Shown here piece after piece: positions 1-64,000 of a stretch of 64,000 nt of DNA; positions within the stretch are counted from its first letter, which is position 1; every line of letters starts with the position of its first letter. This stretch comes from Ruminococcus bicirculans (ex Wegman et al. 2014). GTDB taxonomy: Bacteria; Bacillota; Clostridia; Christensenellales; DTU072. Below the pieces are notes generated by a model, which was not told the origin of the DNA, ran no database searches, and saw only the letters and a list, made by a program, of their open reading frames with translations. The stretch lies in NCBI GenBank assembly GCA_963642145.1, contig CAVIFU010000003.1, positions 6,433 through 70,432 on the forward strand, written 5' to 3'. The position numbers and the translations under genes were made by a program.

Positions 1-1
1 C

Positions 2-652
2 ATCTGCATGCAGGCGCTGTACACCGTGTACATAGTGTTGTTAAATATCATTTTGGCTAAGTTCTCCGACGCGGCGGTAACCGTGCTCGGGCTGTATTAC
101 AAGGCGCAAAGCTTTTTCTTTATTCCGCTGTTTGGGTTACAAACTTGCATAGTTCCGGTACTCAGTTATAACTATACGCAAAAAAATTACGGACGTTGCA
201 AAGAGATTGTCAACGACTCTTTGTATATAGCTCTTGCCTTTATGGTGATAGGTATCGCGTGCTTTGAGGGTATACCCGATAAGCTCATCAAGATATTCTC
301 CGCATCCTCTACGGTGATGGCGATAGGCGTGACCGCGTTCAGAATCATCGGCACGAGCTTCATCTCCGCAGTGTTCTCTTTGATGTTCCCGGTGTTTTTC
401 CAAGCCATAGGCAAAGGGTTTAAGAGCGTGTTTCTATCCTTACTCAGGCAAATCATATGTTTGGTACCCATCTTTTGGGCGTTGTCCTATGTAGGGCTCG
501 ACTACACTTGGATATCATTCCCCGTTTCCGAAACGGTTGCCGGCGCGGTGGGACTCACACTGTATGTGAGCGAGCTCCGCAAGTGGCGCAAAGAAAGCGC
601 CGCGCGCGTTGTGCCGTCCTCCGGTGCGGAAGTCGGTTCGCAGGTAAGGTAG
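2..652 (+). CDS. MATE family efflux transporter, C-terminal fragment (5' end lies left of the window)
   Basis: The reading frame is open to the window edge. It has about 6 hydrophobic helices and the sequence character of a MATE C-terminal half (FFIPLFGLQTCIVPVLSYNY, FPVFFQAIGKG). Confidence 0.7.
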   Translation: MCMQALYTVYIVLLNIILAKFSDAAVTVLGLYYKAQSFFFIPLFGLQTCIVPVLSYNYTQKNYGRCKEIVNDSLYIALAFMVIGIACFEGIPDKLIKIFSASSTVMAIGVTAFRIIGTSFISAVFSLMFPVFFQAIGKGFKSVFLSLLRQIICLVPIFWALSYVGLDYTWISFPVSETVAGAVGLTLYVSELRKWRKESAARVVPSSGAEVGSQVR

Positions 653-687
653 AGGCGAGACGCATAGATTTCTGCATAAAAATGATG

Positions 688-716
688 TTGACAAAATATC
701 GCCGTAGGTATATTAT
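688..716 (+). promoter_or_regulatory. sigma-70-type promoter for the 751 gene
   Basis: TTGACA (688-693), 17 nt spacer, TATTAT (711-716), about 35 nt upstream of the ATG at 751. Confidence 0.6.
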
Positions 717-750
717 ATAATATATACGCGTATGCGCGCTACGGAGTTGT

Positions 751-3708
751 ATGAAAAAATTTCGCCTGACGTTGTACATAGTCGTTTTGTTAGCCATACT
801 TATTGCGGGTGGCGTTGTGGGCTGTACTCAAAGTACTTCCAAGGATGCGGCTACGTCCATACAGGTTGAAGAAACTCACGTTTACCTTGCTCCCGAGGGC
901 GATCCGAGCACGTATATTTTCAAGCCGTCGGTTTTTCCCCTCGAAACGGCAAGCCAAGAGGTCTATTATCGGTTGCTCGATTCCAAAGACAGAGAATTCG
1001 TTAACATAAGTTCGGACGGCGTTTTGCAGGCAAAGAAGCTCAAAACGGACGAGGAAGGCAATAACGTAGATATTACTTTGCGCGTAGTCAGCGCGGTTAC
1101 TCCCTCCGTGTATGTGGACGTCACCGTGACGATAGAGATTGTCGCGGTGCAGAGGATAGTTTTCAATCCCGAGAAAGTGGTTGTCGAGCTTCAATCCGAC
1201 GGAGTACAGTTGAAGCCTATATTTTATCCGTCGCACGCCATAACGGGGCGCAACGTCGATTACCAATCCGACGATATAAGCATAGCCTCGGTAGACGGTA
1301 ACGGATTTGTCACGCCGAAAAAAGTAGGACAAGTTTCCATTTGGGTCAAAACGCCCGTTCAGAGCGCTTTCGACAACCCGATTACCGGCAAAGTCACTAT
1401 AGACGTCAGATATTCCTCCTTGAATTACAGGATGGATTTGACAAGCGATAAGTCCACGCTCAACCAGATAGTTGGCAGTGCCGAGACGATAAGTTTTGTT
1501 CTGAGTCAGCTGGATTCCTCATGCGATCCCTCGCCGACCATAACTTGGTACGTAAACACCACCACCATAAACGAAATCGGCGTCAAGGACAGCAAGATTT
1601 TGAACTATACGCCGTCAACTTTGCCGGCAGGCGAATATTATATAAGAGCGGAGCTCAGGAACGGCACGCAGAAGGCGGAACTGAAGTCGGAAGTGCTGCG
1701 CATGTACAATCCGCTTGACGCCATCAGTACGGACGTGACCAACGGCAATGAGGACGAGGACGGCAACAAGAGCTTTGAAGTAGGCGATATCGCAAGACTG
1801 CTCGTAACATACGGCGCCAATAAGTATCCTCCGGAGAGCTATCGTTGGACGATAAACAAGCCGGACGGCACTGTGGAAACGTTAGACAAGGAGCGTACGC
1901 AAAACGGTAACGCCTCAAACGGCGATTTGAGCTACGCTTTAGACCAATCCGGCGAGTATACCTTTACCGCCGAAGCCGTGGTCAAAGGCAAACTGTCCGG
2001 TGTGAAGAGTACGCCCGTAACCGTAACGGTGACGGCAAGCGCCGGAATAAACACTTTGTACAATTTACATGTAGACGGCGTCAAGACGGACGAAGGGTAC
2101 GCGCCGATTCTCGGATGGGACGCCCTTCCCTACGAATCGGAGTTCTCGGCGGAAATACGTTTGGCGGACGGCAATACATACGCCTTCTCTTCCGAAAAGG
2201 ATTCGGACGCATTCGGATACGATTATTTCATCGTGCCGTCTGAAGTCGCCGACTTTACCGTAGACTTCGAGGTGCGCGTCAGGGACGGTGAAAACCGCTG
2301 GACGGAATGGGTGTCTTATACCGCCAATACCGTCACGTCCGATAAATTCGGGTATTTCGATACGTTGGTAGGCGATTTCAACGCATACATCGCGGATATG
2401 GAAGAACTCGGCAAACTGCTCGATTACATCACGGTATTCAGACCCGAGAGCCTGTTGCAGTCGGGAGAAACCGATATATATGAATTTACGTTGTATATTC
2501 CGTTCGCGTACGACGATTTGCCGGAGGACGTATATCATTTGTCGGCAAACGACGTTCCGAGCAGCGATAATACTCCGTCATACGTCAATGCCTATAAATT
2601 GATAGTTTCCGCGATGCGTACTTACGTGGAATCGACGGCGTTCAGGCTGGGCTTGCCGTCAACGTCGATACGCGGCGCCAACACCATACAAATCGAGATC
2701 AAAATGAACAAAGAACCGCAAAGCGCCACTTCATATGCCGAAGGCGACGAGAAATACGTGTATGAAGACGTTGACTTTGCTTGGGACAAAGGTAGCGGAG
2801 AAGAAAGAACCCTCGCGATAGACGGCATCGGCAGAAACATGACGGTGGAAACGAGCAATCAGCTGTACTTAGCCGTACAATACGGTTACAAACCCGTACC
2901 GGTAGAGGGTAGCGCGGCTGAAAGGATATACAAAAAGGCAAGAGCAGCGCTTTATGCCTCGACAGACGGCAACGATACTGTCGTAGATAAGGCGCGCGAT
3001 ATTTACAGATGGATAGCGCAAAACGTCCGCTATGACTACAAGATAGCGGCAACGGAAGCGGAAAATCTGTATTTGTACGACAGCTTCTACTTGGAAGGCG
3101 TATTCGATGACGGGGTAGCCGTTTGCGACGGTATGGCAAAGGCGTACGCGCTGTTACTGCGCATGGAAGGCATACTCGCATACAAAGTTTGCGGACAGAC
3201 GCTCGACGGCGGCGGACACGCTTGGAACAAATTCCTTACCGCCGACGGTTGGGTAGGCTCCGACGTAACTTGGGGCAACGCCAAGATGACCGTTGACGAA
3301 AACGGCTCCGCCAAGAGAATAGAGCTTGTCGCGTTCGAGTATTTCATGATGACGGACGCGGATTTGGATGAAACGGGACGCTTGACTTACGGCGCGTATC
3401 CGTCTACCGCCAAGGTCGTTTCTTCCGCGTTTGGCGAAGATATCGGCTCGGGATACGACATGATAACAGATTCCGACGAAGAGCTTATCTATCAGGTAGG
3501 CACGTACCTCAAATCGCACATGGGCGAGTCCGGCGAAGTTTGGATGGAAATAACGGTATCCGACGAATATGTAGCCTCCAAGAGCGACGACGTCTCCGAC
3601 GCGTTGGCGCAGATAAATACCGTTATAGGGAATAGCGCCGGCGACGGATATAAGGCGACGGCGTATTCATCGGAGAACAGAATTTACGTAAGACTTGTAA
3701 GGAGTTAA
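751..3708 (+). CDS. Surface lipoprotein with Ig-like (Big_2-type) domains and a C-terminal transglutaminase-like cysteine-protease core
   Basis: GGAG RBS at 743-746. The signal peptide carries the lipobox VVGC. A Big_2-like segment lies near 1150-1350. The Cys-His-Asp triad context is VAVCDGMAKAY (Cys codon 3124-3126), GGGHAWNKF (His 3217-3219) and GSDVTWG (Asp 3262-3264). Confidence 0.8.
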   Translation: MKKFRLTLYIVVLLAILIAGGVVGCTQSTSKDAATSIQVEETHVYLAPEGDPSTYIFKPSVFPLETASQEVYYRLLDSKDREFVNISSDGVLQAKKLKTDEEGNNVDITLRVVSAVTPSVYVDVTVTIEIVAVQRIVFNPEKVVVELQSDGVQLKPIFYPSHAITGRNVDYQSDDISIASVDGNGFVTPKKVGQVSIWVKTPVQSAFDNPITGKVTIDVRYSSLNYRMDLTSDKSTLNQIVGSAETISFVLSQLDSSCDPSPTITWYVNTTTINEIGVKDSKILNYTPSTLPAGEYYIRAELRNGTQKAELKSEVLRMYNPLDAISTDVTNGNEDEDGNKSFEVGDIARLLVTYGANKYPPESYRWTINKPDGTVETLDKERTQNGNASNGDLSYALDQSGEYTFTAEAVVKGKLSGVKSTPVTVTVTASAGINTLYNLHVDGVKTDEGYAPILGWDALPYESEFSAEIRLADGNTYAFSSEKDSDAFGYDYFIVPSEVADFTVDFEVRVRDGENRWTEWVSYTANTVTSDKFGYFDTLVGDFNAYIADMEELGKLLDYITVFRPESLLQSGETDIYEFTLYIPFAYDDLPEDVYHLSANDVPSSDNTPSYVNAYKLIVSAMRTYVESTAFRLGLPSTSIRGANTIQIEIKMNKEPQSATSYAEGDEKYVYEDVDFAWDKGSGEERTLAIDGIGRNMTVETSNQLYLAVQYGYKPVPVEGSAAERIYKKARAALYASTDGNDTVVDKARDIYRWIAQNVRYDYKIAATEAENLYLYDSFYLEGVFDDGVAVCDGMAKAYALLLRMEGILAYKVCGQTLDGGGHAWNKFLTADGWVGSDVTWGNAKMTVDENGSAKRIELVAFEYFMMTDADLDETGRLTYGAYPSTAKVVSSAFGEDIGSGYDMITDSDEELIYQVGTYLKSHMGESGEVWMEITVSDEYVASKSDDVSDALAQINTVIGNSAGDGYKATAYSSENRIYVRLVRS

Positions 3709-3709
3709 T

Positions 3710-4549
3710 ATGGAATACAGGTTAGACACATGTTTTCTCGGCAAAATGCTTGTGCTGAGCGACGGCAAAATCGAAGTCGGCGTTACTTTGGACGTCGGTC
3801 CGAGAATTATCAAACTCAACAAAATAGGCTCGGAATCCGTCATGTATGAAGATGTCTGCGAGTCCGTTACGCGCGACGTTTCCGCGGAGTATGGCGATGG
3901 CAAAAAGTGGCGTATTTTCGGCGGACATCGCGTCTGGCTGTCTCCGGAAGACAACACAACCTACTACCCGGACTGCACTCCCGTCGATTACGAAATAACC
4001 GAGGACGGCGCGATATTTACTCCCAAGCCTTGGACGGAAGTCGGCGTGGCGCCGAGTTTGAAGATAGTTATGCTCGGCGACGGCAGACTCGACGTGGTGA
4101 TGAACGTCAAAAACATAAGCGGAATTACGCGTAACCTATGCGTGTGGGCGTTGACCGTGCTCAAAGTGGGCAGCGTCGTCACCGTGCCGCTTTCGACGGA
4201 GGACACGGGCTTCCTTGCCAACAGAAATATAGTTTTTTGGCATTACAACGACCTTGCGGACAAGAGATTTACCCTCGAAAACGACAAGTTTATCCTCCGC
4301 GGAGAGGCAAGTGCCGAAGGTCCGTTCAAAGTGGGAACTTGGCTCAAACACGTCAAAGCCGAATACAAATATAAAGATACCGTGTTCGTCAAAGAGACCG
4401 AGGGCATAAACTATAACGAGCCCGACTTCTGTTGCAATATGGAAACGTATACCAATCGTTACATCCACGAGGTTGAAACGCTTTCGCCCATATGCACGGT
4501 GGCGGACGGCGAAACGCTTACGCACATCGAGAAATGGAGCGTGAGATAG
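3710..4549 (+). CDS. Hypothetical beta-sandwich protein, possibly DUF4380 / aldose-epimerase-like
   Basis: AAGGAG RBS, and the start lies 1 nt after the previous stop. The GGHRVWLSPED motif resembles DUF4380-type proteins. The function call is weak. Confidence 0.55.
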   Translation: MEYRLDTCFLGKMLVLSDGKIEVGVTLDVGPRIIKLNKIGSESVMYEDVCESVTRDVSAEYGDGKKWRIFGGHRVWLSPEDNTTYYPDCTPVDYEITEDGAIFTPKPWTEVGVAPSLKIVMLGDGRLDVVMNVKNISGITRNLCVWALTVLKVGSVVTVPLSTEDTGFLANRNIVFWHYNDLADKRFTLENDKFILRGEASAEGPFKVGTWLKHVKAEYKYKDTVFVKETEGINYNEPDFCCNMETYTNRYIHEVETLSPICTVADGETLTHIEKWSVR

Positions 4550-4559
4550 CGGAGGAAAT

Positions 4560-5885
4560 ATGTTAGATAGCGGATATTTACCGATGTATCTGTATCAAAA
4601 ACGTTTTTTGGAAGGTTTATCGCGTGAAGCGCGTAAACCTTTTGTTTTGTCGCTCGAACGTGGCGAAGGCGAAAGCGAATGCTATTCGACGTATCTGTAT
4701 GAGAACGGGCACGATGCGGAAAACCTCGAATATGCCGCCAAAATCGTCAAGACGATGCTCTGGGCATACGGCGGTTACAAGTTCCGCATGTACGGCGGAG
4801 AGAGCGTTATAGAAGGGCTCGGAAAGATATATTCCGAGGACGGCGCGCGCGCGTTCGATTATCTATTTATGCGCGACGTGTACCTGAGACCCTTGGAATT
4901 CGAGTGCTCCGAATCCCCGGTGCCGCCTACCGAATGCAAGGCAAAGCCCGTAAAAAACAACGCTTGCGGATATCGCATAGGGTTTGACGCGGGCGGCTCG
5001 GACAGAAAAGTCACCGCGTGTATAAACGGCAGTCCGGTATACGAAAATGAGACTATATGGTATCCCAAACTCAATGATAATCCCGAGTATCACGAAGCAG
5101 GCATAAAAGACAGCATCGACAAAGCCCTCCGAGCTTTGGACGGCAGAGTGGACGCGATAGGCGTGTCTACCGCAGGGATTGTTGTGGACGGCGAAGTCAG
5201 GGTGGCGTCGCTGTTTCGCATGGTTCCCAAGGAGCTGTTCGCAACGCGCATAAGACCGATATACCTTAATCTCGGCAAGGAATACTCTTGCCCGGTGGCG
5301 GTAGCCAACGACGGCGACGTGACGGCGCTTGCCGGGGCATATTCGCGCGGACGCGGTAACCTTTTGGGTATGGCAATGGGCACAAGTCTTGCCGGGGGAT
5401 ACGTAGACGGCGATATGCGCATCCGCGGTTGTCTGAACGAGCTTGCCTTTGTGCCGGTAGACGCCAACCCGAACGCCGCCGAGGACGAGTGGAGCGGAGA
5501 TAGGGGCGTTGGCGTGATGTATCATTCCCAAGACGGCGTTATCAAGCTTGCGGAAGAGGCGAATATAGATATGGGAGCTGCGAATTCTCCCGCCGAAAAG
5601 CTGAAAATTGTGCAGTCGCTTGCCGAAGAAGGCGACGATCGCGCGATAGCGGTATTCGAGCGCATGGGCGATTACTTCGGATATACCATTCTGTGGTTGA
5701 AGGAATTCTACAAAATCGAGGCGGTCATATTCCTCGGGCGCGTGGCTTCCGGCAAAGGAGGCGATACGCTCATGGCAAGGGCAAAAGAAATACTCAAACA
5801 AGAAGGCGACGACACCGAGATTATCCTTCCCGACGAGATGTCGAGGAGGCTCGGTCAAAGCTATACGGCGTCGAGTCTGAACTAA
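4560..5885 (+). CDS. ROK-family sugar kinase-like protein with an ~140 aa N-terminal extension
   Basis: GGAGG RBS. ASKHA/ROK-like motifs are present: GFDAGGSDRKV, IGVSTAGIVVDG, VANDGDVTALAG, GMAMGTSLAGGYV. Confidence 0.7.
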   Translation: MLDSGYLPMYLYQKRFLEGLSREARKPFVLSLERGEGESECYSTYLYENGHDAENLEYAAKIVKTMLWAYGGYKFRMYGGESVIEGLGKIYSEDGARAFDYLFMRDVYLRPLEFECSESPVPPTECKAKPVKNNACGYRIGFDAGGSDRKVTACINGSPVYENETIWYPKLNDNPEYHEAGIKDSIDKALRALDGRVDAIGVSTAGIVVDGEVRVASLFRMVPKELFATRIRPIYLNLGKEYSCPVAVANDGDVTALAGAYSRGRGNLLGMAMGTSLAGGYVDGDMRIRGCLNELAFVPVDANPNAAEDEWSGDRGVGVMYHSQDGVIKLAEEANIDMGAANSPAEKLKIVQSLAEEGDDRAIAVFERMGDYFGYTILWLKEFYKIEAVIFLGRVASGKGGDTLMARAKEILKQEGDDTEIILPDEMSRRLGQSYTASSLN

Positions 5886-5897
5886 AAGGAGACTAAT

Positions 5898-6704
5898 ATG
5901 AAACTCAACTCAAAAGCGGAAACAGTGCATGGCAAAAAGTCCGTTTACACGGATTTGGTGATATCGGCGCACCAAGACGATATCGAGATTATGTGTCCCC
6001 AAGCGATAATTAAGGGATACCAAAGTAAAGAAAACGGCATGGTTGCCGTAGTTTGTACGGATGGCGCCGGCAGCCCGAGAGCGGGCGAATTTGCCAATAT
6101 GACGGACGAAGAGATGAAGCGCGTTCGCAGAGTAGAGCAGATCCGCGCGGCAGAGGTAGGCGACTATTCCGAGCTCATCATGCTCAACTACACTTCGGCG
6201 GAAATGAAGGATAGGAACAATCCTTCTCCCGTTGAGGACATCAAGGAAATAATACTTAATTACCATCCCGAAACCATGCACATACACAACCTTGCAGACA
6301 AGCATCCGACCCACGTCGGCACGGCGATGGATTGCATCAAAGCGTTGCGCGCGATACCAAAAGAGCTCCGTCCGAAGAAGCTGTACGGATGCGAGGTGTG
6401 GCGCAGTCTGGATTGGTTGGACGACGCCGAGAAGGTAGTGTTTGACCTTACGGGATACGAGAAACTCATGCGCGACGTGCTCGACGTGTACGTCAGCCAA
6501 ATAGCCGGCGGCAAGGCGTATTGCACGGCGTCGATCGGCAGAAGATTTGCAAACGCGACATACTCCGCAAGTCACGGCGTGGACATGTGCGAGCTTGCTT
6601 CCTACGCGATGGATCTCACTCCTCTCATAGAGGACGACGACTTGGATCCGCGCGAATTCATACTCGGCAAAATCAGGAAATTCGAATCGGATTTGCTCAT
6701 ATAA
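5898..6704 (+). CDS. PIG-L / LmbE family N-acetylglucosaminyl deacetylase
   Basis: AGGAG RBS. The motif VISAHQDDIEI (AHxDD, 5967-5981) and downstream His/Asp residues are typical of the PIG-L family. Confidence 0.75.
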   Translation: MKLNSKAETVHGKKSVYTDLVISAHQDDIEIMCPQAIIKGYQSKENGMVAVVCTDGAGSPRAGEFANMTDEEMKRVRRVEQIRAAEVGDYSELIMLNYTSAEMKDRNNPSPVEDIKEIILNYHPETMHIHNLADKHPTHVGTAMDCIKALRAIPKELRPKKLYGCEVWRSLDWLDDAEKVVFDLTGYEKLMRDVLDVYVSQIAGGKAYCTASIGRRFANATYSASHGVDMCELASYAMDLTPLIEDDDLDPREFILGKIRKFESDLLI

Positions 6705-6770
6705 AACGTGGCGTTTCGCGCGGTTCTTACGCGCGTTATATAACCCACGGTTAAATTATCGTAAAACATT

Positions 6771-6799
6771 CGGCGCCCGTTCGGGCGTCGATTTTTTTT
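6771..6799 (+). terminator. Rho-independent terminator of the amino-sugar cassette
   Basis: 8 bp stem CGGCGCCC/GGGCGTCG (one G-U pair), loop GTTC, followed by ATTTTTTTT. Confidence 0.75.
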
Positions 6800-6880
6800 C
6801 ACCGAAAATTCAACCGAAATTCTTTATTCGGGCGTGCGTCGGGCGTAAGCCACAAGATATTGCGGTGATAAGCGAAAACG

Positions 6881-6904
6881 ACCGCTAAAAGCGGTGTTTT
6901 TTTG
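6881..6904 (+). terminator. Second terminator-like hairpin
   Basis: Stem ACCGCT/AGCGGT with a short A-rich loop, followed by GTTTTTTT. Confidence 0.5.
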
Positions 6905-6959
6905 TGTTCGTTGGGTGAAGAACTCTCTATTAGGCGCGTATTAAATATTATATAGGGTA

Positions 6960-6988
6960 TTGACAAACGAAAATCGTTGCCGTAAAAT
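6960..6988 (+). promoter_or_regulatory. sigma-70-type promoter of the giant gene
   Basis: TTGACA (6960-6965), 17 nt spacer, TAAAAT (6983-6988), about 100 nt upstream of the ATG at 7088. Confidence 0.65.
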
Positions 6989-7087
6989 AGTTGCGTAAGC
7001 GGACCGTATCGGTCCCGTTTGCGTATATACGCGCGTGACGCGCTTTGCGAAACGCCCGTAACTCCACCACCTCAAGGAGATTTCGCA

Positions 7088-10000
7088 ATGAAAAAGAGTT
7101 TGCTTTACAAGTCGGTGCTGGCACTGCTCATAGTGTCGCTCGCTTTGGTCCTCTTTGCCTGTTCGCCGAGGGAGAACACGTCTACCGATTCCGACGTCAT
7201 CCAAGGCGACAAAACGGACGTTGTTGAAGAAACGCGCCTGACGCAGGAGATTAAGCACCAAGAAGCCGAACAGATGATTAAGGACGGTATCGCCAACAAC
7301 AAGGCATACTATACTTGTTCCGACGATCCCGAGTGGTTCGTCATGGACGTAACGTTCGATTATTCGTTCGAGTACTTCTGGCTCGATTCCGCAGAAAGGG
7401 AGAGTACGAGCACCGCTTGCAAAGCCGTGCTCAAAGCGAACATCAATCTCAAAAACAACCAAAGAAGTCAGCTCTACTTCCAGATACTTAACGCGAACAG
7501 CGTGCCGGTATTTTGCGTTTACTACGCTTCGGGATACACGTATCTGGTGGTCGGTACCGATAAGTACTACATGCCGGAACTCAACTTTACAGAGGTGGGA
7601 AGTTTGGTTTACGGCGCTATCGCGGGTAACGACATAAATGTATTGCAAATCGTCAGCGGCTTTGTAACGGGCAGTTCTACGGGATTGGAATCGTTGCTCG
7701 GACAATATGCGGGCATGTTGTCGCTTGCAAAAAGTCTCGTTTTCAAAAACAAATCTTACGCCACGCAATACAATTACGACGCCGAAAACAAAATTTACAA
7801 AAGTCGTGACGTCGCAAGGGAGATAAAACTCAACGAAACGTTAAGTCTGCTGTGCGGTTCGGGTCTGAATCTCGGATCGTTGAATCTTTCGTTTGCCGGG
7901 ATATGGGACTTGGTCGGCTTGAACTTAGACCCCGTGCTCGGACAATTTTTGGGCTTCACCTTCGAGGGGCTGGGCGCCAAGGATTGGCCGTCGATGAGCG
8001 CGTACCTCACCACGCACACGGAGCTCGAAACATTTACCAAAACAAGCGATACGGGCATGGATTACACCGCGCAGGATTACGTAACCAAGGGTATAAACAT
8101 AACCATAAATACGGCTGCCGACGTAGAAGCCACGCGTGAAAAGTACGCGGGCTACACGCCTGCCGATATGGGCGAATCGGAGAAGGTTGAAGAATACTCC
8201 GTAAGTATAGACCTCTCGCCGATTTTGTTGTATGCGAGCGACAGCCCGATAAGCATTAACTTCGGCGAACTCGGATTAAACGAAACCGGGCGTCAGAATA
8301 CATATTCGCAAGGCAGTATCGGCAATATAGGGCTCGGAGCCACGTTGTTCGTCGAAAACGACGCCGACGGCAAAGTTACCGTAAATTCCGTTTTGGGCAA
8401 GGCGTTAGACGTCAATTTGGGCGCGCTCGGCGATATGGCTATCAATTTCCCTTACGCGGCGCGTTACGAGCTGAGCCTCGACGTCAAAGTCGCGCTCGAC
8501 TTTTTCAGCGCGCAAGCCACTCAGGCGGAAATTACGATCGCCTACAACGATTCTCCGCTGATAAGAGCCTTCCTCGACGGTACGGACTTATATTTGAATT
8601 TTGACGACGTCAAGTCGTTCTCGGGCGCCATAATCCCCAAAGTCAAGCTTTCGGGATTCAGCGTGAACGGATTGCTGTCGGACGTATTGAATAAAATCAA
8701 ACCCTACATAGACCCTAACTACACCAAGGTGAGTTCCGTCCTGAACGCTTCCGGCAGTTCGGGCTCCGCAGAGGAGGAAGGCGGTAGTTCCGTAGACGTA
8801 ATGAGCATACTCAAAGTAGTGCTCAACAACTTGGATCTCCCCGGCAGAGGCGAGTACCGCGTAGACAAATACGGCGATATCGTTCGCGACGCGGACGGCA
8901 ACCCCGTACCCAACGACTGGAACATCGCGCTCGTGCTCGATAGCGAAACGCTCTCGGAGATCGTCGGTATGATTATGCCTCTCAACGGCAATTTCGGCGA
9001 TGACCTCCAAGTCAAATTATCGTTTAACCAATTAGACTTCCTCAATACCATAGCTCTCGACGTAGACGTTACCGATACCGTCAGAATGGGATTGACTTTG
9101 GACACGATATCCTTTATCAAAGAGCACGACTTCGAGAACTACAACCTTGTCGACTCGGAAGAAAAACGCGGTGCGTATACGGATGTATCGGCGTTCCTGA
9201 TCAACTATAACTACAACATGTTCATGTACGGTGAAGTCGATCTCGGTATGCAGGAAACTTCCGACAGAGGCATAGATCTCGGCGGACTCATCGGACAATT
9301 CATAGACGGATTGTTGCTCTCCGTGCACGTGGAGCGCGGTCAAGACATACGCTTTGCGTATAAATTGGAAGCGAACACGAATATTACCGACCTCACCCAG
9401 ACGGAACTTAAACTGACCGTATACAACCCGAATAACGAAACGGTGTACATACGTCTGTTCTATATCGGACGCACGGATACGGTACTTATAGATTTGCAGA
9501 ATTTCTCCGCTTTGGAAGATCAAATCAACGGTTTGAGCTCGATAGGCGAATTGCCGAGGCTTAAATACGAGAACTTGGGGCTCAAAGATACGCTTGCGAG
9601 TATCGATATCGTCGGCGTACTCAGCGGAATACTTACCGGACAAAGCGAGCAAAACGGACCTTACTCCATGACGTTGGATACTTCCGATCCCGACTTCATA
9701 GTCAAGACGCGCGACGCCATAGTAGGACTTTTGAGCGTGTTCGGCGCGATAAATTCCATTGACGGCTCTATCGACAAAGACGGACTGAATAATGTTTTGA
9801 AGGCGCTCTACGGAGCGGAAGACGACGGTGCGGACGGCGAAACCGGATCGGGCATAGATATGATGACGATACTCGGCGCCGCTCTCGACGGAGTGAACGT
9901 CGACGCCATAGCCGGCACCCTTACCGCAAATATAGCCGCCAACGTGTTGAGCGTGCTCATGACGCTGTTGCTTGCGCCGGTAGACGAATTCGGCAATCCC

Positions 10001-13000
10001 AAGACCATCGATATGCCGGAAGTCAACGCTTATCTGCGCGTTCAACTTCTGAATTTTACTTTTGACGGCAAAAACTTACCCGAAGACGGTTACGTCAAGC
10101 TCTATTTAGCCATACGCGACAGCGGTAACAAAGAAATTGACGCCGTTTACTTCGAGGTAGACTTAATCAAAGACGTGGGCGTTCGTACGGGAAGAATCAA
10201 CTTGTACGAAGATATAATCGAAAGCGACTACGAGAGCACGTTCAAGACGATACAAGCCTTCCTTGACGACTTGGTCGTAGGTTTGCGCGTATCGGGCGAA
10301 CTCGATATGTCCGTAGAGAACGAACCCGTTTGGAAGGTGGACGAAAACGGCTCCGTTGTCTTGGACAAGGACGGCAACAAAGTCCCCTCTGTAGACGAAA
10401 GCGGCAATATAATTTACAGCGACAAAAAGATAAAAGAGTATACCAACGCTTACATCAACGGCATTCTCTCCGGGTTGCTTACGGGGCTCGGACTCCGCAT
10501 AGACACCACGGACTTCAATATAGCCGTCGGATTTGAAATCGTAGCCAAAATATCCTTTGCCGGCGCAATCAAGTTGGACGGTTCCGAGGGCGAGGATCTT
10601 ATACCCACGATACTCAAAAAATCCGAAATCAAAGTACGCTTGTTCGACAACCGCTCGTCGGATAAACCCTCCATACTCGGTCTGTACCTGAAGGACGGCA
10701 ACGCGTACCTTGATTTATCCTATTTCGACGTGCCGAGCATAGGCGTAACCGACGTCGATAAGCTCATCTCCGATATAGGCGATTTGACCGGCTCCAACGA
10801 AGCGAACGCCAAGAAGGCGGAAACCGCGCCCGCGAATCTGATGAATCTGAACAGAGTCGCGCAATACGCCGGCGTTGCCAATGCCGAAGCGGTTGCCCTG
10901 CAAGTCATCCTTAATCCCGAGGCTTTGACGGTAACTTTGACCAAAGACGCCATCGCGGGACTTGTCGGATTGTTCCTAAAAGATACCGCGCTTCCCGTTG
11001 CCATACAGGAAACGGAGCTTTCTTTGGGATTCGGCGACAAAGGTTTGACGCTCGATGTTACCACCGGCGTAGACGTATTCGATCTTTCGCTGAGCGTTTC
11101 CAACGTAGGCATAGACGTTGACAAAGAAGCTTTGAGCGGTCTTAACTACGAAGTAGACGTACCTGCCGACGTCGAATTCTATATGACGGAAAACGGCATG
11201 CCCGTAAACGTATACCTCGAACTCGGCGGATACCTCAACATAAATTCCGAGCCCTTGGAAGGTAAGGACGCCAATATCATAGATCTTGCGCCCGCGTTGA
11301 GCGGTCTTCTGAGCGGAGTCGAACTCGGCGCCCTCATAGAATTCCTCGGCATTGTGGACGAATCGTTGTTCTTTGAAGTCAGAGGCAGCGTAAACCTTAA
11401 CGAAATCGTGGATATTGCCAAGAACGGCTTTGATTTTGCCAAGATCAAAGAGTCTGCGCTCTCCGTTACGCTCAAAACTTACGCAAGCAGCGATCCTACC
11501 GACGTGGACGCGGACGGCAACAGAACGCTTAGGAACGTTTTGGAAATATACTACGTGGACGGCGACCTCTACGCGCACATAGACACCGCGATTGTCGAAC
11601 TCCAATACGTATACGTGCCCGACGCGAACGAAGTAATTTCGGAGCTCATAGGACGCTTCAACGGCGGTAACACCGATGAGGAAACGCCTCAGTCTGCCGC
11701 CGACACGGAAGAAGTCACTCAGGATGAGATCATACAATACTACATCGACCTCGTACTCGGAGAATACGGCATTTCCGTAAACATCACCAAGGCGCTTCTG
11801 ACCGGCGTATTCAAGATGCTCGGTTTGGATTTGGACGCATATATTTCGGGGCTCGATCTCGAAGCCGAGGTTGCGTTTAACGCCCATCCGCTCGAAGCGT
11901 ACCTCAACCTCAAAGTGCGCGACGTAGGCGCAGACGGCGTCGACGATCCCGATACGGATAACCCCAACGACGGCAACTTTGTCAGCCTTACCGCTTCCGT
12001 AGACAACCTTAAACTGATGCTCGACAAATCCTTCACCCTTTCGGAGGAAGAGAAATCGCATTACAGCACGATCGAGACTCTCGATACCATAGGCGTTGTC
12101 ATCAGCGGCGCGGCTAAGTTCGAGATCACCGCTACCGGCGATACCACCGATCCCGAAACGGGAGCAAGCGGTAACATTACATCGCTTACGAACATCCTCA
12201 ACGAAATCAAAGCCATCATAGACGCTTCCGCGACCAAGACCAAACTTACTTGGATACGCGACGCTTCCCTCGGCAAATACGATACGGACGACGTAAAGTA
12301 TTCCGATAAATCGGATTCCGAGCTGAGCATCATCTACGATAGAGACATCACCGTCAAAGACTACACCAAGCTTTTGAACTTCGGACTGATCCTTGAAGTT
12401 ATCGGCGACGTGGTGGACGGCAAATCCGCATTCGGCGGAGAAGTATATTATGAATTAGAGGCGATACTGGATATCACGAATATTGCCGACTTGAAGGCTT
12501 CCTTCTTCCTGAGCTCGTCGCAGAAATCCGAAGACAGAGGCAATATCCTTTGGGTAAGCGTCATGGGCGTGGACGACGGCAACGGCAACTACGACATCAA
12601 CGTATTTGCAGACCTAACCAAAGTCCTGAAAGAAGGACTTGTGGTTGAGGACGTCATAAGGGTCAATAACTTCGGCGCCTTCAAGACTTACATGGAGAAA
12701 TTCACCAAGCTTGCTGTGGGTGCCGAGGCGCAATTCGATTCCGCAATGCCGCTCAACTCCTCAAATAACCGCTTGGAGTTGCCGCACAACGCTGCCGGCG
12801 ACGTCGTACCGAGCATTATGACGGGCGCGAGCGTCGTGCTTGCCATCACCTCCAAGGCAGGCGACTACAATATCCCCAACGAGGCTCCCATAGCCTTGAT
12901 AGTACCTTCTGCCGCGGTTTACTCGCTTGCGGATATGTTGCTCTCCGGCGATTCCGCGTTTGAAGTGGAGATAGACGAAAGCAAGATAACCTCTTACGTC

Positions 13001-16000
13001 AACGACGGCGTGTATTCGGAGGACGAATACTACTATGCGTTGCGCGGTTTGACGGAAACGCATGCGGAAGCTCTTGCCGTAGCCCTCGAAAAAGGCGAAC
13101 TCACGAGCCAAAACTACACGATAGCCAACGCATATTGGACGGCTTTCGTAGCAAGTTTGAACGGCGTGCACGAAAGAGATGAAGAGACCATAGCCGAGTA
13201 CAATACGACGGTAGGCACGTTCATATCGACTTACACGGCGATATTCGAGTCCGAACAAAGCATAAATCAAACGTTTACGACGATAGACCAAACTGCAATC
13301 GACGCTCTCAAAACGGCATTCGAGGCATTCAGAACGTTCTATGAAGATACGCTCAAACCCTCTGCCGCAACGGTCAAAGATCCGGAGGAGGCACAAATAG
13401 AAAACCTCCGCAAGGGACTCAGAACAATCAGAATCGAGGAGCTCAAAAAGCAAAAAGAAGAAGGCACCTTGAGCGAGTACAACTTCGACTACCTGTATAA
13501 AGGTATACTTCACACCGTCGAAGGCGAAGCCGTGGATCCTTCATCCTTGGTCAAAATAAACATTGCCGACTTCTTCGGCGTACACGATCCGTCTTTACTG
13601 ATAGAGATCGGCGCGACTTCCGTCCCCGACGCGGAAAGCGGTACAAGAACGGCATTCTTGCTTGTCAACGTCAGCTTGGCAGAGTTGCTTACGTTGCAAC
13701 TCGAAATAGATAAGGTTACCGTATCCATATCCCCGGACGATTCCTACTATGTGGGCAAACCGGACGACAACGGCAACATAATCGGCGGATTGCTTAAACA
13801 AAGCTACCATTGGATAAATCCCGACGAGATGTGGGAGCAACACATAGTAATATCGATTAACGGCGAGCTCGACTTAGACGCGGCAGACACCGACGACGAT
13901 ACCGCTATCGACCTCTCCTCTTTGATTAGTTCCATTCTGTCCACAGCCGACTTCGGCGCGATGATTCGTAACCAAGGGCTCGATCCGACAAAGATAACCT
14001 ATGAGTTATCCGTCAACGCCAACCTGCACGACATCCTCAAAACCGTTGCGACCAAAGACATATACTGGTTGCTCGTAAGGAGCGAAGTACTCCTGCGCAT
14101 AGGCTTCAACGGTACGCGCGAGTATTACGACAAAGAAACCGGAAAATATGTAGAGGACAGGGACTGCACGGAATATATATCCTTATATTACGAAGACGGC
14201 ACCGCTTACATAGACGGCAGCGTCATAGGCGTGCAAAAAGTCAAGGTTGAAACCGCGCTCAAAAACCTCTTCGATTTCATCGGAGCGGGCGACCTAAGCA
14301 AGTACTACGAAATCAGCCGTGACGACGAGAGGAGCGCTTTTGCCGCGGATAACACCGAAACCGAGTCTTACGCGCTCAACGCGCCCGTTACCGCCGAAGA
14401 ATATCTGCCTTACGTGCGCTTGGCATTCGGTAACCAAACCGGCATTGTCATCGAAGTCATGAGCGAAGTTCTCTTCACCGTGCTTTCCGGCTTAGACCTC
14501 GGCGAGAATTTCCCGATTAAAGACCTCGGCAGTGTGGTAAGAGAATCGCTAAACGGCAATCTCGAATTCCAACTCGGCGTCATGACCAAGCTCGGCTTGC
14601 TCGACGAAAAATGGAGTAAGGAAGAAAAAGATTTACTCTCCTTAGCCCTCAAAGCCGGCAACTACACGGTAGGACTTAAACTCAGCGAAATTGCGCTCGA
14701 TCTGCGCGATTCCTCCGAGTCTTCCGTCAGCATCAAGCCCGACGACATCAAAGAACACGAGTATCAGCAGAGCGAGAACTTGGAGAACGTATACGCGGAG
14801 TTTGCAATAGACATCGACTTCGACGGCGTAAACGGCACCAAGTTCAATTTGGACGAGACGGTTGACGGCATTTTGGGACGCTTGGGCATCAATTCCGACG
14901 GCTCGGTAAACAGCACCGTCGAAACGATTAGAGGGCTCGGTTTGGAACCCATAATCCAACTTTTGAGTACCCTAAGCAGTCATTACAGAATAGAACTCAA
15001 AGCTAACATCAACTTTGCCGAGATTATCGACGAAAAGACGTTCTACGACAGCAACTTTGCGCTATACCTCCGCGATAGGGATACCCTCATAGATTACGGC
15101 GACGGTCAGGGCGAAGTTTGCAAAGAAGTATTGTCCGCGCACTATGTCGATCGTTCGTTGTATCTGAACGCCGAGTGCTTCAATATCCAAGCCACGCGCA
15201 TAGACAACTTCTGGGACTTCATCAACGAGATCATCAAAATATACGTACCCGAAAAGGGCGAAACAGACGATACCGAAGCCGAGGATACCGACGCTCAAAC
15301 GGAAGAAATCAAGAACGCAACCGGTTTTGCGGGTTACGAGTCCAAGGACGGATTCGATCCGTTCGGGCTTATCAGACAGGTAACCGACGGCACCGCCAAC
15401 TCCGTGGCTACTTACATTAACATACTTGCTTGCCCCGAGGGCTTGGTACTTAGCATTGGTACCACGGCTTTGTTCGGCGTGCTCCGCGCGTTGGGCGGCG
15501 AGGCGATGGACTTTGAAAGTTACGTACAGCCCATAGGCGAACTCAATATAGAGGCAAGCCTCTTGGGACCCGAAGACATCATCAAATTAGGCGTCAAATT
15601 CGAGGGCTACGAATTCTCCGGCGACGAGAGGATAAACATCGGCACCGACGAAAATCCCGAATACAAAAAGCACGGCGACATAGGATTCAGCTTTGGTATA
15701 GTCAACGACTTCACACTGGCGTTTAACTATCAGTGGTTGGCGAACAAGTACTACACCGACGACACGTACGAAGTTGTCACCATCAACAAATCCATATCCG
15801 CTCCCGACAAGGCGCACGTTGACGACGGCAACGACGGATACGAGGATATAGAGTATACCGCGGTAGACCTCACCGACCCCGTAATAGGGCTGAGCACGGT
15901 GCTTTACATAGATCTTGCCGCAGGCGAGATTACCGGTTCCGGCATCACCGGCACCGTTACGCGCGAGTACGACGAGAACGGCGAACTCAAAGGCGTGCAC

Positions 16001-19000
16001 TTTGACGGCTACGACCTCAACAAAGAGCCGTTGACGTCCTTGCTTGCTGGAGTGATAGACGCTACCCTTGCGATACTCCTCGAAATCAACGGCACCAACA
16101 CGCTGAACATCGAGCTTGAAATCCTCGTCAACTTCCCGCTGCGCAACTACAAGGGCGTTGAGGCTCAGGTAACGTTGCGCGACGTCAACGCAGGCAACAT
16201 TTTGTTCCGCGCCAACCTGCACAATTCCAACCTGTACGTTGACCTTACCTACCTCAACGGACCTAAGTTCACGGTTGAGGACGTTCTGGAAACGTTACTC
16301 GGTGAAAAGGAATTCGAAGACGACCTCTTGGGCGACCTCTTCGGCAACCTGTTTGGCGGAAACAAGAGCTCGTCCGGCGTGCAGAACGCTTCCGGCGCGC
16401 AAAACGCCTCTTCCTCCACAACGACTCCCGTAAACCTCGACCTCGGCGTAGAGAGAATCATCAAAGGCGTCATGACGCACGGCATAGCGTTGTACGTCAC
16501 GGAAACGGCATTGAATTCCGTGCTCGGCACCTTGAAGATGGCAAACATGAAGATATTCAGCGACGTGCTCGTCCAAATCGGGCTTGCCGCCAAGAGCAAC
16601 AGCTTCATATTAGCCGTCGACGTCGAGGCGCAGGCGGAATACACGGATAAATCGCTTAACAGCGTCAAGAGCAAAGTCATAGACTTGGGATTGGGCATAG
16701 ACGGCTTGCGTTTGAACTTCAAGGGCTTCTCCAACGAAGAACTCTTACTGCCGCAAACGGCAAACTACATTAAGGCGCACGAAGTAAACGTTATTACTTT
16801 GGGCACGTCCGTCGAGATAGAACTCGGCATCAACGGCGGCACGATAGGGTTAGAGAATCTGTACAAAGAATTACTGAGCAAAGACGGCGCCGTTGCCGGC
16901 TTGATAGGCGGATCCGATAATCCGTTCTACACCCTCATCGAGCAAAGCGACGTGCTTACCGGCGTACTTCCCAAGATGGTAATGCTCGGCGACGTAGGAG
17001 ACACCCTCGTATTCGATATATCCGCAATGATACCCATCAAGAGCGGGCTCGAAGGGTTGCTGTCCGACATGCAACTCAAACTTGAGATTTACTCCAAGAC
17101 TTGCAGAGAAAAATTCGATATCGTCCTTACCTATTATAAGAATCAGCTTTACGGCGACTTCTCTTCGATAGGGCTCGGCAAAGTATACGTAGAGGACGTA
17201 GACTTCCTCATCAACTGGTTCAAAGACTTATTGGGCGGTAGCGGTGAAGAAACCGAACCCGCGTCGGCTTCGCTCACGAACATGAGTAGTCTGCAAAACG
17301 CATTCTCCGACAAGTATCCGTCCTGGTCATCGGCTTTGGGACTCAACAACGCGGATAGCGGAGACAGCCTCGTAGGCATAGTCAAGATACTCCTTAACCA
17401 AGACGACGGCTTGCTCATAACGGTAACGTTCGAGATGATCAACACGTTACTCAAAATGGTGGGCGTCGATATAGGATTGGAAAAATATTTGGCAGGCGTG
17501 GTCAATCCGAGCGCAACCGTAGGCATAACCACGCGTCCCGCGTATGAAGTCGGCATCCACATCGATACCGCGCAAACGACCACTCCGCAATGGATTTGGG
17601 ACGAAGAAACGAAAACATACACCAAGGGCGAGGACACCGAAGGCAACGACGGCGGTATGGACCTTGCGCTCCGTCTGCTCGGCGATACCGTCAAGATAGG
17701 CGTCGAGAACGAATCCGTCGTATACACTCCTTACGGCTTGCAATCCACCCTTACTCCGCTTATTTCCGAGTCGGAGCGCGCAACTTACAAGATGTTTAAC
17801 GAAGTTGCGTTGAACCTCGGCACCAACCTCTCGCTTCGCTTGGATTTGGACGACGGCTTAGTGCAGATTAACGCCTTGCTCGATACGATTTTGGGCATAA
17901 TCGGCATGAAGATGCCGGAGGACTACGACACCAAACTCGTGTTCGGCGGCGGCAACGAAACGTTGTACTGCGAAATCAACGTGCGCGTGGGCGTAGACCT
18001 TGCCAAACTGTTGTCCGTCAAGACGGAAGACATCACGAAAGCCATTACGCTGGAATTCACGATGCAATATACGATTATCGACAATACCACGAACGAGGTT
18101 TACCTCAACCAGAAGATATTGCAAATCTATATGCTTAACGACGTGATTTACGCCGGCATAGAGCTGTTTGATACCGAGTTGGGCGTCAAAGTAGCCGACC
18201 TCGAACTGAGCGACACCATCCGCGGATTGATGGAGAAGTTGTTTATCGTTGACGACGTAGAGGATGACGTGACCACCGACGGCGACAAGACGGAAGAAAG
18301 CACCGCGCAAAATTCCTCCGCGAATCCGATTTTGGATATGTACGAGGCGACCAAGGACAACGTGGGCAATACGCCGATAGGCAAGCTCATGACGCCTATG
18401 ATTTACCTCAATTCGCAAGGCTTTGCGTTGATGCTTACCAATGAACTCCTCGTAGCCTCCATAGACGCCATACTCAAGATATTCAACGACGGCGCCATAG
18501 GCACGCAAGACGGAGACCCCTTGGTACTCGATAGGGACGATATTACGTTCATAGCCAACGAAATTTTGGATTATGCCACCGTCGGCGTCTACTTTGACCC
18601 CGATAAGGAAGGCAATATGAGCGTCAAGCTCAATATCACCAAGGAAGCCGGGGAAAAGGAAGAAACCGGTGAAGACGCCAAATGGTACGACTCGGTGGGA
18701 TACGGCATAACGCTTTCGCTGTTCCACGACAGTTTGCTTATAGTCAATACCGAGACGTATGAAGCGCGTTTGAATTACCTTGCTAACGACGAAGAGCACG
18801 TGGCATATTACAACAATTGCCTGGATTCTCGTGACGTTACCTGGCGCGTAAACCTCGGACTTGACCTATCCGTAGGCGCGGATATATCCGAATACATACT
18901 TAACTGGAGCTCGCTGTTCGTCAACGAAAAGGACGAGGACGGCAACACTACGGGCGCCGGATTCTACATACAGGCGCTGCAAGATATTGTCGGCGAACTT

Positions 19001-22000
19001 ACGTTGCGTATCAAAGCGGACGTCGTACTTACCGCTCTCGACGAGTGGGCGGTAGACGCCATCATCCAATTGGTAAAACTCAAAGAGGACGGCACGTATG
19101 TCGGCAACGACGACGTCGAAGAAGAAATATTCGCGTTGTACATCGTCGGATCCCTCAACGACGCCGCTACTTACCAAGAGAAAGGCGTGCGCGTTTACAT
19201 GACGCTTGGCGCGATGGATCAATACGGCTTATCGGGTATAACGCTCGACTCCTCCGTATTCGAAGAATTTTTGGATCTCAACGTCAAAGCCTTGTTGGAG
19301 GCTCTCGGCGGTAAGCTTTCCACCGCTGTGGAAGGCTCTCTCGTCAAATCTTTGTCCGACTTGATGGACAAGATGAAAGAGATTCTCAAAGATATCGGCG
19401 GCAGAGCTTCGGATGAAATCGAAGAAACCGTGGAAAGCAATCCGCAAAACGCCGAGGAAGACGTTGATTCTAACGGCACCGAGGATCCGTACGCGGTAGA
19501 AGAAGAGGAAGAAGAAACTCCCGTCGCTTGGTACGCGGGACTGTTCGACAGTATCAGATTTACCAAGGGCGCGATATCGCTCGTAGTAGCCCAAACGGCT
19601 ATACAAACCATATTGAAGCAATTATTCAACTTCCCGTTTGAAGACAAGGTAGGCGAGCTTGCCTTGACTTTGGACAACGCCAACAACTCCCTCAAACTTT
19701 CGTTCGGCACCGATTATCAGGAAGCGGAGAACGTCAGCCAAATCGACATCGACAGGCTCATACCCACCATTGCCGACGACGCCTCGGTATCCACGATAAC
19801 CGCAGAGATAGAAGGACTCGAATACGAAGTTCTGGGCGTAACCGACAAATTGTTCCTAAGCGGACTGCAAGTAGCTTATAACGGAAGAACCGTCATAGCC
19901 GAAGCTTCCTCCGCCTACCTGAGCAATACAAAAGCAACCGAAGTCAAGGGTATTTCCGACGGAGAAGTCAGATACCTCGTCTACGACGTCAACAAGATGT
20001 TTACGGTTGCGTCCGATAAAGCGGAAGACGCCGCGTCAAGCGTTGCGAACGCCATTATTACTCGTCTTGCCGGCACCCCGAGCGCACACGGACGTTATAA
20101 ACAAGACACTACCGAAGACGGCACCACTTACTTGGTTGCAAGAGACGGCGCGCTCAAAGCGAGAGTCGCCGTCAAGAAATGCGGTAGCAAAGTTTTGGTT
20201 GCGTATGCAAAATCGTTCTCCGGCATGGAAATTCCGAGCTTGAATATAAGTAGCGTGACCCCGGACGTCCTCGGAACCAACCTCGTAAGCTTGACGACGG
20301 AAGAAGAAGCCAATGAGGAAATCCGCAGAGAGTATGACGACAAGTTCTTGGAAGGCATTACCGTCAACGGTAAGGCGCTCACTGCCGAAAGCGTCTACGT
20401 ACAGGCGCAAAAACTCTACGGCGGCAAAGCAGATAAGTACGAGGTCGAGAATCCCGGCACGCGCAACGTATTCTACTACGTCTTCGATCCGAGCGACTAT
20501 TATGAGAGCGAAAGCGGATTTACCGCGGAAGAGTTGAAGGCAAACGCCGAAGAACTCAAACAAATCATATCCGATGCGTTCAGAGCCGGCACGTACACGA
20601 GATACATGACGCAAGACCGCGCAATACACAAGCTGTATAGGTACGAAACGCAATTCAACGTATCCGTCAAAGTGGCGGAAGTCACGGACGATAGCGGCAA
20701 TATCGGCTACAAAGTGCTACTCGGCGCGGCTACCGACAGGAGCATGTTCAACGTATACCTCAAGATACACGGACTCGACTTGGGACTTGGCGAAGGCAAT
20801 ATCTTCAAGGAGATGCCTCTCGGCGGCAAAATCAGAGACGGCAAGACCGAATACGAAGTCAACGGCGAAAAGGTTACGTACGACTACAACGACTACTTTG
20901 AAGAGCAATTCAAACCTCTCTCCGACTACAAGTGGGAGTTCGAAGCATATTCCGAGCTTACCATAGACGATACCGTCGGCGGAATATTCGACATGTCCGA
21001 TCTGTTGGGCGTTGTCGGATCGCTGGTAGGCGGAGATATAGGCAACATAGTTTCAGCCATCAACTTTGCGCTGCAACCCATCGACGACGTAGCCATCACG
21101 TTCGGACTTGCGGTACGCGGATACATAGATTTCAGCGACTTTACTCCGATAAGGTTGCAGGTAGAACTTACCAACCAAGGCAAGACGATGCTCCTGCTTA
21201 CCTACGTTGGCGGTTACGATTCGGACGAAAACGGTGATTACGAGAACAGCACCATCTACTTAGACCTTAGCGGACTCGGATTCCCGTCGGTTAAGTTAGA
21301 GGGAATACAGCTTGGCGCCGTCATCAAGAAAGTCGTAGGCAACTTGGGCGGAAACAACGCTTCCGACGAACAACAATCTGCCGATAAGGATACCCAAACC
21401 GAGAGTTCGGATACCGTAAATCCGTCCAACGCCTCGGCTCCCGACAGAGTTTACCTCAAAGACAAAGATATAGACTTCAAGATGCTGTTGCTCACGCTCG
21501 GCGACGAGAACGCAAGCATAGCCATAACCGGCGCGCTACTCTGCTCGCTTATAGCCAACATCGCGGCAAACGACAAGATATCTTCGATTCTCGGCGGACT
21601 GGATATAGAAGTACCGCTATTCCGCAACTTGCAGATCGGATATTCCAAAGAAGACAATCTAGCGGGCGTAATTTTGCGCCTGACGGACGACACGCCTTAC
21701 GAAAAGGCGTTGCGTATCGGATTCAACTTCCGCGGTAAGGACGAAACTCAGGAGGGTTACGGCTCGTACACCAAGTTCCGGACGGGCGACGCGCAATCCA
21801 CCACCATCGCTCCGAGAGAGCACGTAGAGGGCGAAAAAGAAGAAGGCATCGTATACGAAGACATCTCCGTCATAACCAAAGTGGCTTTGGGCGTCGAACT
21901 CGAAACGCGCGTTCGCACCAAGGACACGGAGAAATCTTCACAACTTCAAGCGCTCGAAACGTTATTGCAGACCTTGCTCGCGGGGGCGGGCTTACTCCCC

Positions 22001-25000
22001 GACAGCGACGGCGTCATCAACCTCGACGTACAAAATACGATGCTCGTATTCAACCTCGGATTGAACGTTTACACAGATCTTTCCGATTTGACCGAGACGA
22101 CGATACAACTTTCGCTCAAACTCTCCGGTGAAGATTTGCTCGGAATATACTTCCTCGGCAAGACCAACACGGTATACGTAGACTTAGAAGGTCTCGGATT
22201 CTTCCGCGCGGCAGTCAACGGAGTAGATCTCATAGGAATACTCAATAACTTCGTGGGCGGATTCCTGGGCGACGACGGCTTGGAGATAGGCGAAATGCTT
22301 ACGGGGCTCATCAACGGGCTTACTAACGCTTCGCAACAAGACGCGGCGGCGAGCGCTTCGATAGCGGAAGATACCGACGCTCCGCGCAACGCGGCGATAG
22401 ACCTCGTAACGTCTACCGACAGCCCGTTACTCAAAATCCTCGTTTCCAACGAAGAACTCATCATCAACCCCAACGTTGCCATACTCCAAAAGCTTGTCGG
22501 CGACAGCATGATACTGCCCAAGATAACCGACATTCGTCTTGGCATAAACCTCTACCAAGGCTTGAATAACTTCAACCTCAAAGTCAAACTTGATCAGAAG
22601 GGCAACTATGTAAGTTTGGGCATACCGGAAGGCGGACTCAACGTATTGGTAGGCAAGGATTCCGAGAACCTCAAACTCTACACCATAGGCGACGAGTCCA
22701 CTTACGGCGGCGTCATAGGCATATCGCTCGGCGTGGATTCCGCCGGCTCGATTTCCGCCGGCATAGACGCGTCCAAGCTTGCGCAAGGGCTCCTCGACAC
22801 TATAGAACTCAGCGACTTCACGTTGTACCTCGAGAAGCGCAACGACTACTTCTTCTTCCGCAACTTAGCCTATAAGGTAAGCAGCGGTACCTTCGATTTC
22901 AGCGAGTTCGGCACGAGCTTCTCCACCGGTCCTACCGTGTTCTCCACTTTGGCGGATTCCACGACCTGGTCTAAGTACTCCACAACGACCGACGGCAAAG
23001 AGTTGAATCCTTATGACGTGGCGTTCGTATCCAACGGACAGGCGTTCAGCTTGACGATAGGCAGTTGGGATATCGGGAAATACATCAAGACATACGAACC
23101 CATCTTCTTCGATAACGCGTACAGAAGAGTGGCAATCTACGCCAACAAGAGCGTGCAGAACGTCGTGGAACTCGACATCAGACAGCTCACGCAGGTGGGC
23201 AACGTGGAAACTTACGCCAATTCCGACGATTGGGAGCCGATGGGCTTGACTGCGTTTATCAAGGATAACGTCATCAAACTCTCTCTCGACAACCTGTTGG
23301 TTATCGACTTGACCGGACTTATCAACCAAATTACCGGCTTCCTCCTCAAGAGCATCGTAAGCGCGATTAGCGGCCCTGCAGGCACGGTGGTCAGCGCGCT
23401 TTGGAGCGTCATAGGACCCGCGATTTCCGGCTACATAGCCGACCTTATAGGTAACTTCTCCATCACCATCGGCGGCGTGGAGTACGGCAATTACGGCAAC
23501 CCGCTCAAAGTAGGTAAGCTCGTTACGGATATTCTGTCCAAGGGCGACGTCGGCATAGGCGTGTTCAACATCTACTTGCCGACGCTACTCGGCAATACGG
23601 CAGAGGAGGAGAACAGTTACGGTTCGCTCTTCGGTAACGTCAACGCGCTGGCTAACGCTACCGATAATACCTACGCACCCGTAGAGGGCGCCAAGGTAAC
23701 CCTCCTTACCGGTAACAAAGAAAAGTACGTCACCTACACGGATGAAGACGGCGATTACACGTTCGTCAACATAGCCTCAGGCACGTACAACGTAAAGATT
23801 ACTTGCGACAAGTACAACGATATACCGAGGGTTGGACAATCCAATCCTCAGGTAACGGTATACTCCTACTACGATAAGCCCGCAATGGAAGCCAACTTCA
23901 CCATGACTAAGTATGAGGAAGGCTCGTGGACGAATATAACCATCCACGGCGTGGTGGAAAGAGAAACCGCCGTCAACGTTGTAGAGAAAGTAGAAGGCGC
24001 CGTAGTTTACATCCAAAACGACAACGAGTGGCATGAAGTAGGCAAAACCGACGCAAACGGCGCGTACAGCGGTACGTTAAACTTGACGCTCAAATCTTCC
24101 TACCACAGCATGAAAGTCGAAAATACCCCGGTCGGCACGATATGGTCGTCCGTAACGCTCACGTTCAATAACGAAGGCGGTACGAATACCGATTACACCG
24201 TCAACTTCAAGTATTGGGTCGGACGTGAAGCGGAGAAGGTGCCTACAATCAAGGCAACCATCCTCGTAAGAGACTTCGGAGACAACCTGCTCACGGGTAC
24301 GGCGTCGAGCGTATATGCAAAATACGCGCGCACCGACGAGGGCGAGGGAACGTCGTTTAACGCAAACGCCGTGCACTCGGGCTCCGCGATAAACGGAACG
24401 GTGATAAACGATAACTTCTCGGGCGCAGAGCACGCGGCAAGTTACAGCGAAAACGACGTATTCTACGACGTATACGAGTTTAGCTCGGTCGACGACCTGA
24501 AGACCGGCGTAAAAGCTCTTGCCGACGCTATAAAAGCTCTCGAAAAAGACAACGTCAAAATATACGACGTAACGGAAATCATAAGCGGATTGTACTATCG
24601 CGCGGAAAGCTATTCGGAAGCGAGCGCCATCGAGATTCGCGGATTCGTGGGTCAAAGCTACAAGGGAGAGCTCTCATACCGCGCAATCATAGCGCGCAAA
24701 GCCGCCAAGACCGCGGCGGCGGAAGAATCGGGCTTTGAAATTTGGCTCGAAAAAGACAATAGAACCATCAGGAATTCCGATTCCTTCTCGGGCGCAAGCA
24801 ACAACGTCATAACCGTCACCAAAGAGGACGGCTCGGAAGACTCCGCAAGGACGAATTACGCCCAAAATACCGCAAGGAATTACTTGTCTGTCATCCGTGA
24901 CGGAGAGGACGGCAAAGTATTGAAGCTTTCGGACATCGAGGACGAAGCCACGCGCAACAAGAACGCCGTTTACAACCAAAACAGCGGCGTGGCGACGATT

Positions 25001-28000
25001 AAGTATCTCGGATACTCGACCTACACCGTCAAGGTGCGCTCGACGTTGTACGAGAACGTCACGATAGGCACCGTTACTCTGACGGAGGACAAGTACGACA
25101 TCGACATGGGCGAAATCATCCTTACGCCCAAGACCAAGCCTAGTTGGATAGAGCAAGAGAACGAAGCCGAACGCATGCTCCAAGGCTTGCGCATCCGTCT
25201 CGGCGCGGATACTTTGGACGCTTCTAGCCAAGGCGTAAGCGGACAGGATCCGGAAACCGACGCCGGCTATACCCAAGACGGTATACCGCTGACTAAGTAC
25301 TCTTATCTCCAAAGCCTCGGCGACAAGACCGTCAACGCGCTCATTCACACCGCTACCGGACAGATCAGCAGCGCCATAGGTAACGCCATAGGTAACGCCA
25401 TAGGCGGTACCGGCGGCAGTATCGTCGGTAGCTTGGCAAGCAGAGGCTTGAACGCGTTGTTCGGACAAATCGGCGGCGCGGATACCTCTTCGCAATACTT
25501 AGACGCCGTAGGCAAACCGATATTTGTGCCTTGGACGAACTACGTCAACGGATACGAGCAGGGCGTGAAAGACGCTTCCGACTCCGTAACCTATATAGAA
25601 GCGTGGGTATCGTCAGACCTTATCAACAACATCGTATCCACCGTACACAACCTCTTAATGGCGTATACGGGCTACGGCAGCATATCTAAGGATAGACGCT
25701 TCACTTCCGCCGACCTATGCAAGATACCGGACGGCACGAGTGAGGACGACATCAAGCACCTCAAATTCTCCGGCGAATTCAGCGAGGATTTGGAAGAGAA
25801 ATGGGGCGATTACGCGTTTAGCAGTCAAACCGATTACACCGACATGCTCTACGAAGCAGGCGGTAGATTGGTGGGAAGCTTCGCGGTGTTTGCCGTCAAC
25901 TCCTTGGTAACTCTGGATCCCAAGTGGATGAACCTCATCCAAATGCTTGCGTATTCCATCGACGCCATCAAGGAAATACTCGACCAAGTAACGAGGCTTG
26001 TGTCGCACGCCTTACCGCTCACGAGCGGCTACTCCATGATTATGGAAAAGGATCTCCCGGGCAGCCCGCTCAATCAAACCGAGATCTACTCCACCGTTTG
26101 GGAGTACAATACCGCTTACGGCTATATGGATATAGAGAAGAAGACGGTATTGGGCGGAACAAAGACGCGTGAAATGTATCAGCCGTCATTCTCCACCAAG
26201 GACGTAAACGGCAACAGCCTCACGGTAGAAGAGAAGTCCTCGAGCTCCTATACGTTTGCACAAGGCGCGAACTCCATTAGTAAAGTTACGATATCCGACG
26301 ACAACGCTCTCGGCAAAGTGGTAGGTCAACGCTCTACCAACGTACAAGATCTCGTGGCTAACAGCGGCGTACTGGATAAAGGCGACAACCTCGTAGGCTA
26401 TAACTACAATTCCGGCATCTACGCCAACGACAAGATAAAAACCACCGTTGACGACAATCCCGTATTCGACGATGACGGCGAACTCGTAAGCGGCTATAAG
26501 CGCGAACTCGACTTCATAGACAAGTCCGTTTACGCAAAGGTAGTCCTCAACAAGGCTTCCGGCACGTTGCTTGACAGAATAGTTCTGTTCGTCAACGGCG
26601 CGACATACTCGAATACCGCTTCCGGCATGCTTGTAAATCAAACCGATTATATGCCCAACGCGACCGAACTCCGCGCCGATACAATTTTGTATAACGAGGA
26701 CGGCAGCTACCTCTCGGAGCAATACGAGGCGATGGATAAGATAATCCAAAAATGGATTAGCACCAACACCGTAAACTCCTATGTGGTAATCTCCGACTAC
26801 AAGTATTCCGCGAGTGAAACGGGCGTTATCACCTCCACGCTGATAGGCAAGACCTACGTAAGAGACGTCTACGGACACTTCGACTCGGAAGACTTTGCGT
26901 ACGGCGACATAAGCTGGATGGTATCCGAAAACAATTATGACAAGGACTTCAACGTAGAAAGCGTTTCGTACAGATACGCCAGCCGTTATCCGCTCAACAG
27001 CGACTTCTCGCTCAACTATACGGCGCTTACTTTGAGCGATATGCCTTATGTGCAGGCGCGCTCCATAATGTCGGCAAAAGACGACAGATTCATGGAAATC
27101 GATATCAACAACACAGGATTGCGTTTGCGTTCGGTATCCACGATAGGCAACAACCTGTACAACTCCACGCCCAACGGCACGAGCGGTATGTCGGAGACGG
27201 TAACGCAACCGCCCACGAAGATCGTCTTCCACGATCCGTACAACATCTTGGACTTTACCGCTTACGGCGGAACTTGGACGGAAGCATACGGCGGCGTAAG
27301 ACACAACATCAACAATGACGGTTCTTACTCCGTAAACAACATCAACGACATACTTCCCAACCGCGCTTACGCGACGTTTACGGACGGCACCTCGAACGGC
27401 TCGTCCGGCGTGGAAATGTATTGGGACTTCACAATGCTCAGCATGGTTCCGAGCACGGAAGGCACCACCGGATACATTCGCGGATATGTCGGCGAAGAGA
27501 CTTACAGCAAGAACGCCCAAGGCACGGTAACTTACATCCAAGCCGTGGTAGAGGGCGGATTGCTCATAAACATCGATTCCACCGACAATATCAAGGGACA
27601 ACCCGAGCGCAACAAGCAAGACGCCACGTTGTTCGCAATTGACGAGAACAACAAAGAAAAAGCGCTCACGCTCCCCGAAATCGATCCTTTGAACTTCGAT
27701 AAGGACGAATATTTGGCGTCACTGCCCAAGACCATCGTATACACCGCCAAGATGAGATACGAGAGGGAAGGCAGCTACCAGACGTTCACCGTTTACGGTC
27801 AGGAGACCGACTACATAGTCAAGAGATACGTATTCAACGACGTATCGTGGGATATAGACCTAAGCACCGTGTCCTACTCCGGTGAGCCCGCAACGCTCAA
27901 ATTGACTTACCGCTTTACTCCGAGCAAGGATACCGAGGGCAACACCTTGGGAGAGCCGTCCGAGTCGGTAACAGTCAACGTGCCGGTAAGCGTCAAGAAC

Positions 28001-31000
28001 TGCGTAGCCACCAATGTGACGAGGCTTTCCGCCGTCGAGTACGCGAACTTCGTATACCTCAAAGGCACGGATAACTCGGGCTACATGATAGTCGCGCTCA
28101 GCGATTGCGAATCGGATACGCTCAACGCGGTCACGCTTTCGGGAGTACAACAATTCACCGAGATAGCGTCTAACAAAGCCAAGAACTACGCGGCGCGCTT
28201 TGGCGCAATTACCGCGTTCGCCGGCGAGTCCACCGCCAATAGCTACTACTATGACGAGGAAAGCGACGTATTCTACTACGTATACGAAGGCGTAAGCACG
28301 GATGACTTCAACCTCTACGTCAAGTCATTCGGCGAGGATAACCGCCAAGAGATCCACAACAATTACGAAAAGTACGATACTCTCGGCACCGGCGCGACCG
28401 TATACCATTACAGGAAACTCGTCAATTCTTACGAGGCGGAGTTGACCGACAGAGACGGCGAAAACGTCATCGTGGTCAATCCGATTTTCGGAACGGATAT
28501 TCACGACAAGCTGTCCTCAGTTAAACGTATAGACATCACCGTCAACGAAACCGACAGGGATAACGAACCTACCGGCAATAAGACGGATATAACAAGATGG
28601 TATGTCGAATCCGTAGACGCCTCTTCCATAGCAAACGTAGACTTCAACGCCATCAGCCACGAAACCTACACGGTATACTTCAACGTCAAGGACGATATAG
28701 GCAATACGCAAAAGATAGCCGTTAAGGTAGAAGTTTTGCCTAAGAAGGTTGTCACGAACAACCTCGACGAAACCGTCCCGACCGACGGCAGAGTAATTAC
28801 TCCGTTCGATACGACGAGAGAATCGGCGTCCTTAGCCGTCTACTACAAGAAGAGCGGCTCGGACGGCACGATGATCCTCGGATTGTTCCCGAAGGGCACG
28901 GCGACCGCGTACACTTACCCCGATCTCACCGCGCTTACCGGAGTGACCGCGTCGAGCTTCCCGACAAGCATCGTCAAGGAGTACGGCTCGGTACCCGAGT
29001 TCAGCGGCGCGCGTAGCGGCATAACCGTCTACACCGACGGCGACGTCAAGTACATAGCGATTGAAGGCGTCAGCCTCGGCGTATTCCAAGAGTACAAGAA
29101 TAAACTCACAGAGCAAGGCGTCGTAACCACGGCAAGGGAAGACAGACTCTCCGAGTTTGCGTCCCTCGATAACAACCTGAGCGCGTATGTCGCGACCGGA
29201 TCGCTCAACGTGTTCGGACTGCCTACGAGCATCAACGTAGGCTACGGCACTGACGCTAATAACGTTTACCACAAAACGACGATATACGAAGGCACCGACT
29301 TCGTATGGATTGCCGATTCCGCGGACAAGCTCAAATACGATTACGATATGACAAGCGAGACTTGGACGTACACTTGGACGGCAAGAATAGGCACCGGCGA
29401 CAACGTGCAAGAGCTCCCCGTAGTCTTCACAATCAACCGCAGAGTGCCTTCGAGCATCAAACAAATCACCGTTTACCCGTACAGCGAGTACTACTCCAAC
29501 GGCGCGCAAGTCACGGATAAAGCATGTTCGATCGACAGTGAGCAATCGGTTATTTACTCGGACGGCACGGCGCGCAAGACAAAGGTATACTTCCGCATGG
29601 ACGGCGAGTCGTGGCAAGGCAAAGTAGAGGGTACGCCCGTAATCATCAACGGCGTAACCTACTTGACTGACGTCAGATTCATAGATCCTTCCTTCGACGG
29701 TAGCTGGTACTTTGCCGACGCCATCATGCAAGACGACGTATTCGGCACTTGCACCATAAAGAACGTTCGTATCATAGTAACCAAGAGCACCATTTCCTCG
29801 CTGGATATTCCGAGCAAAGAGATCTACGTCTATGACGCGGATAACGACATAACCGCATACCTTGCGCAGGAAGGCATAAGAGCGAACATCTATCAGATCA
29901 AGAATAACACCATCGGCACCAAGGCGTTCGAGATCATCGGCTGGTCCTATGTAGACGAAGACGGATTGCTTCCCTCCTACACTTACGACGGTAGCGACGT
30001 ACCGCAAATCAAGGTACTCATCGGCAACGTCGGCTACAAAGCGGGCAAACACGTTTGGGCGCAAGAAGTCACCGTCAACCTGTCTAAGGACGTTTACCCC
30101 GCCAAGGTATTGAAGAGAATCAACGATGTGAACGACGGCGGATACAGCCTCACGTACAAAGACGGCGGATATGTCATCGCCATAGAGGATCCGTTCAAGT
30201 TCGCCATGCCGACAGAGCTTACCGTAACGTTCGAGGACGGCACCGAGGGCGTCGTACCCGTAGAGTTCGACTTCGGCAAAGACGGTATTGACTTCTACAA
30301 AGCGACGGACGGCATCAAGGGCACCATGACCTTGGGCAACAAGGCAAACAATAAGGTTACGTTGAATGTGACTTACGTCAACGAGAATCCGCGTACGCAG
30401 ATAAAAGTAACCTACTACTCCGACAAGGATTGCGCCGAAGAGTTCAACATCTTCACCTACAACGCTTTCGACGTCATCAGGTTGCCTAAGTACGCGAAGT
30501 TCACCGTAGGCGGCGTTCAAGAAAATAACGTTTACGACGTAATTTGGGATTCCGTGGAAGCGTACTCGAACGAGGGCGGTACCGTCAAGGCGGTAAGCCT
30601 CATCGGCGACGACGTATTCGGCTACTTGAAGGACGTTGTGGAACTCACGATTAACGCAGAAGACATCATTGACTACTCGTTGCCGAGCATTGTAAGCGCC
30701 AATCCGTACAATATGAGTGCGCTCGGCGCGCTACTCGGCATCGACGGCGACGTATTGCCCGTCACCACCCTCGTAAACGGCGTCAAAGTAAACAAAGAGC
30801 TGAGCGTCAAGTATCCGACCATTGCAATAGATTATCGCAATACGGTTACGCACCTTACCGATATAGAGGTAGGCGTAACGCTTGACTTCGGCGGCGTCAA
30901 CAGGATAATGGACGGCGATACCGATATCGGCAAAACGCTGGAAGTAAGGAAAGCTCTCCCGATAACCGTAGTAGTGGAAAGCCGCGTTGCCATAGGCGTC

Positions 31001-34000
31001 AAGACGTGGTTCACCACCGAAAGCACCAACATCACCGGCAGTATCTACGAGCCCATCGACTTTGCTACTCTCGGCAGAGCGACGGTAGTGGCTGTCGGCA
31101 AGGACAAAGACTACGGCTCCAAGCTCCTGTCCGGCAAGACGACATTCGAAGACGTCATCGCCAACGCGACGCGTTTGGATTCCGAGATGTGGCCGGAAGA
31201 GATCAAGACGTGGAGCGCAATTGCCGATAAGGCAAGGGCAAACGGACAAATAGGCGCGGTTTACTACTCCGAAAGCGAGCAAACCTACTACGTATGCTAT
31301 CGCGGAGACGTAGACCTCGACTTGGTAGATTCCGCTTTGAAGACGGCAGGCGCAAGACAGACCGCAGGCGCGGATTGCATATCCTATTTCGATCCTAACG
31401 GCAACGTGATGGTACAAGCCAAGAGCTTCGAAGAGGGCGTAACCGTACTCTTTGAAAACGCAGAGGAAGAAAAGTACGACATCGCGTGGGATACCTCGTC
31501 GCTCAAATACACCTATGCCGGCGGTACCTATACGGTAAGGGCAACGCTTGCAAAGGGCGATAAGGAATTGGAGCAAACATTCTACGTCAAGGTGTACGTC
31601 AAACCCGCTTCGCTCGTATCCATAGGCGTCACGTCCGACGGCTTGGAGGAAGGTTCCGTCGTAAAGAGCGAGAACGGCATCATCAAAGAACTTGTCGTAG
31701 ATCCGTACATCGGATTCGTAGGACTCCCGAGCAAGGTCATGGCTTACTTCAACGGCTACAATTCGCCGATTGAGATTGACGTAAGCTGGAATTTCAGCAA
31801 GATTTTGGCTGAGATGACGTCTAAGGGCGGTACCTACGACGCGACCAACAACAAGGCGGCGGTAGCGTACGTTTACGTCACCGACGCAGACGGCAACAGA
31901 ACGGCGGTTCAGACCATTGAGGTACCCGTAACCGTACTTGACAGGAGCCTAAACAGCATACTATTCTCCTATTTCGCGTCACGCGCGGATTACGAAGAAG
32001 CGCGCGAAAACGGATATGGCGGTCAAGAGTTTGTCGAATATTCCGGTGAACTCTATGTAAACCCGTACCTGACCGCGTACAGCGAGGACTTCGATTCCGA
32101 AAACTTCGCGTACTACAGGAGAGTGTTACTGCTCGTCAACAGAGTGGATACCGACGATTTGGACGACAACGTTTGGAGCGACGCATACAAAGAGCTTGCG
32201 TTCAACCTTAATAAAGATTCCTATGTGATCAGAGATATTTCCACAAACAGGGCGACCGACCTCAACAACCTGTACACCGGCAGAAAGATCGACGTACGCA
32301 TTTCGTTCGGTTCTACCGGCGACACCGTAGGCTCCGACACCAAGTTCTCGCGCAGTATAACCACAACCATCTACAACATGACGTACGCGAGCGGACTTAT
32401 ATCGGAATACGCGGTAGACCCGTACGGCTTAGAGGGACCGACTGACGTATCCGCGTTTACAAGTTCCGAGAGGAAGACGATAACGACCGTATCCGGCGAA
32501 ACTATCGATATGGACGTAGCGTATGATTTGACAAACGCATATCCGTATGACGCAAACGGCAACGTGAAGATCACCGTCAAGGGCGGTACGCGTGAAATCA
32601 AAGCGACGTTCGGTAACGAATACGGCGGATACCAGACCAAGATCATCAACGTGAAGTACGCCAACAGGGAAATCAAGAGCTTGTTCGACGTCGACGACGG
32701 CGGAAGCTACGCCTACTCGAACGACAGCGGCGCGGTACAATTCGAGATTGACCCGTTCGTACATTACGAGAAGGGCAAGACATATCCCGCGGCAAGCAAC
32801 ACCGTGCGCTTCAAGTATGACGCACTCGTCGCAAGCTACGGTGACGCCGAATCCCACATAACGGTAGAGTGGGACGACGAAAACGTCGAGCTCAGCTACA
32901 AAGGCAACAAGACGTCCTACGCGCTTGCCAAGGTAACGGGCGCCGGCGGCGTATACGAGCAAACGCTCAGATACAAAGTCATCGTACTCGATAGAACCGT
33001 AACCTCGTTCGATAACATTCTCAAAGAGAACGCGGGCAAGATTAACCCGTACGAATACAGCTTTGAAGACGACGTTTCGTCCGCGGTAGTCAGGGATATG
33101 TTCCAAGCGAATGCCGACTTCAAGGTGGTATTCGGCAACATGACCAGAAACCCCGTCACCGGCGAATCCATAGACGAGGGCGACGAGCCGATGAGCATCA
33201 CCTTCACCCTCGGCGGCAAGGCTTCCAACAACGGATACACCTATACGGACTCCGACGGCAACAAAAAGACCTACACGTACTACCTTGCGGAAGGCGAAAG
33301 CGACTACGATTTGAGATTCGTACTTGACTCCGCAAGGGGACTCGGACACAAGGGCAAGGACGCAAGGTTCTACATCACCATCCCGGGCTTTGCACTCGGC
33401 GCCAAGGGCGAGCAACTTGCTTCGTTCGACGTGCCTTGCGAGCAAGCATACATGATGGGCGCAAGGTTCTACAACGGCTCGGGCGACGAAAACGACCCCA
33501 AAGCTTACACGCTCACATACCTCGATTGGTTAAAGAGTAACTACTCGGCAGATACGGAGATTATTCAACAAGTGCCTTACGCTTACGGCGCGTACCACGG
33601 AGATACGTATAAGATTTCCAATCCGTACTTCTTCATCTCCATGGGCGGCGTACCGTTGCCGGATAAGGCTCTCGTGTACGTAGGCGCGCTCTATGACTCG
33701 GACGGCAACTACCTGTATACGGATAATCCGGAAGGCGCCTACGACACGCAAAACAGCTCCTACTCCTTCTTGACGGAACTCGGTTGGAGCAATACGGTCA
33801 ACAGCAAGACGCGCATCAAGTATGACGAAGCGGACCACACTTCCGCATTCCAACTTGACCTCGACGGACAAACGTATAAGTTCAGATTCGCCGTAGATAC
33901 GAGCTGGAAGCTGTCGGAAGAAATAATTATCAGCGAGACGTACAAGTACGGTAAGGAAGAAGTAATTCTGATGCCCGATAACAGCGCGGTCAACACGCAG

Positions 34001-35317
34001 AACCCCGTATTGGAGATAAGCAGTTCCGGTACCATTTCGGGATCGCTCGGACGTAACGACGACTACACAATCACGTTCGACAACGGTTATACGTTCAAGT
34101 TCCAAGGCGTGTCCGGCGGCGGAACCTACTCCGACAACTACATGAAGTGGAACTTTGATTCCGTCAACTGGTCGGCAGACGGCAGAACGCCGCAATATGC
34201 GACGATGACGCTTGGCGGTAAGGGCGGTCAAACGGTCAAGTGGCGTTTCTACGTCAATAGCGACAAGACGCTCGTCAACAATTCCGTCAAGACGTTGTAC
34301 GCCATGAAGGAGGGCGAGACGATTACGCTCGAAGAGAGTTACAAACAGCTCTTCACCGGGTACACCTTGAATCAATTGAGATCCATCCCGTTAATGTACT
34401 CTAAGCTCAAACGCTATTACTCCAAGACGGTTGACAGCGAGGGCAACGAGACTTATCCGTTAGGCTTATCGACAAGTCGTGACGAAGGAACCGTCCTCAC
34501 TGCAGGCGACACTGTTACCGCGAATAAGGCTACGCCGAACGAGCATCGCTCCGATGACGATTCCGCCTACACCGGCTACATCGAGTGGAGCGCAACTACG
34601 TCGCGCGCATATCCCAACCCGAAGGAGAAAGTCGGCGGTACCATAGTATTCTGCGTATATCGCGATCCTACAACCAAGGATACGGACGAAGAGATCAAGG
34701 ACAAGAAGACGTACTACAACTTGCAAGACTACGGCGCGCGCATCCATAACCCCGACGCCATGTTCGGATATAACGAACTCCGTCCGTTGTTGCCGACAGG
34801 CTGGGAGTATCCTTCCAACATGATGGATACCGGCGTTGTGAACATCGGCGAGAATTCCAGAACGATGCCGCAAGACGCCACGGCGTACCGCATACAGTAC
34901 AATAGCACTACCGGTAAGTACAAGCAAAACGATACGCCTATAATCACGGTTGCCGCCGGCTCGATGTTCGATTTGCGTTACCTGCCGATGATTTCCGTCA
35001 AGGAATATCGTCCGTCGGTAGAAGTAAAGGGCACCAGCGTCCTCGGTATTACCATTACGAGTAAGACCGTTGACGGATTCGAGTACGACCTGATGTACCT
35101 CATCCCGTGGAATAAGGCGCAAGTCTACTACACAGACCAGAAGTACGATCTGAGTAAGTGGAATCCCTCCAACAGCGCGTACGGCAGATTGGTATCGGAA
35201 GGCTTTGCCGGCATCAACTTCGAGGATAAGCGCATAGGCGGTAGATACACGATAGTGTGCTCCATGGAGTTCGACACCGGAACGTTACCGATAGTCGTGG
35301 CAATAGACGTTGTATAA
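7088..35317 (+). CDS. Giant (~9,409 aa) cell-surface lipoprotein with a novel repeat-module array and Ig-like domains
   Basis: The track shows one uninterrupted ORF at 7019..35317. The preferred start is ATG 7088, 8 nt after AAGGAG (7074-7079). The N-terminus MKKSLLYKSVLALLIVSLALVLFAC is a type II signal peptide with a lipobox. The TAA stop at 35315-35317 is followed by a hairpin terminator. Confidence 0.9.
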   Translation: MKKSLLYKSVLALLIVSLALVLFACSPRENTSTDSDVIQGDKTDVVEETRLTQEIKHQEAEQMIKDGIANNKAYYTCSDDPEWFVMDVTFDYSFEYFWLDSAERESTSTACKAVLKANINLKNNQRSQLYFQILNANSVPVFCVYYASGYTYLVVGTDKYYMPELNFTEVGSLVYGAIAGNDINVLQIVSGFVTGSSTGLESLLGQYAGMLSLAKSLVFKNKSYATQYNYDAENKIYKSRDVAREIKLNETLSLLCGSGLNLGSLNLSFAGIWDLVGLNLDPVLGQFLGFTFEGLGAKDWPSMSAYLTTHTELETFTKTSDTGMDYTAQDYVTKGINITINTAADVEATREKYAGYTPADMGESEKVEEYSVSIDLSPILLYASDSPISINFGELGLNETGRQNTYSQGSIGNIGLGATLFVENDADGKVTVNSVLGKALDVNLGALGDMAINFPYAARYELSLDVKVALDFFSAQATQAEITIAYNDSPLIRAFLDGTDLYLNFDDVKSFSGAIIPKVKLSGFSVNGLLSDVLNKIKPYIDPNYTKVSSVLNASGSSGSAEEEGGSSVDVMSILKVVLNNLDLPGRGEYRVDKYGDIVRDADGNPVPNDWNIALVLDSETLSEIVGMIMPLNGNFGDDLQVKLSFNQLDFLNTIALDVDVTDTVRMGLTLDTISFIKEHDFENYNLVDSEEKRGAYTDVSAFLINYNYNMFMYGEVDLGMQETSDRGIDLGGLIGQFIDGLLLSVHVERGQDIRFAYKLEANTNITDLTQTELKLTVYNPNNETVYIRLFYIGRTDTVLIDLQNFSALEDQINGLSSIGELPRLKYENLGLKDTLASIDIVGVLSGILTGQSEQNGPYSMTLDTSDPDFIVKTRDAIVGLLSVFGAINSIDGSIDKDGLNNVLKALYGAEDDGADGETGSGIDMMTILGAALDGVNVDAIAGTLTANIAANVLSVLMTLLLAPVDEFGNPKTIDMPEVNAYLRVQLLNFTFDGKNLPEDGYVKLYLAIRDSGNKEIDAVYFEVDLIKDVGVRTGRINLYEDIIESDYESTFKTIQAFLDDLVVGLRVSGELDMSVENEPVWKVDENGSVVLDKDGNKVPSVDESGNIIYSDKKIKEYTNAYINGILSGLLTGLGLRIDTTDFNIAVGFEIVAKISFAGAIKLDGSEGEDLIPTILKKSEIKVRLFDNRSSDKPSILGLYLKDGNAYLDLSYFDVPSIGVTDVDKLISDIGDLTGSNEANAKKAETAPANLMNLNRVAQYAGVANAEAVALQVILNPEALTVTLTKDAIAGLVGLFLKDTALPVAIQETELSLGFGDKGLTLDVTTGVDVFDLSLSVSNVGIDVDKEALSGLNYEVDVPADVEFYMTENGMPVNVYLELGGYLNINSEPLEGKDANIIDLAPALSGLLSGVELGALIEFLGIVDESLFFEVRGSVNLNEIVDIAKNGFDFAKIKESALSVTLKTYASSDPTDVDADGNRTLRNVLEIYYVDGDLYAHIDTAIVELQYVYVPDANEVISELIGRFNGGNTDEETPQSAADTEEVTQDEIIQYYIDLVLGEYGISVNITKALLTGVFKMLGLDLDAYISGLDLEAEVAFNAHPLEAYLNLKVRDVGADGVDDPDTDNPNDGNFVSLTASVDNLKLMLDKSFTLSEEEKSHYSTIETLDTIGVVISGAAKFEITATGDTTDPETGASGNITSLTNILNEIKAIIDASATKTKLTWIRDASLGKYDTDDVKYSDKSDSELSIIYDRDITVKDYTKLLNFGLILEVIGDVVDGKSAFGGEVYYELEAILDITNIADLKASFFLSSSQKSEDRGNILWVSVMGVDDGNGNYDINVFADLTKVLKEGLVVEDVIRVNNFGAFKTYMEKFTKLAVGAEAQFDSAMPLNSSNNRLELPHNAAGDVVPSIMTGASVVLAITSKAGDYNIPNEAPIALIVPSAAVYSLADMLLSGDSAFEVEIDESKITSYVNDGVYSEDEYYYALRGLTETHAEALAVALEKGELTSQNYTIANAYWTAFVASLNGVHERDEETIAEYNTTVGTFISTYTAIFESEQSINQTFTTIDQTAIDALKTAFEAFRTFYEDTLKPSAATVKDPEEAQIENLRKGLRTIRIEELKKQKEEGTLSEYNFDYLYKGILHTVEGEAVDPSSLVKINIADFFGVHDPSLLIEIGATSVPDAESGTRTAFLLVNVSLAELLTLQLEIDKVTVSISPDDSYYVGKPDDNGNIIGGLLKQSYHWINPDEMWEQHIVISINGELDLDAADTDDDTAIDLSSLISSILSTADFGAMIRNQGLDPTKITYELSVNANLHDILKTVATKDIYWLLVRSEVLLRIGFNGTREYYDKETGKYVEDRDCTEYISLYYEDGTAYIDGSVIGVQKVKVETALKNLFDFIGAGDLSKYYEISRDDERSAFAADNTETESYALNAPVTAEEYLPYVRLAFGNQTGIVIEVMSEVLFTVLSGLDLGENFPIKDLGSVVRESLNGNLEFQLGVMTKLGLLDEKWSKEEKDLLSLALKAGNYTVGLKLSEIALDLRDSSESSVSIKPDDIKEHEYQQSENLENVYAEFAIDIDFDGVNGTKFNLDETVDGILGRLGINSDGSVNSTVETIRGLGLEPIIQLLSTLSSHYRIELKANINFAEIIDEKTFYDSNFALYLRDRDTLIDYGDGQGEVCKEVLSAHYVDRSLYLNAECFNIQATRIDNFWDFINEIIKIYVPEKGETDDTEAEDTDAQTEEIKNATGFAGYESKDGFDPFGLIRQVTDGTANSVATYINILACPEGLVLSIGTTALFGVLRALGGEAMDFESYVQPIGELNIEASLLGPEDIIKLGVKFEGYEFSGDERINIGTDENPEYKKHGDIGFSFGIVNDFTLAFNYQWLANKYYTDDTYEVVTINKSISAPDKAHVDDGNDGYEDIEYTAVDLTDPVIGLSTVLYIDLAAGEITGSGITGTVTREYDENGELKGVHFDGYDLNKEPLTSLLAGVIDATLAILLEINGTNTLNIELEILVNFPLRNYKGVEAQVTLRDVNAGNILFRANLHNSNLYVDLTYLNGPKFTVEDVLETLLGEKEFEDDLLGDLFGNLFGGNKSSSGVQNASGAQNASSSTTTPVNLDLGVERIIKGVMTHGIALYVTETALNSVLGTLKMANMKIFSDVLVQIGLAAKSNSFILAVDVEAQAEYTDKSLNSVKSKVIDLGLGIDGLRLNFKGFSNEELLLPQTANYIKAHEVNVITLGTSVEIELGINGGTIGLENLYKELLSKDGAVAGLIGGSDNPFYTLIEQSDVLTGVLPKMVMLGDVGDTLVFDISAMIPIKSGLEGLLSDMQLKLEIYSKTCREKFDIVLTYYKNQLYGDFSSIGLGKVYVEDVDFLINWFKDLLGGSGEETEPASASLTNMSSLQNAFSDKYPSWSSALGLNNADSGDSLVGIVKILLNQDDGLLITVTFEMINTLLKMVGVDIGLEKYLAGVVNPSATVGITTRPAYEVGIHIDTAQTTTPQWIWDEETKTYTKGEDTEGNDGGMDLALRLLGDTVKIGVENESVVYTPYGLQSTLTPLISESERATYKMFNEVALNLGTNLSLRLDLDDGLVQINALLDTILGIIGMKMPEDYDTKLVFGGGNETLYCEINVRVGVDLAKLLSVKTEDITKAITLEFTMQYTIIDNTTNEVYLNQKILQIYMLNDVIYAGIELFDTELGVKVADLELSDTIRGLMEKLFIVDDVEDDVTTDGDKTEESTAQNSSANPILDMYEATKDNVGNTPIGKLMTPMIYLNSQGFALMLTNELLVASIDAILKIFNDGAIGTQDGDPLVLDRDDITFIANEILDYATVGVYFDPDKEGNMSVKLNITKEAGEKEETGEDAKWYDSVGYGITLSLFHDSLLIVNTETYEARLNYLANDEEHVAYYNNCLDSRDVTWRVNLGLDLSVGADISEYILNWSSLFVNEKDEDGNTTGAGFYIQALQDIVGELTLRIKADVVLTALDEWAVDAIIQLVKLKEDGTYVGNDDVEEEIFALYIVGSLNDAATYQEKGVRVYMTLGAMDQYGLSGITLDSSVFEEFLDLNVKALLEALGGKLSTAVEGSLVKSLSDLMDKMKEILKDIGGRASDEIEETVESNPQNAEEDVDSNGTEDPYAVEEEEEETPVAWYAGLFDSIRFTKGAISLVVAQTAIQTILKQLFNFPFEDKVGELALTLDNANNSLKLSFGTDYQEAENVSQIDIDRLIPTIADDASVSTITAEIEGLEYEVLGVTDKLFLSGLQVAYNGRTVIAEASSAYLSNTKATEVKGISDGEVRYLVYDVNKMFTVASDKAEDAASSVANAIITRLAGTPSAHGRYKQDTTEDGTTYLVARDGALKARVAVKKCGSKVLVAYAKSFSGMEIPSLNISSVTPDVLGTNLVSLTTEEEANEEIRREYDDKFLEGITVNGKALTAESVYVQAQKLYGGKADKYEVENPGTRNVFYYVFDPSDYYESESGFTAEELKANAEELKQIISDAFRAGTYTRYMTQDRAIHKLYRYETQFNVSVKVAEVTDDSGNIGYKVLLGAATDRSMFNVYLKIHGLDLGLGEGNIFKEMPLGGKIRDGKTEYEVNGEKVTYDYNDYFEEQFKPLSDYKWEFEAYSELTIDDTVGGIFDMSDLLGVVGSLVGGDIGNIVSAINFALQPIDDVAITFGLAVRGYIDFSDFTPIRLQVELTNQGKTMLLLTYVGGYDSDENGDYENSTIYLDLSGLGFPSVKLEGIQLGAVIKKVVGNLGGNNASDEQQSADKDTQTESSDTVNPSNASAPDRVYLKDKDIDFKMLLLTLGDENASIAITGALLCSLIANIAANDKISSILGGLDIEVPLFRNLQIGYSKEDNLAGVILRLTDDTPYEKALRIGFNFRGKDETQEGYGSYTKFRTGDAQSTTIAPREHVEGEKEEGIVYEDISVITKVALGVELETRVRTKDTEKSSQLQALETLLQTLLAGAGLLPDSDGVINLDVQNTMLVFNLGLNVYTDLSDLTETTIQLSLKLSGEDLLGIYFLGKTNTVYVDLEGLGFFRAAVNGVDLIGILNNFVGGFLGDDGLEIGEMLTGLINGLTNASQQDAAASASIAEDTDAPRNAAIDLVTSTDSPLLKILVSNEELIINPNVAILQKLVGDSMILPKITDIRLGINLYQGLNNFNLKVKLDQKGNYVSLGIPEGGLNVLVGKDSENLKLYTIGDESTYGGVIGISLGVDSAGSISAGIDASKLAQGLLDTIELSDFTLYLEKRNDYFFFRNLAYKVSSGTFDFSEFGTSFSTGPTVFSTLADSTTWSKYSTTTDGKELNPYDVAFVSNGQAFSLTIGSWDIGKYIKTYEPIFFDNAYRRVAIYANKSVQNVVELDIRQLTQVGNVETYANSDDWEPMGLTAFIKDNVIKLSLDNLLVIDLTGLINQITGFLLKSIVSAISGPAGTVVSALWSVIGPAISGYIADLIGNFSITIGGVEYGNYGNPLKVGKLVTDILSKGDVGIGVFNIYLPTLLGNTAEEENSYGSLFGNVNALANATDNTYAPVEGAKVTLLTGNKEKYVTYTDEDGDYTFVNIASGTYNVKITCDKYNDIPRVGQSNPQVTVYSYYDKPAMEANFTMTKYEEGSWTNITIHGVVERETAVNVVEKVEGAVVYIQNDNEWHEVGKTDANGAYSGTLNLTLKSSYHSMKVENTPVGTIWSSVTLTFNNEGGTNTDYTVNFKYWVGREAEKVPTIKATILVRDFGDNLLTGTASSVYAKYARTDEGEGTSFNANAVHSGSAINGTVINDNFSGAEHAASYSENDVFYDVYEFSSVDDLKTGVKALADAIKALEKDNVKIYDVTEIISGLYYRAESYSEASAIEIRGFVGQSYKGELSYRAIIARKAAKTAAAEESGFEIWLEKDNRTIRNSDSFSGASNNVITVTKEDGSEDSARTNYAQNTARNYLSVIRDGEDGKVLKLSDIEDEATRNKNAVYNQNSGVATIKYLGYSTYTVKVRSTLYENVTIGTVTLTEDKYDIDMGEIILTPKTKPSWIEQENEAERMLQGLRIRLGADTLDASSQGVSGQDPETDAGYTQDGIPLTKYSYLQSLGDKTVNALIHTATGQISSAIGNAIGNAIGGTGGSIVGSLASRGLNALFGQIGGADTSSQYLDAVGKPIFVPWTNYVNGYEQGVKDASDSVTYIEAWVSSDLINNIVSTVHNLLMAYTGYGSISKDRRFTSADLCKIPDGTSEDDIKHLKFSGEFSEDLEEKWGDYAFSSQTDYTDMLYEAGGRLVGSFAVFAVNSLVTLDPKWMNLIQMLAYSIDAIKEILDQVTRLVSHALPLTSGYSMIMEKDLPGSPLNQTEIYSTVWEYNTAYGYMDIEKKTVLGGTKTREMYQPSFSTKDVNGNSLTVEEKSSSSYTFAQGANSISKVTISDDNALGKVVGQRSTNVQDLVANSGVLDKGDNLVGYNYNSGIYANDKIKTTVDDNPVFDDDGELVSGYKRELDFIDKSVYAKVVLNKASGTLLDRIVLFVNGATYSNTASGMLVNQTDYMPNATELRADTILYNEDGSYLSEQYEAMDKIIQKWISTNTVNSYVVISDYKYSASETGVITSTLIGKTYVRDVYGHFDSEDFAYGDISWMVSENNYDKDFNVESVSYRYASRYPLNSDFSLNYTALTLSDMPYVQARSIMSAKDDRFMEIDINNTGLRLRSVSTIGNNLYNSTPNGTSGMSETVTQPPTKIVFHDPYNILDFTAYGGTWTEAYGGVRHNINNDGSYSVNNINDILPNRAYATFTDGTSNGSSGVEMYWDFTMLSMVPSTEGTTGYIRGYVGEETYSKNAQGTVTYIQAVVEGGLLINIDSTDNIKGQPERNKQDATLFAIDENNKEKALTLPEIDPLNFDKDEYLASLPKTIVYTAKMRYEREGSYQTFTVYGQETDYIVKRYVFNDVSWDIDLSTVSYSGEPATLKLTYRFTPSKDTEGNTLGEPSESVTVNVPVSVKNCVATNVTRLSAVEYANFVYLKGTDNSGYMIVALSDCESDTLNAVTLSGVQQFTEIASNKAKNYAARFGAITAFAGESTANSYYYDEESDVFYYVYEGVSTDDFNLYVKSFGEDNRQEIHNNYEKYDTLGTGATVYHYRKLVNSYEAELTDRDGENVIVVNPIFGTDIHDKLSSVKRIDITVNETDRDNEPTGNKTDITRWYVESVDASSIANVDFNAISHETYTVYFNVKDDIGNTQKIAVKVEVLPKKVVTNNLDETVPTDGRVITPFDTTRESASLAVYYKKSGSDGTMILGLFPKGTATAYTYPDLTALTGVTASSFPTSIVKEYGSVPEFSGARSGITVYTDGDVKYIAIEGVSLGVFQEYKNKLTEQGVVTTAREDRLSEFASLDNNLSAYVATGSLNVFGLPTSINVGYGTDANNVYHKTTIYEGTDFVWIADSADKLKYDYDMTSETWTYTWTARIGTGDNVQELPVVFTINRRVPSSIKQITVYPYSEYYSNGAQVTDKACSIDSEQSVIYSDGTARKTKVYFRMDGESWQGKVEGTPVIINGVTYLTDVRFIDPSFDGSWYFADAIMQDDVFGTCTIKNVRIIVTKSTISSLDIPSKEIYVYDADNDITAYLAQEGIRANIYQIKNNTIGTKAFEIIGWSYVDEDGLLPSYTYDGSDVPQIKVLIGNVGYKAGKHVWAQEVTVNLSKDVYPAKVLKRINDVNDGGYSLTYKDGGYVIAIEDPFKFAMPTELTVTFEDGTEGVVPVEFDFGKDGIDFYKATDGIKGTMTLGNKANNKVTLNVTYVNENPRTQIKVTYYSDKDCAEEFNIFTYNAFDVIRLPKYAKFTVGGVQENNVYDVIWDSVEAYSNEGGTVKAVSLIGDDVFGYLKDVVELTINAEDIIDYSLPSIVSANPYNMSALGALLGIDGDVLPVTTLVNGVKVNKELSVKYPTIAIDYRNTVTHLTDIEVGVTLDFGGVNRIMDGDTDIGKTLEVRKALPITVVVESRVAIGVKTWFTTESTNITGSIYEPIDFATLGRATVVAVGKDKDYGSKLLSGKTTFEDVIANATRLDSEMWPEEIKTWSAIADKARANGQIGAVYYSESEQTYYVCYRGDVDLDLVDSALKTAGARQTAGADCISYFDPNGNVMVQAKSFEEGVTVLFENAEEEKYDIAWDTSSLKYTYAGGTYTVRATLAKGDKELEQTFYVKVYVKPASLVSIGVTSDGLEEGSVVKSENGIIKELVVDPYIGFVGLPSKVMAYFNGYNSPIEIDVSWNFSKILAEMTSKGGTYDATNNKAAVAYVYVTDADGNRTAVQTIEVPVTVLDRSLNSILFSYFASRADYEEARENGYGGQEFVEYSGELYVNPYLTAYSEDFDSENFAYYRRVLLLVNRVDTDDLDDNVWSDAYKELAFNLNKDSYVIRDISTNRATDLNNLYTGRKIDVRISFGSTGDTVGSDTKFSRSITTTIYNMTYASGLISEYAVDPYGLEGPTDVSAFTSSERKTITTVSGETIDMDVAYDLTNAYPYDANGNVKITVKGGTREIKATFGNEYGGYQTKIINVKYANREIKSLFDVDDGGSYAYSNDSGAVQFEIDPFVHYEKGKTYPAASNTVRFKYDALVASYGDAESHITVEWDDENVELSYKGNKTSYALAKVTGAGGVYEQTLRYKVIVLDRTVTSFDNILKENAGKINPYEYSFEDDVSSAVVRDMFQANADFKVVFGNMTRNPVTGESIDEGDEPMSITFTLGGKASNNGYTYTDSDGNKKTYTYYLAEGESDYDLRFVLDSARGLGHKGKDARFYITIPGFALGAKGEQLASFDVPCEQAYMMGARFYNGSGDENDPKAYTLTYLDWLKSNYSADTEIIQQVPYAYGAYHGDTYKISNPYFFISMGGVPLPDKALVYVGALYDSDGNYLYTDNPEGAYDTQNSSYSFLTELGWSNTVNSKTRIKYDEADHTSAFQLDLDGQTYKFRFAVDTSWKLSEEIIISETYKYGKEEVILMPDNSAVNTQNPVLEISSSGTISGSLGRNDDYTITFDNGYTFKFQGVSGGGTYSDNYMKWNFDSVNWSADGRTPQYATMTLGGKGGQTVKWRFYVNSDKTLVNNSVKTLYAMKEGETITLEESYKQLFTGYTLNQLRSIPLMYSKLKRYYSKTVDSEGNETYPLGLSTSRDEGTVLTAGDTVTANKATPNEHRSDDDSAYTGYIEWSATTSRAYPNPKEKVGGTIVFCVYRDPTTKDTDEEIKDKKTYYNLQDYGARIHNPDAMFGYNELRPLLPTGWEYPSNMMDTGVVNIGENSRTMPQDATAYRIQYNSTTGKYKQNDTPIITVAAGSMFDLRYLPMISVKEYRPSVEVKGTSVLGITITSKTVDGFEYDLMYLIPWNKAQVYYTDQKYDLSKWNPSNSAYGRLVSEGFAGINFEDKRIGGRYTIVCSMEFDTGTLPIVVAIDVV
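7532..22450 (+). repeat. Protein-level array of about 14 diverged ~330 aa modules inside the giant ORF
   Basis: Motif A (consensus roughly x-Y-[LVI]-D-L-x-x-[LF]-G-x-x-K-[VI]-x-V-E-D-V) begins at 7532, 8585, 9476, 10697, 11558, 12587, 14195, 15149, 16223, 17138, 18137, 19184, 21245 and 22163. Motif B (G-h-x-h-x-h-T-x-x-h-h-x-x-h-h, for example GISVNITKALLTGVFKML and GLLITVTFEMINTLLKMV) begins near 8920, 9916, 10921, 11767, 12885, 14440, 15439, 16481, 17407, 18418, 19570, 21517 and 22450. Confidence 0.8.
23671..25140 (+). other. Carboxypeptidase-regulatory-like (CarboxypepD_reg) beta-sandwich domains within the giant protein
   Basis: YAPVEGAKVTLLTGNKEKYVTYTDEDGDYTFVNIASGTYNVKI (23671-23800), GAVVYIQNDNEWHEVGKTDANGAYSGTLNL (~23990-24080), and GYSTYTVKVRSTLYENVTIGTVTL (~25000-25080). 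Confidence 0.6.
27350..35300 (+). other. C-terminal run of Ig-like domains of the Big_4 style (LP-x-x-h-x-h-x-F-x-DG-x...V-x-W-D) within the giant protein
   Basis: Recurrent anchors include LPNRAYATFTDGTSNGSSGVEMYWDF (27353), PTELTVTFEDGTEGVVPVEFDF (30208), LPKYAKFTVGGVQENNVYDVIWDS (30484), LPSKVMAYFNGYNSPIEIDVSWNF (31722) and HITVEWDD (~32860). Confidence 0.55.
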
Positions 35318-35325
35318 TAGAGAGA

Positions 35326-35356
35326 GGGCTGTTGAGGAATTTCAACAGCCCTTTTC
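35326..35356 (+). terminator. Rho-independent terminator of the giant gene
   Basis: 10 bp perfect stem GGGCTGTTGA / TCAACAGCCC, loop GGAATT, then TTTT. Confidence 0.85.
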
Positions 35357-35396
35357 ATATAGCGCCGCCGCGCCGAGTCGGGCACATCTTTGAGGA

Positions 35397-35425
35397 TTGA
35401 CTACTTGCGCGCGCGGTAGTATAAT
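35397..35425 (+). promoter_or_regulatory. sigma-70-type promoter of the protease-dockerin operon
   Basis: TTGACT (35397-35402), 17 nt spacer, TATAAT (35420-35425). Confidence 0.7.
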
Positions 35426-35456
35426 ATAAAGGTACCACGGAGTGGTAAGAGGTTAT

Positions 35457-38400
35457 ATGCATAATAAACGCACCGTAATACCTATTTTATTTGCCGTAAC
35501 GGCGTTTGCGCTCGTATTTGCGCTGACGTTGTGTTCGGGTGTGGGTATTGCTCGGCGCAAAGAATCGGGCGTTTCCCTTGTCGTTGCGGATAGCGAGGAG
35601 GAAGATATATCGTTCGGGCAATACACCTTCAAGCGGACGATGCTCTTGTCGGACGGCACCACTGCTGAGTTTTTCGAGAGCGGAGACGAATATTTCAAGT
35701 ACAGTCACGACGCCGACGGTTACGTTTTGTTACGCGATAACGACGCCTTGACCCTCGAATACGCCGTCAATCAAGACGGCAGACCGGTTTCGTCCGGCGT
35801 TTCTTTTAACGCGTGCGCGCGCGATATAGAGGCTGTCCCCAAAATGACTGCCGGGGATATAGATTTGGAAGCGAATCCGGATTTACTCATATCGTACGAG
35901 GGCGACAATTTGGAAGAAGTGGAGATAGAGCCGTTGTTCGGTTCCGATATGTCCGGCACGATAATCAATCTCGTAATTTACATAACGTTCAAAGACGTTT
36001 CGTTTTCTCCGAGTAGCGAGATAGTCAATATATTTAACGGCGCGAGCAATTCTTTGGAGAGCTATTACCGCGTGATGAGCAATAACGCCGTAACGATTAA
36101 GTCCGTCATGCCGTACGACGGCAGCGCGGTATACGTCTACAAGGACAGCGAAAAGCGCAGTTACTACAATACCGACGGCACCGACCGCAAAAACAAGGAA
36201 GCCACTCTTTTGACAAACGCGATAAGCGCGGCAAAAACGTATTTTTCGGGACTTTCGAGTTACAACCTCGACGTAAACGGCGACGGATATTTGGACAGCC
36301 TGTCATTTGTCGTTGCCGGCGATTCTTCTTCGACGTGGGGTAGCCTGCTATGGCCGCACAGCTGGAATTTGGATACCATAGACGGCGCCGGCAAGTATTC
36401 CTCTTTTACCGGCAAGAACGGGCAAATCGTCAAAGTAGGCAAGTACTCCTTTAACTTTGCTTCCGCCTTGAATACGGGCGTTGTGTGCCACGAAACGGCT
36501 CACGTTTTGGGCGCTCCCGATTTGTATCACTATGAATACGATTTCGTCCCCGTCGGCAAATGGGACTTGATGCAATTTAACCAATCGACTCCGCAATACA
36601 TGCTTACCTATATGCGCGATAAATACATCGGAGGCATATCTTCGAGCGCGATAGAGGATATAAGCGCAAACGGCGTGTATTCCTTGGCTCCGGTAAGCTC
36701 CGCCGCGAGCGGCGTGCTTGCCTACCGCATACCTACCGCACGAACGGGAGAATACTTCATGGTGGAATATCGCAGGGTAACCGCAAGCGGATACGACAGC
36801 GCGTTGTCGGGTAGCGGACTTATCGTCTACAGAGTAAAGGAGCCGAGCGATTATTCGAGCTCGACAGGCAATCAGGAAGCTACTTACAAAGGTACCGGCA
36901 AGTACGCCGACGAGGTATACGTATTCCGTCCGCAGATAACCGTTACCGGCAAGGAGTCATCCGCCCAAAGATACCAAAACAGCAAAAACGACGTCGAGTA
37001 CGCCTATCTTTCGCCGAACAACCCTTATTTTTCGGAGGTCGGCACGACGGACGTTGCCACGCGATACTCGTACGGCAATTTGTTTTTCTCCGACGGCAGC
37101 AATAGCGGTATCGTCATCAAGGCGTTGTCTATAAGCGGCACGAGCCTGGAATTCAGCGTGCACGTTTCATCGGATACGCAGATACCGGACGACTACTTCG
37201 TCAACAAAATTTCCGTCACGCAAGCCGACATAACAAACACTACAGAGTTCGCAGGGGTTACCGCAAACGTGGAATTCGGGTCCCTAAACATATCGTATCT
37301 ATCGGCGTTGGAGCTTGTGCTGACGGACGCAAACGGCGGTATACTCGCAACAAATACCGCCAATACCGGCAAATTGCTGTCGGAATACAAGAGCGGAGCG
37401 CGTAAGTTCGAATGTCGTTTTGTTTACGCCGATAAGGGCAATTCCTTTGACGGCGTGTTCGGCATAGGGGCGTTTTCAGGCACCGCGGTTCCCGCCAAAC
37501 TCACGGTTCGCGCTACCGACGCGGACGGCGACGAGATTACAATAGCCACGGTTGCGGTTACGGATACGTACAACGTAGGTTGGGACACCGTGCTTGCCTC
37601 CAAGACCGAACGTTCGGCGATGATAGCGGCGTCTTCAACCGCAACCATAGGCGTTACGCGTAGCGGTAACGTTGTAGCCGTAGGCGCGATAAGCGGCGTG
37701 AGCACGCTACAAAGTTTAACTAACGCCGTTTCGGCGGCGGTAGGGCTCAGCCATGCGTTGGTGGTCAAGGATAGTCTTACTGTCACCGCGGTAGGTACGG
37801 ACAAGTACGGCGAAACGTCGGTATCTACTTGGAATGACGTAAAGGCAGTAGCCGCCGGAGATTACACATCTTACGGGTTGAGAACGGACGGTACGGTAGT
37901 GGCGGCAGGCGCGAATCAATACGGACAGCTTGCGGTAGACGATTGGACGGAAGTGACGAGTATTTCCGCGCGCGGTCAGCGCGTCGTCGGCATTACCAAA
38001 GAGGGCAAAATCCTATACGCCGGCAATTTCTCGGAGTCGGAAGCGACTGCGTTAAAGTCGATTGGCGGAGCTATCGGAGCTACGTGCGGCGGTAGTTACG
38101 TCGCGGTACTGTTTGCAGACGGCACCGTCGGGACGTACGGCACGTTTGTAGGCGGTGACACGTCCTCTTGGCGCGACGTTACCTCCGTTTCCGCCGGCGA
38201 ATATCATCTTTTGGGGCTCAAAAGCGACGGAAGCGTGTACGCTACCGGCGACAATACCTATAACCAATGTTATGTAAGCAATTTGTGCGACGTCATATAT
38301 TTGGCTGCCGGCGAAAGCCATAGCGCTTTTCTGCGCAAAGACGGCGTTGTGGAGTATCGTGGACTCGATAAGAGCGGATACGGCATAAACGGCGACTTGG

Positions 38401-41400
38401 GTAATTTGATATACAACAGCTACGTTGCCGTCAAATCGATCGGCGGCGTCAGCGTGAACGGCGCAAGCGTAAGCATCGTGCGCGTGCCTCTCGGCGGTAC
38501 GGTCGGCATTGACGTCGTATATTCACCGCAAAGCGTAACCTATGTCAGGATGCTGTTTACTTCCTACGACAGCTCCGTAGCGAGCGTGACGGCAAGCGGA
38601 ACGGATAGCGCAGTCATCGTCGGCAACGGCATAGGTCAAACCATAATCAATATAGTTGAAAACGGCAGTAAGATAAGCAAATCCGTCACGGTGGAAGTCT
38701 ACAAAGAATCTCCGCTCACGGGTATAAAATTTGCGGATTCGACGAAGAGTATTCTCGTAGGGCACAGCGTGCGTTTGGCGGTGGAATTGCTCCCCGCGGA
38801 CGCCGTGTACTACGGCGTAATGCTCTATGAGTCAAGCGCGCCCGATGTAGTCGCCGTCGATTCCGACGGCGTAATTACCGCGTCCTCCGCGGCGGCGGAC
38901 GGCGCCACGGCAACCATCACCGTTACGCTCGGCGAATTCAGCGCGACTTGCCTTGTAACCGTTGCTTCCGGCATCAGCGGCGCGGAAGTCGTGATAGGCG
39001 AGAACGCCAAAATCAAATATCGCTACGGCGAAGAACTCTCCGTGGAAGGCTTGGAACTCAGAGTTACCCTCGGCGACAAAACGGAGACGGCGCACTTCAC
39101 GCGTGACGCGGTCACGGGATACAACCCGACGGACGTCACTTCCAAAGAGCAAACGCTGACGGTGTCTTATTCCGGGATAACAGCCACGTATAGCGTATCC
39201 GTCAGAGACTACGTCGTCGGCATAGAAACGGTATCCGCGCCGCAATCGACATACTTGTATAACGAAGAGTTTGCCACAAGCAGCGGCACATACAGAGTGA
39301 CCTACGCAAGCGGCAAGACGGCGGAAAACAGCTTTTACAGCGGATACGTTCAAGGTTACCGAAAACAATCCATAGGCAAGCAATATTTAAGCTATTCCTA
39401 CACCGATTCGGAGTGGGGAGAAACGTTCTATATATACGATATAGAGGTAGTCGTACTTGACTACGTAAGCGGCATTTCCTATAAACCGGTCAAAGCCGTG
39501 TACGCATATCTGGAGGAATTGGATTCTACCGAGCGCGTCGAACTCACAATGATATCGGGCACGGTGCGTTACGCCTATCTTTCGGAAACGGAAGTCCACG
39601 ACGTAGACAGCCCCGTTGCCGACAAGACGAACGCGTTATACGCGCTGTATTCCGAGCGTACGGGCACGCATAGGCTGGAAGTCAAATATACGGACGCCGC
39701 CAACGACAAGGAACACACAGCCACTGCCGCCGTTGTCGTCAGGATAAGCGGCGAGTGCATTTTGGGCGGTACGGAGACCCTTGCGGACGGCTCCTCCGTG
39801 TACTACTACGAAGTCGGCGATAAGCTTTATATAGACGTCAGAATAGCCCAACAGGGCGTCAACGTCGTCGGCATAGACGACGACAGCTCCAAAGATATCT
39901 ACTATGCGCTGTATACCGCGGACGGATCCGCATTCGACAATACCCAAGCGGGCAAGCAGAGCGCAAGCATCAAAATTTATGTCAACGAGCAAACGATATC
40001 TTCGGGCGGCGTGAGCATAAACACGCAAACGCTACGCGCGATCGTGGTGGATACCTACGGACTTGCCAAGGCTACTGCCGTAAGGATTGCGGACGGATGT
40101 CGCGTCAATTACGACTACGGGCAGGAAATCAACGGAGATTCGCGGCAGGACGTCATGCTTGAATTGACCTTGGCAAGCGGTGACAAAGTGAACGTAGAGC
40201 CGATGGAGATAAGCTACGATATGCGGATAATAGGCACCCAAACCGCGCGATTCAGATACTTAAATACGTGGTTAGAGCTTGATATAGTCATCAACGACGT
40301 CGTAAGCGACATAGCGGCGGACGACGTAAGCGTTGCGTACGGCAACGTGCCCGAAATAAGCGTTTACGCCGTATACAAAGGAGCGGGCAAAGTGGCGTTG
40401 AAGGCATCGGAATACAAGCTTTCCGAATACGATCTCAAAAAGGTAGGCAAGCAAACCGTCACCGTTACGCTCGCGGCGGACGCGACTTATACGACGAGTT
40501 TCACGCTTACCGTTATGGACGGATTCGACAAAATCGAAGTCAAGACCGCGCCCAAAACCTCTTACGCAAAAGGCGAAGATTTCGATCCGACGTCCGAATA
40601 CATCGTCACCACGAATTCGGGTATAACTTATACGGTGTCGTACAATTCGACGGAATTCGAGTACACGCCGGCGTTCGACTCTTCCGCGGTGGGGAGGGGG
40701 CAAAAGATTAGTATTTACTACAAAGGCGCCGGCGGCAGAGTCTTGGCATGGAGCGACGAATGCGTCGTTCCGAACTATGTGGTGTCGCTTACCGTAGTGC
40801 AATCGGCTACCAAACGCGAGTACGGTTACGGGGAAACTTTCGTGACGAAAGTCAACGTAAAGTACGGTGACGGCACGGAAAAGACGCCGTTACTCGAGTC
40901 CGACTACACGACCGACTTCAATTCGCATAAGCTCGGCACGCGAACGGTAACGATAACTTACGTGTACAACGGCATCGCGTACACCGTGAGCGTAGATAAC
41001 GTGCGCGTAAGCGACGTCGTGAACGGCGTCAAGATCAAGAGCAAGCCGACGCTTACCGAATACAATTACGGGCAAACGCTTTCGCTTAGCGGAGCCGTCG
41101 TCGTGGTAACCTATGGCAGTGAAGGAAACGTGACATACAGCGGCAACGAAATAAAAGAGAATTTGGACGTAACCTATTCCACTCTGCAAAAAGGGTATTC
41201 CAAGGTAATCATATCCGTAGGAGGCATGAGCGACAGTTTCCTGATTAAAGTAAACGATTCGAGTGCGGCAATATCCGCAACAAGTGTGGCGAATATATCC
41301 GTCGATGTCAAAAAATTCAGCGTGACGATCAAAGTTTTGCCGGTAACTGTCGGAGAAGTGACCGCTTGCGTCAAGTCGGCGCAATACCTTACCGCCTACA

Positions 41401-41786
41401 TCGTGACGGCGGACGCGGACGTTGAGGCGTCCTCGGCGGAAGACAAAAATATATCTACCGGAGCCAAGCTCATATTCAGGAACGCCGACGGCGTCGAAGT
41501 ATTCGTATTCAACGTTTACGCAAAGGGCGACGCGGACGGCAACGGCGTTATCGATTCCGACGACGCGGAAGCCATTGCCGAGGCAATGACCGCCGGCAAA
41601 TCGGTGTCGGAAGTCGCGGATTATGACGGCGACGGCAGAGTAAATCTTACCGATTTAGTCAATTGGGCAAGGAAAACGGGCGGAGGCGAGCCCAAGAACG
41701 CTCCCGTCAGAGAACTTGCCGAGCTTTGGATAAGCGACGTCAAGCCGCGCAAGACAAAGGAGGATTCCCGAGATGCGCAAGAGTAA
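35457..41786 (+). CDS. Large lipoprotein: HExxH (M6/InhA-like) metalloprotease, RCC1-like beta-propeller, Big_2 and Big_3-like Ig array, C-terminal dockerin
   Basis: ATG 35457 follows AAGAGG; the track ORF starts 5 codons earlier at a GTG. The lipobox is LTLCSG. The zinc motif VVCHETAHVLGAPDLYHY has its HETAH at 36489-36503. RCC1-like repeats span ~37570-38450. Two Big_2-like domains span ~38450-39000. About 9 Big_3-like repeats span ~39000-41200. Confidence 0.85.
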   Translation: MHNKRTVIPILFAVTAFALVFALTLCSGVGIARRKESGVSLVVADSEEEDISFGQYTFKRTMLLSDGTTAEFFESGDEYFKYSHDADGYVLLRDNDALTLEYAVNQDGRPVSSGVSFNACARDIEAVPKMTAGDIDLEANPDLLISYEGDNLEEVEIEPLFGSDMSGTIINLVIYITFKDVSFSPSSEIVNIFNGASNSLESYYRVMSNNAVTIKSVMPYDGSAVYVYKDSEKRSYYNTDGTDRKNKEATLLTNAISAAKTYFSGLSSYNLDVNGDGYLDSLSFVVAGDSSSTWGSLLWPHSWNLDTIDGAGKYSSFTGKNGQIVKVGKYSFNFASALNTGVVCHETAHVLGAPDLYHYEYDFVPVGKWDLMQFNQSTPQYMLTYMRDKYIGGISSSAIEDISANGVYSLAPVSSAASGVLAYRIPTARTGEYFMVEYRRVTASGYDSALSGSGLIVYRVKEPSDYSSSTGNQEATYKGTGKYADEVYVFRPQITVTGKESSAQRYQNSKNDVEYAYLSPNNPYFSEVGTTDVATRYSYGNLFFSDGSNSGIVIKALSISGTSLEFSVHVSSDTQIPDDYFVNKISVTQADITNTTEFAGVTANVEFGSLNISYLSALELVLTDANGGILATNTANTGKLLSEYKSGARKFECRFVYADKGNSFDGVFGIGAFSGTAVPAKLTVRATDADGDEITIATVAVTDTYNVGWDTVLASKTERSAMIAASSTATIGVTRSGNVVAVGAISGVSTLQSLTNAVSAAVGLSHALVVKDSLTVTAVGTDKYGETSVSTWNDVKAVAAGDYTSYGLRTDGTVVAAGANQYGQLAVDDWTEVTSISARGQRVVGITKEGKILYAGNFSESEATALKSIGGAIGATCGGSYVAVLFADGTVGTYGTFVGGDTSSWRDVTSVSAGEYHLLGLKSDGSVYATGDNTYNQCYVSNLCDVIYLAAGESHSAFLRKDGVVEYRGLDKSGYGINGDLGNLIYNSYVAVKSIGGVSVNGASVSIVRVPLGGTVGIDVVYSPQSVTYVRMLFTSYDSSVASVTASGTDSAVIVGNGIGQTIINIVENGSKISKSVTVEVYKESPLTGIKFADSTKSILVGHSVRLAVELLPADAVYYGVMLYESSAPDVVAVDSDGVITASSAAADGATATITVTLGEFSATCLVTVASGISGAEVVIGENAKIKYRYGEELSVEGLELRVTLGDKTETAHFTRDAVTGYNPTDVTSKEQTLTVSYSGITATYSVSVRDYVVGIETVSAPQSTYLYNEEFATSSGTYRVTYASGKTAENSFYSGYVQGYRKQSIGKQYLSYSYTDSEWGETFYIYDIEVVVLDYVSGISYKPVKAVYAYLEELDSTERVELTMISGTVRYAYLSETEVHDVDSPVADKTNALYALYSERTGTHRLEVKYTDAANDKEHTATAAVVVRISGECILGGTETLADGSSVYYYEVGDKLYIDVRIAQQGVNVVGIDDDSSKDIYYALYTADGSAFDNTQAGKQSASIKIYVNEQTISSGGVSINTQTLRAIVVDTYGLAKATAVRIADGCRVNYDYGQEINGDSRQDVMLELTLASGDKVNVEPMEISYDMRIIGTQTARFRYLNTWLELDIVINDVVSDIAADDVSVAYGNVPEISVYAVYKGAGKVALKASEYKLSEYDLKKVGKQTVTVTLAADATYTTSFTLTVMDGFDKIEVKTAPKTSYAKGEDFDPTSEYIVTTNSGITYTVSYNSTEFEYTPAFDSSAVGRGQKISIYYKGAGGRVLAWSDECVVPNYVVSLTVVQSATKREYGYGETFVTKVNVKYGDGTEKTPLLESDYTTDFNSHKLGTRTVTITYVYNGIAYTVSVDNVRVSDVVNGVKIKSKPTLTEYNYGQTLSLSGAVVVVTYGSEGNVTYSGNEIKENLDVTYSTLQKGYSKVIISVGGMSDSFLIKVNDSSAAISATSVANISVDVKKFSVTIKVLPVTVGEVTACVKSAQYLTAYIVTADADVEASSAEDKNISTGAKLIFRNADGVEVFVFNVYAKGDADGNGVIDSDDAEAIAEAMTAGKSVSEVADYDGDGRVNLTDLVNWARKTGGGEPKNAPVRELAELWISDVKPRKTKEDSRDAQE
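37570..38450 (+). other. RCC1-like repeat (beta-propeller) region
   Basis: Repeated blades such as VKAVAAGDYTSYGLRTDGTVVAAGANQYGQL, VTSVSAGEYHLLGLKSDGSVYATGDNTYNQC and VIYLAAGESHSAFLRKDGVVEYRG. Confidence 0.7.
41520..41680 (+). other. Dockerin (type I-like) module
   Basis: Two EF-hand-like Ca-binding loops each followed by a helix: GDADGNGVIDSDDAEAIAEAM and ADYDGDGRVNLTDLVNWARK. Confidence 0.8.
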
Positions 41787-42492
41787 GATAATCATAGCCG
41801 TATCGGTACTTTTCGCGTTGGCGGTGACGCTTTTTGCGGGGTGCTCCTCCACAACCGTAAGCTCGATAGCCATTGCGCAAGGCTCATTCAAAGAAGTGTA
41901 TGCGTTGGACGAAGTGCCGGACTATTCGCGCGCGCAACTCGTAGTGACTTATACGGACGGCAAACAAGCCAACGTTCGCATTACCGAGGACATGGTCAGC
42001 GGACTTTCCACAAGCAAGACGGTAACGGGCGCCACGCTCACCGTAACATACAAAGGCTTCAAGGCGACATTCATGTACAGGGTAAGCGGTAGCGTAAACG
42101 TAGATACGTCGGTAAGGCTCAAGACCGAGATTGCCGAAACCGTAGACGGGCGCAATGCGGTCAAAGTCAAAATATACGGCATCGAGCAGGACGGAATAGG
42201 CGTGTACGCCGTTAAGTTCACCCTTAGCGGAGTCGGCGGAGTGGTGCTTGACGAGCCGACGCCAATAGGCGGCGACGTGTACAAAACCAAATGGACGCGC
42301 ATATCGGACAACACCGTGAACGTAGTCGTCTACTCCGTCACGGGGTACGATTCGTTTACCGAGGGTGCCGAAATAACTTGCGTTTGGGCAACCTTAACGC
42401 TGAATCAAGGTAGCCTAAACATACAATCCATAACGATATCGGACGGCACGAGAGATTATGTCGTCCCGGGTTCGACAATAAAATTTGCGTAG
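41773..42492 (+). CDS. Small lipoprotein with one Big_3-like domain and a C-terminal cohesin-like module
   Basis: AAGGAGG RBS at 41757-41763, and the ATG overlaps the upstream gene by 14 nt. The lipobox is LFAGCSS. The C-terminal ~130 aa has a cohesin-like pattern (VKVKIYGIEQDGIGVYAVKFTLSGVGGVV ... GAEITCVWATLTL ... ITISDG). The cohesin call is made by eye only. Confidence 0.6.
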   Translation: MRKSKIIIAVSVLFALAVTLFAGCSSTTVSSIAIAQGSFKEVYALDEVPDYSRAQLVVTYTDGKQANVRITEDMVSGLSTSKTVTGATLTVTYKGFKATFMYRVSGSVNVDTSVRLKTEIAETVDGRNAVKVKIYGIEQDGIGVYAVKFTLSGVGGVVLDEPTPIGGDVYKTKWTRISDNTVNVVVYSVTGYDSFTEGAEITCVWATLTLNQGSLNIQSITISDGTRDYVVPGSTIKFA

Positions 42493-42500
42493 GAGGTAAT

Positions 42501-43976
42501 ATGATACCGATAGTTCCGAAACCGGTGAAAGCCGAAATCACGGGTCCTTCCGAGTATCTTTACACGGAAGATGACATTAAGTATGTGCAGGATCCGACGG
42601 TTCCCGCAAGCGGATACCGTCTGAGCGTAGGCAAGGACGGCGTTACCGTGCGTTCTTCCGACGATGACGGCGCGTTTTACGGCAGAATGACCGTGCGCGA
42701 ATGGCTGTCCGAGGACAAAAAGCTTACCGATCTCGAAATATACGATTATCCGCGATACGCGCACAGGGGTTTCATGCTCGATTGCGCGAGGCACTTTTTC
42801 GGGATAGACGTCGTCAAGCGCATTTTGGACATCATCGCCATACTCAAATTCAACGTCTTCCATTGGCACCTTACGGACGACCAAGGGTGGAGAATGCAGG
42901 TTGATAAGTATCCTTTGCTCACCGAGATAGGCAGCAAGCGTACCGCGACGCGCGGAGACGGCAAACCCGTGCAAGGCTACTACACCAAAGCGGAAATGAA
43001 GGAGGTTGTGAAGTACGCCAAGGCTTTGCACATAGACGTCATGCCGGAGATAGATCTCCCGGGGCATATGGCGGCGGCTATCGCGGCGTATCCGTATCTT
43101 AGCTGTACCGGCGAGCAAATCGCCGTCAAGGAGAGTTTCGGCATCCACAAAGAGGTGCTTTGCCCGGGCAAAGAGAGCGTCTACGAGTTTGTCGAGGGCG
43201 TTTTGAAAGAGGCGTTCGAGATATTCCCGTACAAGTACATCCACTTGGGCGGTGACGAGGCTTTGCGTATAAATTGGATAAATTGCGAGGATTGTCAAAG
43301 GGTAATGGCGGAGAACGGCTTAAAGGACGAAGACGAACTGCAAGCCTACTTCATGGGCAAAATCAACGAATTTTGCAACAAAAACGGCAAAACAGTCATC
43401 AATTGGAACGACGGCATGGTGGGAGAAAACGTCGCGGACAACATCATGGTGCACTATTGGCAAGAATCCGACGTCAACAGGCGCGTTGCCGTCAGGGAAA
43501 TAAACAAAGGTAAGGGCGGTATAATTTCGCCGTTCGGCTCGTATTACCTTGACTATCCGCACGGCATGACTCCGCTCAAAAAGACGTTTGACTTCAATCC
43601 GGAGCTTCCGGGCGTAACGCGCAAGGACTGCATACTCGGCATAGAGGCGCCGCTCTGGGCGGAATACGTTGAGAGCGAAAATGATATTTACAAGAGGATA
43701 TTCCCGAGATTGCTCGCCGTTGCCGAAAGGGCATGGAGCCCGTGGCATACGGACTACAAGGATTTTAAGGCGCGCGCGGAGCAATGTTGCAAGATGTTTG
43801 ACAACAAGGGTATAGTTTGTGATACAATCAGTAAAGCCGATCCGTCGCTTATAGGCAGGGCGGTAGGCACAATCGCATTCGGACTCAACGCGTTGGACAA
43901 GACTCTTGCGGAGAGTGGCAAACGCATCAAGCTCAATCAAAAGATGCTTGACAAAAAATACGGCAAAAAGAGGTAG
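42501..43976 (+). CDS. GH20 beta-N-acetylhexosaminidase (no signal peptide seen)
   Basis: AGGAGG RBS. GH20 motifs are present: YPRYAHRGFMLDCARHFF, FNVFHWHLTDDQGWR, and the catalytic HLGGDE (~43244-43261). Confidence 0.9.
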   Translation: MIPIVPKPVKAEITGPSEYLYTEDDIKYVQDPTVPASGYRLSVGKDGVTVRSSDDDGAFYGRMTVREWLSEDKKLTDLEIYDYPRYAHRGFMLDCARHFFGIDVVKRILDIIAILKFNVFHWHLTDDQGWRMQVDKYPLLTEIGSKRTATRGDGKPVQGYYTKAEMKEVVKYAKALHIDVMPEIDLPGHMAAAIAAYPYLSCTGEQIAVKESFGIHKEVLCPGKESVYEFVEGVLKEAFEIFPYKYIHLGGDEALRINWINCEDCQRVMAENGLKDEDELQAYFMGKINEFCNKNGKTVINWNDGMVGENVADNIMVHYWQESDVNRRVAVREINKGKGGIISPFGSYYLDYPHGMTPLKKTFDFNPELPGVTRKDCILGIEAPLWAEYVESENDIYKRIFPRLLAVAERAWSPWHTDYKDFKARAEQCCKMFDNKGIVCDTISKADPSLIGRAVGTIAFGLNALDKTLAESGKRIKLNQKMLDKKYGKKR

Positions 43977-43977
43977 T

Positions 43978-46662
43978 ATGGATTCGTTTTACACAAAACC
44001 GTCGGAAGAAGTTCTGACAAACCTCGGTTCTTCCGCGGAAGGATTGAGTGAAGAGGAAGCGCGAAAAAGATTATCCGAGCACGGCGCAAACGCGCTTAAA
44101 GAGGGCAAGAAACGCCCTCTTATCCTCAAATTCTTTGACCAATTCAAAGACGTCATGATTATAGTTTTGCTCGTGGCGGCTGTAGTGTCGGGCGTTATTT
44201 CCGTTGTACGTAAGGAATACTCTGATCTCATAGATTCAGGGCTGATATTGCTCATAGTCATTGTCAACGCCATAATCGGACTCGTGCAGGAGAATAAGGC
44301 GGAGAAATCGCTCGAAGCCCTCAAAAATTTGAATAAGCAGTCGGCTAAGGTCATGCGCAACGGCAAGCTCGAAAGGATCAAGAGCGAAGACATCGTTCCC
44401 GGCGATATCGTTGTTTTGGAAGCCGGCGACATCGTCCCTGCTGATATGCGGTTGCTTACGGCGGCAAGTTTGAAGATAGAAGAATCCGCTTTGACCGGCG
44501 AAAGCGTCCCCGTAGACAAAACGACGGAGCCGTTGACTGACGAGAACGCCCCCCTCGGCGACAGAGTATGTATGGCATATTCTTCCGGTGTGGTGTCGTT
44601 CGGACACGGTACCGGCGTGGTAGTGGCAACGGGTATGAATACGGAAGTGGGCAAGATTGCCGAAATGCTTTCGGAAGATACCGATTCCGATACTCCTCTC
44701 CAAAAACAGCTTGCGAAAACGGCAAAGGTGCTGAGCATAGCGGTTTTGGCGATAGCGGCGGTGATATTTATCGCGTCGCTCATCACGGGCATAGTTACGC
44801 ATAACGATATTCTCGATACCGTCGTAGACGGATTCATGACGGCGGTAGCCATAGCCGTTGCCGCGATACCGGAAGGACTGCCGGCGGTAGTTACCATAGT
44901 ACTTTCCATAGGCGTCAAGAGTATGAGCGAACGTAACGCCATAGTCAAGAACCTCCCGGCGGTGGAAACGCTCGGTTGCTGTGAAGTTATTTGTTCGGAC
45001 AAGACCGGCACGCTTACGCTCAACCAAATGACCGTCAAAGAGCTGTATACCGCCGACAAAGGCGTCTATACGGCGGAAGACGCGGTTACGGGCAGTGCCG
45101 ACGTGCTGCGCAGAGGCATGTGCCTGTGCAACGATACCATCGTCAACGGCGAGAAGCTTTTGGGAGATCCCACCGAGACGGCGCTTATAGCTTATTCGCG
45201 CAAGAGCGGTGGCGGAGATCCGCGCGAAAAGTATCCGCGCCTCGACGAAATTCCGTTTGACAGCAAACGCAAACTGATGTCTACCCTCAACGACGTTGAC
45301 GGAGAACATGTTCTAAACGTAAAAGGCGCTCCGGATATACTCATAGAAAGGTGCGTCAACATACTCGACGGCGACGTCGTTCGCCCGATAACGGACGACG
45401 ACAAACGCGCCATAACCTCAGCCAACAGCGCAATGGCGGTCAAAGCGCTAAGGGTGCTTGCCGTTGCCATGAGGGACGAAACGCAAGACAAAGAGGCGTT
45501 TGAGAAAGATTTGACGTTTGTCGGCTTGGTAGGCATGATAGATCCGCCTCGTGCGGAAGTCAAAGACGCCGTTGCTACCTGCAAAAAAGCGGGTATGCGC
45601 GCCATAATGATTACCGGTGACCATGCGGTTACCGCCGGCGCCATTGCCAAGGAAGTGGGCATTTTGTACGCTCCCGAGCACAAGATAATTACCGGCGCGG
45701 AACTCGATAAGCTATCGGACGAAGAGTACCTTGCGCACATAGACGAATACCGCGTTTACGCAAGAGTCAGCCCCGAGAACAAAGTGCGCATAGTCAAAGC
45801 GTACCGTTCGCTCGGCAAGGTTGTCGCCATGACCGGCGACGGCGTAAACGACGCTCCGAGCATCAAGGCGGCGGATATCGGCGTAGGCATGGGCATTACC
45901 GGAACCGACGTCAGCAAGGGCGCAAGCGACATGGTTTTGGCAGACGATAACTTTGCCACCATCGTTTCTGCTGTAGAAGAAGGCAGAAAGGTATACTCCA
46001 ATATCAAAAAAGCCATACAGTATCTGCTATCTGCCAATATTGCGGAAGTGCTTTGCCTGTTTATAACGGTCATAGTGCTTTCCACCATCGCCAAACAATC
46101 CGTCATATTCCTTACTCCCGTAATGATACTTTGGGTAAACCTCGTTACGGACAGTCTGCCGGCGCTTGCCCTCGGTATGGAAAAAGCCGAATCGGACGTC
46201 ATGAACTATCCGCCGCGCAAGACGGACACCAGTTTGTTTGCGGGTAAGACGGGCAAAGACATCATCATACAGGGCATCATGCAGACGGCTCTCGTTATGG
46301 GCTCATTCCTATGCGGTTACCTCTATTTCGAGAAGTTGCCGGGTGCCGGACACGAAGTTTCCGAGACCATGGCGTTCGTAACGCTTTGCGTGATACAGCT
46401 CTTCCACGCCTACAACATGAAGTCGCAGAATAATTCGATATTCAACAAAAAGATACTCGATAACAAACTTTTGAATATCTCGTTTATCGTGGGATTTGCG
46501 CTTGTGGTGCTTGCGGTTGCCATCCCGGGAGTGGGCGAATCTCTGTTCGGAACCAAACCTCTCGACGGCGTACAATGGGCGGTATCGCTCGGATTCGCGA
46601 TTGCGGTAATACCGTTTGTCGAACTCCAAAAACTGATAGAAAGGAAGCTTGCTAAAAAATAA
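43978..46662 (+). CDS. Calcium-translocating P-type (P2A/P2B-like) ATPase
   Basis: ATG 43978 follows AAAGAGG; the track ORF start at 43906 overlaps GH20. Motifs are TGES, CSDKTGTLT (44998-45012 encode DKTGT), IPEGLPAV in TM4, MITGDH and VAMTGDGVNDAPS. Confidence 0.9.
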   Translation: MDSFYTKPSEEVLTNLGSSAEGLSEEEARKRLSEHGANALKEGKKRPLILKFFDQFKDVMIIVLLVAAVVSGVISVVRKEYSDLIDSGLILLIVIVNAIIGLVQENKAEKSLEALKNLNKQSAKVMRNGKLERIKSEDIVPGDIVVLEAGDIVPADMRLLTAASLKIEESALTGESVPVDKTTEPLTDENAPLGDRVCMAYSSGVVSFGHGTGVVVATGMNTEVGKIAEMLSEDTDSDTPLQKQLAKTAKVLSIAVLAIAAVIFIASLITGIVTHNDILDTVVDGFMTAVAIAVAAIPEGLPAVVTIVLSIGVKSMSERNAIVKNLPAVETLGCCEVICSDKTGTLTLNQMTVKELYTADKGVYTAEDAVTGSADVLRRGMCLCNDTIVNGEKLLGDPTETALIAYSRKSGGGDPREKYPRLDEIPFDSKRKLMSTLNDVDGEHVLNVKGAPDILIERCVNILDGDVVRPITDDDKRAITSANSAMAVKALRVLAVAMRDETQDKEAFEKDLTFVGLVGMIDPPRAEVKDAVATCKKAGMRAIMITGDHAVTAGAIAKEVGILYAPEHKIITGAELDKLSDEEYLAHIDEYRVYARVSPENKVRIVKAYRSLGKVVAMTGDGVNDAPSIKAADIGVGMGITGTDVSKGASDMVLADDNFATIVSAVEEGRKVYSNIKKAIQYLLSANIAEVLCLFITVIVLSTIAKQSVIFLTPVMILWVNLVTDSLPALALGMEKAESDVMNYPPRKTDTSLFAGKTGKDIIIQGIMQTALVMGSFLCGYLYFEKLPGAGHEVSETMAFVTLCVIQLFHAYNMKSQNNSIFNKKILDNKLLNISFIVGFALVVLAVAIPGVGESLFGTKPLDGVQWAVSLGFAIAVIPFVELQKLIERKLAKK

Positions 46663-48344
46663 TGGGACTTAAAGTACTTATGCCTAACGCGATCTGGCAG
46701 GGCTATGACGCGACTACCGAACCTCTCGACGCCGAAACGCTGTATTCCAAAAGACCGGAGGACGGCGTCAAGGAAGACGTGTGGCGTTACACCGCCGTAT
46801 ACAGGGAGGACGGCAAAGTAAGGGTTATGACGCGCGTTATTCGCGCGGAAGACAGTCAAACGGCTGATTCCCCCGCGATTTTGCTTGTAGGGGAATATCA
46901 TCGTCCCCCGGACGACGCCTTTGTCATGAGCCTTGCAAAAGCCGGTTACACGGTTGTCGTGCCCGATCTGAGTTGTGTTTCCAAAAGCGAAAGAACTATT
47001 TTTCCGCCGTCGCTTGCTTACGGCGAATACGCTAAGTCCGGCGAGCATTTATATAAAGTGACTGAAACGGCAAAGGATACCTGCCAGTACCTGTACTCCG
47101 TGATGGTCAAACGCACGGAAGTCTTTGTCAAGAAGCATATTTCGAGCGGCAAACTCATTATGGTAGGTATGGGCGACGCGGTGGAAGTCGCGATGCAGGT
47201 AATGGGCTCAGGCGGTATTGCCGACGCTCTCGCATGCGTCAACGGTTCCGGATATCGCGAGTACATCAAGCGCAACAGGTACGGCGCGCGTTCGGAAGAA
47301 ACGCTCATTATGGATGACGAACGCATGTGCTGGCTGACGGGCATAGCCTCCATAGCTTACGCCAAAAACGTCAAGGTTCCCACCTTTATAGCCATAGGCA
47401 GTAACGCGCATCGCAGCGACGCCGACAGGCTCTCCAACCTATGCGCCTTGCTCGGGACGGACGAAGTGACTACCGTCATCAGTCCGCGCGCCGGCGACTT
47501 TATGTTGCCGGAGGCGTATACGAGTTTGCTTATTTGGCTGCATGCGGTGTCCGTCGGCGAAGCCTCGATGCTCCCGTCCGTTCCGGAACTCAAAATAGAG
47601 GTCAAGGAAGACGGACGTCCGCATTTGGAAGCGGTTTGCGATCCGTGTTCGATGATTAAACGCGTGACGTTCTACTACGCGATCAAGTCTTATAACCACG
47701 AGGTCAGGGATTGGCGCGAGATGGAAGGGCTTTCGGTTTCGCACAACGAGTACATGGCAACGCTAACCAATTATGACGAAAACGAGCCGCTGTTTGCCTT
47801 TGCGGAAGCCGAGTACGAGAACGGATTCACGATAACCTCTCTCATAGAATACGCCGAGCTCAAAGGACTTAACGTCCGTCCGTCCAAGGCGGCGTTCGGC
47901 GACGTCGTGGTAGTCTATCGGGCAGGCGGTGACGAGAGCGGCTTTGTAGCCGACTATGACGGCGACGTACTGATGGATAAGGACATCAGGACGGTGACGA
48001 CGCCTAAGGGTATGGAAGGCGTCGTATCCGAATGCGGAGGACTCAGAACATACCACTTTTTTGCCGGCGCCGACGCAAGTTCGGATAAGCTGTTGCAAAT
48101 AGATTTTTACGCCGAACACGACGTGGACGTCCGCGTTTCGGTGATGGGAGATACCGATGACGGCACAAGGACATATTGCGCAAATATCAAGATTGGGGAC
48201 ACTAACGGCTACTTTTCGGACACCAAATTCGCGCTTACGGATTTCAAAGACGAAACAATGCGTTCCCCCGCAAGTTGGTCCAAAATCAAAGTTATATCCA
48301 TACACGGCGACGGACTCGTAATAGGGAGTATATTGTTTATATGA
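46662..48344 (+). CDS. Hypothetical protein with an N-terminal alpha/beta-hydrolase-like region and a C-terminal beta-rich region
   Basis: The ATG overlaps the ATPase stop (TAATG). Weak resemblance to esterase/dienelactone-hydrolase folds. No clear GxSxG motif (GMGDA sits at the candidate elbow). Confidence 0.5.
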   Translation: MGLKVLMPNAIWQGYDATTEPLDAETLYSKRPEDGVKEDVWRYTAVYREDGKVRVMTRVIRAEDSQTADSPAILLVGEYHRPPDDAFVMSLAKAGYTVVVPDLSCVSKSERTIFPPSLAYGEYAKSGEHLYKVTETAKDTCQYLYSVMVKRTEVFVKKHISSGKLIMVGMGDAVEVAMQVMGSGGIADALACVNGSGYREYIKRNRYGARSEETLIMDDERMCWLTGIASIAYAKNVKVPTFIAIGSNAHRSDADRLSNLCALLGTDEVTTVISPRAGDFMLPEAYTSLLIWLHAVSVGEASMLPSVPELKIEVKEDGRPHLEAVCDPCSMIKRVTFYYAIKSYNHEVRDWREMEGLSVSHNEYMATLTNYDENEPLFAFAEAEYENGFTITSLIEYAELKGLNVRPSKAAFGDVVVVYRAGGDESGFVADYDGDVLMDKDIRTVTTPKGMEGVVSECGGLRTYHFFAGADASSDKLLQIDFYAEHDVDVRVSVMGDTDDGTRTYCANIKIGDTNGYFSDTKFALTDFKDETMRSPASWSKIKVISIHGDGLVIGSILFI

Positions 48345-48922
48345 CGACCAAGCGCAGAATAATTACAATAATAGTAGACATAGTGATTTTGGCGTGCATA
48401 GTAGTGGGCGCGTTCTATCTGTCCAACTACCTGTTCGGCACCATACCCATCGAAGGACCTTCCATGGAAACTACCGTCCATGACGGCGACGTCGTCTTGT
48501 ACTACAAGCAAGGCACGTATAAGCGCGGCGACATAATCGTATTCAACACCCATCAACTCAACGATTCGGGCGTGGAAAGACTGTTTATCAAGAGGATAAT
48601 CGCGCTCGGCGGAGATACGGTTGAAATCAAACAATACGAGGACGGCGAATACTACATTTATGTGAATGGCGAAAGGCAGACGGAAGACTATTTGCCCGAC
48701 AACGTGCCCAACGCGCGCGAAAGGGACGCTTTGCAGAGTTCTTACGTAGTCGTGCCGGAAGGTTGCTTTTATTATTGCGGCGATAACCGCTTGAATTCCA
48801 GCGATTCGCGCACCGGGACCGACGTTTTCGGCAGAATTGACTCCATCCTCGGCAGAGCCGTAATGCGTTACAAAAAAGACGGATTGATTATAAGCGATTT
48901 GGAATTACTTAAACGTCCGTAA
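48341..48922 (+). CDS. lepB: Signal peptidase I
   Basis: ATG 48341 overlaps the upstream stop (ATGA). It has an N-terminal TM helix, GPSME (catalytic Ser), KRIIALGGDTV (Lys box) and GDNRLNSSDSR. Confidence 0.9.
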   Translation: MTTKRRIITIIVDIVILACIVVGAFYLSNYLFGTIPIEGPSMETTVHDGDVVLYYKQGTYKRGDIIVFNTHQLNDSGVERLFIKRIIALGGDTVEIKQYEDGEYYIYVNGERQTEDYLPDNVPNARERDALQSSYVVVPEGCFYYCGDNRLNSSDSRTGTDVFGRIDSILGRAVMRYKKDGLIISDLELLKRP

Positions 48923-48950
48923 AAAAAGGCAAGCCGCAACTTGCCTTTTT
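48923..48950. terminator. Bidirectional rho-independent terminator between convergent genes
   Basis: Stem AAAAAGGCAAG / CTTGCCTTTTT with loop CCGCAA. An A-tract lies on one side and a T-tract on the other. Confidence 0.8.
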
Positions 48951-48954
48951 CTTT

Positions 48955-48977
48955 ACCGCGCCGCGGCGCGGTTTTTA
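48955..48977 (+). terminator. Second GC-rich hairpin followed by a T-tract
   Basis: ACCGCGC-CGCG-GCGCGGT followed by TTTTT. Confidence 0.5.
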
Positions 48978-48988
48978 GTTATTTTTAA

Positions 48989-50287
48989 TTATTTATTGTT
49001 TTCCGCAATAAACTTTTTGATGTTGCCTTCTATTATGTCAAAGAAGCGCGATATGTTTTTTGCGTCCTCGTCGTTGCATTTTACCGCTATGGTCATGGTG
49101 AGTTCGCCGTTTATGGACGTCAGCGCAAGCTGCATGTAGGGCTTATACTTGATTGCGCCCGTCATGAAGCCGTCGAGCGGTTTGAGTCCCGCCATGCTCA
49201 GTGCGTCCGGATCGAGTATACCGATGTTGCTCATGCCGATAAGCGGATTGAGATAGCCGATTTTTATGGCAATTTCACTTATCGAATAGGGGAAAACGGT
49301 GTACGCAAGGTTGAGTAGGGGTAAACTGTACAGACCCATGAATTTATCGTGCTTACTCTTGCGTATGGAGTGCAACACTTTGATGAGCGTGTCGTTTATC
49401 GTTTCGCCTACGCCGTTTACCGAACATTGCATAAAGCCCGTGTGATTTGTCAGTCCGCCGGCGTCCGAACCGCCCTCGATGTGCCTACGTAAATCCACCA
49501 TGCAAGGTATGGTCAGAGTGTCCGTTTTGGGATAATCCGCGAACTCGTACAGACTGTGGATGTATACGGTAAGCATGAGGTCGTTGACGGTTACACCGTA
49601 CTTTTTGCCCGTTTGACGGAATGCTTCGAATGTCTCCGCGTCGATTTTGCGCAAGTTGATTCTCGGCTTGTCATCGTCACTTTGGGGACTCAAAGGAAAG
49701 TAATGGGTATCCTTAACCGAGGAAATATTCTTGTATAGCTTCTTTGCTGTTTCGGAATCTATATCGTCTAACTTGGTGTAAACCTGCTCATAGGAGCGCG
49801 TCCCGGTCTTGATATTTATGTCCGCGTCTCCCGTTAGGAGAGAGGTGTAGTTTGCGGCAAGGCGTTTGAGAAAGTATTTGAAGTCACCGCCGTCAAAGCA
49901 CATGTGGTTGACTATCATGCATAGCGTAGACTTGCCGTCGGCGTTAATGATGCGCATACGGAATTGCACGTTCGACGTGACGGGTATCGAGCTTGTGATA
50001 AACGAGTCTATCTCCGCGTCAAGCTCTTCGGGGGCAACGGTGACGACGGATAGAATGTCGTCTACCGAGTAGTCCTCCACCACCCAATACGGATTGATGA
50101 CGCTGTCGTGGAAGGATGAGTGCAGTACCGGCACCTTCTCAACCGTGCCTATAAGCACGGTTTTGAGTGCGGGGATATCTATCAAGCCGTCGTATTTGAG
50201 GACGGCGTGAACCATTCTGTCATAGTAATTGCGGAACAAATATTGCATTTTGTCCCACATTTCGGCTTTGAGTTTACGTTTTGCCAT
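48989..50287 (-). CDS. Condensation-domain-like (CAT/PapA5 superfamily) acyltransferase
   Basis: The preferred start is ATG at 50287, 1 nt after the upstream TAA. The xHxxxDG catalytic motif is NHMCFDGGD. It is a stand-alone ~432 aa protein. Confidence 0.65.
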   Translation of the reverse strand: MAKRKLKAEMWDKMQYLFRNYYDRMVHAVLKYDGLIDIPALKTVLIGTVEKVPVLHSSFHDSVINPYWVVEDYSVDDILSVVTVAPEELDAEIDSFITSSIPVTSNVQFRMRIINADGKSTLCMIVNHMCFDGGDFKYFLKRLAANYTSLLTGDADINIKTGTRSYEQVYTKLDDIDSETAKKLYKNISSVKDTHYFPLSPQSDDDKPRINLRKIDAETFEAFRQTGKKYGVTVNDLMLTVYIHSLYEFADYPKTDTLTIPCMVDLRRHIEGGSDAGGLTNHTGFMQCSVNGVGETINDTLIKVLHSIRKSKHDKFMGLYSLPLLNLAYTVFPYSISEIAIKIGYLNPLIGMSNIGILDPDALSMAGLKPLDGFMTGAIKYKPYMQLALTSINGELTMTIAVKCNDEDAKNISRFFDIIEGNIKKFIAENNK

Positions 50288-50288
50288 A

Positions 50289-51134
50289 TTACCACTCCGT
50301 ATAATATTTTTCGTCGGTTTCGTTGTTGTCGAGGTGCTTTTTGAGTACGTGTTTGGCGCGTTCTTTGCGGAGCGAGGCAATATAAATTACCACTGCGGCT
50401 ATGGCGAGTACGGCGGTGCCCACGACGAGTAACCAGCCGGGATGCCAAGGCATTGCGTGAGAAACGCCGAGCATGACGTAGAGCATTACCGAAGTAAGGA
50501 AGGTCGAAGAAAGCGTTTCCGGCACGGCGGACTTATTTTTGACAACGTACGCAACCGCCACGTTGAGCCAACTTATCGCAAGGGGAATTACGAGGAAGGT
50601 AAACCAATCGTACACGGGCTTACCGCAACACATATGGGCGATGAGGTAACTGTATACGAGTAGGAGCGTCAGAACAGCGCTTCCCGTCAGGCGCGGAACG
50701 AGGGTGTGTCCGTTTTTTATGGATTTGACAAACAAGAGAACGAGCGGAACGCATGCGCCGACGATGATTACGCCTACCGGGATGAGCCAAGACACGCGCC
50801 AAGCCACGGCGCCCGTAATGCTGAGTCCGAGGTAAAGTCCGAGGGTAAGGGCAATCGACAAAGCTATCACGGAAGAAACGATAAAGCCGCGAGTGATGCG
50901 CTTAGGTTTTTCCGCAAGAGATTTTTGGAAGTCGGCAAGAGTTTTTTGGAAATCTCCGAGAGAGCCGATGCAAAGTTTGTAGATGGCGTCTTCGTTGTCC
51001 ATACCCTTTATGCGACAATCCTGGGCATACTCTTCGAGCTCACGTAAAGTTTGTTTGCGAAATTCCATCGCAGAACGCGTAGGCGGAATTTGACGGAATT
51101 GTTCCTCGAGAAAACGTTTGAATCTTTCGGTCAT
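50289..51134 (-). CDS. Polytopic membrane protein with a DUF1700-like N-terminal helical domain
   Basis: AGGAGG RBS (plus-strand CCTCCT at 51141-51146). The N-terminal soluble helical region (MTERFKRFLEEQF...) is followed by about 6 TM helices. Confidence 0.65.
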   Translation of the reverse strand: MTERFKRFLEEQFRQIPPTRSAMEFRKQTLRELEEYAQDCRIKGMDNEDAIYKLCIGSLGDFQKTLADFQKSLAEKPKRITRGFIVSSVIALSIALTLGLYLGLSITGAVAWRVSWLIPVGVIIVGACVPLVLLFVKSIKNGHTLVPRLTGSAVLTLLLVYSYLIAHMCCGKPVYDWFTFLVIPLAISWLNVAVAYVVKNKSAVPETLSSTFLTSVMLYVMLGVSHAMPWHPGWLLVVGTAVLAIAAVVIYIASLRKERAKHVLKKHLDNNETDEKYYTEW

Positions 51135-51175
51135 ATAGTACCTCCTATATTGTGGCTGTTTGCCTATCTAATCAG

Positions 51176-51204
51176 ATTATATACATAAACGATTTAGTCG
51201 TCAA
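51176..51204 (-). promoter_or_regulatory. sigma-70-type promoter (minus strand) for the 51134..48989 gene pair
   Basis: On the minus strand: TTGACG (51204-51199), 17 nt spacer, TATAAT (51181-51176). Confidence 0.6.
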
Positions 51205-51225
51205 GCGTTTTAATTGAATTTTCGA

Positions 51226-52137
51226 CTAAACTCTGTTTTTTGTGTTGTCGTAGCAGAATGCGCGCGTCAGGTCGTTGGTTTCTTTGCTTTCACGCCAATC
51301 CGGTTGCACCACGTTGAATACGTGAATGAGTTTGTTTGTCTGTTTTTCGCGCGGATAGTAGCATAATTCCGCCGTTGCGCCGGTATCTTTGTAAGCCGTA
51401 TAAGTTTTGATTACCGTGCCGCGCAAAAAGTCGCCGTCGCATGTGATAAACATCGTCGGGATACGATTATTGCCAATCGACGGAACAAAATCCACATATT
51501 TTGCGTAAGGCTTGTCTTTGAGCCGTCCGAGCAAGGGTTTCAAATAGGCGTGCGCCAATGGGAGCTTATATAGATTCGATACGTTGTGCGCGCCGCACGT
51601 ATAAACGGCTGCGCGGAATGCGCACGTAGGCGTTACGCCGTAAGATAGAGCCTGTTCGGGGTTTGCTATCGCGTTCGTTACGATGCCGGCAAGGTGTCCG
51701 CCGGCAGAGTCCCCGGTGATAAACATATTGTTCACATCGAGATTGTATTCCTCCGCATGCGCGGTAAAATAGGACAGAGCCTCGAATATATCTTTGACTT
51801 GGTCGCCGAGGGTGACTTCGGGAGTTAGGCGGTAACTCAAATTGATTACCCGCAAACCGCGCTTTGCCATAGACAGGCAGTAAGCCTTGTTCAGTTCCTT
51901 ATCGCCGTAGTACCATCCGCCTCCGTGTATATCGACAAGTACGGGGTATTTTCCGTCCTTGTCGGGAGCGTAAATATCGGCGCGGTGAAGTATGTGCCCG
52001 TCGGCGGAATAGGGTATGTCGTTAAGCTCGTACAACCCTTTTTCATATGTGATTTCCGCCATGCGTTTGCGGTCGCTTCGCGCAACGCGGTTCCAAAATT
52101 TTTGAAATATCGTAGCCATTGGCGTCCCAAAAATCAC
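51226..52137 (-). CDS. Alpha/beta-hydrolase fold-3 (hormone-sensitive-lipase-like) esterase
   Basis: HGGGW oxyanion motif and GDSAGG nucleophile elbow. The start is uncertain: GTG at 52137 or ATG at 52119, neither with a strong RBS. Confidence 0.8.
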   Translation of the reverse strand: MIFGTPMATIFQKFWNRVARSDRKRMAEITYEKGLYELNDIPYSADGHILHRADIYAPDKDGKYPVLVDIHGGGWYYGDKELNKAYCLSMAKRGLRVINLSYRLTPEVTLGDQVKDIFEALSYFTAHAEEYNLDVNNMFITGDSAGGHLAGIVTNAIANPEQALSYGVTPTCAFRAAVYTCGAHNVSNLYKLPLAHAYLKPLLGRLKDKPYAKYVDFVPSIGNNRIPTMFITCDGDFLRGTVIKTYTAYKDTGATAELCYYPREKQTNKLIHVFNVVQPDWRESKETNDLTRAFCYDNTKNRV

Positions 52138-52150
52138 GCTATTTAGTAGC

Positions 52151-52945
52151 TCAGACTACCAAATAGTAGTGATAAATATTCATATCCTTAGTGATGTTCT
52201 TGCCGTGATTACCGAGCCCGTACCACTCTCTGTGCACGCCGTGGTCGGGGCTGAACGCCATAAACGTATCGTAGCCCTTGTAATTTTCTTTGACGGCTTC
52301 GTAGAGCTCGGCAAATGTTGCCGCATGGTGTCTTGCCGCGTTGAGGGCGAGTCGCGATTCAGGGTAAGTCGCGTGCATGACGCTGTCGTATTCCATGTTG
52401 TACAGTTCTATTATGTCGTACTCTTTGCTTGCGATGAGTTCGAGCGCTTTTTCCGTGGCGGTCCTGTCGGATGAGGTCAGGAAGTAGTCTATTTTGCGCT
52501 CCGCAAAGAGTATCGGTATACTTTGCCCCGCAACGGATACGAGGGCGACTTTTTTGTGCGCGGCGCTCCAACGGTCGAACAGGGAATCGGTGGTAAGCAG
52601 GTGCTTGTCGTAGGACCGTATGCCGTGTTCTTCGGGCGTGGCTCCCGTAAACATCGTGCCGAAGCATACCGGAGTTTTGGGCGGAAACGACGTCAGGTAG
52701 GGCACTCTGAGCTGAGCTATTGCGGTAACGGGCGCCATGATGTCGGTGTATTTATCGGCAAACCATTGCCCGATGGCGTCCGGGTTGTATATCACGGCGC
52801 GATCGACGGTGTCTTTACCCGTTTTTTCACGAACGAGCGCGTTTATCTCGGGGACGTTTGTCTTGGCAAACTCGGGTGCTTCGACTCCCGTAATTTGCGC
52901 GACGCTTTCGGCAAAACCCGTTAGCGGGATAGAGTTAAATTCCAT
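52151..52945 (-). CDS. Alkaline-phosphatase superfamily, nucleotide pyrophosphatase/phosphodiesterase (NPP)-like enzyme
   Basis: ATG at 52945 follows GGAGGT and a 6 nt spacer. The NPP nucleophile motif is PPKTPVCFGTMFTGATPEEHGI, and YDSVMH and SPDHG are metal-ligand motifs. Confidence 0.75.
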   Translation of the reverse strand: MEFNSIPLTGFAESVAQITGVEAPEFAKTNVPEINALVREKTGKDTVDRAVIYNPDAIGQWFADKYTDIMAPVTAIAQLRVPYLTSFPPKTPVCFGTMFTGATPEEHGIRSYDKHLLTTDSLFDRWSAAHKKVALVSVAGQSIPILFAERKIDYFLTSSDRTATEKALELIASKEYDIIELYNMEYDSVMHATYPESRLALNAARHHAATFAELYEAVKENYKGYDTFMAFSPDHGVHREWYGLGNHGKNITKDMNIYHYYLVV

Positions 52946-52963
52946 ATTGCTACCTCCGCGAAC

Positions 52964-52974
52964 ATTATACCACA
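52964..52974 (-). promoter_or_regulatory. Extended -10 promoter (minus strand) for the 52945 gene block
   Basis: The minus strand reads TGTGGTATAAT (TGnTATAAT). There is no good -35 and the leader would be very short. Confidence 0.45.
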
Positions 52975-53077
52975 AAACGTTTTGCTTTGGTATATATTTT
53001 TCGGCGGTAAAAACGGCGTTTTCGAACTTTGTCATACACCCGAGCGTTAAATTATCGTAAATAAATCCCGCGCGCCA

Positions 53078-53111
53078 TTGCGCGATAATAATATTTAATA
53101 TATAATTGACA
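53078..53111 (+). promoter_or_regulatory. Candidate promoter(s) for the 53167 gene
   Basis: TTGCGC (53078-53083), 17 nt spacer, TATAAT (53101-53106). An overlapping TTGACA at 53106-53111 lacks a good -10. Confidence 0.45.
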
Positions 53112-53166
53112 CAGCGGAAGTTCCGCGCAATAAGCACGTAACGGGGCAAACCCTAAGGATATTCGA

Positions 53167-56100
53167 ATGTCGAACGATAAATTTGCACAAACACCCAACA
53201 AACTTTGCAGAGCGTCAATCGCGTTTACTGCGGTTGTAATACTCGTTGCGGCGGCTATTTGTTTAGCCGCGCTCGTTCCGTTGCCGCGCGCCGTCCCGGC
53301 GGAAGCCGCCATGATCGACGGCGGGTCGGAAGTCAAAAACGGCGAGATAAACGATTACAGTCGAGACGTCGTGGTTACGGGCGCTTCCGTTTCGCTCAAA
53401 GGTTCCGATTCGGTTACCGCGAGCGCCGGTAGGGACGCAACCGCTACCGTGAGCATAACGCGCCAAGCCACGATTACTTTCGGCGACAAAATCAAGAAGG
53501 CTCTTTCTACGGGTAAACTTGCCGTCAAAGTGGTGGTAAGCGGTACGCACGTCGTAACGGTGGACAGCGGCAAGCTCGGCGACGGGTCGGACTCAACTTA
53601 TGAGATATTCGGGGAATTCGTCGGTAGCGGTTCTCTCTCGGAGGCGGCGGCATTTACGGACGCGTCCGAAGAAAGCGAAGGAACGGAGCAGTCGAACGGC
53701 AACATAAACAAGACGTTTACCGACGTCGAACTTGACGTCACGAGCGGCGTGGCGGGGTACGGCAGTTTTTCTTTCACATACACGGTAGAATACGTGGCGA
53801 TAAGTGAGGCGGCGAGCGCCGAGCAAGCCACGGCGAGCATATCGGTCGATTCCACCGTTGCGATAAACGTCAAACTTGAATTTGCAGAGGGCGCGGTTAC
53901 GGTAACGGCGCAAGGCGGCGGTAGCGTATCGACGGGCGACGACGTTCTCATAAGCGACAGCGATACCGAGCGCACCAAGTCTTGCAAAATAGCTTTCAAT
54001 GACCCTCTTGCGTTCAAAGCGGAGGCTTCCGCCGGCTATTACTTTGCGGGATGGCGCCTCTCTTCCCAAGATATTCGCTCCGACAAAACGGCGACTTTCG
54101 GCACGACGGAAGAGCCCATAGAATACGGCTATCAGATTGCCGACGACATATCGGTGACCGCGATATTCCACAAAATAGAACTTGACGGCGCCGGCGAAAG
54201 CTATGTCTATGACGCGCTGGAAACGGGCGTCGGACCGCGCATCAAAGCCTCCCTCGGCAACAGTTACGACGTCGTTGACATATATTCCGGCACGACCAAT
54301 GCCGGCGTTCAAGTAGACGGCGTTACCGGCAAACCGAGGCAAGCCGGCAGTTATACCCACAAAGGTTACATGTATTACAAGGGCACCGCGGAAGAGGACC
54401 GTAGCGACAAAACCCTCGTAGGCTACATAGAAACCGCATACGTGATAGAGCGCAACGTGCCTACCGTCACGCGTGCGGACGGTAACCTCACGGAGATTAC
54501 GATTAACTACGGCGGCACTTTGGGCGACATAGATCTCACGTGCACCGCGACAAACAGCTTAAACGTCGGCGAGAAGGTAAACGGCACCGTGTCCGTTCTC
54601 CTCAACGAAGTCGTTGCGGATAGAACAAAACTTTTGCCTGCCGACGCAAAAGGCGTAGACTACGTCATCAGATTCACGCCCGAAGACGGCTATAACTACG
54701 CCGTTGCGGACATGAAAGTTAAAATTTACGTTCCCGACTACTTCAAACTGAGCGTCATAAACGGCGACGACTCCTTGCGCACGGCGAAGATTATCAAGTC
54801 GGAAACATCGACGGTTGACGCGAGCGTGTCCAACAATAAAGGCGAAACCGCGCTCACGCGCGAGGTCGTCAAAATATCCTTGCGCGCAACGATGACCGAT
54901 GACAGCGGAAGGTACTTTTTCATCGGTTGGCGTATAGGCTTGCCCGATTCGGACTCCACGCACTATACGTATCTCACCGCCGGAGCGGAAAACGGACTTG
55001 CATATGATTACTACATCCCCTCGGTAGGCGACGTCATGGGTACGGACGCCGACGGCAATACCACGTATTACACTCAAGAAGACATAGAAAGGTATACGCG
55101 GGCGGAGTTTGTGGCGGTATTCGTGCGCGACACGACAGCCGGAGATTCGGACGAAATAAGCGTCGCCTATACGGGTGGCAGTCTCACCAAACAAGCGACA
55201 TTCAGCCCGGAGAACGCCGGTTACGGCTTCGCGCCGACGGGCGTGGAATATTACGACGAAAACGACGTTCTTTTGACGAGCGCGCCTTCCGCGATAGGCA
55301 CTTACAAGATTAAGTACTCCGTCAGAAATACCGAACTCGGCGAGGTAGTCGGCAATCGCGAGATAAAATACGTCATCGCCAAGGCGGCGGTCAACGCCAC
55401 AATCAACACCGTAAGGTCCGAGGGCGACGGCAGTTATAACCGCGAGATCGGTTGGGCGAAAAGGATGTATTACACCGTTTCCGTCACTAACGTTTTGTCG
55501 GGCGCGATCTCTAAGTACTACTACAAAACCGGCGACGGCGAATGGACGGAGATAGAGGGCGACATAGCCAAACGAACCGGTTGCGCCATAACTTTCGTCA
55601 GCCCCGAATCGGCAACATCGTACGTGAGCACTTTCGTCTTCAAGGCGGAAGACGCGAACGGTAACGTCGTTGCGGAGACCGTCGGCGACGGCGCCGAGTG
55701 CAAAATAGACGTAAGCACACCGGGAATTAAAGAAGTGCGCGTATCGGATTCGAGCGGCAATACTTATAGCGGCGGTTGGCAAAACACATATGTGAGATAC
55801 GCGCTGGACGTCACTTACGGCGGTAGCGGAGCCGTTATTTCGGTTAAGTACGGCGATACCGGCAGTTGGAAGACGTTGAGTCTAACCGATATAGGCTATT
55901 CTTCCGGCAAAGAAGTAGCTATCGTTTCGCGCACGGTAACATTTGACATCGGCGATGAATTCAACGGCAACGTGTACGTAAAAATCGGCAACGGCGTAGG
56001 CGTCGAAAACGAATCGCGCACGGTGTTTTCCGTAAGCATAGACAAAACTCCCGCCGTTCTCGGCTCAGGCACTCGGAACAAAAACCTGAACGCCAACGGC

Positions 56101-59100
56101 TGGATAGGAGAGGAAACGATAATAAGCTTCGATATAAGCGACGTCGGCGGTTCCGGCATATCGAAAGTAGTATGCGATACCGCAACCGTGGGAGGCGCGG
56201 ACGGCAAATATTACCTGACGGTAAAAAACAGCGCGCAACACAAAGTATACGTCTATGACGGAGCCGGCAATTACAGCGAAAACACATATTATGCACCCGT
56301 CGATACGGACGATTTGACGTACGAAACGGCGGAAGGCTCGTTCGTCGCGGATACGTGGGCAAACACCGCCGTCACCGTCAAATTCAACGCCGAAGCAGGC
56401 GCGAGCGGCGTTCGCATAAATTACAGCACTGACGGCGAAAGTTATTTCCCTTGCAATGAAGGCAATACGTTCGACTACGGCAACGTTACCGGAGCGGAAG
56501 TGCGCACCGTGACGCTTAGCTATACCATAAACGTGCCGGACGGCGAATATCACTACTATTTCCGCATCGAGAACGGCGCCGGCATAGTCAAGTACATAGA
56601 TTACGGCAACGTCAAAATCGATAGCGTGGCGCCCGAATTCTCGGACGTAACCGACCTATCCGTTTATCAGGGCGAACAGTGGATCTCGTCTACAATCAAC
56701 GCCGAATTTCGCGTGGCGGAAACATCGACCGTAAATTCCGGAATTAAGGAAGTTACCTCGGATAACTCAGGCGTGCTTACCCGAGAAGAAAACGGGAAAT
56801 ACGTTCTCAATATAGACAAATGCACTCCTTACACCGTTACCGCTACCGATAACGCGGGCAACGTGAGAACGTACGTGTTCCAAGCCAACGTTGACATCGT
56901 CAGCCCTAAGCTCGAAATTAAGGCTTACGTGGGCGGCGGAAATCCGGAAGACCCGACCGTCGTTCCGTCGGACGATGACAATGACGACAAGTACGCATAC
57001 GACTTCGCGAGCTGGATAAATGCCGCCGCCAAGTCCAATGAGCCGTGGCTCAGAATAGAGTTCACCATTACCCTCACGGCAAGCGGTAGCGCCATAGAAA
57101 TATCCAATGACGGCGGCAGTACGTGGATTGTGCTTACGGAAACTTATCGTCCCCAAGGCGACGAGGTTTCGGGTACCGTTTCCACGAGAACATACATCAC
57201 GCAGGAACAGAACAAGAGCTACAAATTCCGTTTGGCAACGGGTTCCGGCAAGTACGTGGAATTCAATCCGATATCGGACGGAACGGCGTATGTCAGGATA
57301 GACTTTACCGCGCCCACGCTTGCGGACAGCCAATACACTTCCGGCACGGACGGCGACTTCCCGGCGGAGGAACGTTGGACGAGTGAAGACGCAGTTTGGA
57401 AATTCAGACTCAGCGACCGCACCACGGGTTCCGACATCAACGCGGAGACGATAGCACTGTATAAATTCAGCGCAGATATATCCGACGAGAGCATATGGTC
57501 CGATCCTACGTCCGGAGAGAAGCTGACGGTAACCAAATCCGGTCCGTATTACACATATACGTTCACCGACTACAACAAGTATTACCTCACGTTTGCGGAT
57601 AACGCAGGCAACGTGTTTGAGGGCAAGCTGTTTGCGCCCATGGTGGACAAAACGAGAGGGTTTACTCTTGACGTTACCGCCAAAACGATAGGCGCGGACA
57701 ACGTCGAGTCCGAGTACGCGGAGAATGAGTGGCTCGACAAGGAATCCTACGTCAAGTTTACCGCTACGCCGAAATTCGGTAGCGAATACACCGCGTTCGG
57801 CGCAAGCGGCGGTTACTTGGAATTGAGCGTCGATGACGGCGCAACTTGGGCAAGAAGCATTTGGCTCGACGGCAAAGAACTTGTCGTTGACGACGCCGAC
57901 GGCGTATTCACATTTGCCGCCGACGCGGACCAAAATATCACGTATAAGTTCCGTCTGGTTACCGGCGCGGGCATAGAGTCCGTCTATGACGGTAAATTTG
58001 TCGTAAAACGCGACGGGGTAACTCCGGAGATTACGGCTACCGCAAGGACTTCCGCAGGTACCTATGAGGGCGCTTGGACGTCGGAAGACGTAGAAATAGT
58101 CATCACGGCTACCTACGGCATGGCAGGCGGCAAGATACAGGTAAGCAGCGGCGCGGAATGGACGGATTTGTTTGCAATAAGTCCGAATTCGTCCGCAATC
58201 GGCATGCCGTATACTTATGCGAGAGAGGATTCGCAAAATCTAACATACTCGTTCCGCTATGTCGGCGCAAACGGAGCCGAAGCAAGTTCCGAAGCCGTCG
58301 CGATCAAAATAGACAAAACCCCCGTAACCGCAACCGTAAGCGTTGCGGACGGCAATAACGCCGAAGTAGCAAACGGCGGATGGACGTACGATAAGGCGAT
58401 CTTTACCGTTAACGGCGTAACCGGGGAGAGCGGTATAGGCAAAGTATACGTAAGTTACGCGCAGAACGAAGATTATACCGACTACGCCGAAGTTACCGCG
58501 GAGAATGACGTTTACACGGTAACGTTCAAGACGGACGAACAAACCGATTATCGTACGTATAAATTCAAGGTTGTAAGTAACTCCGGCATGAGTAAGGAAA
58601 CTTTACCTTATGCCGTAGGTATAGACAACGCGGAAGCCGAGTTTACGGCGACGTTCAGCGGAGAAAAGGCATCGGGAATAGTTTACTCGGAGTGGTATGT
58701 GAGCGAGATCGAGGTTGGTTTCGACATAAAAGAAACGGCTTCCGGGCACAAATTGTACTACAAATACGAAGATAAATCGGACGGAACTTTCGCGTCTTCA
58801 AGTAGCGACGAATGGACGGAAATAGACCAAGAAACGCTCTACATCGGGCGCAACGCGGACGGCACTTTGGATAACGTGGCAGGCGGTCGCGATAGAAGAT
58901 ACAGTTTCAAGTCCGTCACGGGAGCCGGCAAAGAGTACGTATTCGAAGGCGAAGGCGAAGGTTATTCGTACCTTCCATACGACCTGTATTCCTATTCGGC
59001 AAGCATCGTAAGCTATGTCGGCGATAAAGAGCTTGACATGACCGTCGGCTTTGCGAACACCGTTTCCGGCAGCGCGAGCAACCTTAAACGCGGCGATAGC

Positions 59101-62100
59101 GTCAACTTCACCTATATTTCCAATACCGGATACTATTTGAAAGAACAGGAGATAAGCGGAGTAAACGAAGTCACCGTAGGCGGCAAAACGTATAACGCAG
59201 GGATTGCAGTGACTCGTAAAAAAGCAGACAAAGCGTATGTAAACATACAGACATCCGTTTACGTCGGAGGCAAAGATGTTGTATTGACGGTACGTCTTTA
59301 CAAAGAAATAGCGCCCAAATACACATCCGACACGACAACGCAATATCTGCAAAGCGGAAGTATAGAAGCGCTTAACGTTGTCGTTGACGAGACGATATTC
59401 ATCGATGAGAAAGCGCAAACTTTTGCGGAGTATTTCGGCTCGATAGGCTTTGGAAATAGTTACGACATACCGCTTAACGCTACGTATACCCCAAGCGGAT
59501 CGAGTGAAACGTCTTCCGCCGTTCCGCAAAAAATGGGACAATACAAGGTGGAAATCGATACCGATACGGACTTCATTATTTCCGCGTCCTGCGCGACAGC
59601 CGAACTGAAAGTGTTGTATTTCCAAGGCTCCGGCACGTCGTCAGACCCGTACAAAGTGTACTCCGAGAGCGATTTTGCTTACATCGACGTGTACATGAAT
59701 GACGACGCAAGCTACGACTACATCGGCAGCAACCGCCGTAAGGCATACTTCTTGCAAGCAAACGACATCGTGTACGACAAGAATTTCAAGCCGATGGGCG
59801 GAGAGGGCTCCGTGTTTAGCGGAACGTACGACGGCAACGGATACAAAATCGGACCGTCGACTACCGCCACGCGCGCCGTCGAAGGCGATTTCGGGTTGTT
59901 CCTGAGTATCGAAAACGCGGTGATAAAGAATGTCGGCGTGGAATTTAACGTCAACCACATCGGTTCCGACAATGTCAATATAGGCTTGATTGCCGCAAAC
60001 GCAACAGGTAGCGCCGTAAGGGAGTGCTACGCCATAGGTTCGATAACCGTCAAGGGTAGCGTCGGCAACGTCAAGGAAGTTTGCGTCGGCGGTATCGTGG
60101 GCAAAATGAGCGGTAAAACGTTGGTTTCGAGTTCGTTTGCGGACGTTACCACAAACATAGCCTATGCGCGCGGCTACGTCGGCGGCATTGCGGGCAATAT
60201 GGAAGCGTCTTACACTTCATCCGTGTATGTCGTTTCGGAGATAGCCGTAACTTCTTCGGTTAAGTATTCTCCGGCGGCAGACGGCGTTTTGTATGTCGGC
60301 GCGATCGCGGGCTACGCTTCGAATTTAGACAGTCTTACGTTGCCGTCGGAAGGCAACGAGAGCGTCTACCTCGATATGAATTTATCGTTTGACGGCAGCA
60401 TAGAAAGCGGCGCTTCGCTCGGCAACGGCTCCACACTCGGCGAAAAGGACGCGTTACGCCACAAGGCGTCCGATATAGACGGCTTCGCCTCGGTAAACGG
60501 CGCGTATGCAAGTGAAAAAATTTACAACGTCAAGGACGACGTCGAGACTCGCAGCAAGACCGTCAGAGAGCTCACATACGTGCGCATCGATAGGGTTAAG
60601 GAGTCCGAGAAAGTGGACGGCAACGGTACTTCGGACGACCCGTTCAAAGTGGATTCGAAGGACAAACTCGACCTCATAGGCATATTCCCGTGGGCGCACT
60701 TCGAGCAAACGTGCGATATAGAAGTAGGCGAAACGGAAGGTTACGCCAACGCGGTACCGTTTGTGGGCGTATATGACGGCGGCAACCACGCGCTGAGGGG
60801 AGTTATCATCAACAAAACCATAGACAAGGACGGCGTATCTTACGGCGGATTGTTCGGAGTAGTTGGCGGTACCGTCAGGAATCTCAAAGTCGTAGACGCG
60901 GAATATACGTACAAAGCAAACGGTTCCGTTTACATCGGCGGTTTGGCGGGATATCTTGCCAACGGCGGCAAAATAGAAGACGTTGTCATATCCGGCGTGT
61001 TGAAGACGGACGGAGAGTCCGACGCCATTTTCGTCGGCGGTTTGGTAGGGCGCCAAGTCGGCGCGAAGGTAGTCGGAGCCGTTACGCTCATAGGCGTTGA
61101 AGTAAACGGCGGTAGCGCGACGGTCGGCGGCATCACGGGACATATGTCCGGAGTTTCTTCCGTAAGCGAGTCCGTTACGATGTCAGCCGTGAGCATAGAA
61201 ACCGAGCACCGCACGGACGCCGGCGTCGCGATAGGCGCGATCGTAGGCGCAGGCTCTGAGGTAAGCGTAGGATATTTGGCGGCTTCGTGCTTCATAGGAG
61301 GCAAACTTTTGGTGGCGCCGGTAGGCGTTCCCGGGGAAAATGCGGTTACGTCCGTAGTGTATACTTACGCAAACCTGACCGATGCCTCCGCAGACATACG
61401 CGTCAACGGCAGAGCCGTGAAGGCAATAATAGAAGGGATGTACCCGTTTGCGTCGGGCACCGGTACAGAAAGCGATCCGTTCATAGTGTCGAACTACAAA
61501 GAGTTGCTGCTCGTAGGTAACTACATGTATGCCGCGTTCAAGCTTGATAACGACATCACCGTAGGCGACTATGACGGCGACGGCAAGGTGGATTCCGATT
61601 ACGCATACGACTTTGCCCCCATCGGCGGAGTGGTAGCGTTTACCGGTAGATTCGTGGGTAACGGCAAAACCATTTACGGATTGACGGATTCTCTGTTCTA
61701 TGCAAACGAGGGCAGAATAGATAAGCTCAATCTCGCTATGGATTACAAGCTGTACGCAAGGGAAGAGGATATTCCGGAGTCTGAGAGATTCACTACCGCA
61801 GACGGGCGCACGATATACAGATCCAAGGTCGCCGATCGCGGACAGGACGTACTGCTCGGCGCGGTTGCCAAGATAAACAGAGAAGGCGGATCGATCATCC
61901 GCGTTACCGTTACGGGCGACGTGTCGGTACGCGTCTCGGGGGCTGCGAGGGCTACGGTCGGCGGTATTGTCGGCTTGGACGTAGGCGGCAACATAGTGGG
62001 TTGCACCAATAGTTGCGATACGTTTGTCGTTCGCGCCTCTTACGCGGAGGTGGGCGGTATAGTCGGATCGGTTTCCGGTACCGGCAAAGCGATGTCCGCT

Positions 62101-62283
62101 ATGGGTTCCAATGTCGTCATGACGGAAGTAATAGATGTAGGCGCAGGCACGGCGCACGCGGGTGCGTTCGTGGGCGCGGTCAAGGTTGACTCCGGGTACA
62201 CTCCCGAGTACAACACAGACGCAACGGTTGTGGTGAACGGCGTCGATAACGGCTCCGTTTACGTGGGATATGAAGTCAAGTAG
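53167..62283 (+). CDS. 3,038 aa signal-anchored surface protein with InlB-B/Listeria-Bacteroides-type repeats, Ig-like modules and C-terminal GLUG-motif modules
   Basis: AAGGA RBS at 53155-53159. The N-terminal TM anchor is ASIAFTAVVILVAAAICLAALV. GYYFAGWRL (54031-54060) and GRYFFIGWRI (~54907) are Flg_new-like signatures. The Ig-like and GLUG regions are listed as separate features below. Confidence 0.9.
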   Translation: MSNDKFAQTPNKLCRASIAFTAVVILVAAAICLAALVPLPRAVPAEAAMIDGGSEVKNGEINDYSRDVVVTGASVSLKGSDSVTASAGRDATATVSITRQATITFGDKIKKALSTGKLAVKVVVSGTHVVTVDSGKLGDGSDSTYEIFGEFVGSGSLSEAAAFTDASEESEGTEQSNGNINKTFTDVELDVTSGVAGYGSFSFTYTVEYVAISEAASAEQATASISVDSTVAINVKLEFAEGAVTVTAQGGGSVSTGDDVLISDSDTERTKSCKIAFNDPLAFKAEASAGYYFAGWRLSSQDIRSDKTATFGTTEEPIEYGYQIADDISVTAIFHKIELDGAGESYVYDALETGVGPRIKASLGNSYDVVDIYSGTTNAGVQVDGVTGKPRQAGSYTHKGYMYYKGTAEEDRSDKTLVGYIETAYVIERNVPTVTRADGNLTEITINYGGTLGDIDLTCTATNSLNVGEKVNGTVSVLLNEVVADRTKLLPADAKGVDYVIRFTPEDGYNYAVADMKVKIYVPDYFKLSVINGDDSLRTAKIIKSETSTVDASVSNNKGETALTREVVKISLRATMTDDSGRYFFIGWRIGLPDSDSTHYTYLTAGAENGLAYDYYIPSVGDVMGTDADGNTTYYTQEDIERYTRAEFVAVFVRDTTAGDSDEISVAYTGGSLTKQATFSPENAGYGFAPTGVEYYDENDVLLTSAPSAIGTYKIKYSVRNTELGEVVGNREIKYVIAKAAVNATINTVRSEGDGSYNREIGWAKRMYYTVSVTNVLSGAISKYYYKTGDGEWTEIEGDIAKRTGCAITFVSPESATSYVSTFVFKAEDANGNVVAETVGDGAECKIDVSTPGIKEVRVSDSSGNTYSGGWQNTYVRYALDVTYGGSGAVISVKYGDTGSWKTLSLTDIGYSSGKEVAIVSRTVTFDIGDEFNGNVYVKIGNGVGVENESRTVFSVSIDKTPAVLGSGTRNKNLNANGWIGEETIISFDISDVGGSGISKVVCDTATVGGADGKYYLTVKNSAQHKVYVYDGAGNYSENTYYAPVDTDDLTYETAEGSFVADTWANTAVTVKFNAEAGASGVRINYSTDGESYFPCNEGNTFDYGNVTGAEVRTVTLSYTINVPDGEYHYYFRIENGAGIVKYIDYGNVKIDSVAPEFSDVTDLSVYQGEQWISSTINAEFRVAETSTVNSGIKEVTSDNSGVLTREENGKYVLNIDKCTPYTVTATDNAGNVRTYVFQANVDIVSPKLEIKAYVGGGNPEDPTVVPSDDDNDDKYAYDFASWINAAAKSNEPWLRIEFTITLTASGSAIEISNDGGSTWIVLTETYRPQGDEVSGTVSTRTYITQEQNKSYKFRLATGSGKYVEFNPISDGTAYVRIDFTAPTLADSQYTSGTDGDFPAEERWTSEDAVWKFRLSDRTTGSDINAETIALYKFSADISDESIWSDPTSGEKLTVTKSGPYYTYTFTDYNKYYLTFADNAGNVFEGKLFAPMVDKTRGFTLDVTAKTIGADNVESEYAENEWLDKESYVKFTATPKFGSEYTAFGASGGYLELSVDDGATWARSIWLDGKELVVDDADGVFTFAADADQNITYKFRLVTGAGIESVYDGKFVVKRDGVTPEITATARTSAGTYEGAWTSEDVEIVITATYGMAGGKIQVSSGAEWTDLFAISPNSSAIGMPYTYAREDSQNLTYSFRYVGANGAEASSEAVAIKIDKTPVTATVSVADGNNAEVANGGWTYDKAIFTVNGVTGESGIGKVYVSYAQNEDYTDYAEVTAENDVYTVTFKTDEQTDYRTYKFKVVSNSGMSKETLPYAVGIDNAEAEFTATFSGEKASGIVYSEWYVSEIEVGFDIKETASGHKLYYKYEDKSDGTFASSSSDEWTEIDQETLYIGRNADGTLDNVAGGRDRRYSFKSVTGAGKEYVFEGEGEGYSYLPYDLYSYSASIVSYVGDKELDMTVGFANTVSGSASNLKRGDSVNFTYISNTGYYLKEQEISGVNEVTVGGKTYNAGIAVTRKKADKAYVNIQTSVYVGGKDVVLTVRLYKEIAPKYTSDTTTQYLQSGSIEALNVVVDETIFIDEKAQTFAEYFGSIGFGNSYDIPLNATYTPSGSSETSSAVPQKMGQYKVEIDTDTDFIISASCATAELKVLYFQGSGTSSDPYKVYSESDFAYIDVYMNDDASYDYIGSNRRKAYFLQANDIVYDKNFKPMGGEGSVFSGTYDGNGYKIGPSTTATRAVEGDFGLFLSIENAVIKNVGVEFNVNHIGSDNVNIGLIAANATGSAVRECYAIGSITVKGSVGNVKEVCVGGIVGKMSGKTLVSSSFADVTTNIAYARGYVGGIAGNMEASYTSSVYVVSEIAVTSSVKYSPAADGVLYVGAIAGYASNLDSLTLPSEGNESVYLDMNLSFDGSIESGASLGNGSTLGEKDALRHKASDIDGFASVNGAYASEKIYNVKDDVETRSKTVRELTYVRIDRVKESEKVDGNGTSDDPFKVDSKDKLDLIGIFPWAHFEQTCDIEVGETEGYANAVPFVGVYDGGNHALRGVIINKTIDKDGVSYGGLFGVVGGTVRNLKVVDAEYTYKANGSVYIGGLAGYLANGGKIEDVVISGVLKTDGESDAIFVGGLVGRQVGAKVVGAVTLIGVEVNGGSATVGGITGHMSGVSSVSESVTMSAVSIETEHRTDAGVAIGAIVGAGSEVSVGYLAASCFIGGKLLVAPVGVPGENAVTSVVYTYANLTDASADIRVNGRAVKAIIEGMYPFASGTGTESDPFIVSNYKELLLVGNYMYAAFKLDNDITVGDYDGDGKVDSDYAYDFAPIGGVVAFTGRFVGNGKTIYGLTDSLFYANEGRIDKLNLAMDYKLYAREEDIPESERFTTADGRTIYRSKVADRGQDVLLGAVAKINREGGSIIRVTVTGDVSVRVSGAARATVGGIVGLDVGGNIVGCTNSCDTFVVRASYAEVGGIVGSVSGTGKAMSAMGSNVVMTEVIDVGAGTAHAGAFVGAVKVDSGYTPEYNTDATVVVNGVDNGSVYVGYEVK
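55705..58700 (+). repeat. About 9 tandem Ig-like modules, each opening with a [IV]-D-x-[TV]-x-P motif
   Basis: Module openings are KIDVSTPGI 55705, SIDKTPAVL 56041, KIDSVAPEF 56617, NVDIVSPKL 56887, RIDFTAPTL 57295, MVDKTRGFT 57641, KRDGVTPEI 58006, KIDKTPVTA 58306 and GIDNAEAEF 58621. Confidence 0.65.
59620..62280 (+). repeat. Three tandem GLUG-motif modules
   Basis: Each module opens with G-[ST]-G-[ST]-x-x-D-P-[FY]-x-[VI]: GSGTSSDPYKV (~59625), GNGTSDDPFKV (~60615), GTGTESDPFIV (~61450). Each then has repeated GG[IL][VA]G strands: VGGIVGKM, VGGIAGNM, IGGLAGYL, VGGLVGRQ, VGGITGHM, VGGIVGLD, VGGIVGSV. Confidence 0.7.
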
Positions 62284-62293
62284 AGAGGTAAAT

Positions 62294-64000
62294 ATGCGTA
62301 ACGTAAGTACTGTAAACAGAACGGAAAACGGCGCGATAAGGCGCGGCAAGAAGTTATACACGGTAGCCATCAAAGTATGCGTATCGGTGGTGCTTTTTGC
62401 GCTCACCTTGTGCTTATTCAGCTTATATGAAGACGAGAGCAAATCGGTCTTGAATCAAGTAGGCACTTTGCTCGACGCCGATTATGAGCCTGCCACTTCC
62501 GACGTTGCCTACGCCTGGTCCAATCCGTCTGACAAAACAGAAGATGGTTACACCGCAAATATCACCGTATCGGGTAATAAATCCGCTACGTTGATTCCGG
62601 GTTCATCTACAACTATAACAGAGTGGAATTACGGCTCTACTTCCACCAACAGCAGTATAACGCGTGATAGCTCCGGCATGATCGCTACGGAAACAAATTC
62701 CGAGTATACCGTTAAGATGCTGTTGTATAGAGAAGTATCACTCGATGACGCGGCGCGTAGCGCGTTCAAGAACGGACTTGTAACCAAGTTCAACGTGACC
62801 ATAAACATGCAGAAGACGTTCAAAAGTTTTTATAAGAACGATAACGGTAGCTTTACCGGTACGTTCTTTTTGGCGTCTTACAAGGATAGCGCTTGCACAT
62901 CCGTCGATAGGCAGCACACTCCAACTTTTAGTCAGAATGTCGGCGAAAAAACTACAGGCACTACATCCCAGAATTTAAGCATAGCGCCAACCGGCGAGGC
63001 GAGCGTAATACGATACGGCGTTTACTTTAAGATTCAAAAAAATAAACAAAATAACGTTTTTGGCATAGGATATAAAGGCGCGATAACGCTCAGCTTTTCG
63101 GCTACGCAAAGCACGGATTCTTACAAGGGCTCCACACTGACAGTAACAAGTGATTTGGATAACGCCGAAGACGCCGATTACTGCGCGATTAAGGCTCCCG
63201 ACTTCACAGAATTCAGCACCGGAACGACGTATGCGGTAAACTACACGAACTCGAACCCCTTGGTAAGCAACGGAAAGACCATAAGCAAAGTTGAAGCAAA
63301 AGCAAACCCCGGGTATTACTTCTGCGGATGGGAAATAACCGGGACTATCGGCAGGTATACAGGTGGCAAATATGCCGAGCAGTCGATATTTTCGCCCACA
63401 TTGGATTTGGGCGGCGGATATGCGCTAAATGGAAATGTAACGGCAGTTGCGCATTTCAAAAAAATAATCTACCAAGTTCAAACCGGGAGCGAGTACTCTA
63501 CGGAGCAAACAACTACGTTTACATACCTGCAGGAGGAGGATTCTGAGAATCCCGGATATTCTACCGGCACCGGCGTCGGGCAGGGACCGGTAGTCATAGC
63601 GAAGAACTCCGATTGCGGCGTTGTGGGCGCGGTAGATAACGTTAGCTACGAATTTGACGTGAAACCGGGATCGATCGCCAATGGAACATTTACATCTGGC
63701 AGCAAGGCGTACACGTTGGCTTCTACCGGGACAAGCAGCACAGGGTATGAAAACGCCCCCGCGGACGCCGGTTCCTACAAGTACACGATAGGTGTTTTTG
63801 CGAAAAACTCTTCGGTTTGCCTCGGCTATTTGGAAGTCGCATTCACGATAAATCCGCTTAATGTTGACGGAGCGGAAATCAAGACGACAATCGACACCGA
63901 ATTTATATACAACGGCAGTGCGTTTACGCCGGTGCCGGACACCGTAGATATAATAGCAAAGAACGGTAAACCATACAGACTAAAAGTAGGTGTAGACTAT
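62294..64000 (+). CDS. Further large signal-anchored surface protein, 5' part (open to the right window edge, at least 569 aa)
   Basis: Not in the ORF track because there is no stop in the window. My own translation from ATG 62294 (AGAGGT RBS, 10 nt after the upstream stop) is open through 64000. The TM anchor is VAIKVCVSVVLFALTLCLFSL. It has a Flg_new-like PGYYFCGWEI (~63310) and an MBG-like segment AGSYKYTIGVF...FTINP (~63770-63860). Confidence 0.8.
   Translation, partial: MRNVSTVNRTENGAIRRGKKLYTVAIKVCVSVVLFALTLCLFSLYEDESKSVLNQVGTLLDADYEPATSDVAYAWSNPSDKTEDGYTANITVSGNKSATLIPGSSTTITEWNYGSTSTNSSITRDSSGMIATETNSEYTVKMLLYREVSLDDAARSAFKNGLVTKFNVTINMQKTFKSFYKNDNGSFTGTFFLASYKDSACTSVDRQHTPTFSQNVGEKTTGTTSQNLSIAPTGEASVIRYGVYFKIQKNKQNNVFGIGYKGAITLSFSATQSTDSYKGSTLTVTSDLDNAEDADYCAIKAPDFTEFSTGTTYAVNYTNSNPLVSNGKTISKVEAKANPGYYFCGWEITGTIGRYTGGKYAEQSIFSPTLDLGGGYALNGNVTAVAHFKKIIYQVQTGSEYSTEQTTTFTYLQEEDSENPGYSTGTGVGQGPVVIAKNSDCGVVGAVDNVSYEFDVKPGSIANGTFTSGSKAYTLASTGTSSTGYENAPADAGSYKYTIGVFAKNSSVCLGYLEVAFTINPLNVDGAEIKTTIDTEFIYNGSAFTPVPDTVDIIAKNGKPYRLKVGVDY

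Follow-up and report, generated by a model that had tools for sequence, protein, structure and literature searches.

A single gene encodes a giant predicted lipoprotein

In the window, the stretch of 64,000 nucleotides analysed here, one frame on the plus strand runs without a stop from 7019 to 35317. According to the ORF list and its translation it has an ATG at 7088 and a stop codon at 35315–35317. The resulting coding sequence (7088..35317, +) comprises 9,409 aa plus stop and is also supported by collinear orthologues. A stop-free frame of 28 kb at 52% GC cannot have arisen by chance. A candidate sigma-70-like promoter, TTGACA-17-TAAAAT, lies at 6960..6988 (+); it matches 11 of 12 positions and was assigned by consensus match only. 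A ribosome-binding site, AAGGAG (7074..7079, +), was read from the sequence 8 nt 5′ of the ATG. Downstream of the gene, a terminator-like hairpin with an 11-bp stem is followed by TTTTC (35325..35352, +). The terminator scanner scored this hairpin on the minus strand only, because the T-run is short. Both the single 28.2 kb ORF of the original prediction and the four signals assigned to it (its own promoter at 6960–6988, a ribosome-binding site, an LFAC lipobox and a terminator) could thus be located in the sequence.

The gene is flanked by conserved neighbours. Upstream (751..5885, +) are genes for a transglutaminase-like lipoprotein with Big_2, a mutarotase-like protein of 279 aa and a ROK-family protein, with the same synteny in L003, L006, L011, L012 and L013. 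Downstream (35442..43976, +) follow a 2,114-aa RCC1/Big protein, a 239-aa lipoprotein and a GH20 hexosaminidase, an arrangement kept in L004 and L005. A PIG-L deacetylase is also among the conserved neighbours. This synteny may reflect mere shared ancestry within one lineage. A downstream ORF of 3,038 aa was rejected as a paralogue of the giant (BLASTP E 1.7 or worse).

The ORF might stem from faulty assembly or a chimeric join, or be a decaying pseudogene read as one frame. Such doubts are raised by the probable origin of the sequence from a metagenome-assembled genome and by frame changes of the orthologue in five related contigs (L001–L005). These changes could be assembly errors or point to frequent gene inactivation. 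For the gene studied here, such an origin is extremely improbable and close to refuted. GC content is uniform along the ORF (0.50–0.53), the longest near-identical DNA repeat within it is 29 nt, and tandem repeats are absent at the DNA level. In an independent Logan assembly, aa 8472–9409 and the downstream genes are 100% identical, and SRR13434599 contains an identical 3′ end. Furthermore, six other species have one open frame over aa 1 to ~4,500 (13.7 kb), and full-length relatives are collinear. The gene at 7088–35317 is one real, intact gene.

Predicted lipid anchor and composition

The N-terminus, MKKSLLYKSVLALLIVSLALVLFAC, matches by regular expression the G+LPP-type pattern of Gram-positive lipoproteins. 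A positive n-region and a hydrophobic h-region precede a lipobox of the form [LVI][ASTVIF][GAS]C, here L-F-A-C; the signal peptide is encoded at 7088..7162 (+) and Cys25 is the predicted lipidation site. The lipobox is kept in the close homologues P0001-3 and begins nearly all complete giants of the family described below (21 of 24 family matches of at least 5,000 aa). The lgt and lsp genes are absent from the 64-kb window.

Along the whole 9,409-aa protein there is no internal transmembrane-like segment. The motif LP.[TSA]G, the mark of sortase (LPXTG) anchoring, occurs nowhere in the giant, whose C-terminus reads ...TLPIVVAIDVV, and the Pfam scan revealed no SLH, CW_binding, choline-binding or similar wall-binding repeats. 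The predicted N-terminal lipid is the only recognisable tether, as had been proposed, and the chain may reach far beyond the cell wall. The composition had been described as acidic and Cys-poor with about 26 Cys; the protein contains exactly 26, and 1,402 D+E vs 746 K+R give a net charge of about −650.

The N-terminal half consists of copies of one unit

Between aa ~103 and 5258 (7394..22861, +) the protein is built from ~15 divergent copies of an alpha/beta unit of ~250 aa, 13 of them clear and two weak. Their envelopes are aa 103–198 (partial), 312–554, 617–854, 924–1244, 1260–1535, 1538–1870, 2238–2403, 2477–2732, 2832–3095, 3116–3408, 3506–3731, ~3765–4085, 4517–4766, 4785–5080 and 5103–5258 (weak); the unit at ~3765–4085 was placed by eye and alignment. 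The copies are 13–25% identical to each other. They follow a pattern of a helix, ~5 long strands leading to 'hYhDL...V.V.D', an acidic linker and then 'GhxhxhTxxhLxxhL'. The acidic linkers between the units measure 30–55 aa and are predicted to be disordered, and a segment scan placed seven acidic, low-hydrophobicity linkers immediately behind unit ends. Two examples with low hydrophobicity are an acidic low-complexity linker at 21326..21454 (+, aa 4747–4789; pLDDT <50 at model residues 204–247) and a second one at 22310..22405 (+, aa 5075–5106; pLDDT <50 at model residues 506–560).

The best-conserved copy (21440..22327, +, aa 4785–5080), with AF2 pLDDT values of 70–85 on strands and helices, served as reference unit. 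A jackhmmer search started from it collected 395 instances of the unit from 100 proteins of the family. The AF2 model of aa 4550–5500, which covers 10% of the protein, reached a mean pLDDT of 58.8, a medium quality; ordered blocks at 70–85 are separated by linkers below 50. Foldseek searches with this model against PDB and BFVD gave no match at E ≤0.001, the best E in BFVD being 0.065. A likeness of the unit to the MHC-I-like platform was rejected (Foldseek TM <0.25, non-significant). A bridge-like lipid-transfer protein (AsmA/TamB-like), considered for the long beta strands, had no AsmA, DUF490 or Chorein match in Pfam; this idea was dismissed because AF2 shows separate domains and disordered linkers, no continuous groove, and because Foldseek found no match.

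The first ~5,000 aa had been reported to resemble no nameable repeat. It is true that no named family fits, but the region is not featureless, as it comprises ~15 copies of one undescribed unit. Judged from its sequence, the ~250-aa unit is a previously undescribed domain that defines a new domain family.

A family of giants in uncultured Clostridia

An exhaustive representative search with profile A2 of the unit detected 127 protein clusters among 1.84 billion (72 at E <1e-10); a word-indexed search with A2 gave nothing at its database size. About 24 of the 127 clusters are giants of ~5,000–7,900 aa with 7–14 unit stretches each, most of them with 11–14. The longest library match has 7,924 aa, which may reflect a length limit of the library, so that 9,409 aa is not claimed as the family maximum. 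The few members with a named source come from uncultured Clostridia/Eubacteriales and are annotated 'hypothetical'. Named examples are MFA5448907.1 ('carboxypeptidase-like regulatory domain-containing protein') and MDY5440424.1 ('hypothetical protein').

Dozens of assemblies made independently yield family proteins of identical length. A length of 7,879 aa occurs nine times and one of 7,264–7,268 aa 19 times; up to 12 contigs encode 5,593 aa, and 26 contigs 7,108 aa. The window protein is 21–35% identical to the listed giants, and full-length relatives are collinear with it along the whole chain, beginning at the lipobox and ending at the final residues; BLAST and MAFFT showed this end-to-end collinearity for P0011, P0012, P0015 and P0017. 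While the order is kept throughout, the length is not, since these relatives have 7,100–7,900 aa vs 9,409 in the window protein. Relative to the other family giants, four inserts lengthen the window protein and the proteins of its close clade by ~1,500 residues in total. A helix-rich insert (12935..13567, +, aa ~1950–2160) is missing in the relatives of 7–8k aa, where it appears as a gap in BLAST collinearity, and present in the close clade, with single HSPs to L006–L009 and L012 running across it. A further insert (19715..20737, +, aa ~4210–4550) is specific to the close clade, and another (28085..29197, +, aa ~7000–7370) carries small beta-beta-alpha elements, which recur at aa ~5777, 7044, 7310 and 8050.

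The lipobox start and the repeat unit are common to the family, and P0011, P0012 and P0014-18 also have the C-terminal half in the same order, collinear with the giant. By these profile matches and alignments, the unit-bearing giants form a definable, unnamed family of predicted giant lipoproteins from uncultured Clostridia/Eubacteriales, and the unit is found almost only in such proteins of 5,000–9,400 aa. The original prediction that the protein belongs to no assignable family therefore holds for named families only; the family can be defined and is present in public databases as 'hypothetical protein'. Its size had been called very rare. Proteins of >5,000 aa are indeed rare, but UniProt contains tens of thousands of them, most eukaryotic and a sizable share bacterial, and among the bacterial ones NRPS/PKS and proteins for surface attachment predominate (PMC11573180). 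With such numbers, and with surface proteins as a main bacterial class, size alone is less surprising.

Domain searches and the C-terminal region

For the Pfam scan the protein was cut into slices of 1,000 aa, in two sets offset from each other. Two stretches of CarboxypepD_reg (prealbumin-like beta-sandwich) were found, the first at 23660..23821 (+, aa ~5525–5578; E 1.3e-12, 48 bits vs a cutoff of 32) and the second after it. There are also two stretches of Big_4 (bacterial Ig-like group 4), one of them at 31439..31552 (+, aa ~8118–8155; E 5.8e-7, 29 bits vs a cutoff of 22), and Big_4-like 'LP..V.V.F.DG....V.W' motifs at aa 6756, 7707, 7799 and 8213. Among 14 distant family members scanned, Big_4 was the only Pfam domain that recurred. 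Unlike in the giant Ig-repeat adhesins (Bap, SiiE, LapA, Ebh and Rib/alpha-like proteins), no array of tandem Big, FIVAR, Rib, cadherin or Cna-B domains fills the chain, and neither slice set contained a Pfam match to SLH, choline-binding, cohesin, RTX, FIVAR, Rib or cadherin domains. NCBIfam and PHROGs searches yielded nothing significant, and PDB sequence and profile searches were empty for both protein halves and for profiles A2 and A5. Curated domains cover <2% of the residues, and >98% of the 9,409 aa lie outside every curated library. As anticipated, there is no confident full-length HMM match to a characterised adhesin family, and no known catalytic domain emerged from the Pfam, NCBIfam, PHROGs and PDB searches.

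Two further identities were rejected. An RTX/T1SS adhesin is not indicated, as no HemolysinCabind match was found and the N-terminal signal is of the Sec/lipoprotein type. A phage tail fibre or prophage protein does not fit the lack of PHROG matches, the best BFVD E of 0.065 and the chromosomal neighbours.

The region from aa 5500 to 9409 (23585..35314, +) is beta-rich and aromatic-rich, with 10–14% Y+W+F and half the Leu content of the N-terminal part, and is proposed to be the distal binding part. The N-terminal repeat region is common to the whole family and the C-terminal halves vary between subfamilies; within the giant's own subfamily, conservation of the C-terminal 4,000 aa extends to individual residues. 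This pattern bears on the idea that the giant is a structural or protective envelope component, a dense polyanionic brush of bead-and-linker chains with no specific ligand, which would space cells, retain cations or water, or shield against phages and host factors. A net charge of about −650, acidic disordered linkers that recur after each unit, and a family-wide repeat region joined to variable C-terminal halves are what one would expect of a brush. However, the residue-level conservation of the C-terminus speaks for a specific role in addition to bulk and charge, and we regard a mere brush as unlikely.

Aa 6050–7000 are highly conserved, and blocks such as 'IVFHDPYN..DFT.YGGTW', 'YVRDVYGHFD' and 'RIRLGAD.LDA' are invariant in relatives that are 28–37% identical. 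Such blocks, together with glycan-processing enzymes as neighbours, could indicate an enzyme or toxin tethered to the surface, with a catalytic domain, for example within aa 6050–7000, that is too divergent to be recognised. Against this, the Pfam, NCBIfam, PHROGs and PDB searches returned no match, the C-terminus is conserved, unlike the variable ends of polymorphic toxins, and a small immunity-like gene does not follow downstream; an enzyme or toxin is quite improbable. A polymorphic toxin in particular was rejected on the conserved C-terminus, the lack of a toxin domain and the next gene, which encodes the 2,114-aa surface protein.

A dockerin-tailed neighbour

The C-terminus of the 2,114-aa neighbour (35442..41786), within its last ~80 aa, contains a dockerin-like duplicated Ca-loop with two canonical Ca-binding loops, DADGNGVIDSDD and DYDGDGRVNLTD; Pfam Dockerin_1 scored just under its cutoff. 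Hence the giant might be a cellulosome-like anchoring scaffold in which hidden cohesin-like modules dock this neighbour and other proteins. The dockerin-tailed gene lies directly 3′ of the giant and stays adjacent to it in L004 and L005, and dockerins have been reported on giant Clostridia proteins (10.1101/2023.11.21.568195). On the other hand, Pfam Cohesin (PF00963) was absent up to E 1 from both slice sets, where very divergent cohesins are conceivable, and no cohesin was found in the 14 distant family members. Moreover, the dockerin could just as plausibly pair with the 239-aa lipoprotein encoded next to its gene. A scaffold function is thus rather unlikely, and the giant was not placed in the class of cellulosomal scaffoldins. 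It resembles cellulosomal anchoring scaffoldins in being a large, surface-bound, non-catalytic multi-module protein whose gene lies beside that of a dockerin-bearing protein, but differs from them in its predicted lipid anchor, which replaces SLH or sortase attachment, and in that neither cohesin nor SLH was detected.

Proposed function and relation to known giant surface proteins

We consider the chances slightly better than even that the giant is a lipid-tethered cell-surface stalk with a distal binding head, a variation on the giant surface-adhesin theme; its function would presumably be attachment. By general lipoprotein biology, the protein would be exported by Sec, Lgt would place diacylglycerol on Cys25 and Lsp would remove the signal peptide, so that the N-terminus would be held in the outer leaflet of the cytoplasmic membrane. 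The anchor-proximal bead-and-linker region may act as a long, flexible polyanionic spacer through the wall and, by a rough geometric estimate, could hold the C-terminal region out by ~100 nm or more. Possible ligands of the distal region are glycan or particle surfaces, other cells and partner proteins. Because <2% of the residues match curated domains, the proposed binding head is deduced from composition, Ig-like fragments and analogy. The neighbours (mutarotase-like, ROK, PIG-L, GH20 and dockerin-tailed proteins) point loosely to amino-sugar-rich glycans or an extracellular assembly.

Giant surface proteins shape the attachment of gut anaerobes to particles, hosts and each other. To our knowledge, nearly all that have been studied use known repeats and known anchors. 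It is a doubtful further step to suppose that the unit adopts a new fold and that the family forms a new class of lipid-anchored, wall-spanning tethers which, together with the neighbours, organise a glycan-harvesting or cell-contact apparatus in monoderm gut Clostridia. If true, this would be a surface-display principle apart from sortase, SLH and T1SS systems; only if the scaffold or the tether idea holds would a new biological principle be involved. Irrespective of this, with the unit defined, the family can be searched for and annotated, and structural work gains a tractable target of ~250 aa. In a lineage without cultured members, the giant is a candidate for a surface marker or an adhesin.

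Staphylococcus aureus Ebh has ~10,000 aa, a YSIRK signal, a C-terminal membrane anchor and FIVAR/GA helical repeats. It shares with the giant a similar size and the nature of a cell-bound, acidic, Cys-poor chain of many repeated modules presumed to project from the envelope, whereas the giant has a predicted N-terminal lipid anchor, undescribed alpha/beta units with disordered linkers and no FIVAR match. The RTX/T1SS adhesins SiiE, LapA and MpIBP belong to Gram-negative bacteria, use type I secretion and possess an N-terminal plug, near-identical Big repeats and a C-terminal RTX. The logic of a stalk with distal ligand binding, and in part Ig-like modules, are common to them and the giant, but the plug, the near-identical Big repeats and RTX are not present in the latter. 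West-Roberts et al. described giants of 10,000 to >30,000 aa with RCC1, Listeria-Bacteroides, YG, LRR or dockerin repeats (10.1101/2023.11.21.568195). The window family has none of those repeats, except for one Flg_new match in one distant member, but resembles these giants in its occurrence in uncultured Clostridia, its very large predicted proteins and the adhesion proposed for them (10.1101/2023.11.21.568195).

One intact gene for a giant lipoprotein

On the plus strand, one frame is open across 7019–35317, and translation from the ATG at 7088 gave 9,409 residues with a single stop at the end. The start codon is preceded by an AAGGAG ribosome-binding site (7074–7079, +; 8 nt 5′ of the ATG) and a promoter-like TTGACA-17-TAAAAT site (6960–6988, +; 11 of 12 positions match), and an 11-bp GC-rich hairpin followed by TTTTC lies at 35325–35352 (+). 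The N-terminus, MKKSLLYKSVLALLIVSLALVLFAC, agrees with the Gram-positive lipoprotein pattern. Neither an internal transmembrane-like segment nor an LPXTG motif was found in the protein, which contains exactly 26 Cys and 1,402 D+E vs 746 K+R. This confirms the original prediction in all checkable details: a stop-free frame from 7088 to 35317 with its own consensus-like promoter, ribosome-binding site and terminator, encoding an acidic, Cys-poor lipoprotein (~26 Cys) lacking LPXTG.

GC content is flat (0.50–0.53) over the ORF as well as the DNA on either side. Near-identical DNA repeats within the ORF reach at most 29 nt, and its only two tandem arrays are trivial; therefore, repeat-driven mis-assembly is implausible. 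An independent Logan assembly (run SRR13434599) showed 100% identity over aa 8472–9409 and 99.95–100% identity to the downstream genes. A scan of species-representative genomes yielded eight giant-gene loci from uncultured Clostridia/Eubacteriales MAGs (36–47% identity). Six of them have one frame open from the start codon for 4,567–4,635 codons, that is, up to the end of the DNA examined, and here single tblastn HSPs span giant aa 1 to ~4,500. In five further related contigs, from four ENA assemblies (ERZ16268077/289/235/058) and one NCBI MAG (GCA_017502785.1), the frame changes once or twice, at positions that differ from contig to contig, and the protein alignment to the giant runs on unbroken past these points; the changes are either assembly indels or recurrent/strain-level inactivation. 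Taken together, the flat GC, short repeats, 3′ identity and open frames bear out a real single gene rather than a fusion, and an artefactual origin of the ORF is extremely unlikely.

A divergent repeat domain in the N-terminal part

Self-BLAST of the giant gave only faint internal matches. A repeat unit of ~250 aa was found via motifs recognized by eye and then iterative profiles, and a family-trained HMM positioned it at aa 103–198 (partial), 312–554, 617–854, 924–1244, 1260–1535, 1538–1870, 2238–2403, 2477–2732, 2832–3095, 3116–3408, 3506–3731, 4517–4766, 4785–5080 and 5103–5258 (weak); the unit at aa ~3765–4085 was placed separately, by eye and from an alignment. Pairwise identity among the units is just 13–25%. 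Each ends in a strand motif, hYhDL....V.V.D, plus a helix, and is followed by an acidic, low-hydrophobicity stretch of 30–55 residues, after which the next unit opens with GhxhxhTxxhLxxhLxxLG. An AF2 model of aa 4550–5500, with 20 orthologues in the alignment, had a mean pLDDT of 58.8. Its ordered blocks (pLDDT 70–85) consist of long antiparallel strands with packing helices, and pLDDT below 50 falls exactly on the linker segments, so that the model suggests units and linkers arranged as beads on a string. A polyanionic envelope brush, to which the acidic linkers and the excess of D+E would also be suited, is unlikely.

The C-terminal 4,200 residues are set apart by their amino-acid make-up, Leu being half as frequent and Y+W+F accounting for 10–14%, and hold all of the giant's curated-domain matches: two CarboxypepD_reg stretches near aa 5525–5680 and two Big_4 stretches, best at aa 8118–8155 (Pfam). 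Several further Big_4-like LP..V.V.F.DG....V.W motifs occur in this region.

Besides these CarboxypepD_reg and Big_4 fragments, Pfam, NCBIfam and PHROGs gave no match to the giant, and PDB sequence and profile searches were empty. Foldseek with the AF2 model reached at best E 0.019 against PDB and 0.065 against BFVD, with TM <0.25. Every curated library and structure search used thus left both the unit and the C-terminal region without assignment, and for curated domain resources the family is unassignable, as predicted. The further claim that the first ~5,000 aa resemble no nameable repeat family held in that no library assigns the unit, but a recurring divergent module is present. LPXTG, SLH, RTX and Ig-repeat-array proteins were rejected as candidates, as were scaffoldins, bridge-like lipid-transfer proteins, polymorphic toxins and phage fibres, their defining features not being found in the giant. 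A hidden enzyme or toxin is very unlikely with these searches empty.

An undescribed family of giant proteins

Word-indexed searches with the giant's two 1,500-aa ends found five fragments only (45–48% identity), the N-terminal ones also having the LFAC lipobox. An exhaustive HMMER search of 1.84 billion representatives with the profile of the unit retrieved 127 clusters, 72 of them with E <1e-10. About 24 clusters are 5,000–7,924 aa long, with 7–14 unit stretches apiece (mostly 11–14); a lipobox start is present in 21 of these 24, the remaining three being N-terminally truncated. The longest match has 7,924 aa, and as libraries may drop proteins above ~8,000 aa, the family length statistics are possibly truncated; the 9,409-aa giant is absent from the protein collection, which includes its neighbour's product. 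In cluster look-ups, identical lengths recurred in assembly after independent assembly: proteins of 7,879 aa turned up nine times in NCBI genomes and those of 7,264–7,268 aa nineteen times; a length of 5,593 aa was seen on up to 12 contigs and one of 7,108 aa on 26, among them a contig of 1.04 Mb. Where a source is named at all, the entry reads either 'carboxypeptidase-like regulatory domain-containing protein [Clostridia bacterium]' or 'hypothetical protein [Eubacteriales/Clostridia bacterium]'.

From residue 1 to its last residues, the giant is collinear with six full-length relatives (P0011, P0012, P0014–P0017; 21–35% identity), from which four inserts distinguish it (aa ~1950–2160, 4210–4550, 7000–7370 and 8004–8118); at least the first two are common to its closer clade. 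Remoter subfamilies have the N-terminal repeats in common with the giant and a different C-terminal half, and Pfam on 14 of their members gave Big_4 again, one Flg_new match and nothing else.

Bacterial proteins above 5,000 aa belong chiefly to NRPS/PKS or surface-attachment classes (PMC11573180), and other giant Clostridia proteins carry RCC1, Listeria-Bacteroides, YG, LRR or dockerin repeats (10.1101/2023.11.21.568195). The present family is not among the giant Clostridia proteins of these surveys (10.1101/2023.11.21.568195; PMC11573180): it sits in databases yet has never been described. Size alone is not exceptional; as a variant within the giant surface-protein theme, the giant combines a new repeat domain with a predicted lipid anchor. 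With hardly any recognizable domain and a new domain family that is cleanly defined, it is worth following up.

Gene neighbourhood and proposed role

The neighbourhood of the giant gene is conserved across related species. Upstream lie a 985-aa transglutaminase-like lipoprotein gene with Big_2 (751–3708, +), conserved in five related loci and weakly matching the NCBIfam Mycoplasma MAG6410 transglutaminase-related lipoprotein family, and genes for a TTE1925-type mutarotase-like protein, a ROK-family protein and a PIG-L/BshB-like deacetylase (3710–6704, +), the deacetylase gene being one of this window. Downstream, the product of 35442–41786 (+) is 2,114 aa long and combines RCC1 repeats with Big_2/Big_3 domains; its gene adjoins the giant gene in two related loci (L004 and L005) also. 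This protein has an HExxH motif near its N-terminus, and orthologues match Peptidase_M6 weakly. Its C-terminus comprises two canonical dockerin Ca-binding loops (Pfam Dockerin_1 just under cutoff), which, judged by sequence, imply a cohesin partner. Directly 3′, a conserved gene encodes a 239-aa lipoprotein (41773–42492, +; lipobox LFAGC) with no match in Pfam or NCBIfam; its second half, by eye a small beta-sandwich, could be a divergent cohesin-like module. The giant itself as a cohesin-less scaffold for its dockerin-tailed neighbour is quite unlikely, for all their adjacency.

A GH20 beta-N-acetylhexosaminidase gene follows (42501–43976, +), so that amino-sugar-type genes flank the giant gene on both sides (3710–6704; 42501–43976). 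This links the giant loosely to amino-sugar glycans and extracellular protein assemblies; the conserved neighbourhood could equally reflect inherited gene order.

On balance, we lean towards the giant being a flexible and highly acidic stalk, tethered by lipid and built of ~15 novel domains, that bears a distal beta-rich binding region. Lipidation would tether the N-terminus, and the ~15 units with their acidic linkers would form a flexible stalk passing through the wall. With the reach of such a chain, the stalk would hold out the distal region, which would bind ligand.

Other genes in the window

The product of a second very large ORF (53167–62283, +) has 3,038 residues, is membrane-anchored at its N-terminus and has no Pfam match whatever. 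The exact sequence was found in five assemblies (NCBI and Logan). Kinship with the giant was rejected (BLASTP E 1.7 or worse). On the minus strand, 48989–50380 encodes a 463-aa protein in which an NRPS-type Condensation domain stands alone; the gene adjoins an alpha/beta hydrolase gene and a phosphodiesterase-like gene.

Follow-up and report, generated by a model that had tools for sequence, protein, structure and literature searches.

What is encoded by nt 7532-22450, where two short protein motifs (A and B) recur again and again, is the array real and old, and what might it do? The window, i.e. the whole stretch of 64,000 nucleotides that was analysed, belongs to a gut Clostridia bacterium akin to uncultured Christensenellaceae and 'Ca. 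Stercoripulliclostridium'. A single ORF (7019..35317, plus strand, 9,432 aa) carries all 14 motif-A sites in frame 0, and each of the peptides quoted in the earlier note is present in it. The module region makes up the front half to two-thirds, approximately, of this ~9,400-residue protein, which is predicted to be a membrane-anchored surface protein. The prediction starts from the N-terminus:

7088..7162, plus strand: likely start codon (ATG, aa 24) and signal peptide of the lipoprotein type, MKKSLLYKSVLALLIVSLALVLFAC, read from the sequence

The lipobox cysteine is aa 48, with SPR following MKKSLLYKSVLALLIVSLALVLFAC. Lipobox position -2 is occupied by Phe, which is non-canonical; relatives have IAAC, LVAC or LIGC. 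A regular-expression test detected the basic n-region, the hydrophobic stretch and the lipobox Cys in 14 of the 15 orthologues and in 33 of the 39 long family members. On these features the giant protein is a predicted bacterial lipoprotein, i.e. a candidate substrate of Lgt and signal peptidase II.

The tandem array proposed in the earlier note is real. Self-BLAST of the protein gives off-diagonal matches with E values down to 6e-8. An iterative module HMM, seeded with aa 1354-1640 and controlled with reversed and shuffled copies of the giant protein, converged on 11 copies, which correspond to the A sites at aa 523, 820, 1227, 1514, 2393, 2711, 3069, 3374, 3707, 4743 and 5049; the best control reached E 0.07. 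A short A-motif HMM built from the wider-family alignment adds aa 178 and 535 (best control 0.08), and a B-motif HMM finds eight sites, each 70-130 aa downstream of an A site. Profile-profile comparison (hhalign) recovers copy 1 with 96.7% and the copy at aa 4056 with 77.9% (E 1.8e-5), the positive control, unit 9, giving 97.4%. The orthologue alignment of aa 1620-1930 reached only 4.5% against the module alignment, so that the A site at aa 1857 is unsupported. As judged by these profiles 13 of the 14 copies are supported, the copy at aa 1857 being the exception. The units and the region that follows them are:

7196..7648, plus strand: unit 1, partial N-terminal, A motif 7532 (A-motif HMM aa 178, E 0.001; hhalign 96.7%)
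7802..8698, plus strand: unit 2, A motif 8585 (module HMM aa 464-604; A-motif HMM aa 535)
8786..9589, plus strand: unit 3, A motif 9476 (module HMM aa 730-828; A-motif HMM E 1.2e-5)
9854..10810, plus strand: unit 4, A motif 10697 (module HMM aa 1146-1338; A-motif HMM E 3e-6)
10895..11671, plus strand: unit 5, B motif 10895, A motif 11558 (module HMM aa 1396-1617; B-motif HMM E 6e-6)
11741..12700, plus strand: unit 6, B motif 11741 supported (B-motif HMM E 2.8e-5), A motif 12587 putative (hhalign 4.5%)
12866..14308, plus strand: unit 7, A motif 14195 (module HMM aa 2274-2495)
14408..15262, plus strand: unit 8, A motif 15149 (module HMM aa 2589-2830)
15413..16336, plus strand: unit 9, B motif 15413, A motif 16223 (module, A-motif and B-motif HMMs; hhalign 97.4%)
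16472..17251, plus strand: unit 10, A motif 17138 (module, A-motif and B-motif HMMs)
17390..18250, plus strand: unit 11, A motif 18137 (module HMM aa 3652-3820; B-motif HMM E 0.003)
18398..19297, plus strand: unit 12, A motif 19184, diverged (hhalign 77.9%, E 1.8e-5; B-motif HMM E 0.015)
19559..21358, plus strand: unit 13, A motif 21245 (module HMM aa 4635-4867; A-motif HMM E 1e-8)
21479..22276, plus strand: unit 14, B motif 21479, A motif 22163 (A-motif HMM E 7e-17; B-motif HMM E 3e-5)
22418..23600, plus strand: post-array region, in which aa 5134 marks a B-like motif and ~aa 5440-5500 are hydrophobic and Gly-rich (read from the sequence)

Unit 1 is additionally matched by a 2-module HMM at aa 124-261 (E 1.8e-8), and the stretch of unit 6, aa 1575-1894, is collinear with the relatives. 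Unit 14 is the best-conserved unit family-wide. Behind it the A-motif HMM gives a weak A-like match at aa 5429 (E 0.11), and a putative, degenerate 15th unit may follow the array.

The period of 0.9-1.2 kb that had been read from the motifs is right for 11 of the 13 intervals between A sites, which measure 287-407 aa (0.86-1.2 kb); the other two are 536 and 687 aa long and contain inserts absent from relatives. The insert of unit 7 (~aa 1990-2180, nt 12986-13558) is lineage-specific, largely helical and without similarity to the module profile, and the collinearity with P0004, P0006 and P0010 breaks there (~aa 1987-2180). That of unit 13 (~aa 4233-4480, nt 19715-20458) is seen as a collinearity gap against the relatives. 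The units are 260-320 aa long, apart from the two which are longer through inserts, and across the family the median A-motif spacing is 333 aa. Pairwise identity among the copies is 10-23%, as strong a divergence as had been claimed.

Copies of such low identity, with no repeat visible at the nucleotide level, are also what might be seen if the motifs recurred by chance, or if a mis-assembly or a pseudogene were read through as one frame. However, the controls of the module, A-motif and B-motif HMMs were clean, and orthologues were found in 15 gut Clostridia MAGs. In 12 of these 15 independently assembled loci no stop interrupts the frame over more than 5,200 codons, as far as the locus reaches; the remaining three are shorter loci. 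The giant protein is collinear end to end with the relatives P0004, P0006 and P0010 at 20-35% identity, and the complete relatives, 7,100-7,900 aa in size, follow it to the last residue. We regard an artefact as practically negligible, in agreement with what the earlier note held for the assembly.

The same orthologues speak to the age of the array. Every module position is kept among them at ~49% identity, while the paralogous units within one protein have diverged much further. The earlier note had offered great age and diversifying selection as alternatives. Because each position is conserved and the whole protein is collinear over its full length, the divergence is old and not diversifying; the first of the two alternatives stands and the second has to be given up.

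How is a single unit built? Motif A, a strand of the form '..LYxDLsgLG.p.v.v' followed by a helix, is the end of the unit. In the predicted layout motif B (a strand hairpin and a helix) comes first, followed by long antiparallel strands with packed helices and then by motif A. An AlphaFold model of aa 4620-5170, which spans the C-terminal part of unit 13 (aa 4620-4780) and unit 14, is of medium confidence (pLDDT 68, cores 80-93, pTM 0.48). Block-mean pLDDT is 75-91 for aa 4690-4769 of unit 13 and 72-93 for most of the core of unit 14, and it falls below 50 in both modelled linkers between A and the following B. The low pTM is what domains that fold well but have no defined orientation to each other should give. 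The model has ~11 strands and 3-4 helices per unit, and the long strands expected between B and the next A are seen in it. An earlier model of aa 1128-1961, made from a 4-sequence alignment, had a pLDDT of 31 and was unusable.

Direct-coupling analysis agrees with these boundaries. The alignment holds ~195 effective sequences, which makes the couplings noisy, and therefore only block-level statistics and no individual contacts were used. For the B strands, coupling with the A region downstream exceeds the 95th percentile of random blocks (top-10 z 3.67 versus 3.32), whereas coupling with the upstream A, on the far side of the linker, does not (2.61). This places B at the start of a unit and A at its end, as the earlier note had it. 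By model and covariation each unit is a predicted alpha+beta domain running from B to the next A. The linkers are 23-88 aa long and rich in Ala, Ser, Asp and Glu. Among 12 orthologues they are less conserved than the units (identity 35% versus 49%), have more gaps (7.5% versus 2.8%) and take up insertions more commonly.

Two forms had been suggested for the array, beads on a string and, as a speculation, a repeating-beta-groove rod. In the latter, as in AsmA, TamB or VPS13, a continuous amphipathic sheet would enclose a hydrophobic channel through which lipids are carried across the envelope. Such a rod would suit the giant size, an N-terminal membrane anchor and beta-rich repeats whose strands are amphipathic and which are set apart by disordered loops, and some Christensenellaceae stain Gram-negative. 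However, proteins of this kind bridge two membranes, in a diderm cell or at an organelle contact, and the relatives come from Bacillota/Clostridia MAGs, hosts that would be expected to lack an outer membrane. Pfam searches of the giant protein (E up to 0.1) and of all 54 alignment members (E up to 1) gave no AsmA, AsmA_2, TamB (DUF490), YhdP or Chorein_N, and Foldseek retrieved no PDB chain at E 0.001 or better. The unit has ~300 aa and several helices instead of five strands and a loop. A continuous taco-shaped sheet of that kind does not appear to be present, as judged indirectly from the order of secondary structure elements, the disordered junctions and the covariation. Covariation and conservation indicate closed units on unconstrained linkers. 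Since the linkers are disordered in the model, poorly conserved and rich in indels, beads on a string are favoured over the groove rod, which we consider very improbable.

The module could not be assigned to any known family. Neither Pfam nor NCBIfam nor the PDB sequences gave a match, the module profile found 0 PDB sequences at E up to 10, and Foldseek with the medium-confidence model retrieved nothing at E 0.001 or better from PDB and BFVD. Pfam searches with the distant members and all 54 alignment members returned nothing consistent, and aa 23-5022 contain no Big_1 to Big_13, Cadherin-like, FIVAR, Rib or similar repeat family of Pfam. A word-indexed homologue search was nearly blind to the family (three matches, then one), and the deep alignments were therefore taken from an exhaustive representative search and from genome loci. 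The exhaustive search with the module HMM revealed only 155 carriers among 1.84 billion representative proteins. Most of the carriers are putative lipoproteins of 4,000-7,900 aa, and many, of 5,000-7,900 aa, have 12-15 matched stretches. The cluster members looked up are all from Logan assemblies, and none bears a name. The literature searched on giant Clostridia proteins does not describe the family; for the Clostridia, a survey of giant genes names only giants of the RCC1, dockerin and propeller types. By sequence we appear to deal with a new module family, defined by a unit of ~260-330 aa that is opened by B and closed by A and is present in 12-15 tandem copies behind a lipoprotein signal.

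Beyond the array the protein changes its character, and the genes in front of it are partly conserved:

23630..35317, plus strand: C-terminal 3,900 aa, module-free, apparently beta-rich (Pfam; collinearity with P0004, P0006 and P0010)
~aa 5548-5601, plus strand: CarboxypepD_reg-like domain (Pfam)
~aa 8141-8178, plus strand: Big_4 domain (Pfam)
751..6704, plus strand: conserved upstream gene block (Pfam)

The module HMM has no matches in the C-terminal 3,900 aa, and the C-terminal half has 0 matches to PDB sequences. The upstream block encodes a 985-aa lipoprotein (Big_2 and a transglutaminase-like core), a 279-aa DUF4380-like protein, a ROK-family protein and a PIG-L-family deacetylase. L001, the majority of the orthologous loci and the distant P0006 locus all have this block immediately in front of the giant gene. 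The very distant P0013 is preceded by a DUF4380-like gene, PIG-L and a GH20 gene. The neighbourhood is not kept in all branches, e.g. P0033.

The combination of module array, lipobox, disordered linkers and a module-free distal part with CarboxypepD_reg and Big_4 leads us to the reading in which the product of nt 7532-22450 is probably the stalk of a giant lipoprotein on the cell surface that displays its distal C-terminal part. Once lipidated at Cys48, the protein would be anchored on the outside of the cytoplasmic membrane, and the chain of independently folded domains would serve as a long, flexible stalk that crosses the cell wall and extends past it. This stalk would present the C-terminal 3,900-aa region, supposedly rich in beta-sandwiches, to a substrate, a host surface or other cells. 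The divergence of neighbouring units may be what tandem-domain proteins need against inter-domain misfolding and loss by recombination. The conserved association with GlcNAc-related genes (PIG-L deacetylase, ROK, GH20) weakly hints at an amino-sugar glycan as target.

The modules could also be working parts, each of which binds or carries a glycan, a lipid or another hydrophobic ligand, and instead of a passive stalk the array would then be a device for multivalent capture. The orthologue identity at each position exceeds what a pure spacer needs, helices are packed on sheets in the model, and the association with genes of amino-sugar metabolism is conserved. The weak Foldseek matches include sheet-plus-helix binders (LolA, LmcA, MHC-like platforms), but every one of them is non-significant (E 0.036 or worse, query-normalised TM 0.13 or lower). 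Moreover, Pfam, NCBIfam and the PDB sequences revealed no motif for catalysis or binding in the modules, and the conserved residues are mainly hydrophobic core and turn positions (LYxDL, GLG). We therefore consider working modules rather unlikely. A long shot is that the module is a new fold for hydrophobic or glycan ligands and the chain of 14 a relay or conduit that spans the envelope, itself unusual, of a Firmicute lineage; this would be an independently arisen analogue of bridge-like lipid-transfer proteins.

On the preferred stalk reading, the membrane-tethered fibre may reach hundreds of nanometres. The domain family defined here was undescribed and accounts for the bulk of some of the largest gut Clostridia proteins. 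It is also a clean natural case of an ancient tandem array, in which positions were long kept while neighbours diverged to the limit of detection. The protein gives a concrete starting point for work on the contacts that Christensenellales-like gut bacteria, which are poorly cultured, make with their surroundings, and its conserved association with a transglutaminase-like lipoprotein and amino-sugar metabolism genes offers testable leads.

Among known systems, LolA/LolB-like half barrels, MHC-like platforms and TULIP domains may resemble the single module in an antiparallel sheet with helices on one face, as the order of elements suggests; the Foldseek matches to LolA, LmcA and MHC-like chains are far below significance. 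The repeating-beta-groove superfamily (AsmA, TamB, YhdP; VPS13, ATG2) is alike in giant size and N-terminal membrane anchor as well as in periodic beta-rich units, amphipathic strands and disordered inter-unit loops. However, there is no profile or significant fold match to it, and the units here are twice as long, contain helices and appear to be closed domains on flexible linkers. Ebh from Staphylococcus aureus and the SiiE, LapA and BapA-type adhesins are secreted, cell-anchored proteins of several thousand residues with a stalk of tandem domains and a distal binding region. Our protein resembles them in giant size, predicted anchoring, proposed tandem stalk and distinct distal region, and by this analogy it may have a comparable role. 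In contrast to them, its repeat is an undescribed ~300-aa alpha+beta domain and not Ig-like, FIVAR/GA, cadherin-like or another Pfam repeat. Many adhesins have near-identical repeats, whereas the neighbouring copies here share only 10-23% identity. The predicted anchor is a lipobox at the N-terminus; neither an LPXTG nor a transmembrane segment at the C-terminus nor a type I secretion signal is seen in the sequence. The giant tandem-domain surface protein is a kind of system that is already known, while the module family from which this one is built is new.

The repeats described in the earlier note at 7532-22450 occupy the front part, aa 172 to about 5144, of one giant protein, which is encoded by the following frame (amino acids are numbered from the ORF start):

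7019..35317, + strand, giant ORF, 9,432 codons in a single frame

All 14 coordinates of the closing motif A lie in frame 0 of this ORF, and every peptide quoted in the earlier note is present in its translation. To judge from the sequence the gene probably starts at ATG 7088 (aa 24), after which MKKSLLYKSVLALLIVSLALVLFAC, directly followed by SPR, represents a signal of the lipoprotein type whose cysteine is aa 48. The lipobox is common to 14 of the 15 orthologous loci found in other genomes, and a lipoprotein-type signal was observed in 33 of 39 long family members beginning with Met. Along the giant gene the coding strand shows a strong positive AT skew (0.10-0.22 in window 8000-34000). Many long ORFs are found on the opposite strand, the largest of 562 aa (28832-30520); rather than genes, these ORFs are most probably by-products of the base composition.

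The claimed periodicity was recovered by self-BLAST with 300-aa windows, in which off-diagonal hits reach down to E 6e-8. A module HMM, seeded with aa 1354-1640 and iterated against the giant protein, three orthologue fragments and reversed and shuffled controls, identified 11 copies in the giant protein, which match the A sites at aa 523, 820, 1227, 1514, 2393, 2711, 3069, 3374, 3707, 4743 and 5049; no control hit was better than E 0.07. Short HMMs for motif A and for the opening motif B, built from the wider family, detected nine motif A sites at E 0.001 or better (aa 178 and 535 among them), an additional weak one at aa 2712 (E 0.03) and eight motif B sites, and their controls, five shuffles and the reversed sequence, gave best values of E 0.08-0.09. 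When orthologue alignments were compared with the module alignment, profile against profile, support was obtained for copy 1 (96.7%) and for the one at aa 4056 (77.9%, E 1.8e-5); the negative controls, two inserts and a C-terminal stretch, did not match the module alignment. Thirteen of the 14 modules originally proposed are supported, the exception being the A site at aa 1857, for which this comparison gave no support (4.5%). The A sites are spaced by 287-407 aa in 11 of 13 intervals, and the two long intervals of 536 and 687 aa contain stretches that are absent from relatives (about aa 1990-2180 and 4233-4480). The offset from motif A to the motif B after it is about 65-130 aa, as had been stated. 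The module array is real, and the probability that it is an artefact is negligible.

The paralogous units within the giant protein share 10-23% mutual identity, and the per-position conservation of units among 12 orthologues is about 49% identity. Over its entire length, signal peptide and last residue included, the giant protein is collinear with its distant relatives P0004, P0006 and P0010, at 20-35% identity. Because of this divergence of paralogues, conservation of orthologues and full-length collinearity the array must have been present already in a distant ancestor. The divergence of the units is, by these comparisons, old. Of the two explanations offered before, ancient origin or diversifying selection, the first is retained; given the conserved positions in orthologues and the collinear relatives, the divergence does not indicate ongoing diversifying selection.

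AlphaFold with a four-sequence alignment gave a pLDDT of 31. It was also run on aa 4620-5170, which cover the C-terminal part of unit 13, the whole of unit 14 (motif A at 21245 and 22163, respectively) and the start of the next unit, with an alignment of 54 paralogous and orthologous segments. The resulting model has a mean pLDDT of 68.4, cores of 80-93 and a pTM of 0.48. The unit is predicted to consist of helices interleaved among long antiparallel strands, in which motif B would form a strand hairpin followed by a helix, and motif A a short strand, a turn, a strand and a helix. Both A-to-B stretches have a pLDDT below 50 and are disordered in the model, and the pTM is low although the cores are confident.

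Three lines of evidence, namely this model, residue coupling and orthologue conservation, place the unit between motif B and the next motif A and identify the A-to-B stretch as a linker. The direct-coupling analysis used 216 segments, each running from A(i-1) to A(i), with about 195 effective sequences. The B strands are coupled to the downstream A region (top-10 z 3.67 versus 3.32 for the 95th percentile of random blocks), and no coupling to the upstream A across the linker was seen (z 2.61); given the small number of sequences, this result is no more than suggestive. Among the 12 orthologues identity is 35% in linkers versus 49% in units and gaps amount to 7.5% versus 2.8%, and insertions are commoner in linkers. 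The linkers measure 23-88 aa and are rich in Ala, Ser, Asp and Glu. Two shapes had been proposed, beads on a string and a repeating-beta-groove (RBG) rod. On these three lines of evidence beads on a string are favoured. The RBG rod is not supported, and an RBG-like conduit is very improbable. Foldseek searches of the module model against PDB and BFVD gave no match at or below E 0.001; the top PDB match was TbpB (E 0.036, TM 0.08), and none of the TamB, VPS13, ATG2, Lpt or TULIP chains was significant.

The earlier note could not place the module in a known family, and the database searches agree. No Pfam or NCBIfam match was obtained for aa 23-5022, Pfam searches with two distant members and 54 family sequences (E up to 1) gave nothing consistent, and the module profile did not match any PDB chain sequence (E up to 10). 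The module was found neither in the other large ORFs of the window nor in the C-terminal 3,900 aa of the giant protein, which have one CarboxypepD_reg and one Big_4 match and otherwise none. Full-text literature searches did not retrieve a description of the family. The module is an undescribed family without recognisable fold relative.

A word-indexed protein search for relatives of the giant protein returned only three fragments (44-55% identity), none of which has a Pfam domain. The 15 orthologous loci (48-63% identity) come from a one-genome-per-species scan and are all from gut MAGs of sheep, goat, roe deer and other hosts, labelled as uncultured Christensenellaceae, Clostridia or Eubacteriales, or 'Ca. 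Stercoripulliclostridium' (Bacillota; Clostridia). In 12 of them the frame is open for >5,200 codons, as far as the fetched DNA extends; the remaining three loci are shorter. An exhaustive HMMER search of 1.84 billion representative proteins with a 23-copy module profile matched only 155 at E 0.001 or better, 39 of these at 1e-30 or better. Many have 5,000-7,900 aa and 12-15 matched stretches, and across the family the median distance from one A motif to the next is 333 aa (quartiles 284 and 502). The cluster members looked up are proteins without name from Logan assemblies. Some distant members (P0013, P0015, P0019, P0023, P0028) carry long inter-module insertions of short repeats, 'G(T/D)RY..' or '..YV.(V/I)..(A/G)..Y', which are absent from the window's giant protein.

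Directly upstream of the giant gene lies a block of four genes, and the window has a GH20 gene as well:

751-6704, + strand, four-gene block
within 751-6704, + strand, 985-aa lipoprotein with Big_2 and a transglutaminase-like core
within 751-6704, + strand, DUF4380-like protein, 279 aa
within 751-6704, + strand, ROK-family protein
within 751-6704, + strand, PIG-L-family deacetylase
42501..43976, GH20 gene elsewhere in the window

In 10 of the 15 orthologous loci the giant gene is preceded by the complete block, and in two further loci by three of its genes; L001 and the locus of the distant P0006 likewise have all four. Besides the window, the observation spans loci L001-L012, L015, L016, L018 and L019. 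The very distant P0013 is preceded by genes for a DUF4380-like protein (35% identity), PIG-L and a GH20 hexosaminidase; such genes are absent from the P0033 locus. The block proteins are better conserved (55-89% identity) than the giant protein. This neighbourhood points weakly to amino-sugar glycans.

Further large ORFs and sequence features were noticed:

35442-41786, + strand, 2,114-aa ORF just downstream of the giant gene, N-terminal hydrophobic segment
53167-62283, + strand, 3,038-aa ORF, N-terminal hydrophobic segment
about 23336-23520 and 25330-25470, Gly/Ala/Ser/Ile-rich stretches (giant protein aa about 5440-5500 and 6105-6150)
about 19964-31365, 'YYVxY' motif copies (aa about 4316-4350, 4483-4522, 5815-5850, 7083-7107, 7335-7357 and 8089-8115)

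The 2,114-aa ORF has an HExxH motif (HETAHVLGAPDLYHY), RCC1 repeats, Big_2 and Big_3 domains and a dockerin/EF-hand-like C-terminal region; it has the appearance of a second large surface protein and is possibly a metalloprotease. The 3,038-aa ORF, without Pfam match or module copy, is a third large protein within the same 64 kb, uncharacterised and probably located at the surface. The two hydrophobic stretches, SIVSAISGPAGTVVSALWSVIGPAISGYIADLIG and SSAIGNAIGNAIGGTGGSIVGSLA, are situated after the module array and before the distal domains, and the first is present in P0004 too; they might serve as hinges, interact with a membrane or self-associate. The short motif 'YYVxY..(s)..df..y...l...g' is repeated in the unit 13 insert and several times in the C-terminal half. 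By self-BLAST aa 7067-7120 match 5800-5850 (E 5e-4) and aa 6980-7106 match 7241-7365 (E 0.002), and the recurrence may reflect a small inserted alpha/beta domain.

With respect to function, the giant protein is probably a lipid-anchored architecture with a module stalk. It would be tethered at Cys48 to the membrane's outer face, with a long stalk made of fourteen domains that fold independently and are joined flexibly, and interaction would fall to the distal, beta-sandwich-rich 3,900 aa. That the modules themselves are the ligand-binding units is possible, if rather unlikely. A giant tandem-domain surface protein is a kind of system already known, and the general design resembles that of giant bacterial surface adhesins; in contrast to these, the protein described here would combine an N-terminal lipid anchor with a stalk module that is new.

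Follow-up and report, generated by a model that had tools for sequence, protein, structure and literature searches.

The locus, from an uncultured bacterium of the gut Clostridia, occupies part of a 64-kb window, the term used here for the whole stretch of DNA that was analysed, and consists of two overlapping genes on the plus strand, to which all of the positions given below refer. The first gene (35457..41786) encodes a secreted, multidomain metalloprotease of the M6 (InhA-like) family; as read from the sequence, its reading frame spans 35442/35457-41786, which corresponds to 2,109 aa when counted from the ATG or to 2,114 aa when counted from the alternative GTG start at 35442. The second gene (41773..42492) encodes a lipoprotein of 239 aa.

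Layout of the protease and the lipoprotein

The protease opens with a hydrophobic segment (MHNKRTVIPILFAVTAFALVFALTLCSG..., 35457..35560) that speaks against the earlier assignment of this protein as a lipoprotein: its sequence LTL-C places a Leu at -1 and forms no lipobox, and most of the ~65 homologues lack the Cys or have it at another position. The N-terminus is, by its sequence, an ordinary signal peptide or a signal anchor, and many of the ~65 homologues compared have no obvious AXA cleavage site in this hydrophobic segment. The M6 catalytic domain follows at 35973..36833 (residues 178-464), where the NCBIfam model TIGR03296 (cutoff 110.8) gives 120.7 bits, and it carries the zinc motif HETAH at 36489-36503. 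The HExxH motif is found in all homologous loci with a full-length protease, and the homologues match PF05547; the full-length protease homologues are P0035-P0100. Members of the M6 family have been linked to host-protein degradation. Further downstream lie an RCC1-like beta-propeller region (37611..38267; Pfam RCC1_2, E 1.4e-20, plus WD40_RLD) and a long stalk of Big_2/Big_3-type Ig-like domains (38718..41252; Pfam Big_2, Big-like and Big_3, 4 stretches), the number and borders of the domains being approximate.

The junction of the two genes is compact, as the preliminary description had reported: the lipoprotein gene begins with its ATG at 41773, ahead of the protease stop codon (TAA, 41784-41786), so that the two genes overlap by 14 nt (41773..41786), and the lipoprotein gene has its own Shine-Dalgarno sequence, AAGGAGG, at 41757..41763, within the 3' end of the protease gene and 9 nt upstream of the ATG. 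The downstream product was also correctly described as a lipoprotein, for its signal peptide (41773..41844) reads MRKSK-IIIAVSVLFALAVT-LFAG-C24 and comprises a basic n-region, a hydrophobic h-region, and a lipobox, LFAG-C24. This lipobox occurs in every full-length member of the family, and its Cys24 is invariant in the family alignment. An exhaustive HMM search of 1.84 billion representatives placed the family in only ~27 clusters at 50% identity; P0020 (a eukaryotic Ig protein), P0029, P0031, and P0034 (a TPS-domain protein) gave partial or repetitive matches and were set aside as spurious. No SLH domain was detected by Pfam in the lipoprotein, and its C-terminus (...GSTIKFA) has neither an LPXTG motif nor a hydrophobic tail.

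The signal peptide is followed by an Ig-like (Big_3-type) spacer domain at 41854..42087, which had been regarded as a copy of the Big_3-like repeat of the protease. The domain does belong to the same Ig-like class, as it scores 15.1 bits with Pfam Big_3, under the threshold, matches the N-terminal domain of 4fd0/4fdw at E 1e-6 in a sequence search of the PDB, and superimposes on 4fd0 with an rmsd of 2.1 Å in Foldseek. However, its best match within the protease amounts to 40% identity over 47 aa (E 0.014), and the domain is therefore a distant relative of the protease repeat and not a copy.

Dockerin and cohesin modules

The protease ends with a dockerin at 41523..41684, as located by Pfam, the family profile, AF2, and Foldseek. 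Its first Ca2+ loop (DADGNGVIDSDD, 41529-41564) is followed by helix 1, and its second (DYDGDGRVNLTD, 41619-41654) by the highly conserved helix LVNWARK; each loop comprises 12 residues and is furnished with Asp, Asn, and Gly, the spacing between the loops is 30 residues, and a helix after each loop is predicted by AF2. This arrangement corresponds to the tandem EF-hand-like Ca2+ loop and helix that typify dockerins, in which the repeat measures ~22-30 residues. The Dockerin_1 profile (PF00404) yields 20.7 bits (E 4.7e-4) on the full 2,114-aa protein, just under the cutoff of 22.9, and 25.4 bits on the last 115 aa alone, over this gathering score; the same profile matches 24 of the 34 homologous protease C-termini. 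Moreover, the dockerin family profile retrieves solved dockerins from the PDB (6kg9, 2y3n, 1ohz, 2ccl, 1daq, and 2vn5_B) at E 1e-7 to 1e-5. An AF2 model of the last 200 aa of the protease has a pLDDT of ~95 over the dockerin and the beta-rich module before it (pTM 0.73), with values >90 in the dockerin region, and the best PDB match of the dockerin model in Foldseek is CaDoc0917 (6kg9, probability 0.99, TM 0.63; 6kgd_B, TM 0.67), the weak E-value of 0.09 being a consequence of the small size of the domain. The two-loop dockerin of the preliminary description is thus upheld, the HMM that it had named passing on the isolated C-terminus and falling slightly short in the full protein, and the module is, by both sequence and model, a genuine dockerin and more than a chance resemblance.

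The two repeats of the dockerin are unequal. Repeat 2 (LTDLVNWARK) is about twice as strongly conserved, with a mean entropy of ~1.2 bits vs ~2.3 bits for repeat 1, and the repeats share only their Ca2+ ligands; at positions 10/11, repeat 1 has S-D where repeat 2 has L-T. The near-identical recognition residues that give type I dockerins their two-fold symmetry were looked for in both repeats and not found. This asymmetry of the sequence suggests a single binding mode for the protease dockerin, unlike the dual binding mode of type I dockerins described in PMC5429695.

On its N-terminal side, the dockerin is joined directly by a conserved beta-rich module (41253..41522; AF2 model and alignment) that resembles an 'X module' and carries the motif ...TGDK..F.N..G..VF.F.VY.KGD in the homologue alignment. 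The module is predicted by AF2 to pack rigidly against the dockerin, and a Foldseek search of the PDB with its model gave no convincing match. On the C-terminal side, a tail (EPKNAPVRELAELWISDVKPRKTKE..., 41685..41783) is kept in most lineages and missing from some; AF2 predicts it to be mostly disordered (pLDDT 55-78), with a short helix at model residues 175-182. When the dockerin and tail (109 aa) served as the query, a word-indexed search returned zero matches.

The last 133 residues of the lipoprotein (residues 107-239, 42091..42489) form the second module of interest, for which a cohesin-like strand pattern had been proposed. The AF2 model of this half is all-beta with a pLDDT of ~88-92 and conforms, by fold search, to the flattened beta-sandwich (jelly-roll) of cohesins, and its top Foldseek matches are the cohesins 2jh2, 2vo8, 2o4e, and 2w1n (E 1e-7 to 1e-5, TM 0.72-0.76, rmsd ~3 Å, ~129 columns), of which 2jh2 gives E 1.4e-7, TM 0.75, and an rmsd of 2.9 Å over 129 columns; type I, type III, and archaeal cohesins appear among the further matches (6kgd_A, 5nrk_A, 2xdh, 4ums, and 2vn5_A). 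Similarly, a profile of 26 family members compared with the PDB retrieves the NagJ cohesin (2jh2, 2w1n, 2o4e, and 2ozn, the last being a solved cohesin-dockerin complex) at E 2.1e-6 to 3.5e-6 over positions 5-123 of 136; the NanJ cohesin 2vo8 follows at E 0.046. Significance is reached only with these 26 members, as smaller queries (a single sequence or an 8-sequence profile) give E 0.5 to the NagJ cohesin.

The Pfam profile Cohesin (PF00963), by which the preliminary description had proposed to check the module, has no match at E<=1 in the lipoprotein or at E<=10 for the isolated domain; it matches one of the 26 family members (E 0.0024), and NCBIfam likewise gives no cohesin match on the lipoprotein. 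The silence of Pfam, which is half of the outcome by which the preliminary description would have been refuted, is nevertheless no refutation, because the fold search and the family profile (E 2e-6) are both positive; the proposed strand pattern is borne out as an all-beta domain, and the C-terminal 133 residues are, as far as model and sequence can tell, a divergent cohesin. In the exhaustive HMM search, this cohesin family is confined essentially to the ~240-aa lipoprotein architecture.

Pairing of the genes and the proposed tether

Related loci were collected by seeding from either gene and reaching down to ~30% identity, with a metagenome scan contributing one extra locus. In all 21 of them (~19 distinct), a dockerin-ended M6 protease gene lies directly upstream of the cohesin lipoprotein gene. 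The two genes overlap by 4-14 nt in most of these loci. Three loci instead have a gap between them, of 1, 26, and 50 nt, respectively, and in one (P0021, locus L013) both genes are fused in frame into a single ORF. The fusion protein P0021 has a second hydrophobic segment after its dockerin. The flanking genes differ among the loci, L013, for example, having other neighbours. Across the 64-kb window, these families are represented by a single dockerin and a single cohesin. Two giant neighbouring proteins were found to carry neither module, their scanned ORFs gave no LPXTG motif, and none of the window proteins scanned with Pfam has an SLH domain.

Taken together, the locus probably encodes a minimal, dedicated cohesin-dockerin pair, with one enzyme and one anchor, in which the protease C-terminus is held at the membrane. 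In this mechanism, the protease would be exported by means of its N-terminal signal sequence, the M6 domain and the RCC1-like propeller would sit at the N-terminal, distal tip of the long Ig stalk, and the C-terminal unit of X module and dockerin would fold round two Ca2+ ions. The ribosome-binding site that overlaps the last part of the protease gene would drive translation of the lipoprotein, which would be lipid-anchored at the outer face of the cytoplasmic membrane and would carry its one cohesin above an Ig spacer of a single domain. This cohesin would then grip the dockerin non-covalently, with the conserved repeat 2 probably providing most of the contact, and in a single binding mode, and the 2,100-aa protease would be tethered by its C-terminus with the active end outward, in a sortase-like topology that involves neither a sortase nor SLH domains. 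We infer that the lipoprotein cohesin binds the dockerin, that the contact depends on Ca2+, and that the protease signal peptide is cleaved and the protease is oriented outward. A lipoprotein lies beneath the cell wall, and the active end would get past it by virtue of the Ig stalk, which is assumed to be long enough.

The self-contained tether pair that the preliminary description had put forward, still putative, is thereby supported by the fold, the profile, the dockerin, the pairing in 21 of 21 loci, the fusion, and the one-to-one count in the window. Its further suggestion that the pair holds the distal end of the protease back at the membrane fares less well, since the protease has no lipobox and is no lipoprotein; the pair more probably serves as its main C-terminal anchor than as a fold-back device.

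Alternatively, the modules might belong to an open network, in which the cohesin anchors several dockerin proteins encoded in other parts of the genome and/or the dockerin plugs into another scaffoldin, with the adjacency of the genes reflecting co-regulation only. In cellulosomes, amylosomes, mucinolysomes, and C. perfringens, a cohesin as a rule accepts more than one dockerin, and peptidases that bear a dockerin attach to scaffoldins with multiple cohesins (PMC12997984); at the same time, the count of dockerins and cohesins covers 64 kb of genome. Such sharing is nonetheless unlikely here, for the adjacency persists in all 21 loci even where the flanking genes differ, with the usual overlap and one fusion, the cohesin family is restricted to the lipoprotein architecture, and the window, the two giant neighbouring proteins included, contains no other dockerin or cohesin.

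A second alternative accepts the beta-sandwich but denies it the role of a dockerin receptor, making the lipoprotein a membrane-bound inhibitor or immunity protein, a maturation chaperone, or a glycan- or host-binding module. Small beta-barrel inhibitors are encoded beside serralysins or staphopains, and the genes of a protease and its inhibitor commonly lie side by side and are translated together; moreover, Pfam Cohesin is silent, beta-sandwiches are versatile in function, and the dockerin contact is itself putative. The best fold and sequence matches, however, are proven dockerin-binding cohesins and not inhibitors or CBMs, a lipid-anchored domain on a short spacer would be far from a catalytic domain that is itself ~1,700 residues from the dockerin, and the universally conserved dockerin at the extreme C-terminus of the protease would be left unexplained, all of which makes this role unlikely.

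It is just as hard to favour a double tether or an oligomer, in which an uncleaved N-terminal signal anchor holds the protease and the cohesin-dockerin contact folds the far end back or cross-links a surface lattice, because the protease has no lipobox, the signal peptidase I gene conserved in the same cluster is compatible with cleavage, and a lipoprotein with a single cohesin cannot cross-link by itself, even though many homologues have no obvious AXA site and P0021 has its second hydrophobic segment behind the dockerin. Were the N-terminal segment uncleaved, it would by itself keep the protease in the membrane, and the tether would serve some other purpose.

The proposed pair might also be one part of a larger unit. 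Outside the pair, the downstream context (42501..48922) holds genes for a GH20 hexosaminidase (42501-43976), a P-type Ca2+-ATPase (about 43906-46662), a 560-aa protein of unknown function (46662-48344), and signal peptidase I (about 48275-48922), and this gene order is identical in L001-L003, L014, L015, and L018-L021. It is conceivable, though improbable, that the conserved cluster constitutes a complete pathway by which Christensenellaceae-like gut Clostridia display giant proteins on their surface independently of sortase, with a switchable anchor. Its components would be the protease with its dockerin, the cohesin lipoprotein, the Ca2+-exporting P-type ATPase, and the signal peptidase I; the dedicated signal peptidase would free the N-terminus, the Ca2+ pump would feed dockerin folding at the membrane surface, and the translationally coupled lipoprotein would catch the X module and dockerin while they emerge. 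An anchor sensitive to Ca2+ or chelators could then let the protease go on cue.

Significance and comparison with known systems

Cohesin-dockerin pairs are best known from cellulosomes and, lately, from amylosomes, mucinolysomes, and clostridial toxin complexes. The present locus is a neat minimal variant of this docking system and no new principle; it strips the plug and socket down to a single enzyme, a single lipid-anchored socket, and a pair of overlapping genes, in gut Clostridia of animals and humans that have received little study, and it offers a handle on the surface presentation of a 2,100-aa M6 protease. Should the binding hold true, lipoprotein anchoring would join the SLH and sortase routes for dockerin proteins, a small orthogonal cohesin-dockerin pair would become available for protein-display engineering, and a cohesin subfamily invisible to standard HMM annotation would have come to light; because standard HMMs miss this subfamily, censuses of cohesins and dockerins in gut metagenomes would under-count.

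By both fold and profile sequence, the closest relatives of the lipoprotein cohesin are the X82 cohesins of C. perfringens (NagJ/NanJ, with the NagH dockerin), represented by the PDB entries 2jh2, 2o4e, 2vo8, and 2w1n and the complex 2ozn. Both systems have a single cohesin per protein and are non-cellulolytic and gut-associated. In C. perfringens, the module before the dockerin is a helical FIVAR domain, whereas Pfam finds no FIVAR before the protease dockerin, where the AF2 model predicts a beta-rich module. The C. perfringens cohesins reside on secreted glycoside hydrolases and link enzymes together; here, the cohesin resides on a small, non-catalytic lipoprotein, for which Pfam gives no catalytic domain and which thus falls outside the X82-cohesin/FIVAR-dockerin group, and its partner would be a protease from the overlapping upstream gene. 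A further shared trait is that the partners are enzymes that degrade host glycans or proteins (PMC12997984).

Anchoring scaffoldins, such as SdbA and OlpB with SLH domains and ScaE or Limousia cSca5 with sortase motifs, are likewise cell-bound, with cohesins whose capture of a dockerin keeps an extracellular assembly attached to the cell (PMC5817068, PMC12997984). Judged by its sequence, the lipoprotein would work like such a scaffoldin, yet it stands outside the SLH- and sortase-anchored families, as its anchor is the acylated Cys of an N-terminal lipobox and not SLH or LPXTG; its client, moreover, would be a single enzyme and not a scaffoldin, apparently one gene per gene. Peptidases with a C-terminal dockerin occur in the cellulosomes and mucinolysomes of gut anaerobes (PMC12997984, PMC2930009), where they are minor clients of multi-cohesin scaffoldins, unlike the 2,100-aa protease with M6, RCC1, and Ig-stalk regions, which would have a private cohesin. 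The cohesin of Archaeoglobus fulgidus (2xdh, Foldseek rank 16) is also non-cellulosomal, stands alone, and lies outside polysaccharide degradation; however, it is archaeal, differs in architecture, is not lipid-anchored, and is less similar than the C. perfringens cohesins. Finally, surface enzymes attached by sortase through LPXTG share the layout of an N-terminal functional domain, a repetitive Ig stalk, and a C-terminal anchor, but are bound covalently to peptidoglycan, whereas the protease would be attached non-covalently, in a Ca2+-dependent manner, to the membrane via a second protein.

Layout and conservation of the gene pair

The protease gene is read on the forward strand from the ATG at 35457 to 41786 and encodes 2,109 aa, with an upstream GTG at 35442 as another possible start; the short lipoprotein gene (41773-42492, +) is entire and encodes 239 aa. 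The overlap of the two genes, the separate ribosome-binding site and the 239-aa product that had been noted in the preliminary description match the sequence exactly, as 14 nt separate the lipoprotein ATG from the end of the protease TAA and AAGGAGG is located at 41757-41763, 9 nt 5' of this ATG.

Related loci were fetched by using either the lipoprotein (L001-L012, L017) or the protease (L013-L016, L018-L021) as the seed; since L002 duplicates L003 and L001 is almost identical to L006, approximately 19 of the loci are distinct. In 21 of 21 loci, a protein of ~2,000-2,270 aa with a terminal dockerin is followed directly 3' by the cohesin lipoprotein, and wherever a locus includes the whole gene, the dockerin protein carries HExxH. 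In most loci, the overlap between the two genes measures 4-14 nt; two others have gaps of 1 and 26 nt, and one has a gap of 50 nt. In L013, the downstream genes differ (aminotransferase, RecX) and the pair is still kept, here as one in-frame 2,343-aa ORF with an embedded lipoprotein signal peptide. In this single ORF (protein P0021, positions 535-7566 of a JGI metagenome contig), a hydrophobic stretch, KRRK and the lipoprotein signal peptide (…MVGMVAC) separate the dockerin from the Ig/cohesin part; a genuine fusion, an internal TTG start, or a sequencing error could each account for it. When the 64-kb window is translated in six frames, family HMMs detect exactly one dockerin and one cohesin, and the neighbouring proteins of 9,432 and 3,038 aa contain neither of the two modules.

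The genes 5' of the pair are variable, and a giant gene is present in some loci only: homologues (8,988 to 9,953 aa) are encoded 5' of the protease in L001, L014, and L019, and L002, L015, L018, and L021 have none there. In the window, this giant is a 9,432-codon ORF (7019-35317, +) almost without Pfam matches (one CarboxypepD_reg, one Big_4), and its N-terminus after an internal Met, MKKSLLYKSVLALLIVSLALVLFAC, is a lipoprotein signal, by which the product may be a lipoprotein of ~9,400 aa. Directly behind the pair, a GH20 hexosaminidase (42501-43976, +; E 1.9e-101) and a protein of 560 aa that matches no family (46662-48344, +) are conserved; neither carries a signal peptide, so both are probably cytoplasmic and make odd company for the cluster's surface proteins. 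A P-type ATPase classed as Ca2+-transporting (~43906-46662, +; TIGR01517 PMCA-type, 526.7 bits, cutoff 507), also near the PMR1/SERCA models, lies two genes downstream of the dockerin and is kept there in L001-L003, L014, L019, and L020; a functional link with a Ca2+-dependent dockerin, for instance through local Ca2+ supply, would be pure speculation. Signal peptidase I (~48275-48922, +; TIGR02227, E 4.5e-31), which closes the cluster in L001-L003, L015, L018, and L021, may serve specifically to process the giant secreted proteins; the signal peptides of these proteins have no obvious AXA sites. Another very large surface protein in the window is the product of a 3,038-aa ORF (53167-62283, +), which has a transmembrane segment at its N-terminus and matches no Pfam family at E<=0.001.

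The protease and its C-terminal dockerin

Residues 178-464 of the protease are an M6 metalloprotease domain (NCBIfam TIGR03296, 120.7 bits against a cutoff of 110.8) and the protein contains the HETAH motif; RCC1 repeats, Big_2, and several Big_3 domains are further recognized by Pfam. In public data, the full-length homologues (2,020-2,180 aa, with identities as low as 29%) fall into approximately 65 clusters, all of them from uncultured gut Clostridia under the labels Christensenellaceae, Candidatus Stercoripulliclostridium, or Clostridia/Eubacteriales, and the N-termini of the family are basic and then hydrophobic signal sequences. The protease had also been taken for a lipoprotein; this is rejected, because its Cys is preceded by Leu (LTL-C) and is not conserved among the homologues.

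The two-loop dockerin proposed for the end of the protease is borne out by its loops, the Dockerin_1 model, a profile, and a fold match. The loops, DADGNGVIDSDD (41529-41564) and DYDGDGRVNLTD (41619-41654), are spaced by 30 residues; the Pfam Dockerin_1 model falls slightly short on the full-length protease (20.7 bits against a threshold of 22.9, E 4.7e-4), reaches 25.4 bits on the isolated last 115 aa, and matches 24 of 34 homologous C-termini. Similarly, a profile of the C-termini retrieves the solved dockerins 6kg9, 2y3n, 1ohz, 2ccl, 1daq, and 2vn5_B at E 1e-7 to 1e-5. The last 200 residues were modelled by AlphaFold2 with a mean pLDDT of 88 (~95 over residues 11-160; pTM 0.73), and the top PDB match of the model is the Clostridium acetobutylicum dockerin CaDoc0917 (probability 0.99, TM 0.63-0.67). 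The confidence of this model implies that the dockerin and the conserved, beta-rich module fused straight to it (41253-41522, +; pLDDT ~95), which resembles an X module, would form one rigid unit, recalling X-dockerin dyads. No PDB structure matches this beta-rich module convincingly, the best non-dockerin matches having a probability of <0.4, and it may represent a new X-module type.

The dockerin repeats are asymmetric, the second (LTDLVNWARK) being approximately twice as conserved as the first, and this inequality argues for a single binding mode in place of the dual mode that is typical of enzyme-borne type I dockerins (PMC5429695). The dockerin is followed by a tail of ~33 residues (41685-41783, +) that is kept in most lineages, with a common motif of roughly P-x-x-x-P-[VL]-N-x-x-A-x-x-F-[IV]-x-D-…-K-K-E-E, and is missing in some, having no counterpart in the homologous clusters P0065-67, P0074, and P0078-79. 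The prediction gives the tail one short helix and leaves most of it disordered; the tail might act as a sorting signal or touch the lipoprotein at a second site.

The lipoprotein and its divergent cohesin

The lipoprotein begins with a standard lipoprotein signal, MRKSKIIIAVSVLFALAVTLFAG-C24, in which the lipobox Cys is invariant, and a lipobox is present in every full-length relative. Residues ~28-105 are an Ig-like domain of the Big_3 type, below the Pfam threshold in score, that matches the N-terminal domain of the Bacteroides surface proteins 4fd0/4fdw at E 1e-6. Its likeness to the protease repeats is weak (E 0.014, 40% identity over 47 aa), and the description of this domain as a copy of the Big_3-like repeat of the protease was thus overstated.

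The cohesin module proposed for the remainder of the protein (residues 107-239) finds no match in the Pfam Cohesin model and is upheld by its fold and by a family profile. A word-indexed search returned nine relatives of the lipoprotein, and HMMER, run exhaustively over 1.84 billion representative proteins, returned 27 at E<=1e-3, nearly all of which are lipoproteins of ~240 aa with the same architecture. Within the cohesin module, R115, F149, G191, G225, D228, and P232 are near-invariant. AlphaFold2, run on the family alignment, modelled the lipoprotein with a mean pLDDT of 82 (~88-92 in the C-terminal domain). The top PDB matches of the model are the Clostridium perfringens non-cellulosomal cohesins 2jh2, 2vo8, 2o4e, and 2w1n (for 2jh2, E 1.4e-7 and TM 0.75, with an rmsd of 2.9 A across 129 columns). 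Type I and type III cohesins of cellulosomes and the cohesin of Archaeoglobus fulgidus rank next, and other beta-sandwiches match at TM 0.1-0.3 and rmsd >10 A. At the sequence level, an 8-member family profile reaches the C. perfringens NagJ cohesin at E 0.5 only; a 26-member profile matches it at E 2.1e-6 to 3.5e-6 (positions 5-123 of 136), including 2ozn, a chain from a solved cohesin-dockerin complex, and the NanJ cohesin at E 0.046. From these fold and profile matches, it is concluded that the C-terminal domain is a genuine, though divergent, cohesin that comes nearest to the 'X82' cohesins by which C. perfringens toxin complexes are assembled (PMC12997984).

Proposed membrane tethering and known cohesin-dockerin systems

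The reading of the two proteins as a dockerin-cohesin tether pair is supported computationally, and a dedicated tether of the protease to the membrane is the best-supported mechanism. On the outer face of the membrane, the lipid-anchored cohesin, raised on a one-domain spacer, would bind the Ca2+-loaded C-terminal X-dockerin of the protease, whose signal peptide would presumably be cleaved; the long Ig stalk would then hold the propeller and the M6 catalytic domain away from the cell, in the manner of sortase-anchored proteins, and translation of overlapping genes would favour the production of both proteins at one site in roughly matched amounts. Alternatively, either module may belong to an open network with other partners elsewhere in the genome, the protease may be doubly tethered if its N-terminal signal anchor is retained, or the beta-sandwich may have a non-docking role, such as that of an inhibitor or chaperone. 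However, the strict pairing of the genes, the specific homology to cohesins, and the universal C-terminal dockerin fit all three of these less well than the dedicated tether.

Published work (PMC12997984; PMC4611034, PMC2930009) has established non-cellulosomal cohesin-dockerin systems in the toxin complexes of C. perfringens, the amylosomes of Ruminococcus bromii, and the mucinolysomes of Limousia, and places both modules in thousands of gut MAGs, with dockerin-bearing peptidases among them. Nothing specific on a lipoprotein-anchored cohesin or on Christensenellaceae cohesin-dockerin systems was found in the literature, of which the coverage was incomplete, and this is absence of evidence only. 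The anchoring cohesin proteins known so far use SLH domains or sortase signals (PMC5817068; PMC12997984); the present locus would work like such anchoring scaffoldins, yet it stands outside those families, and although its cohesin is homologous to the X82 cohesins of C. perfringens, the architecture is different. The evidence supports a divergent, HMM-invisible cohesin subfamily that is carried on a lipoprotein and forms a conserved one-to-one pair with a giant dockerin-bearing M6 protease, which is no surprise in principle, and offers a tidy minimal system and a useful correction to cohesin censuses.
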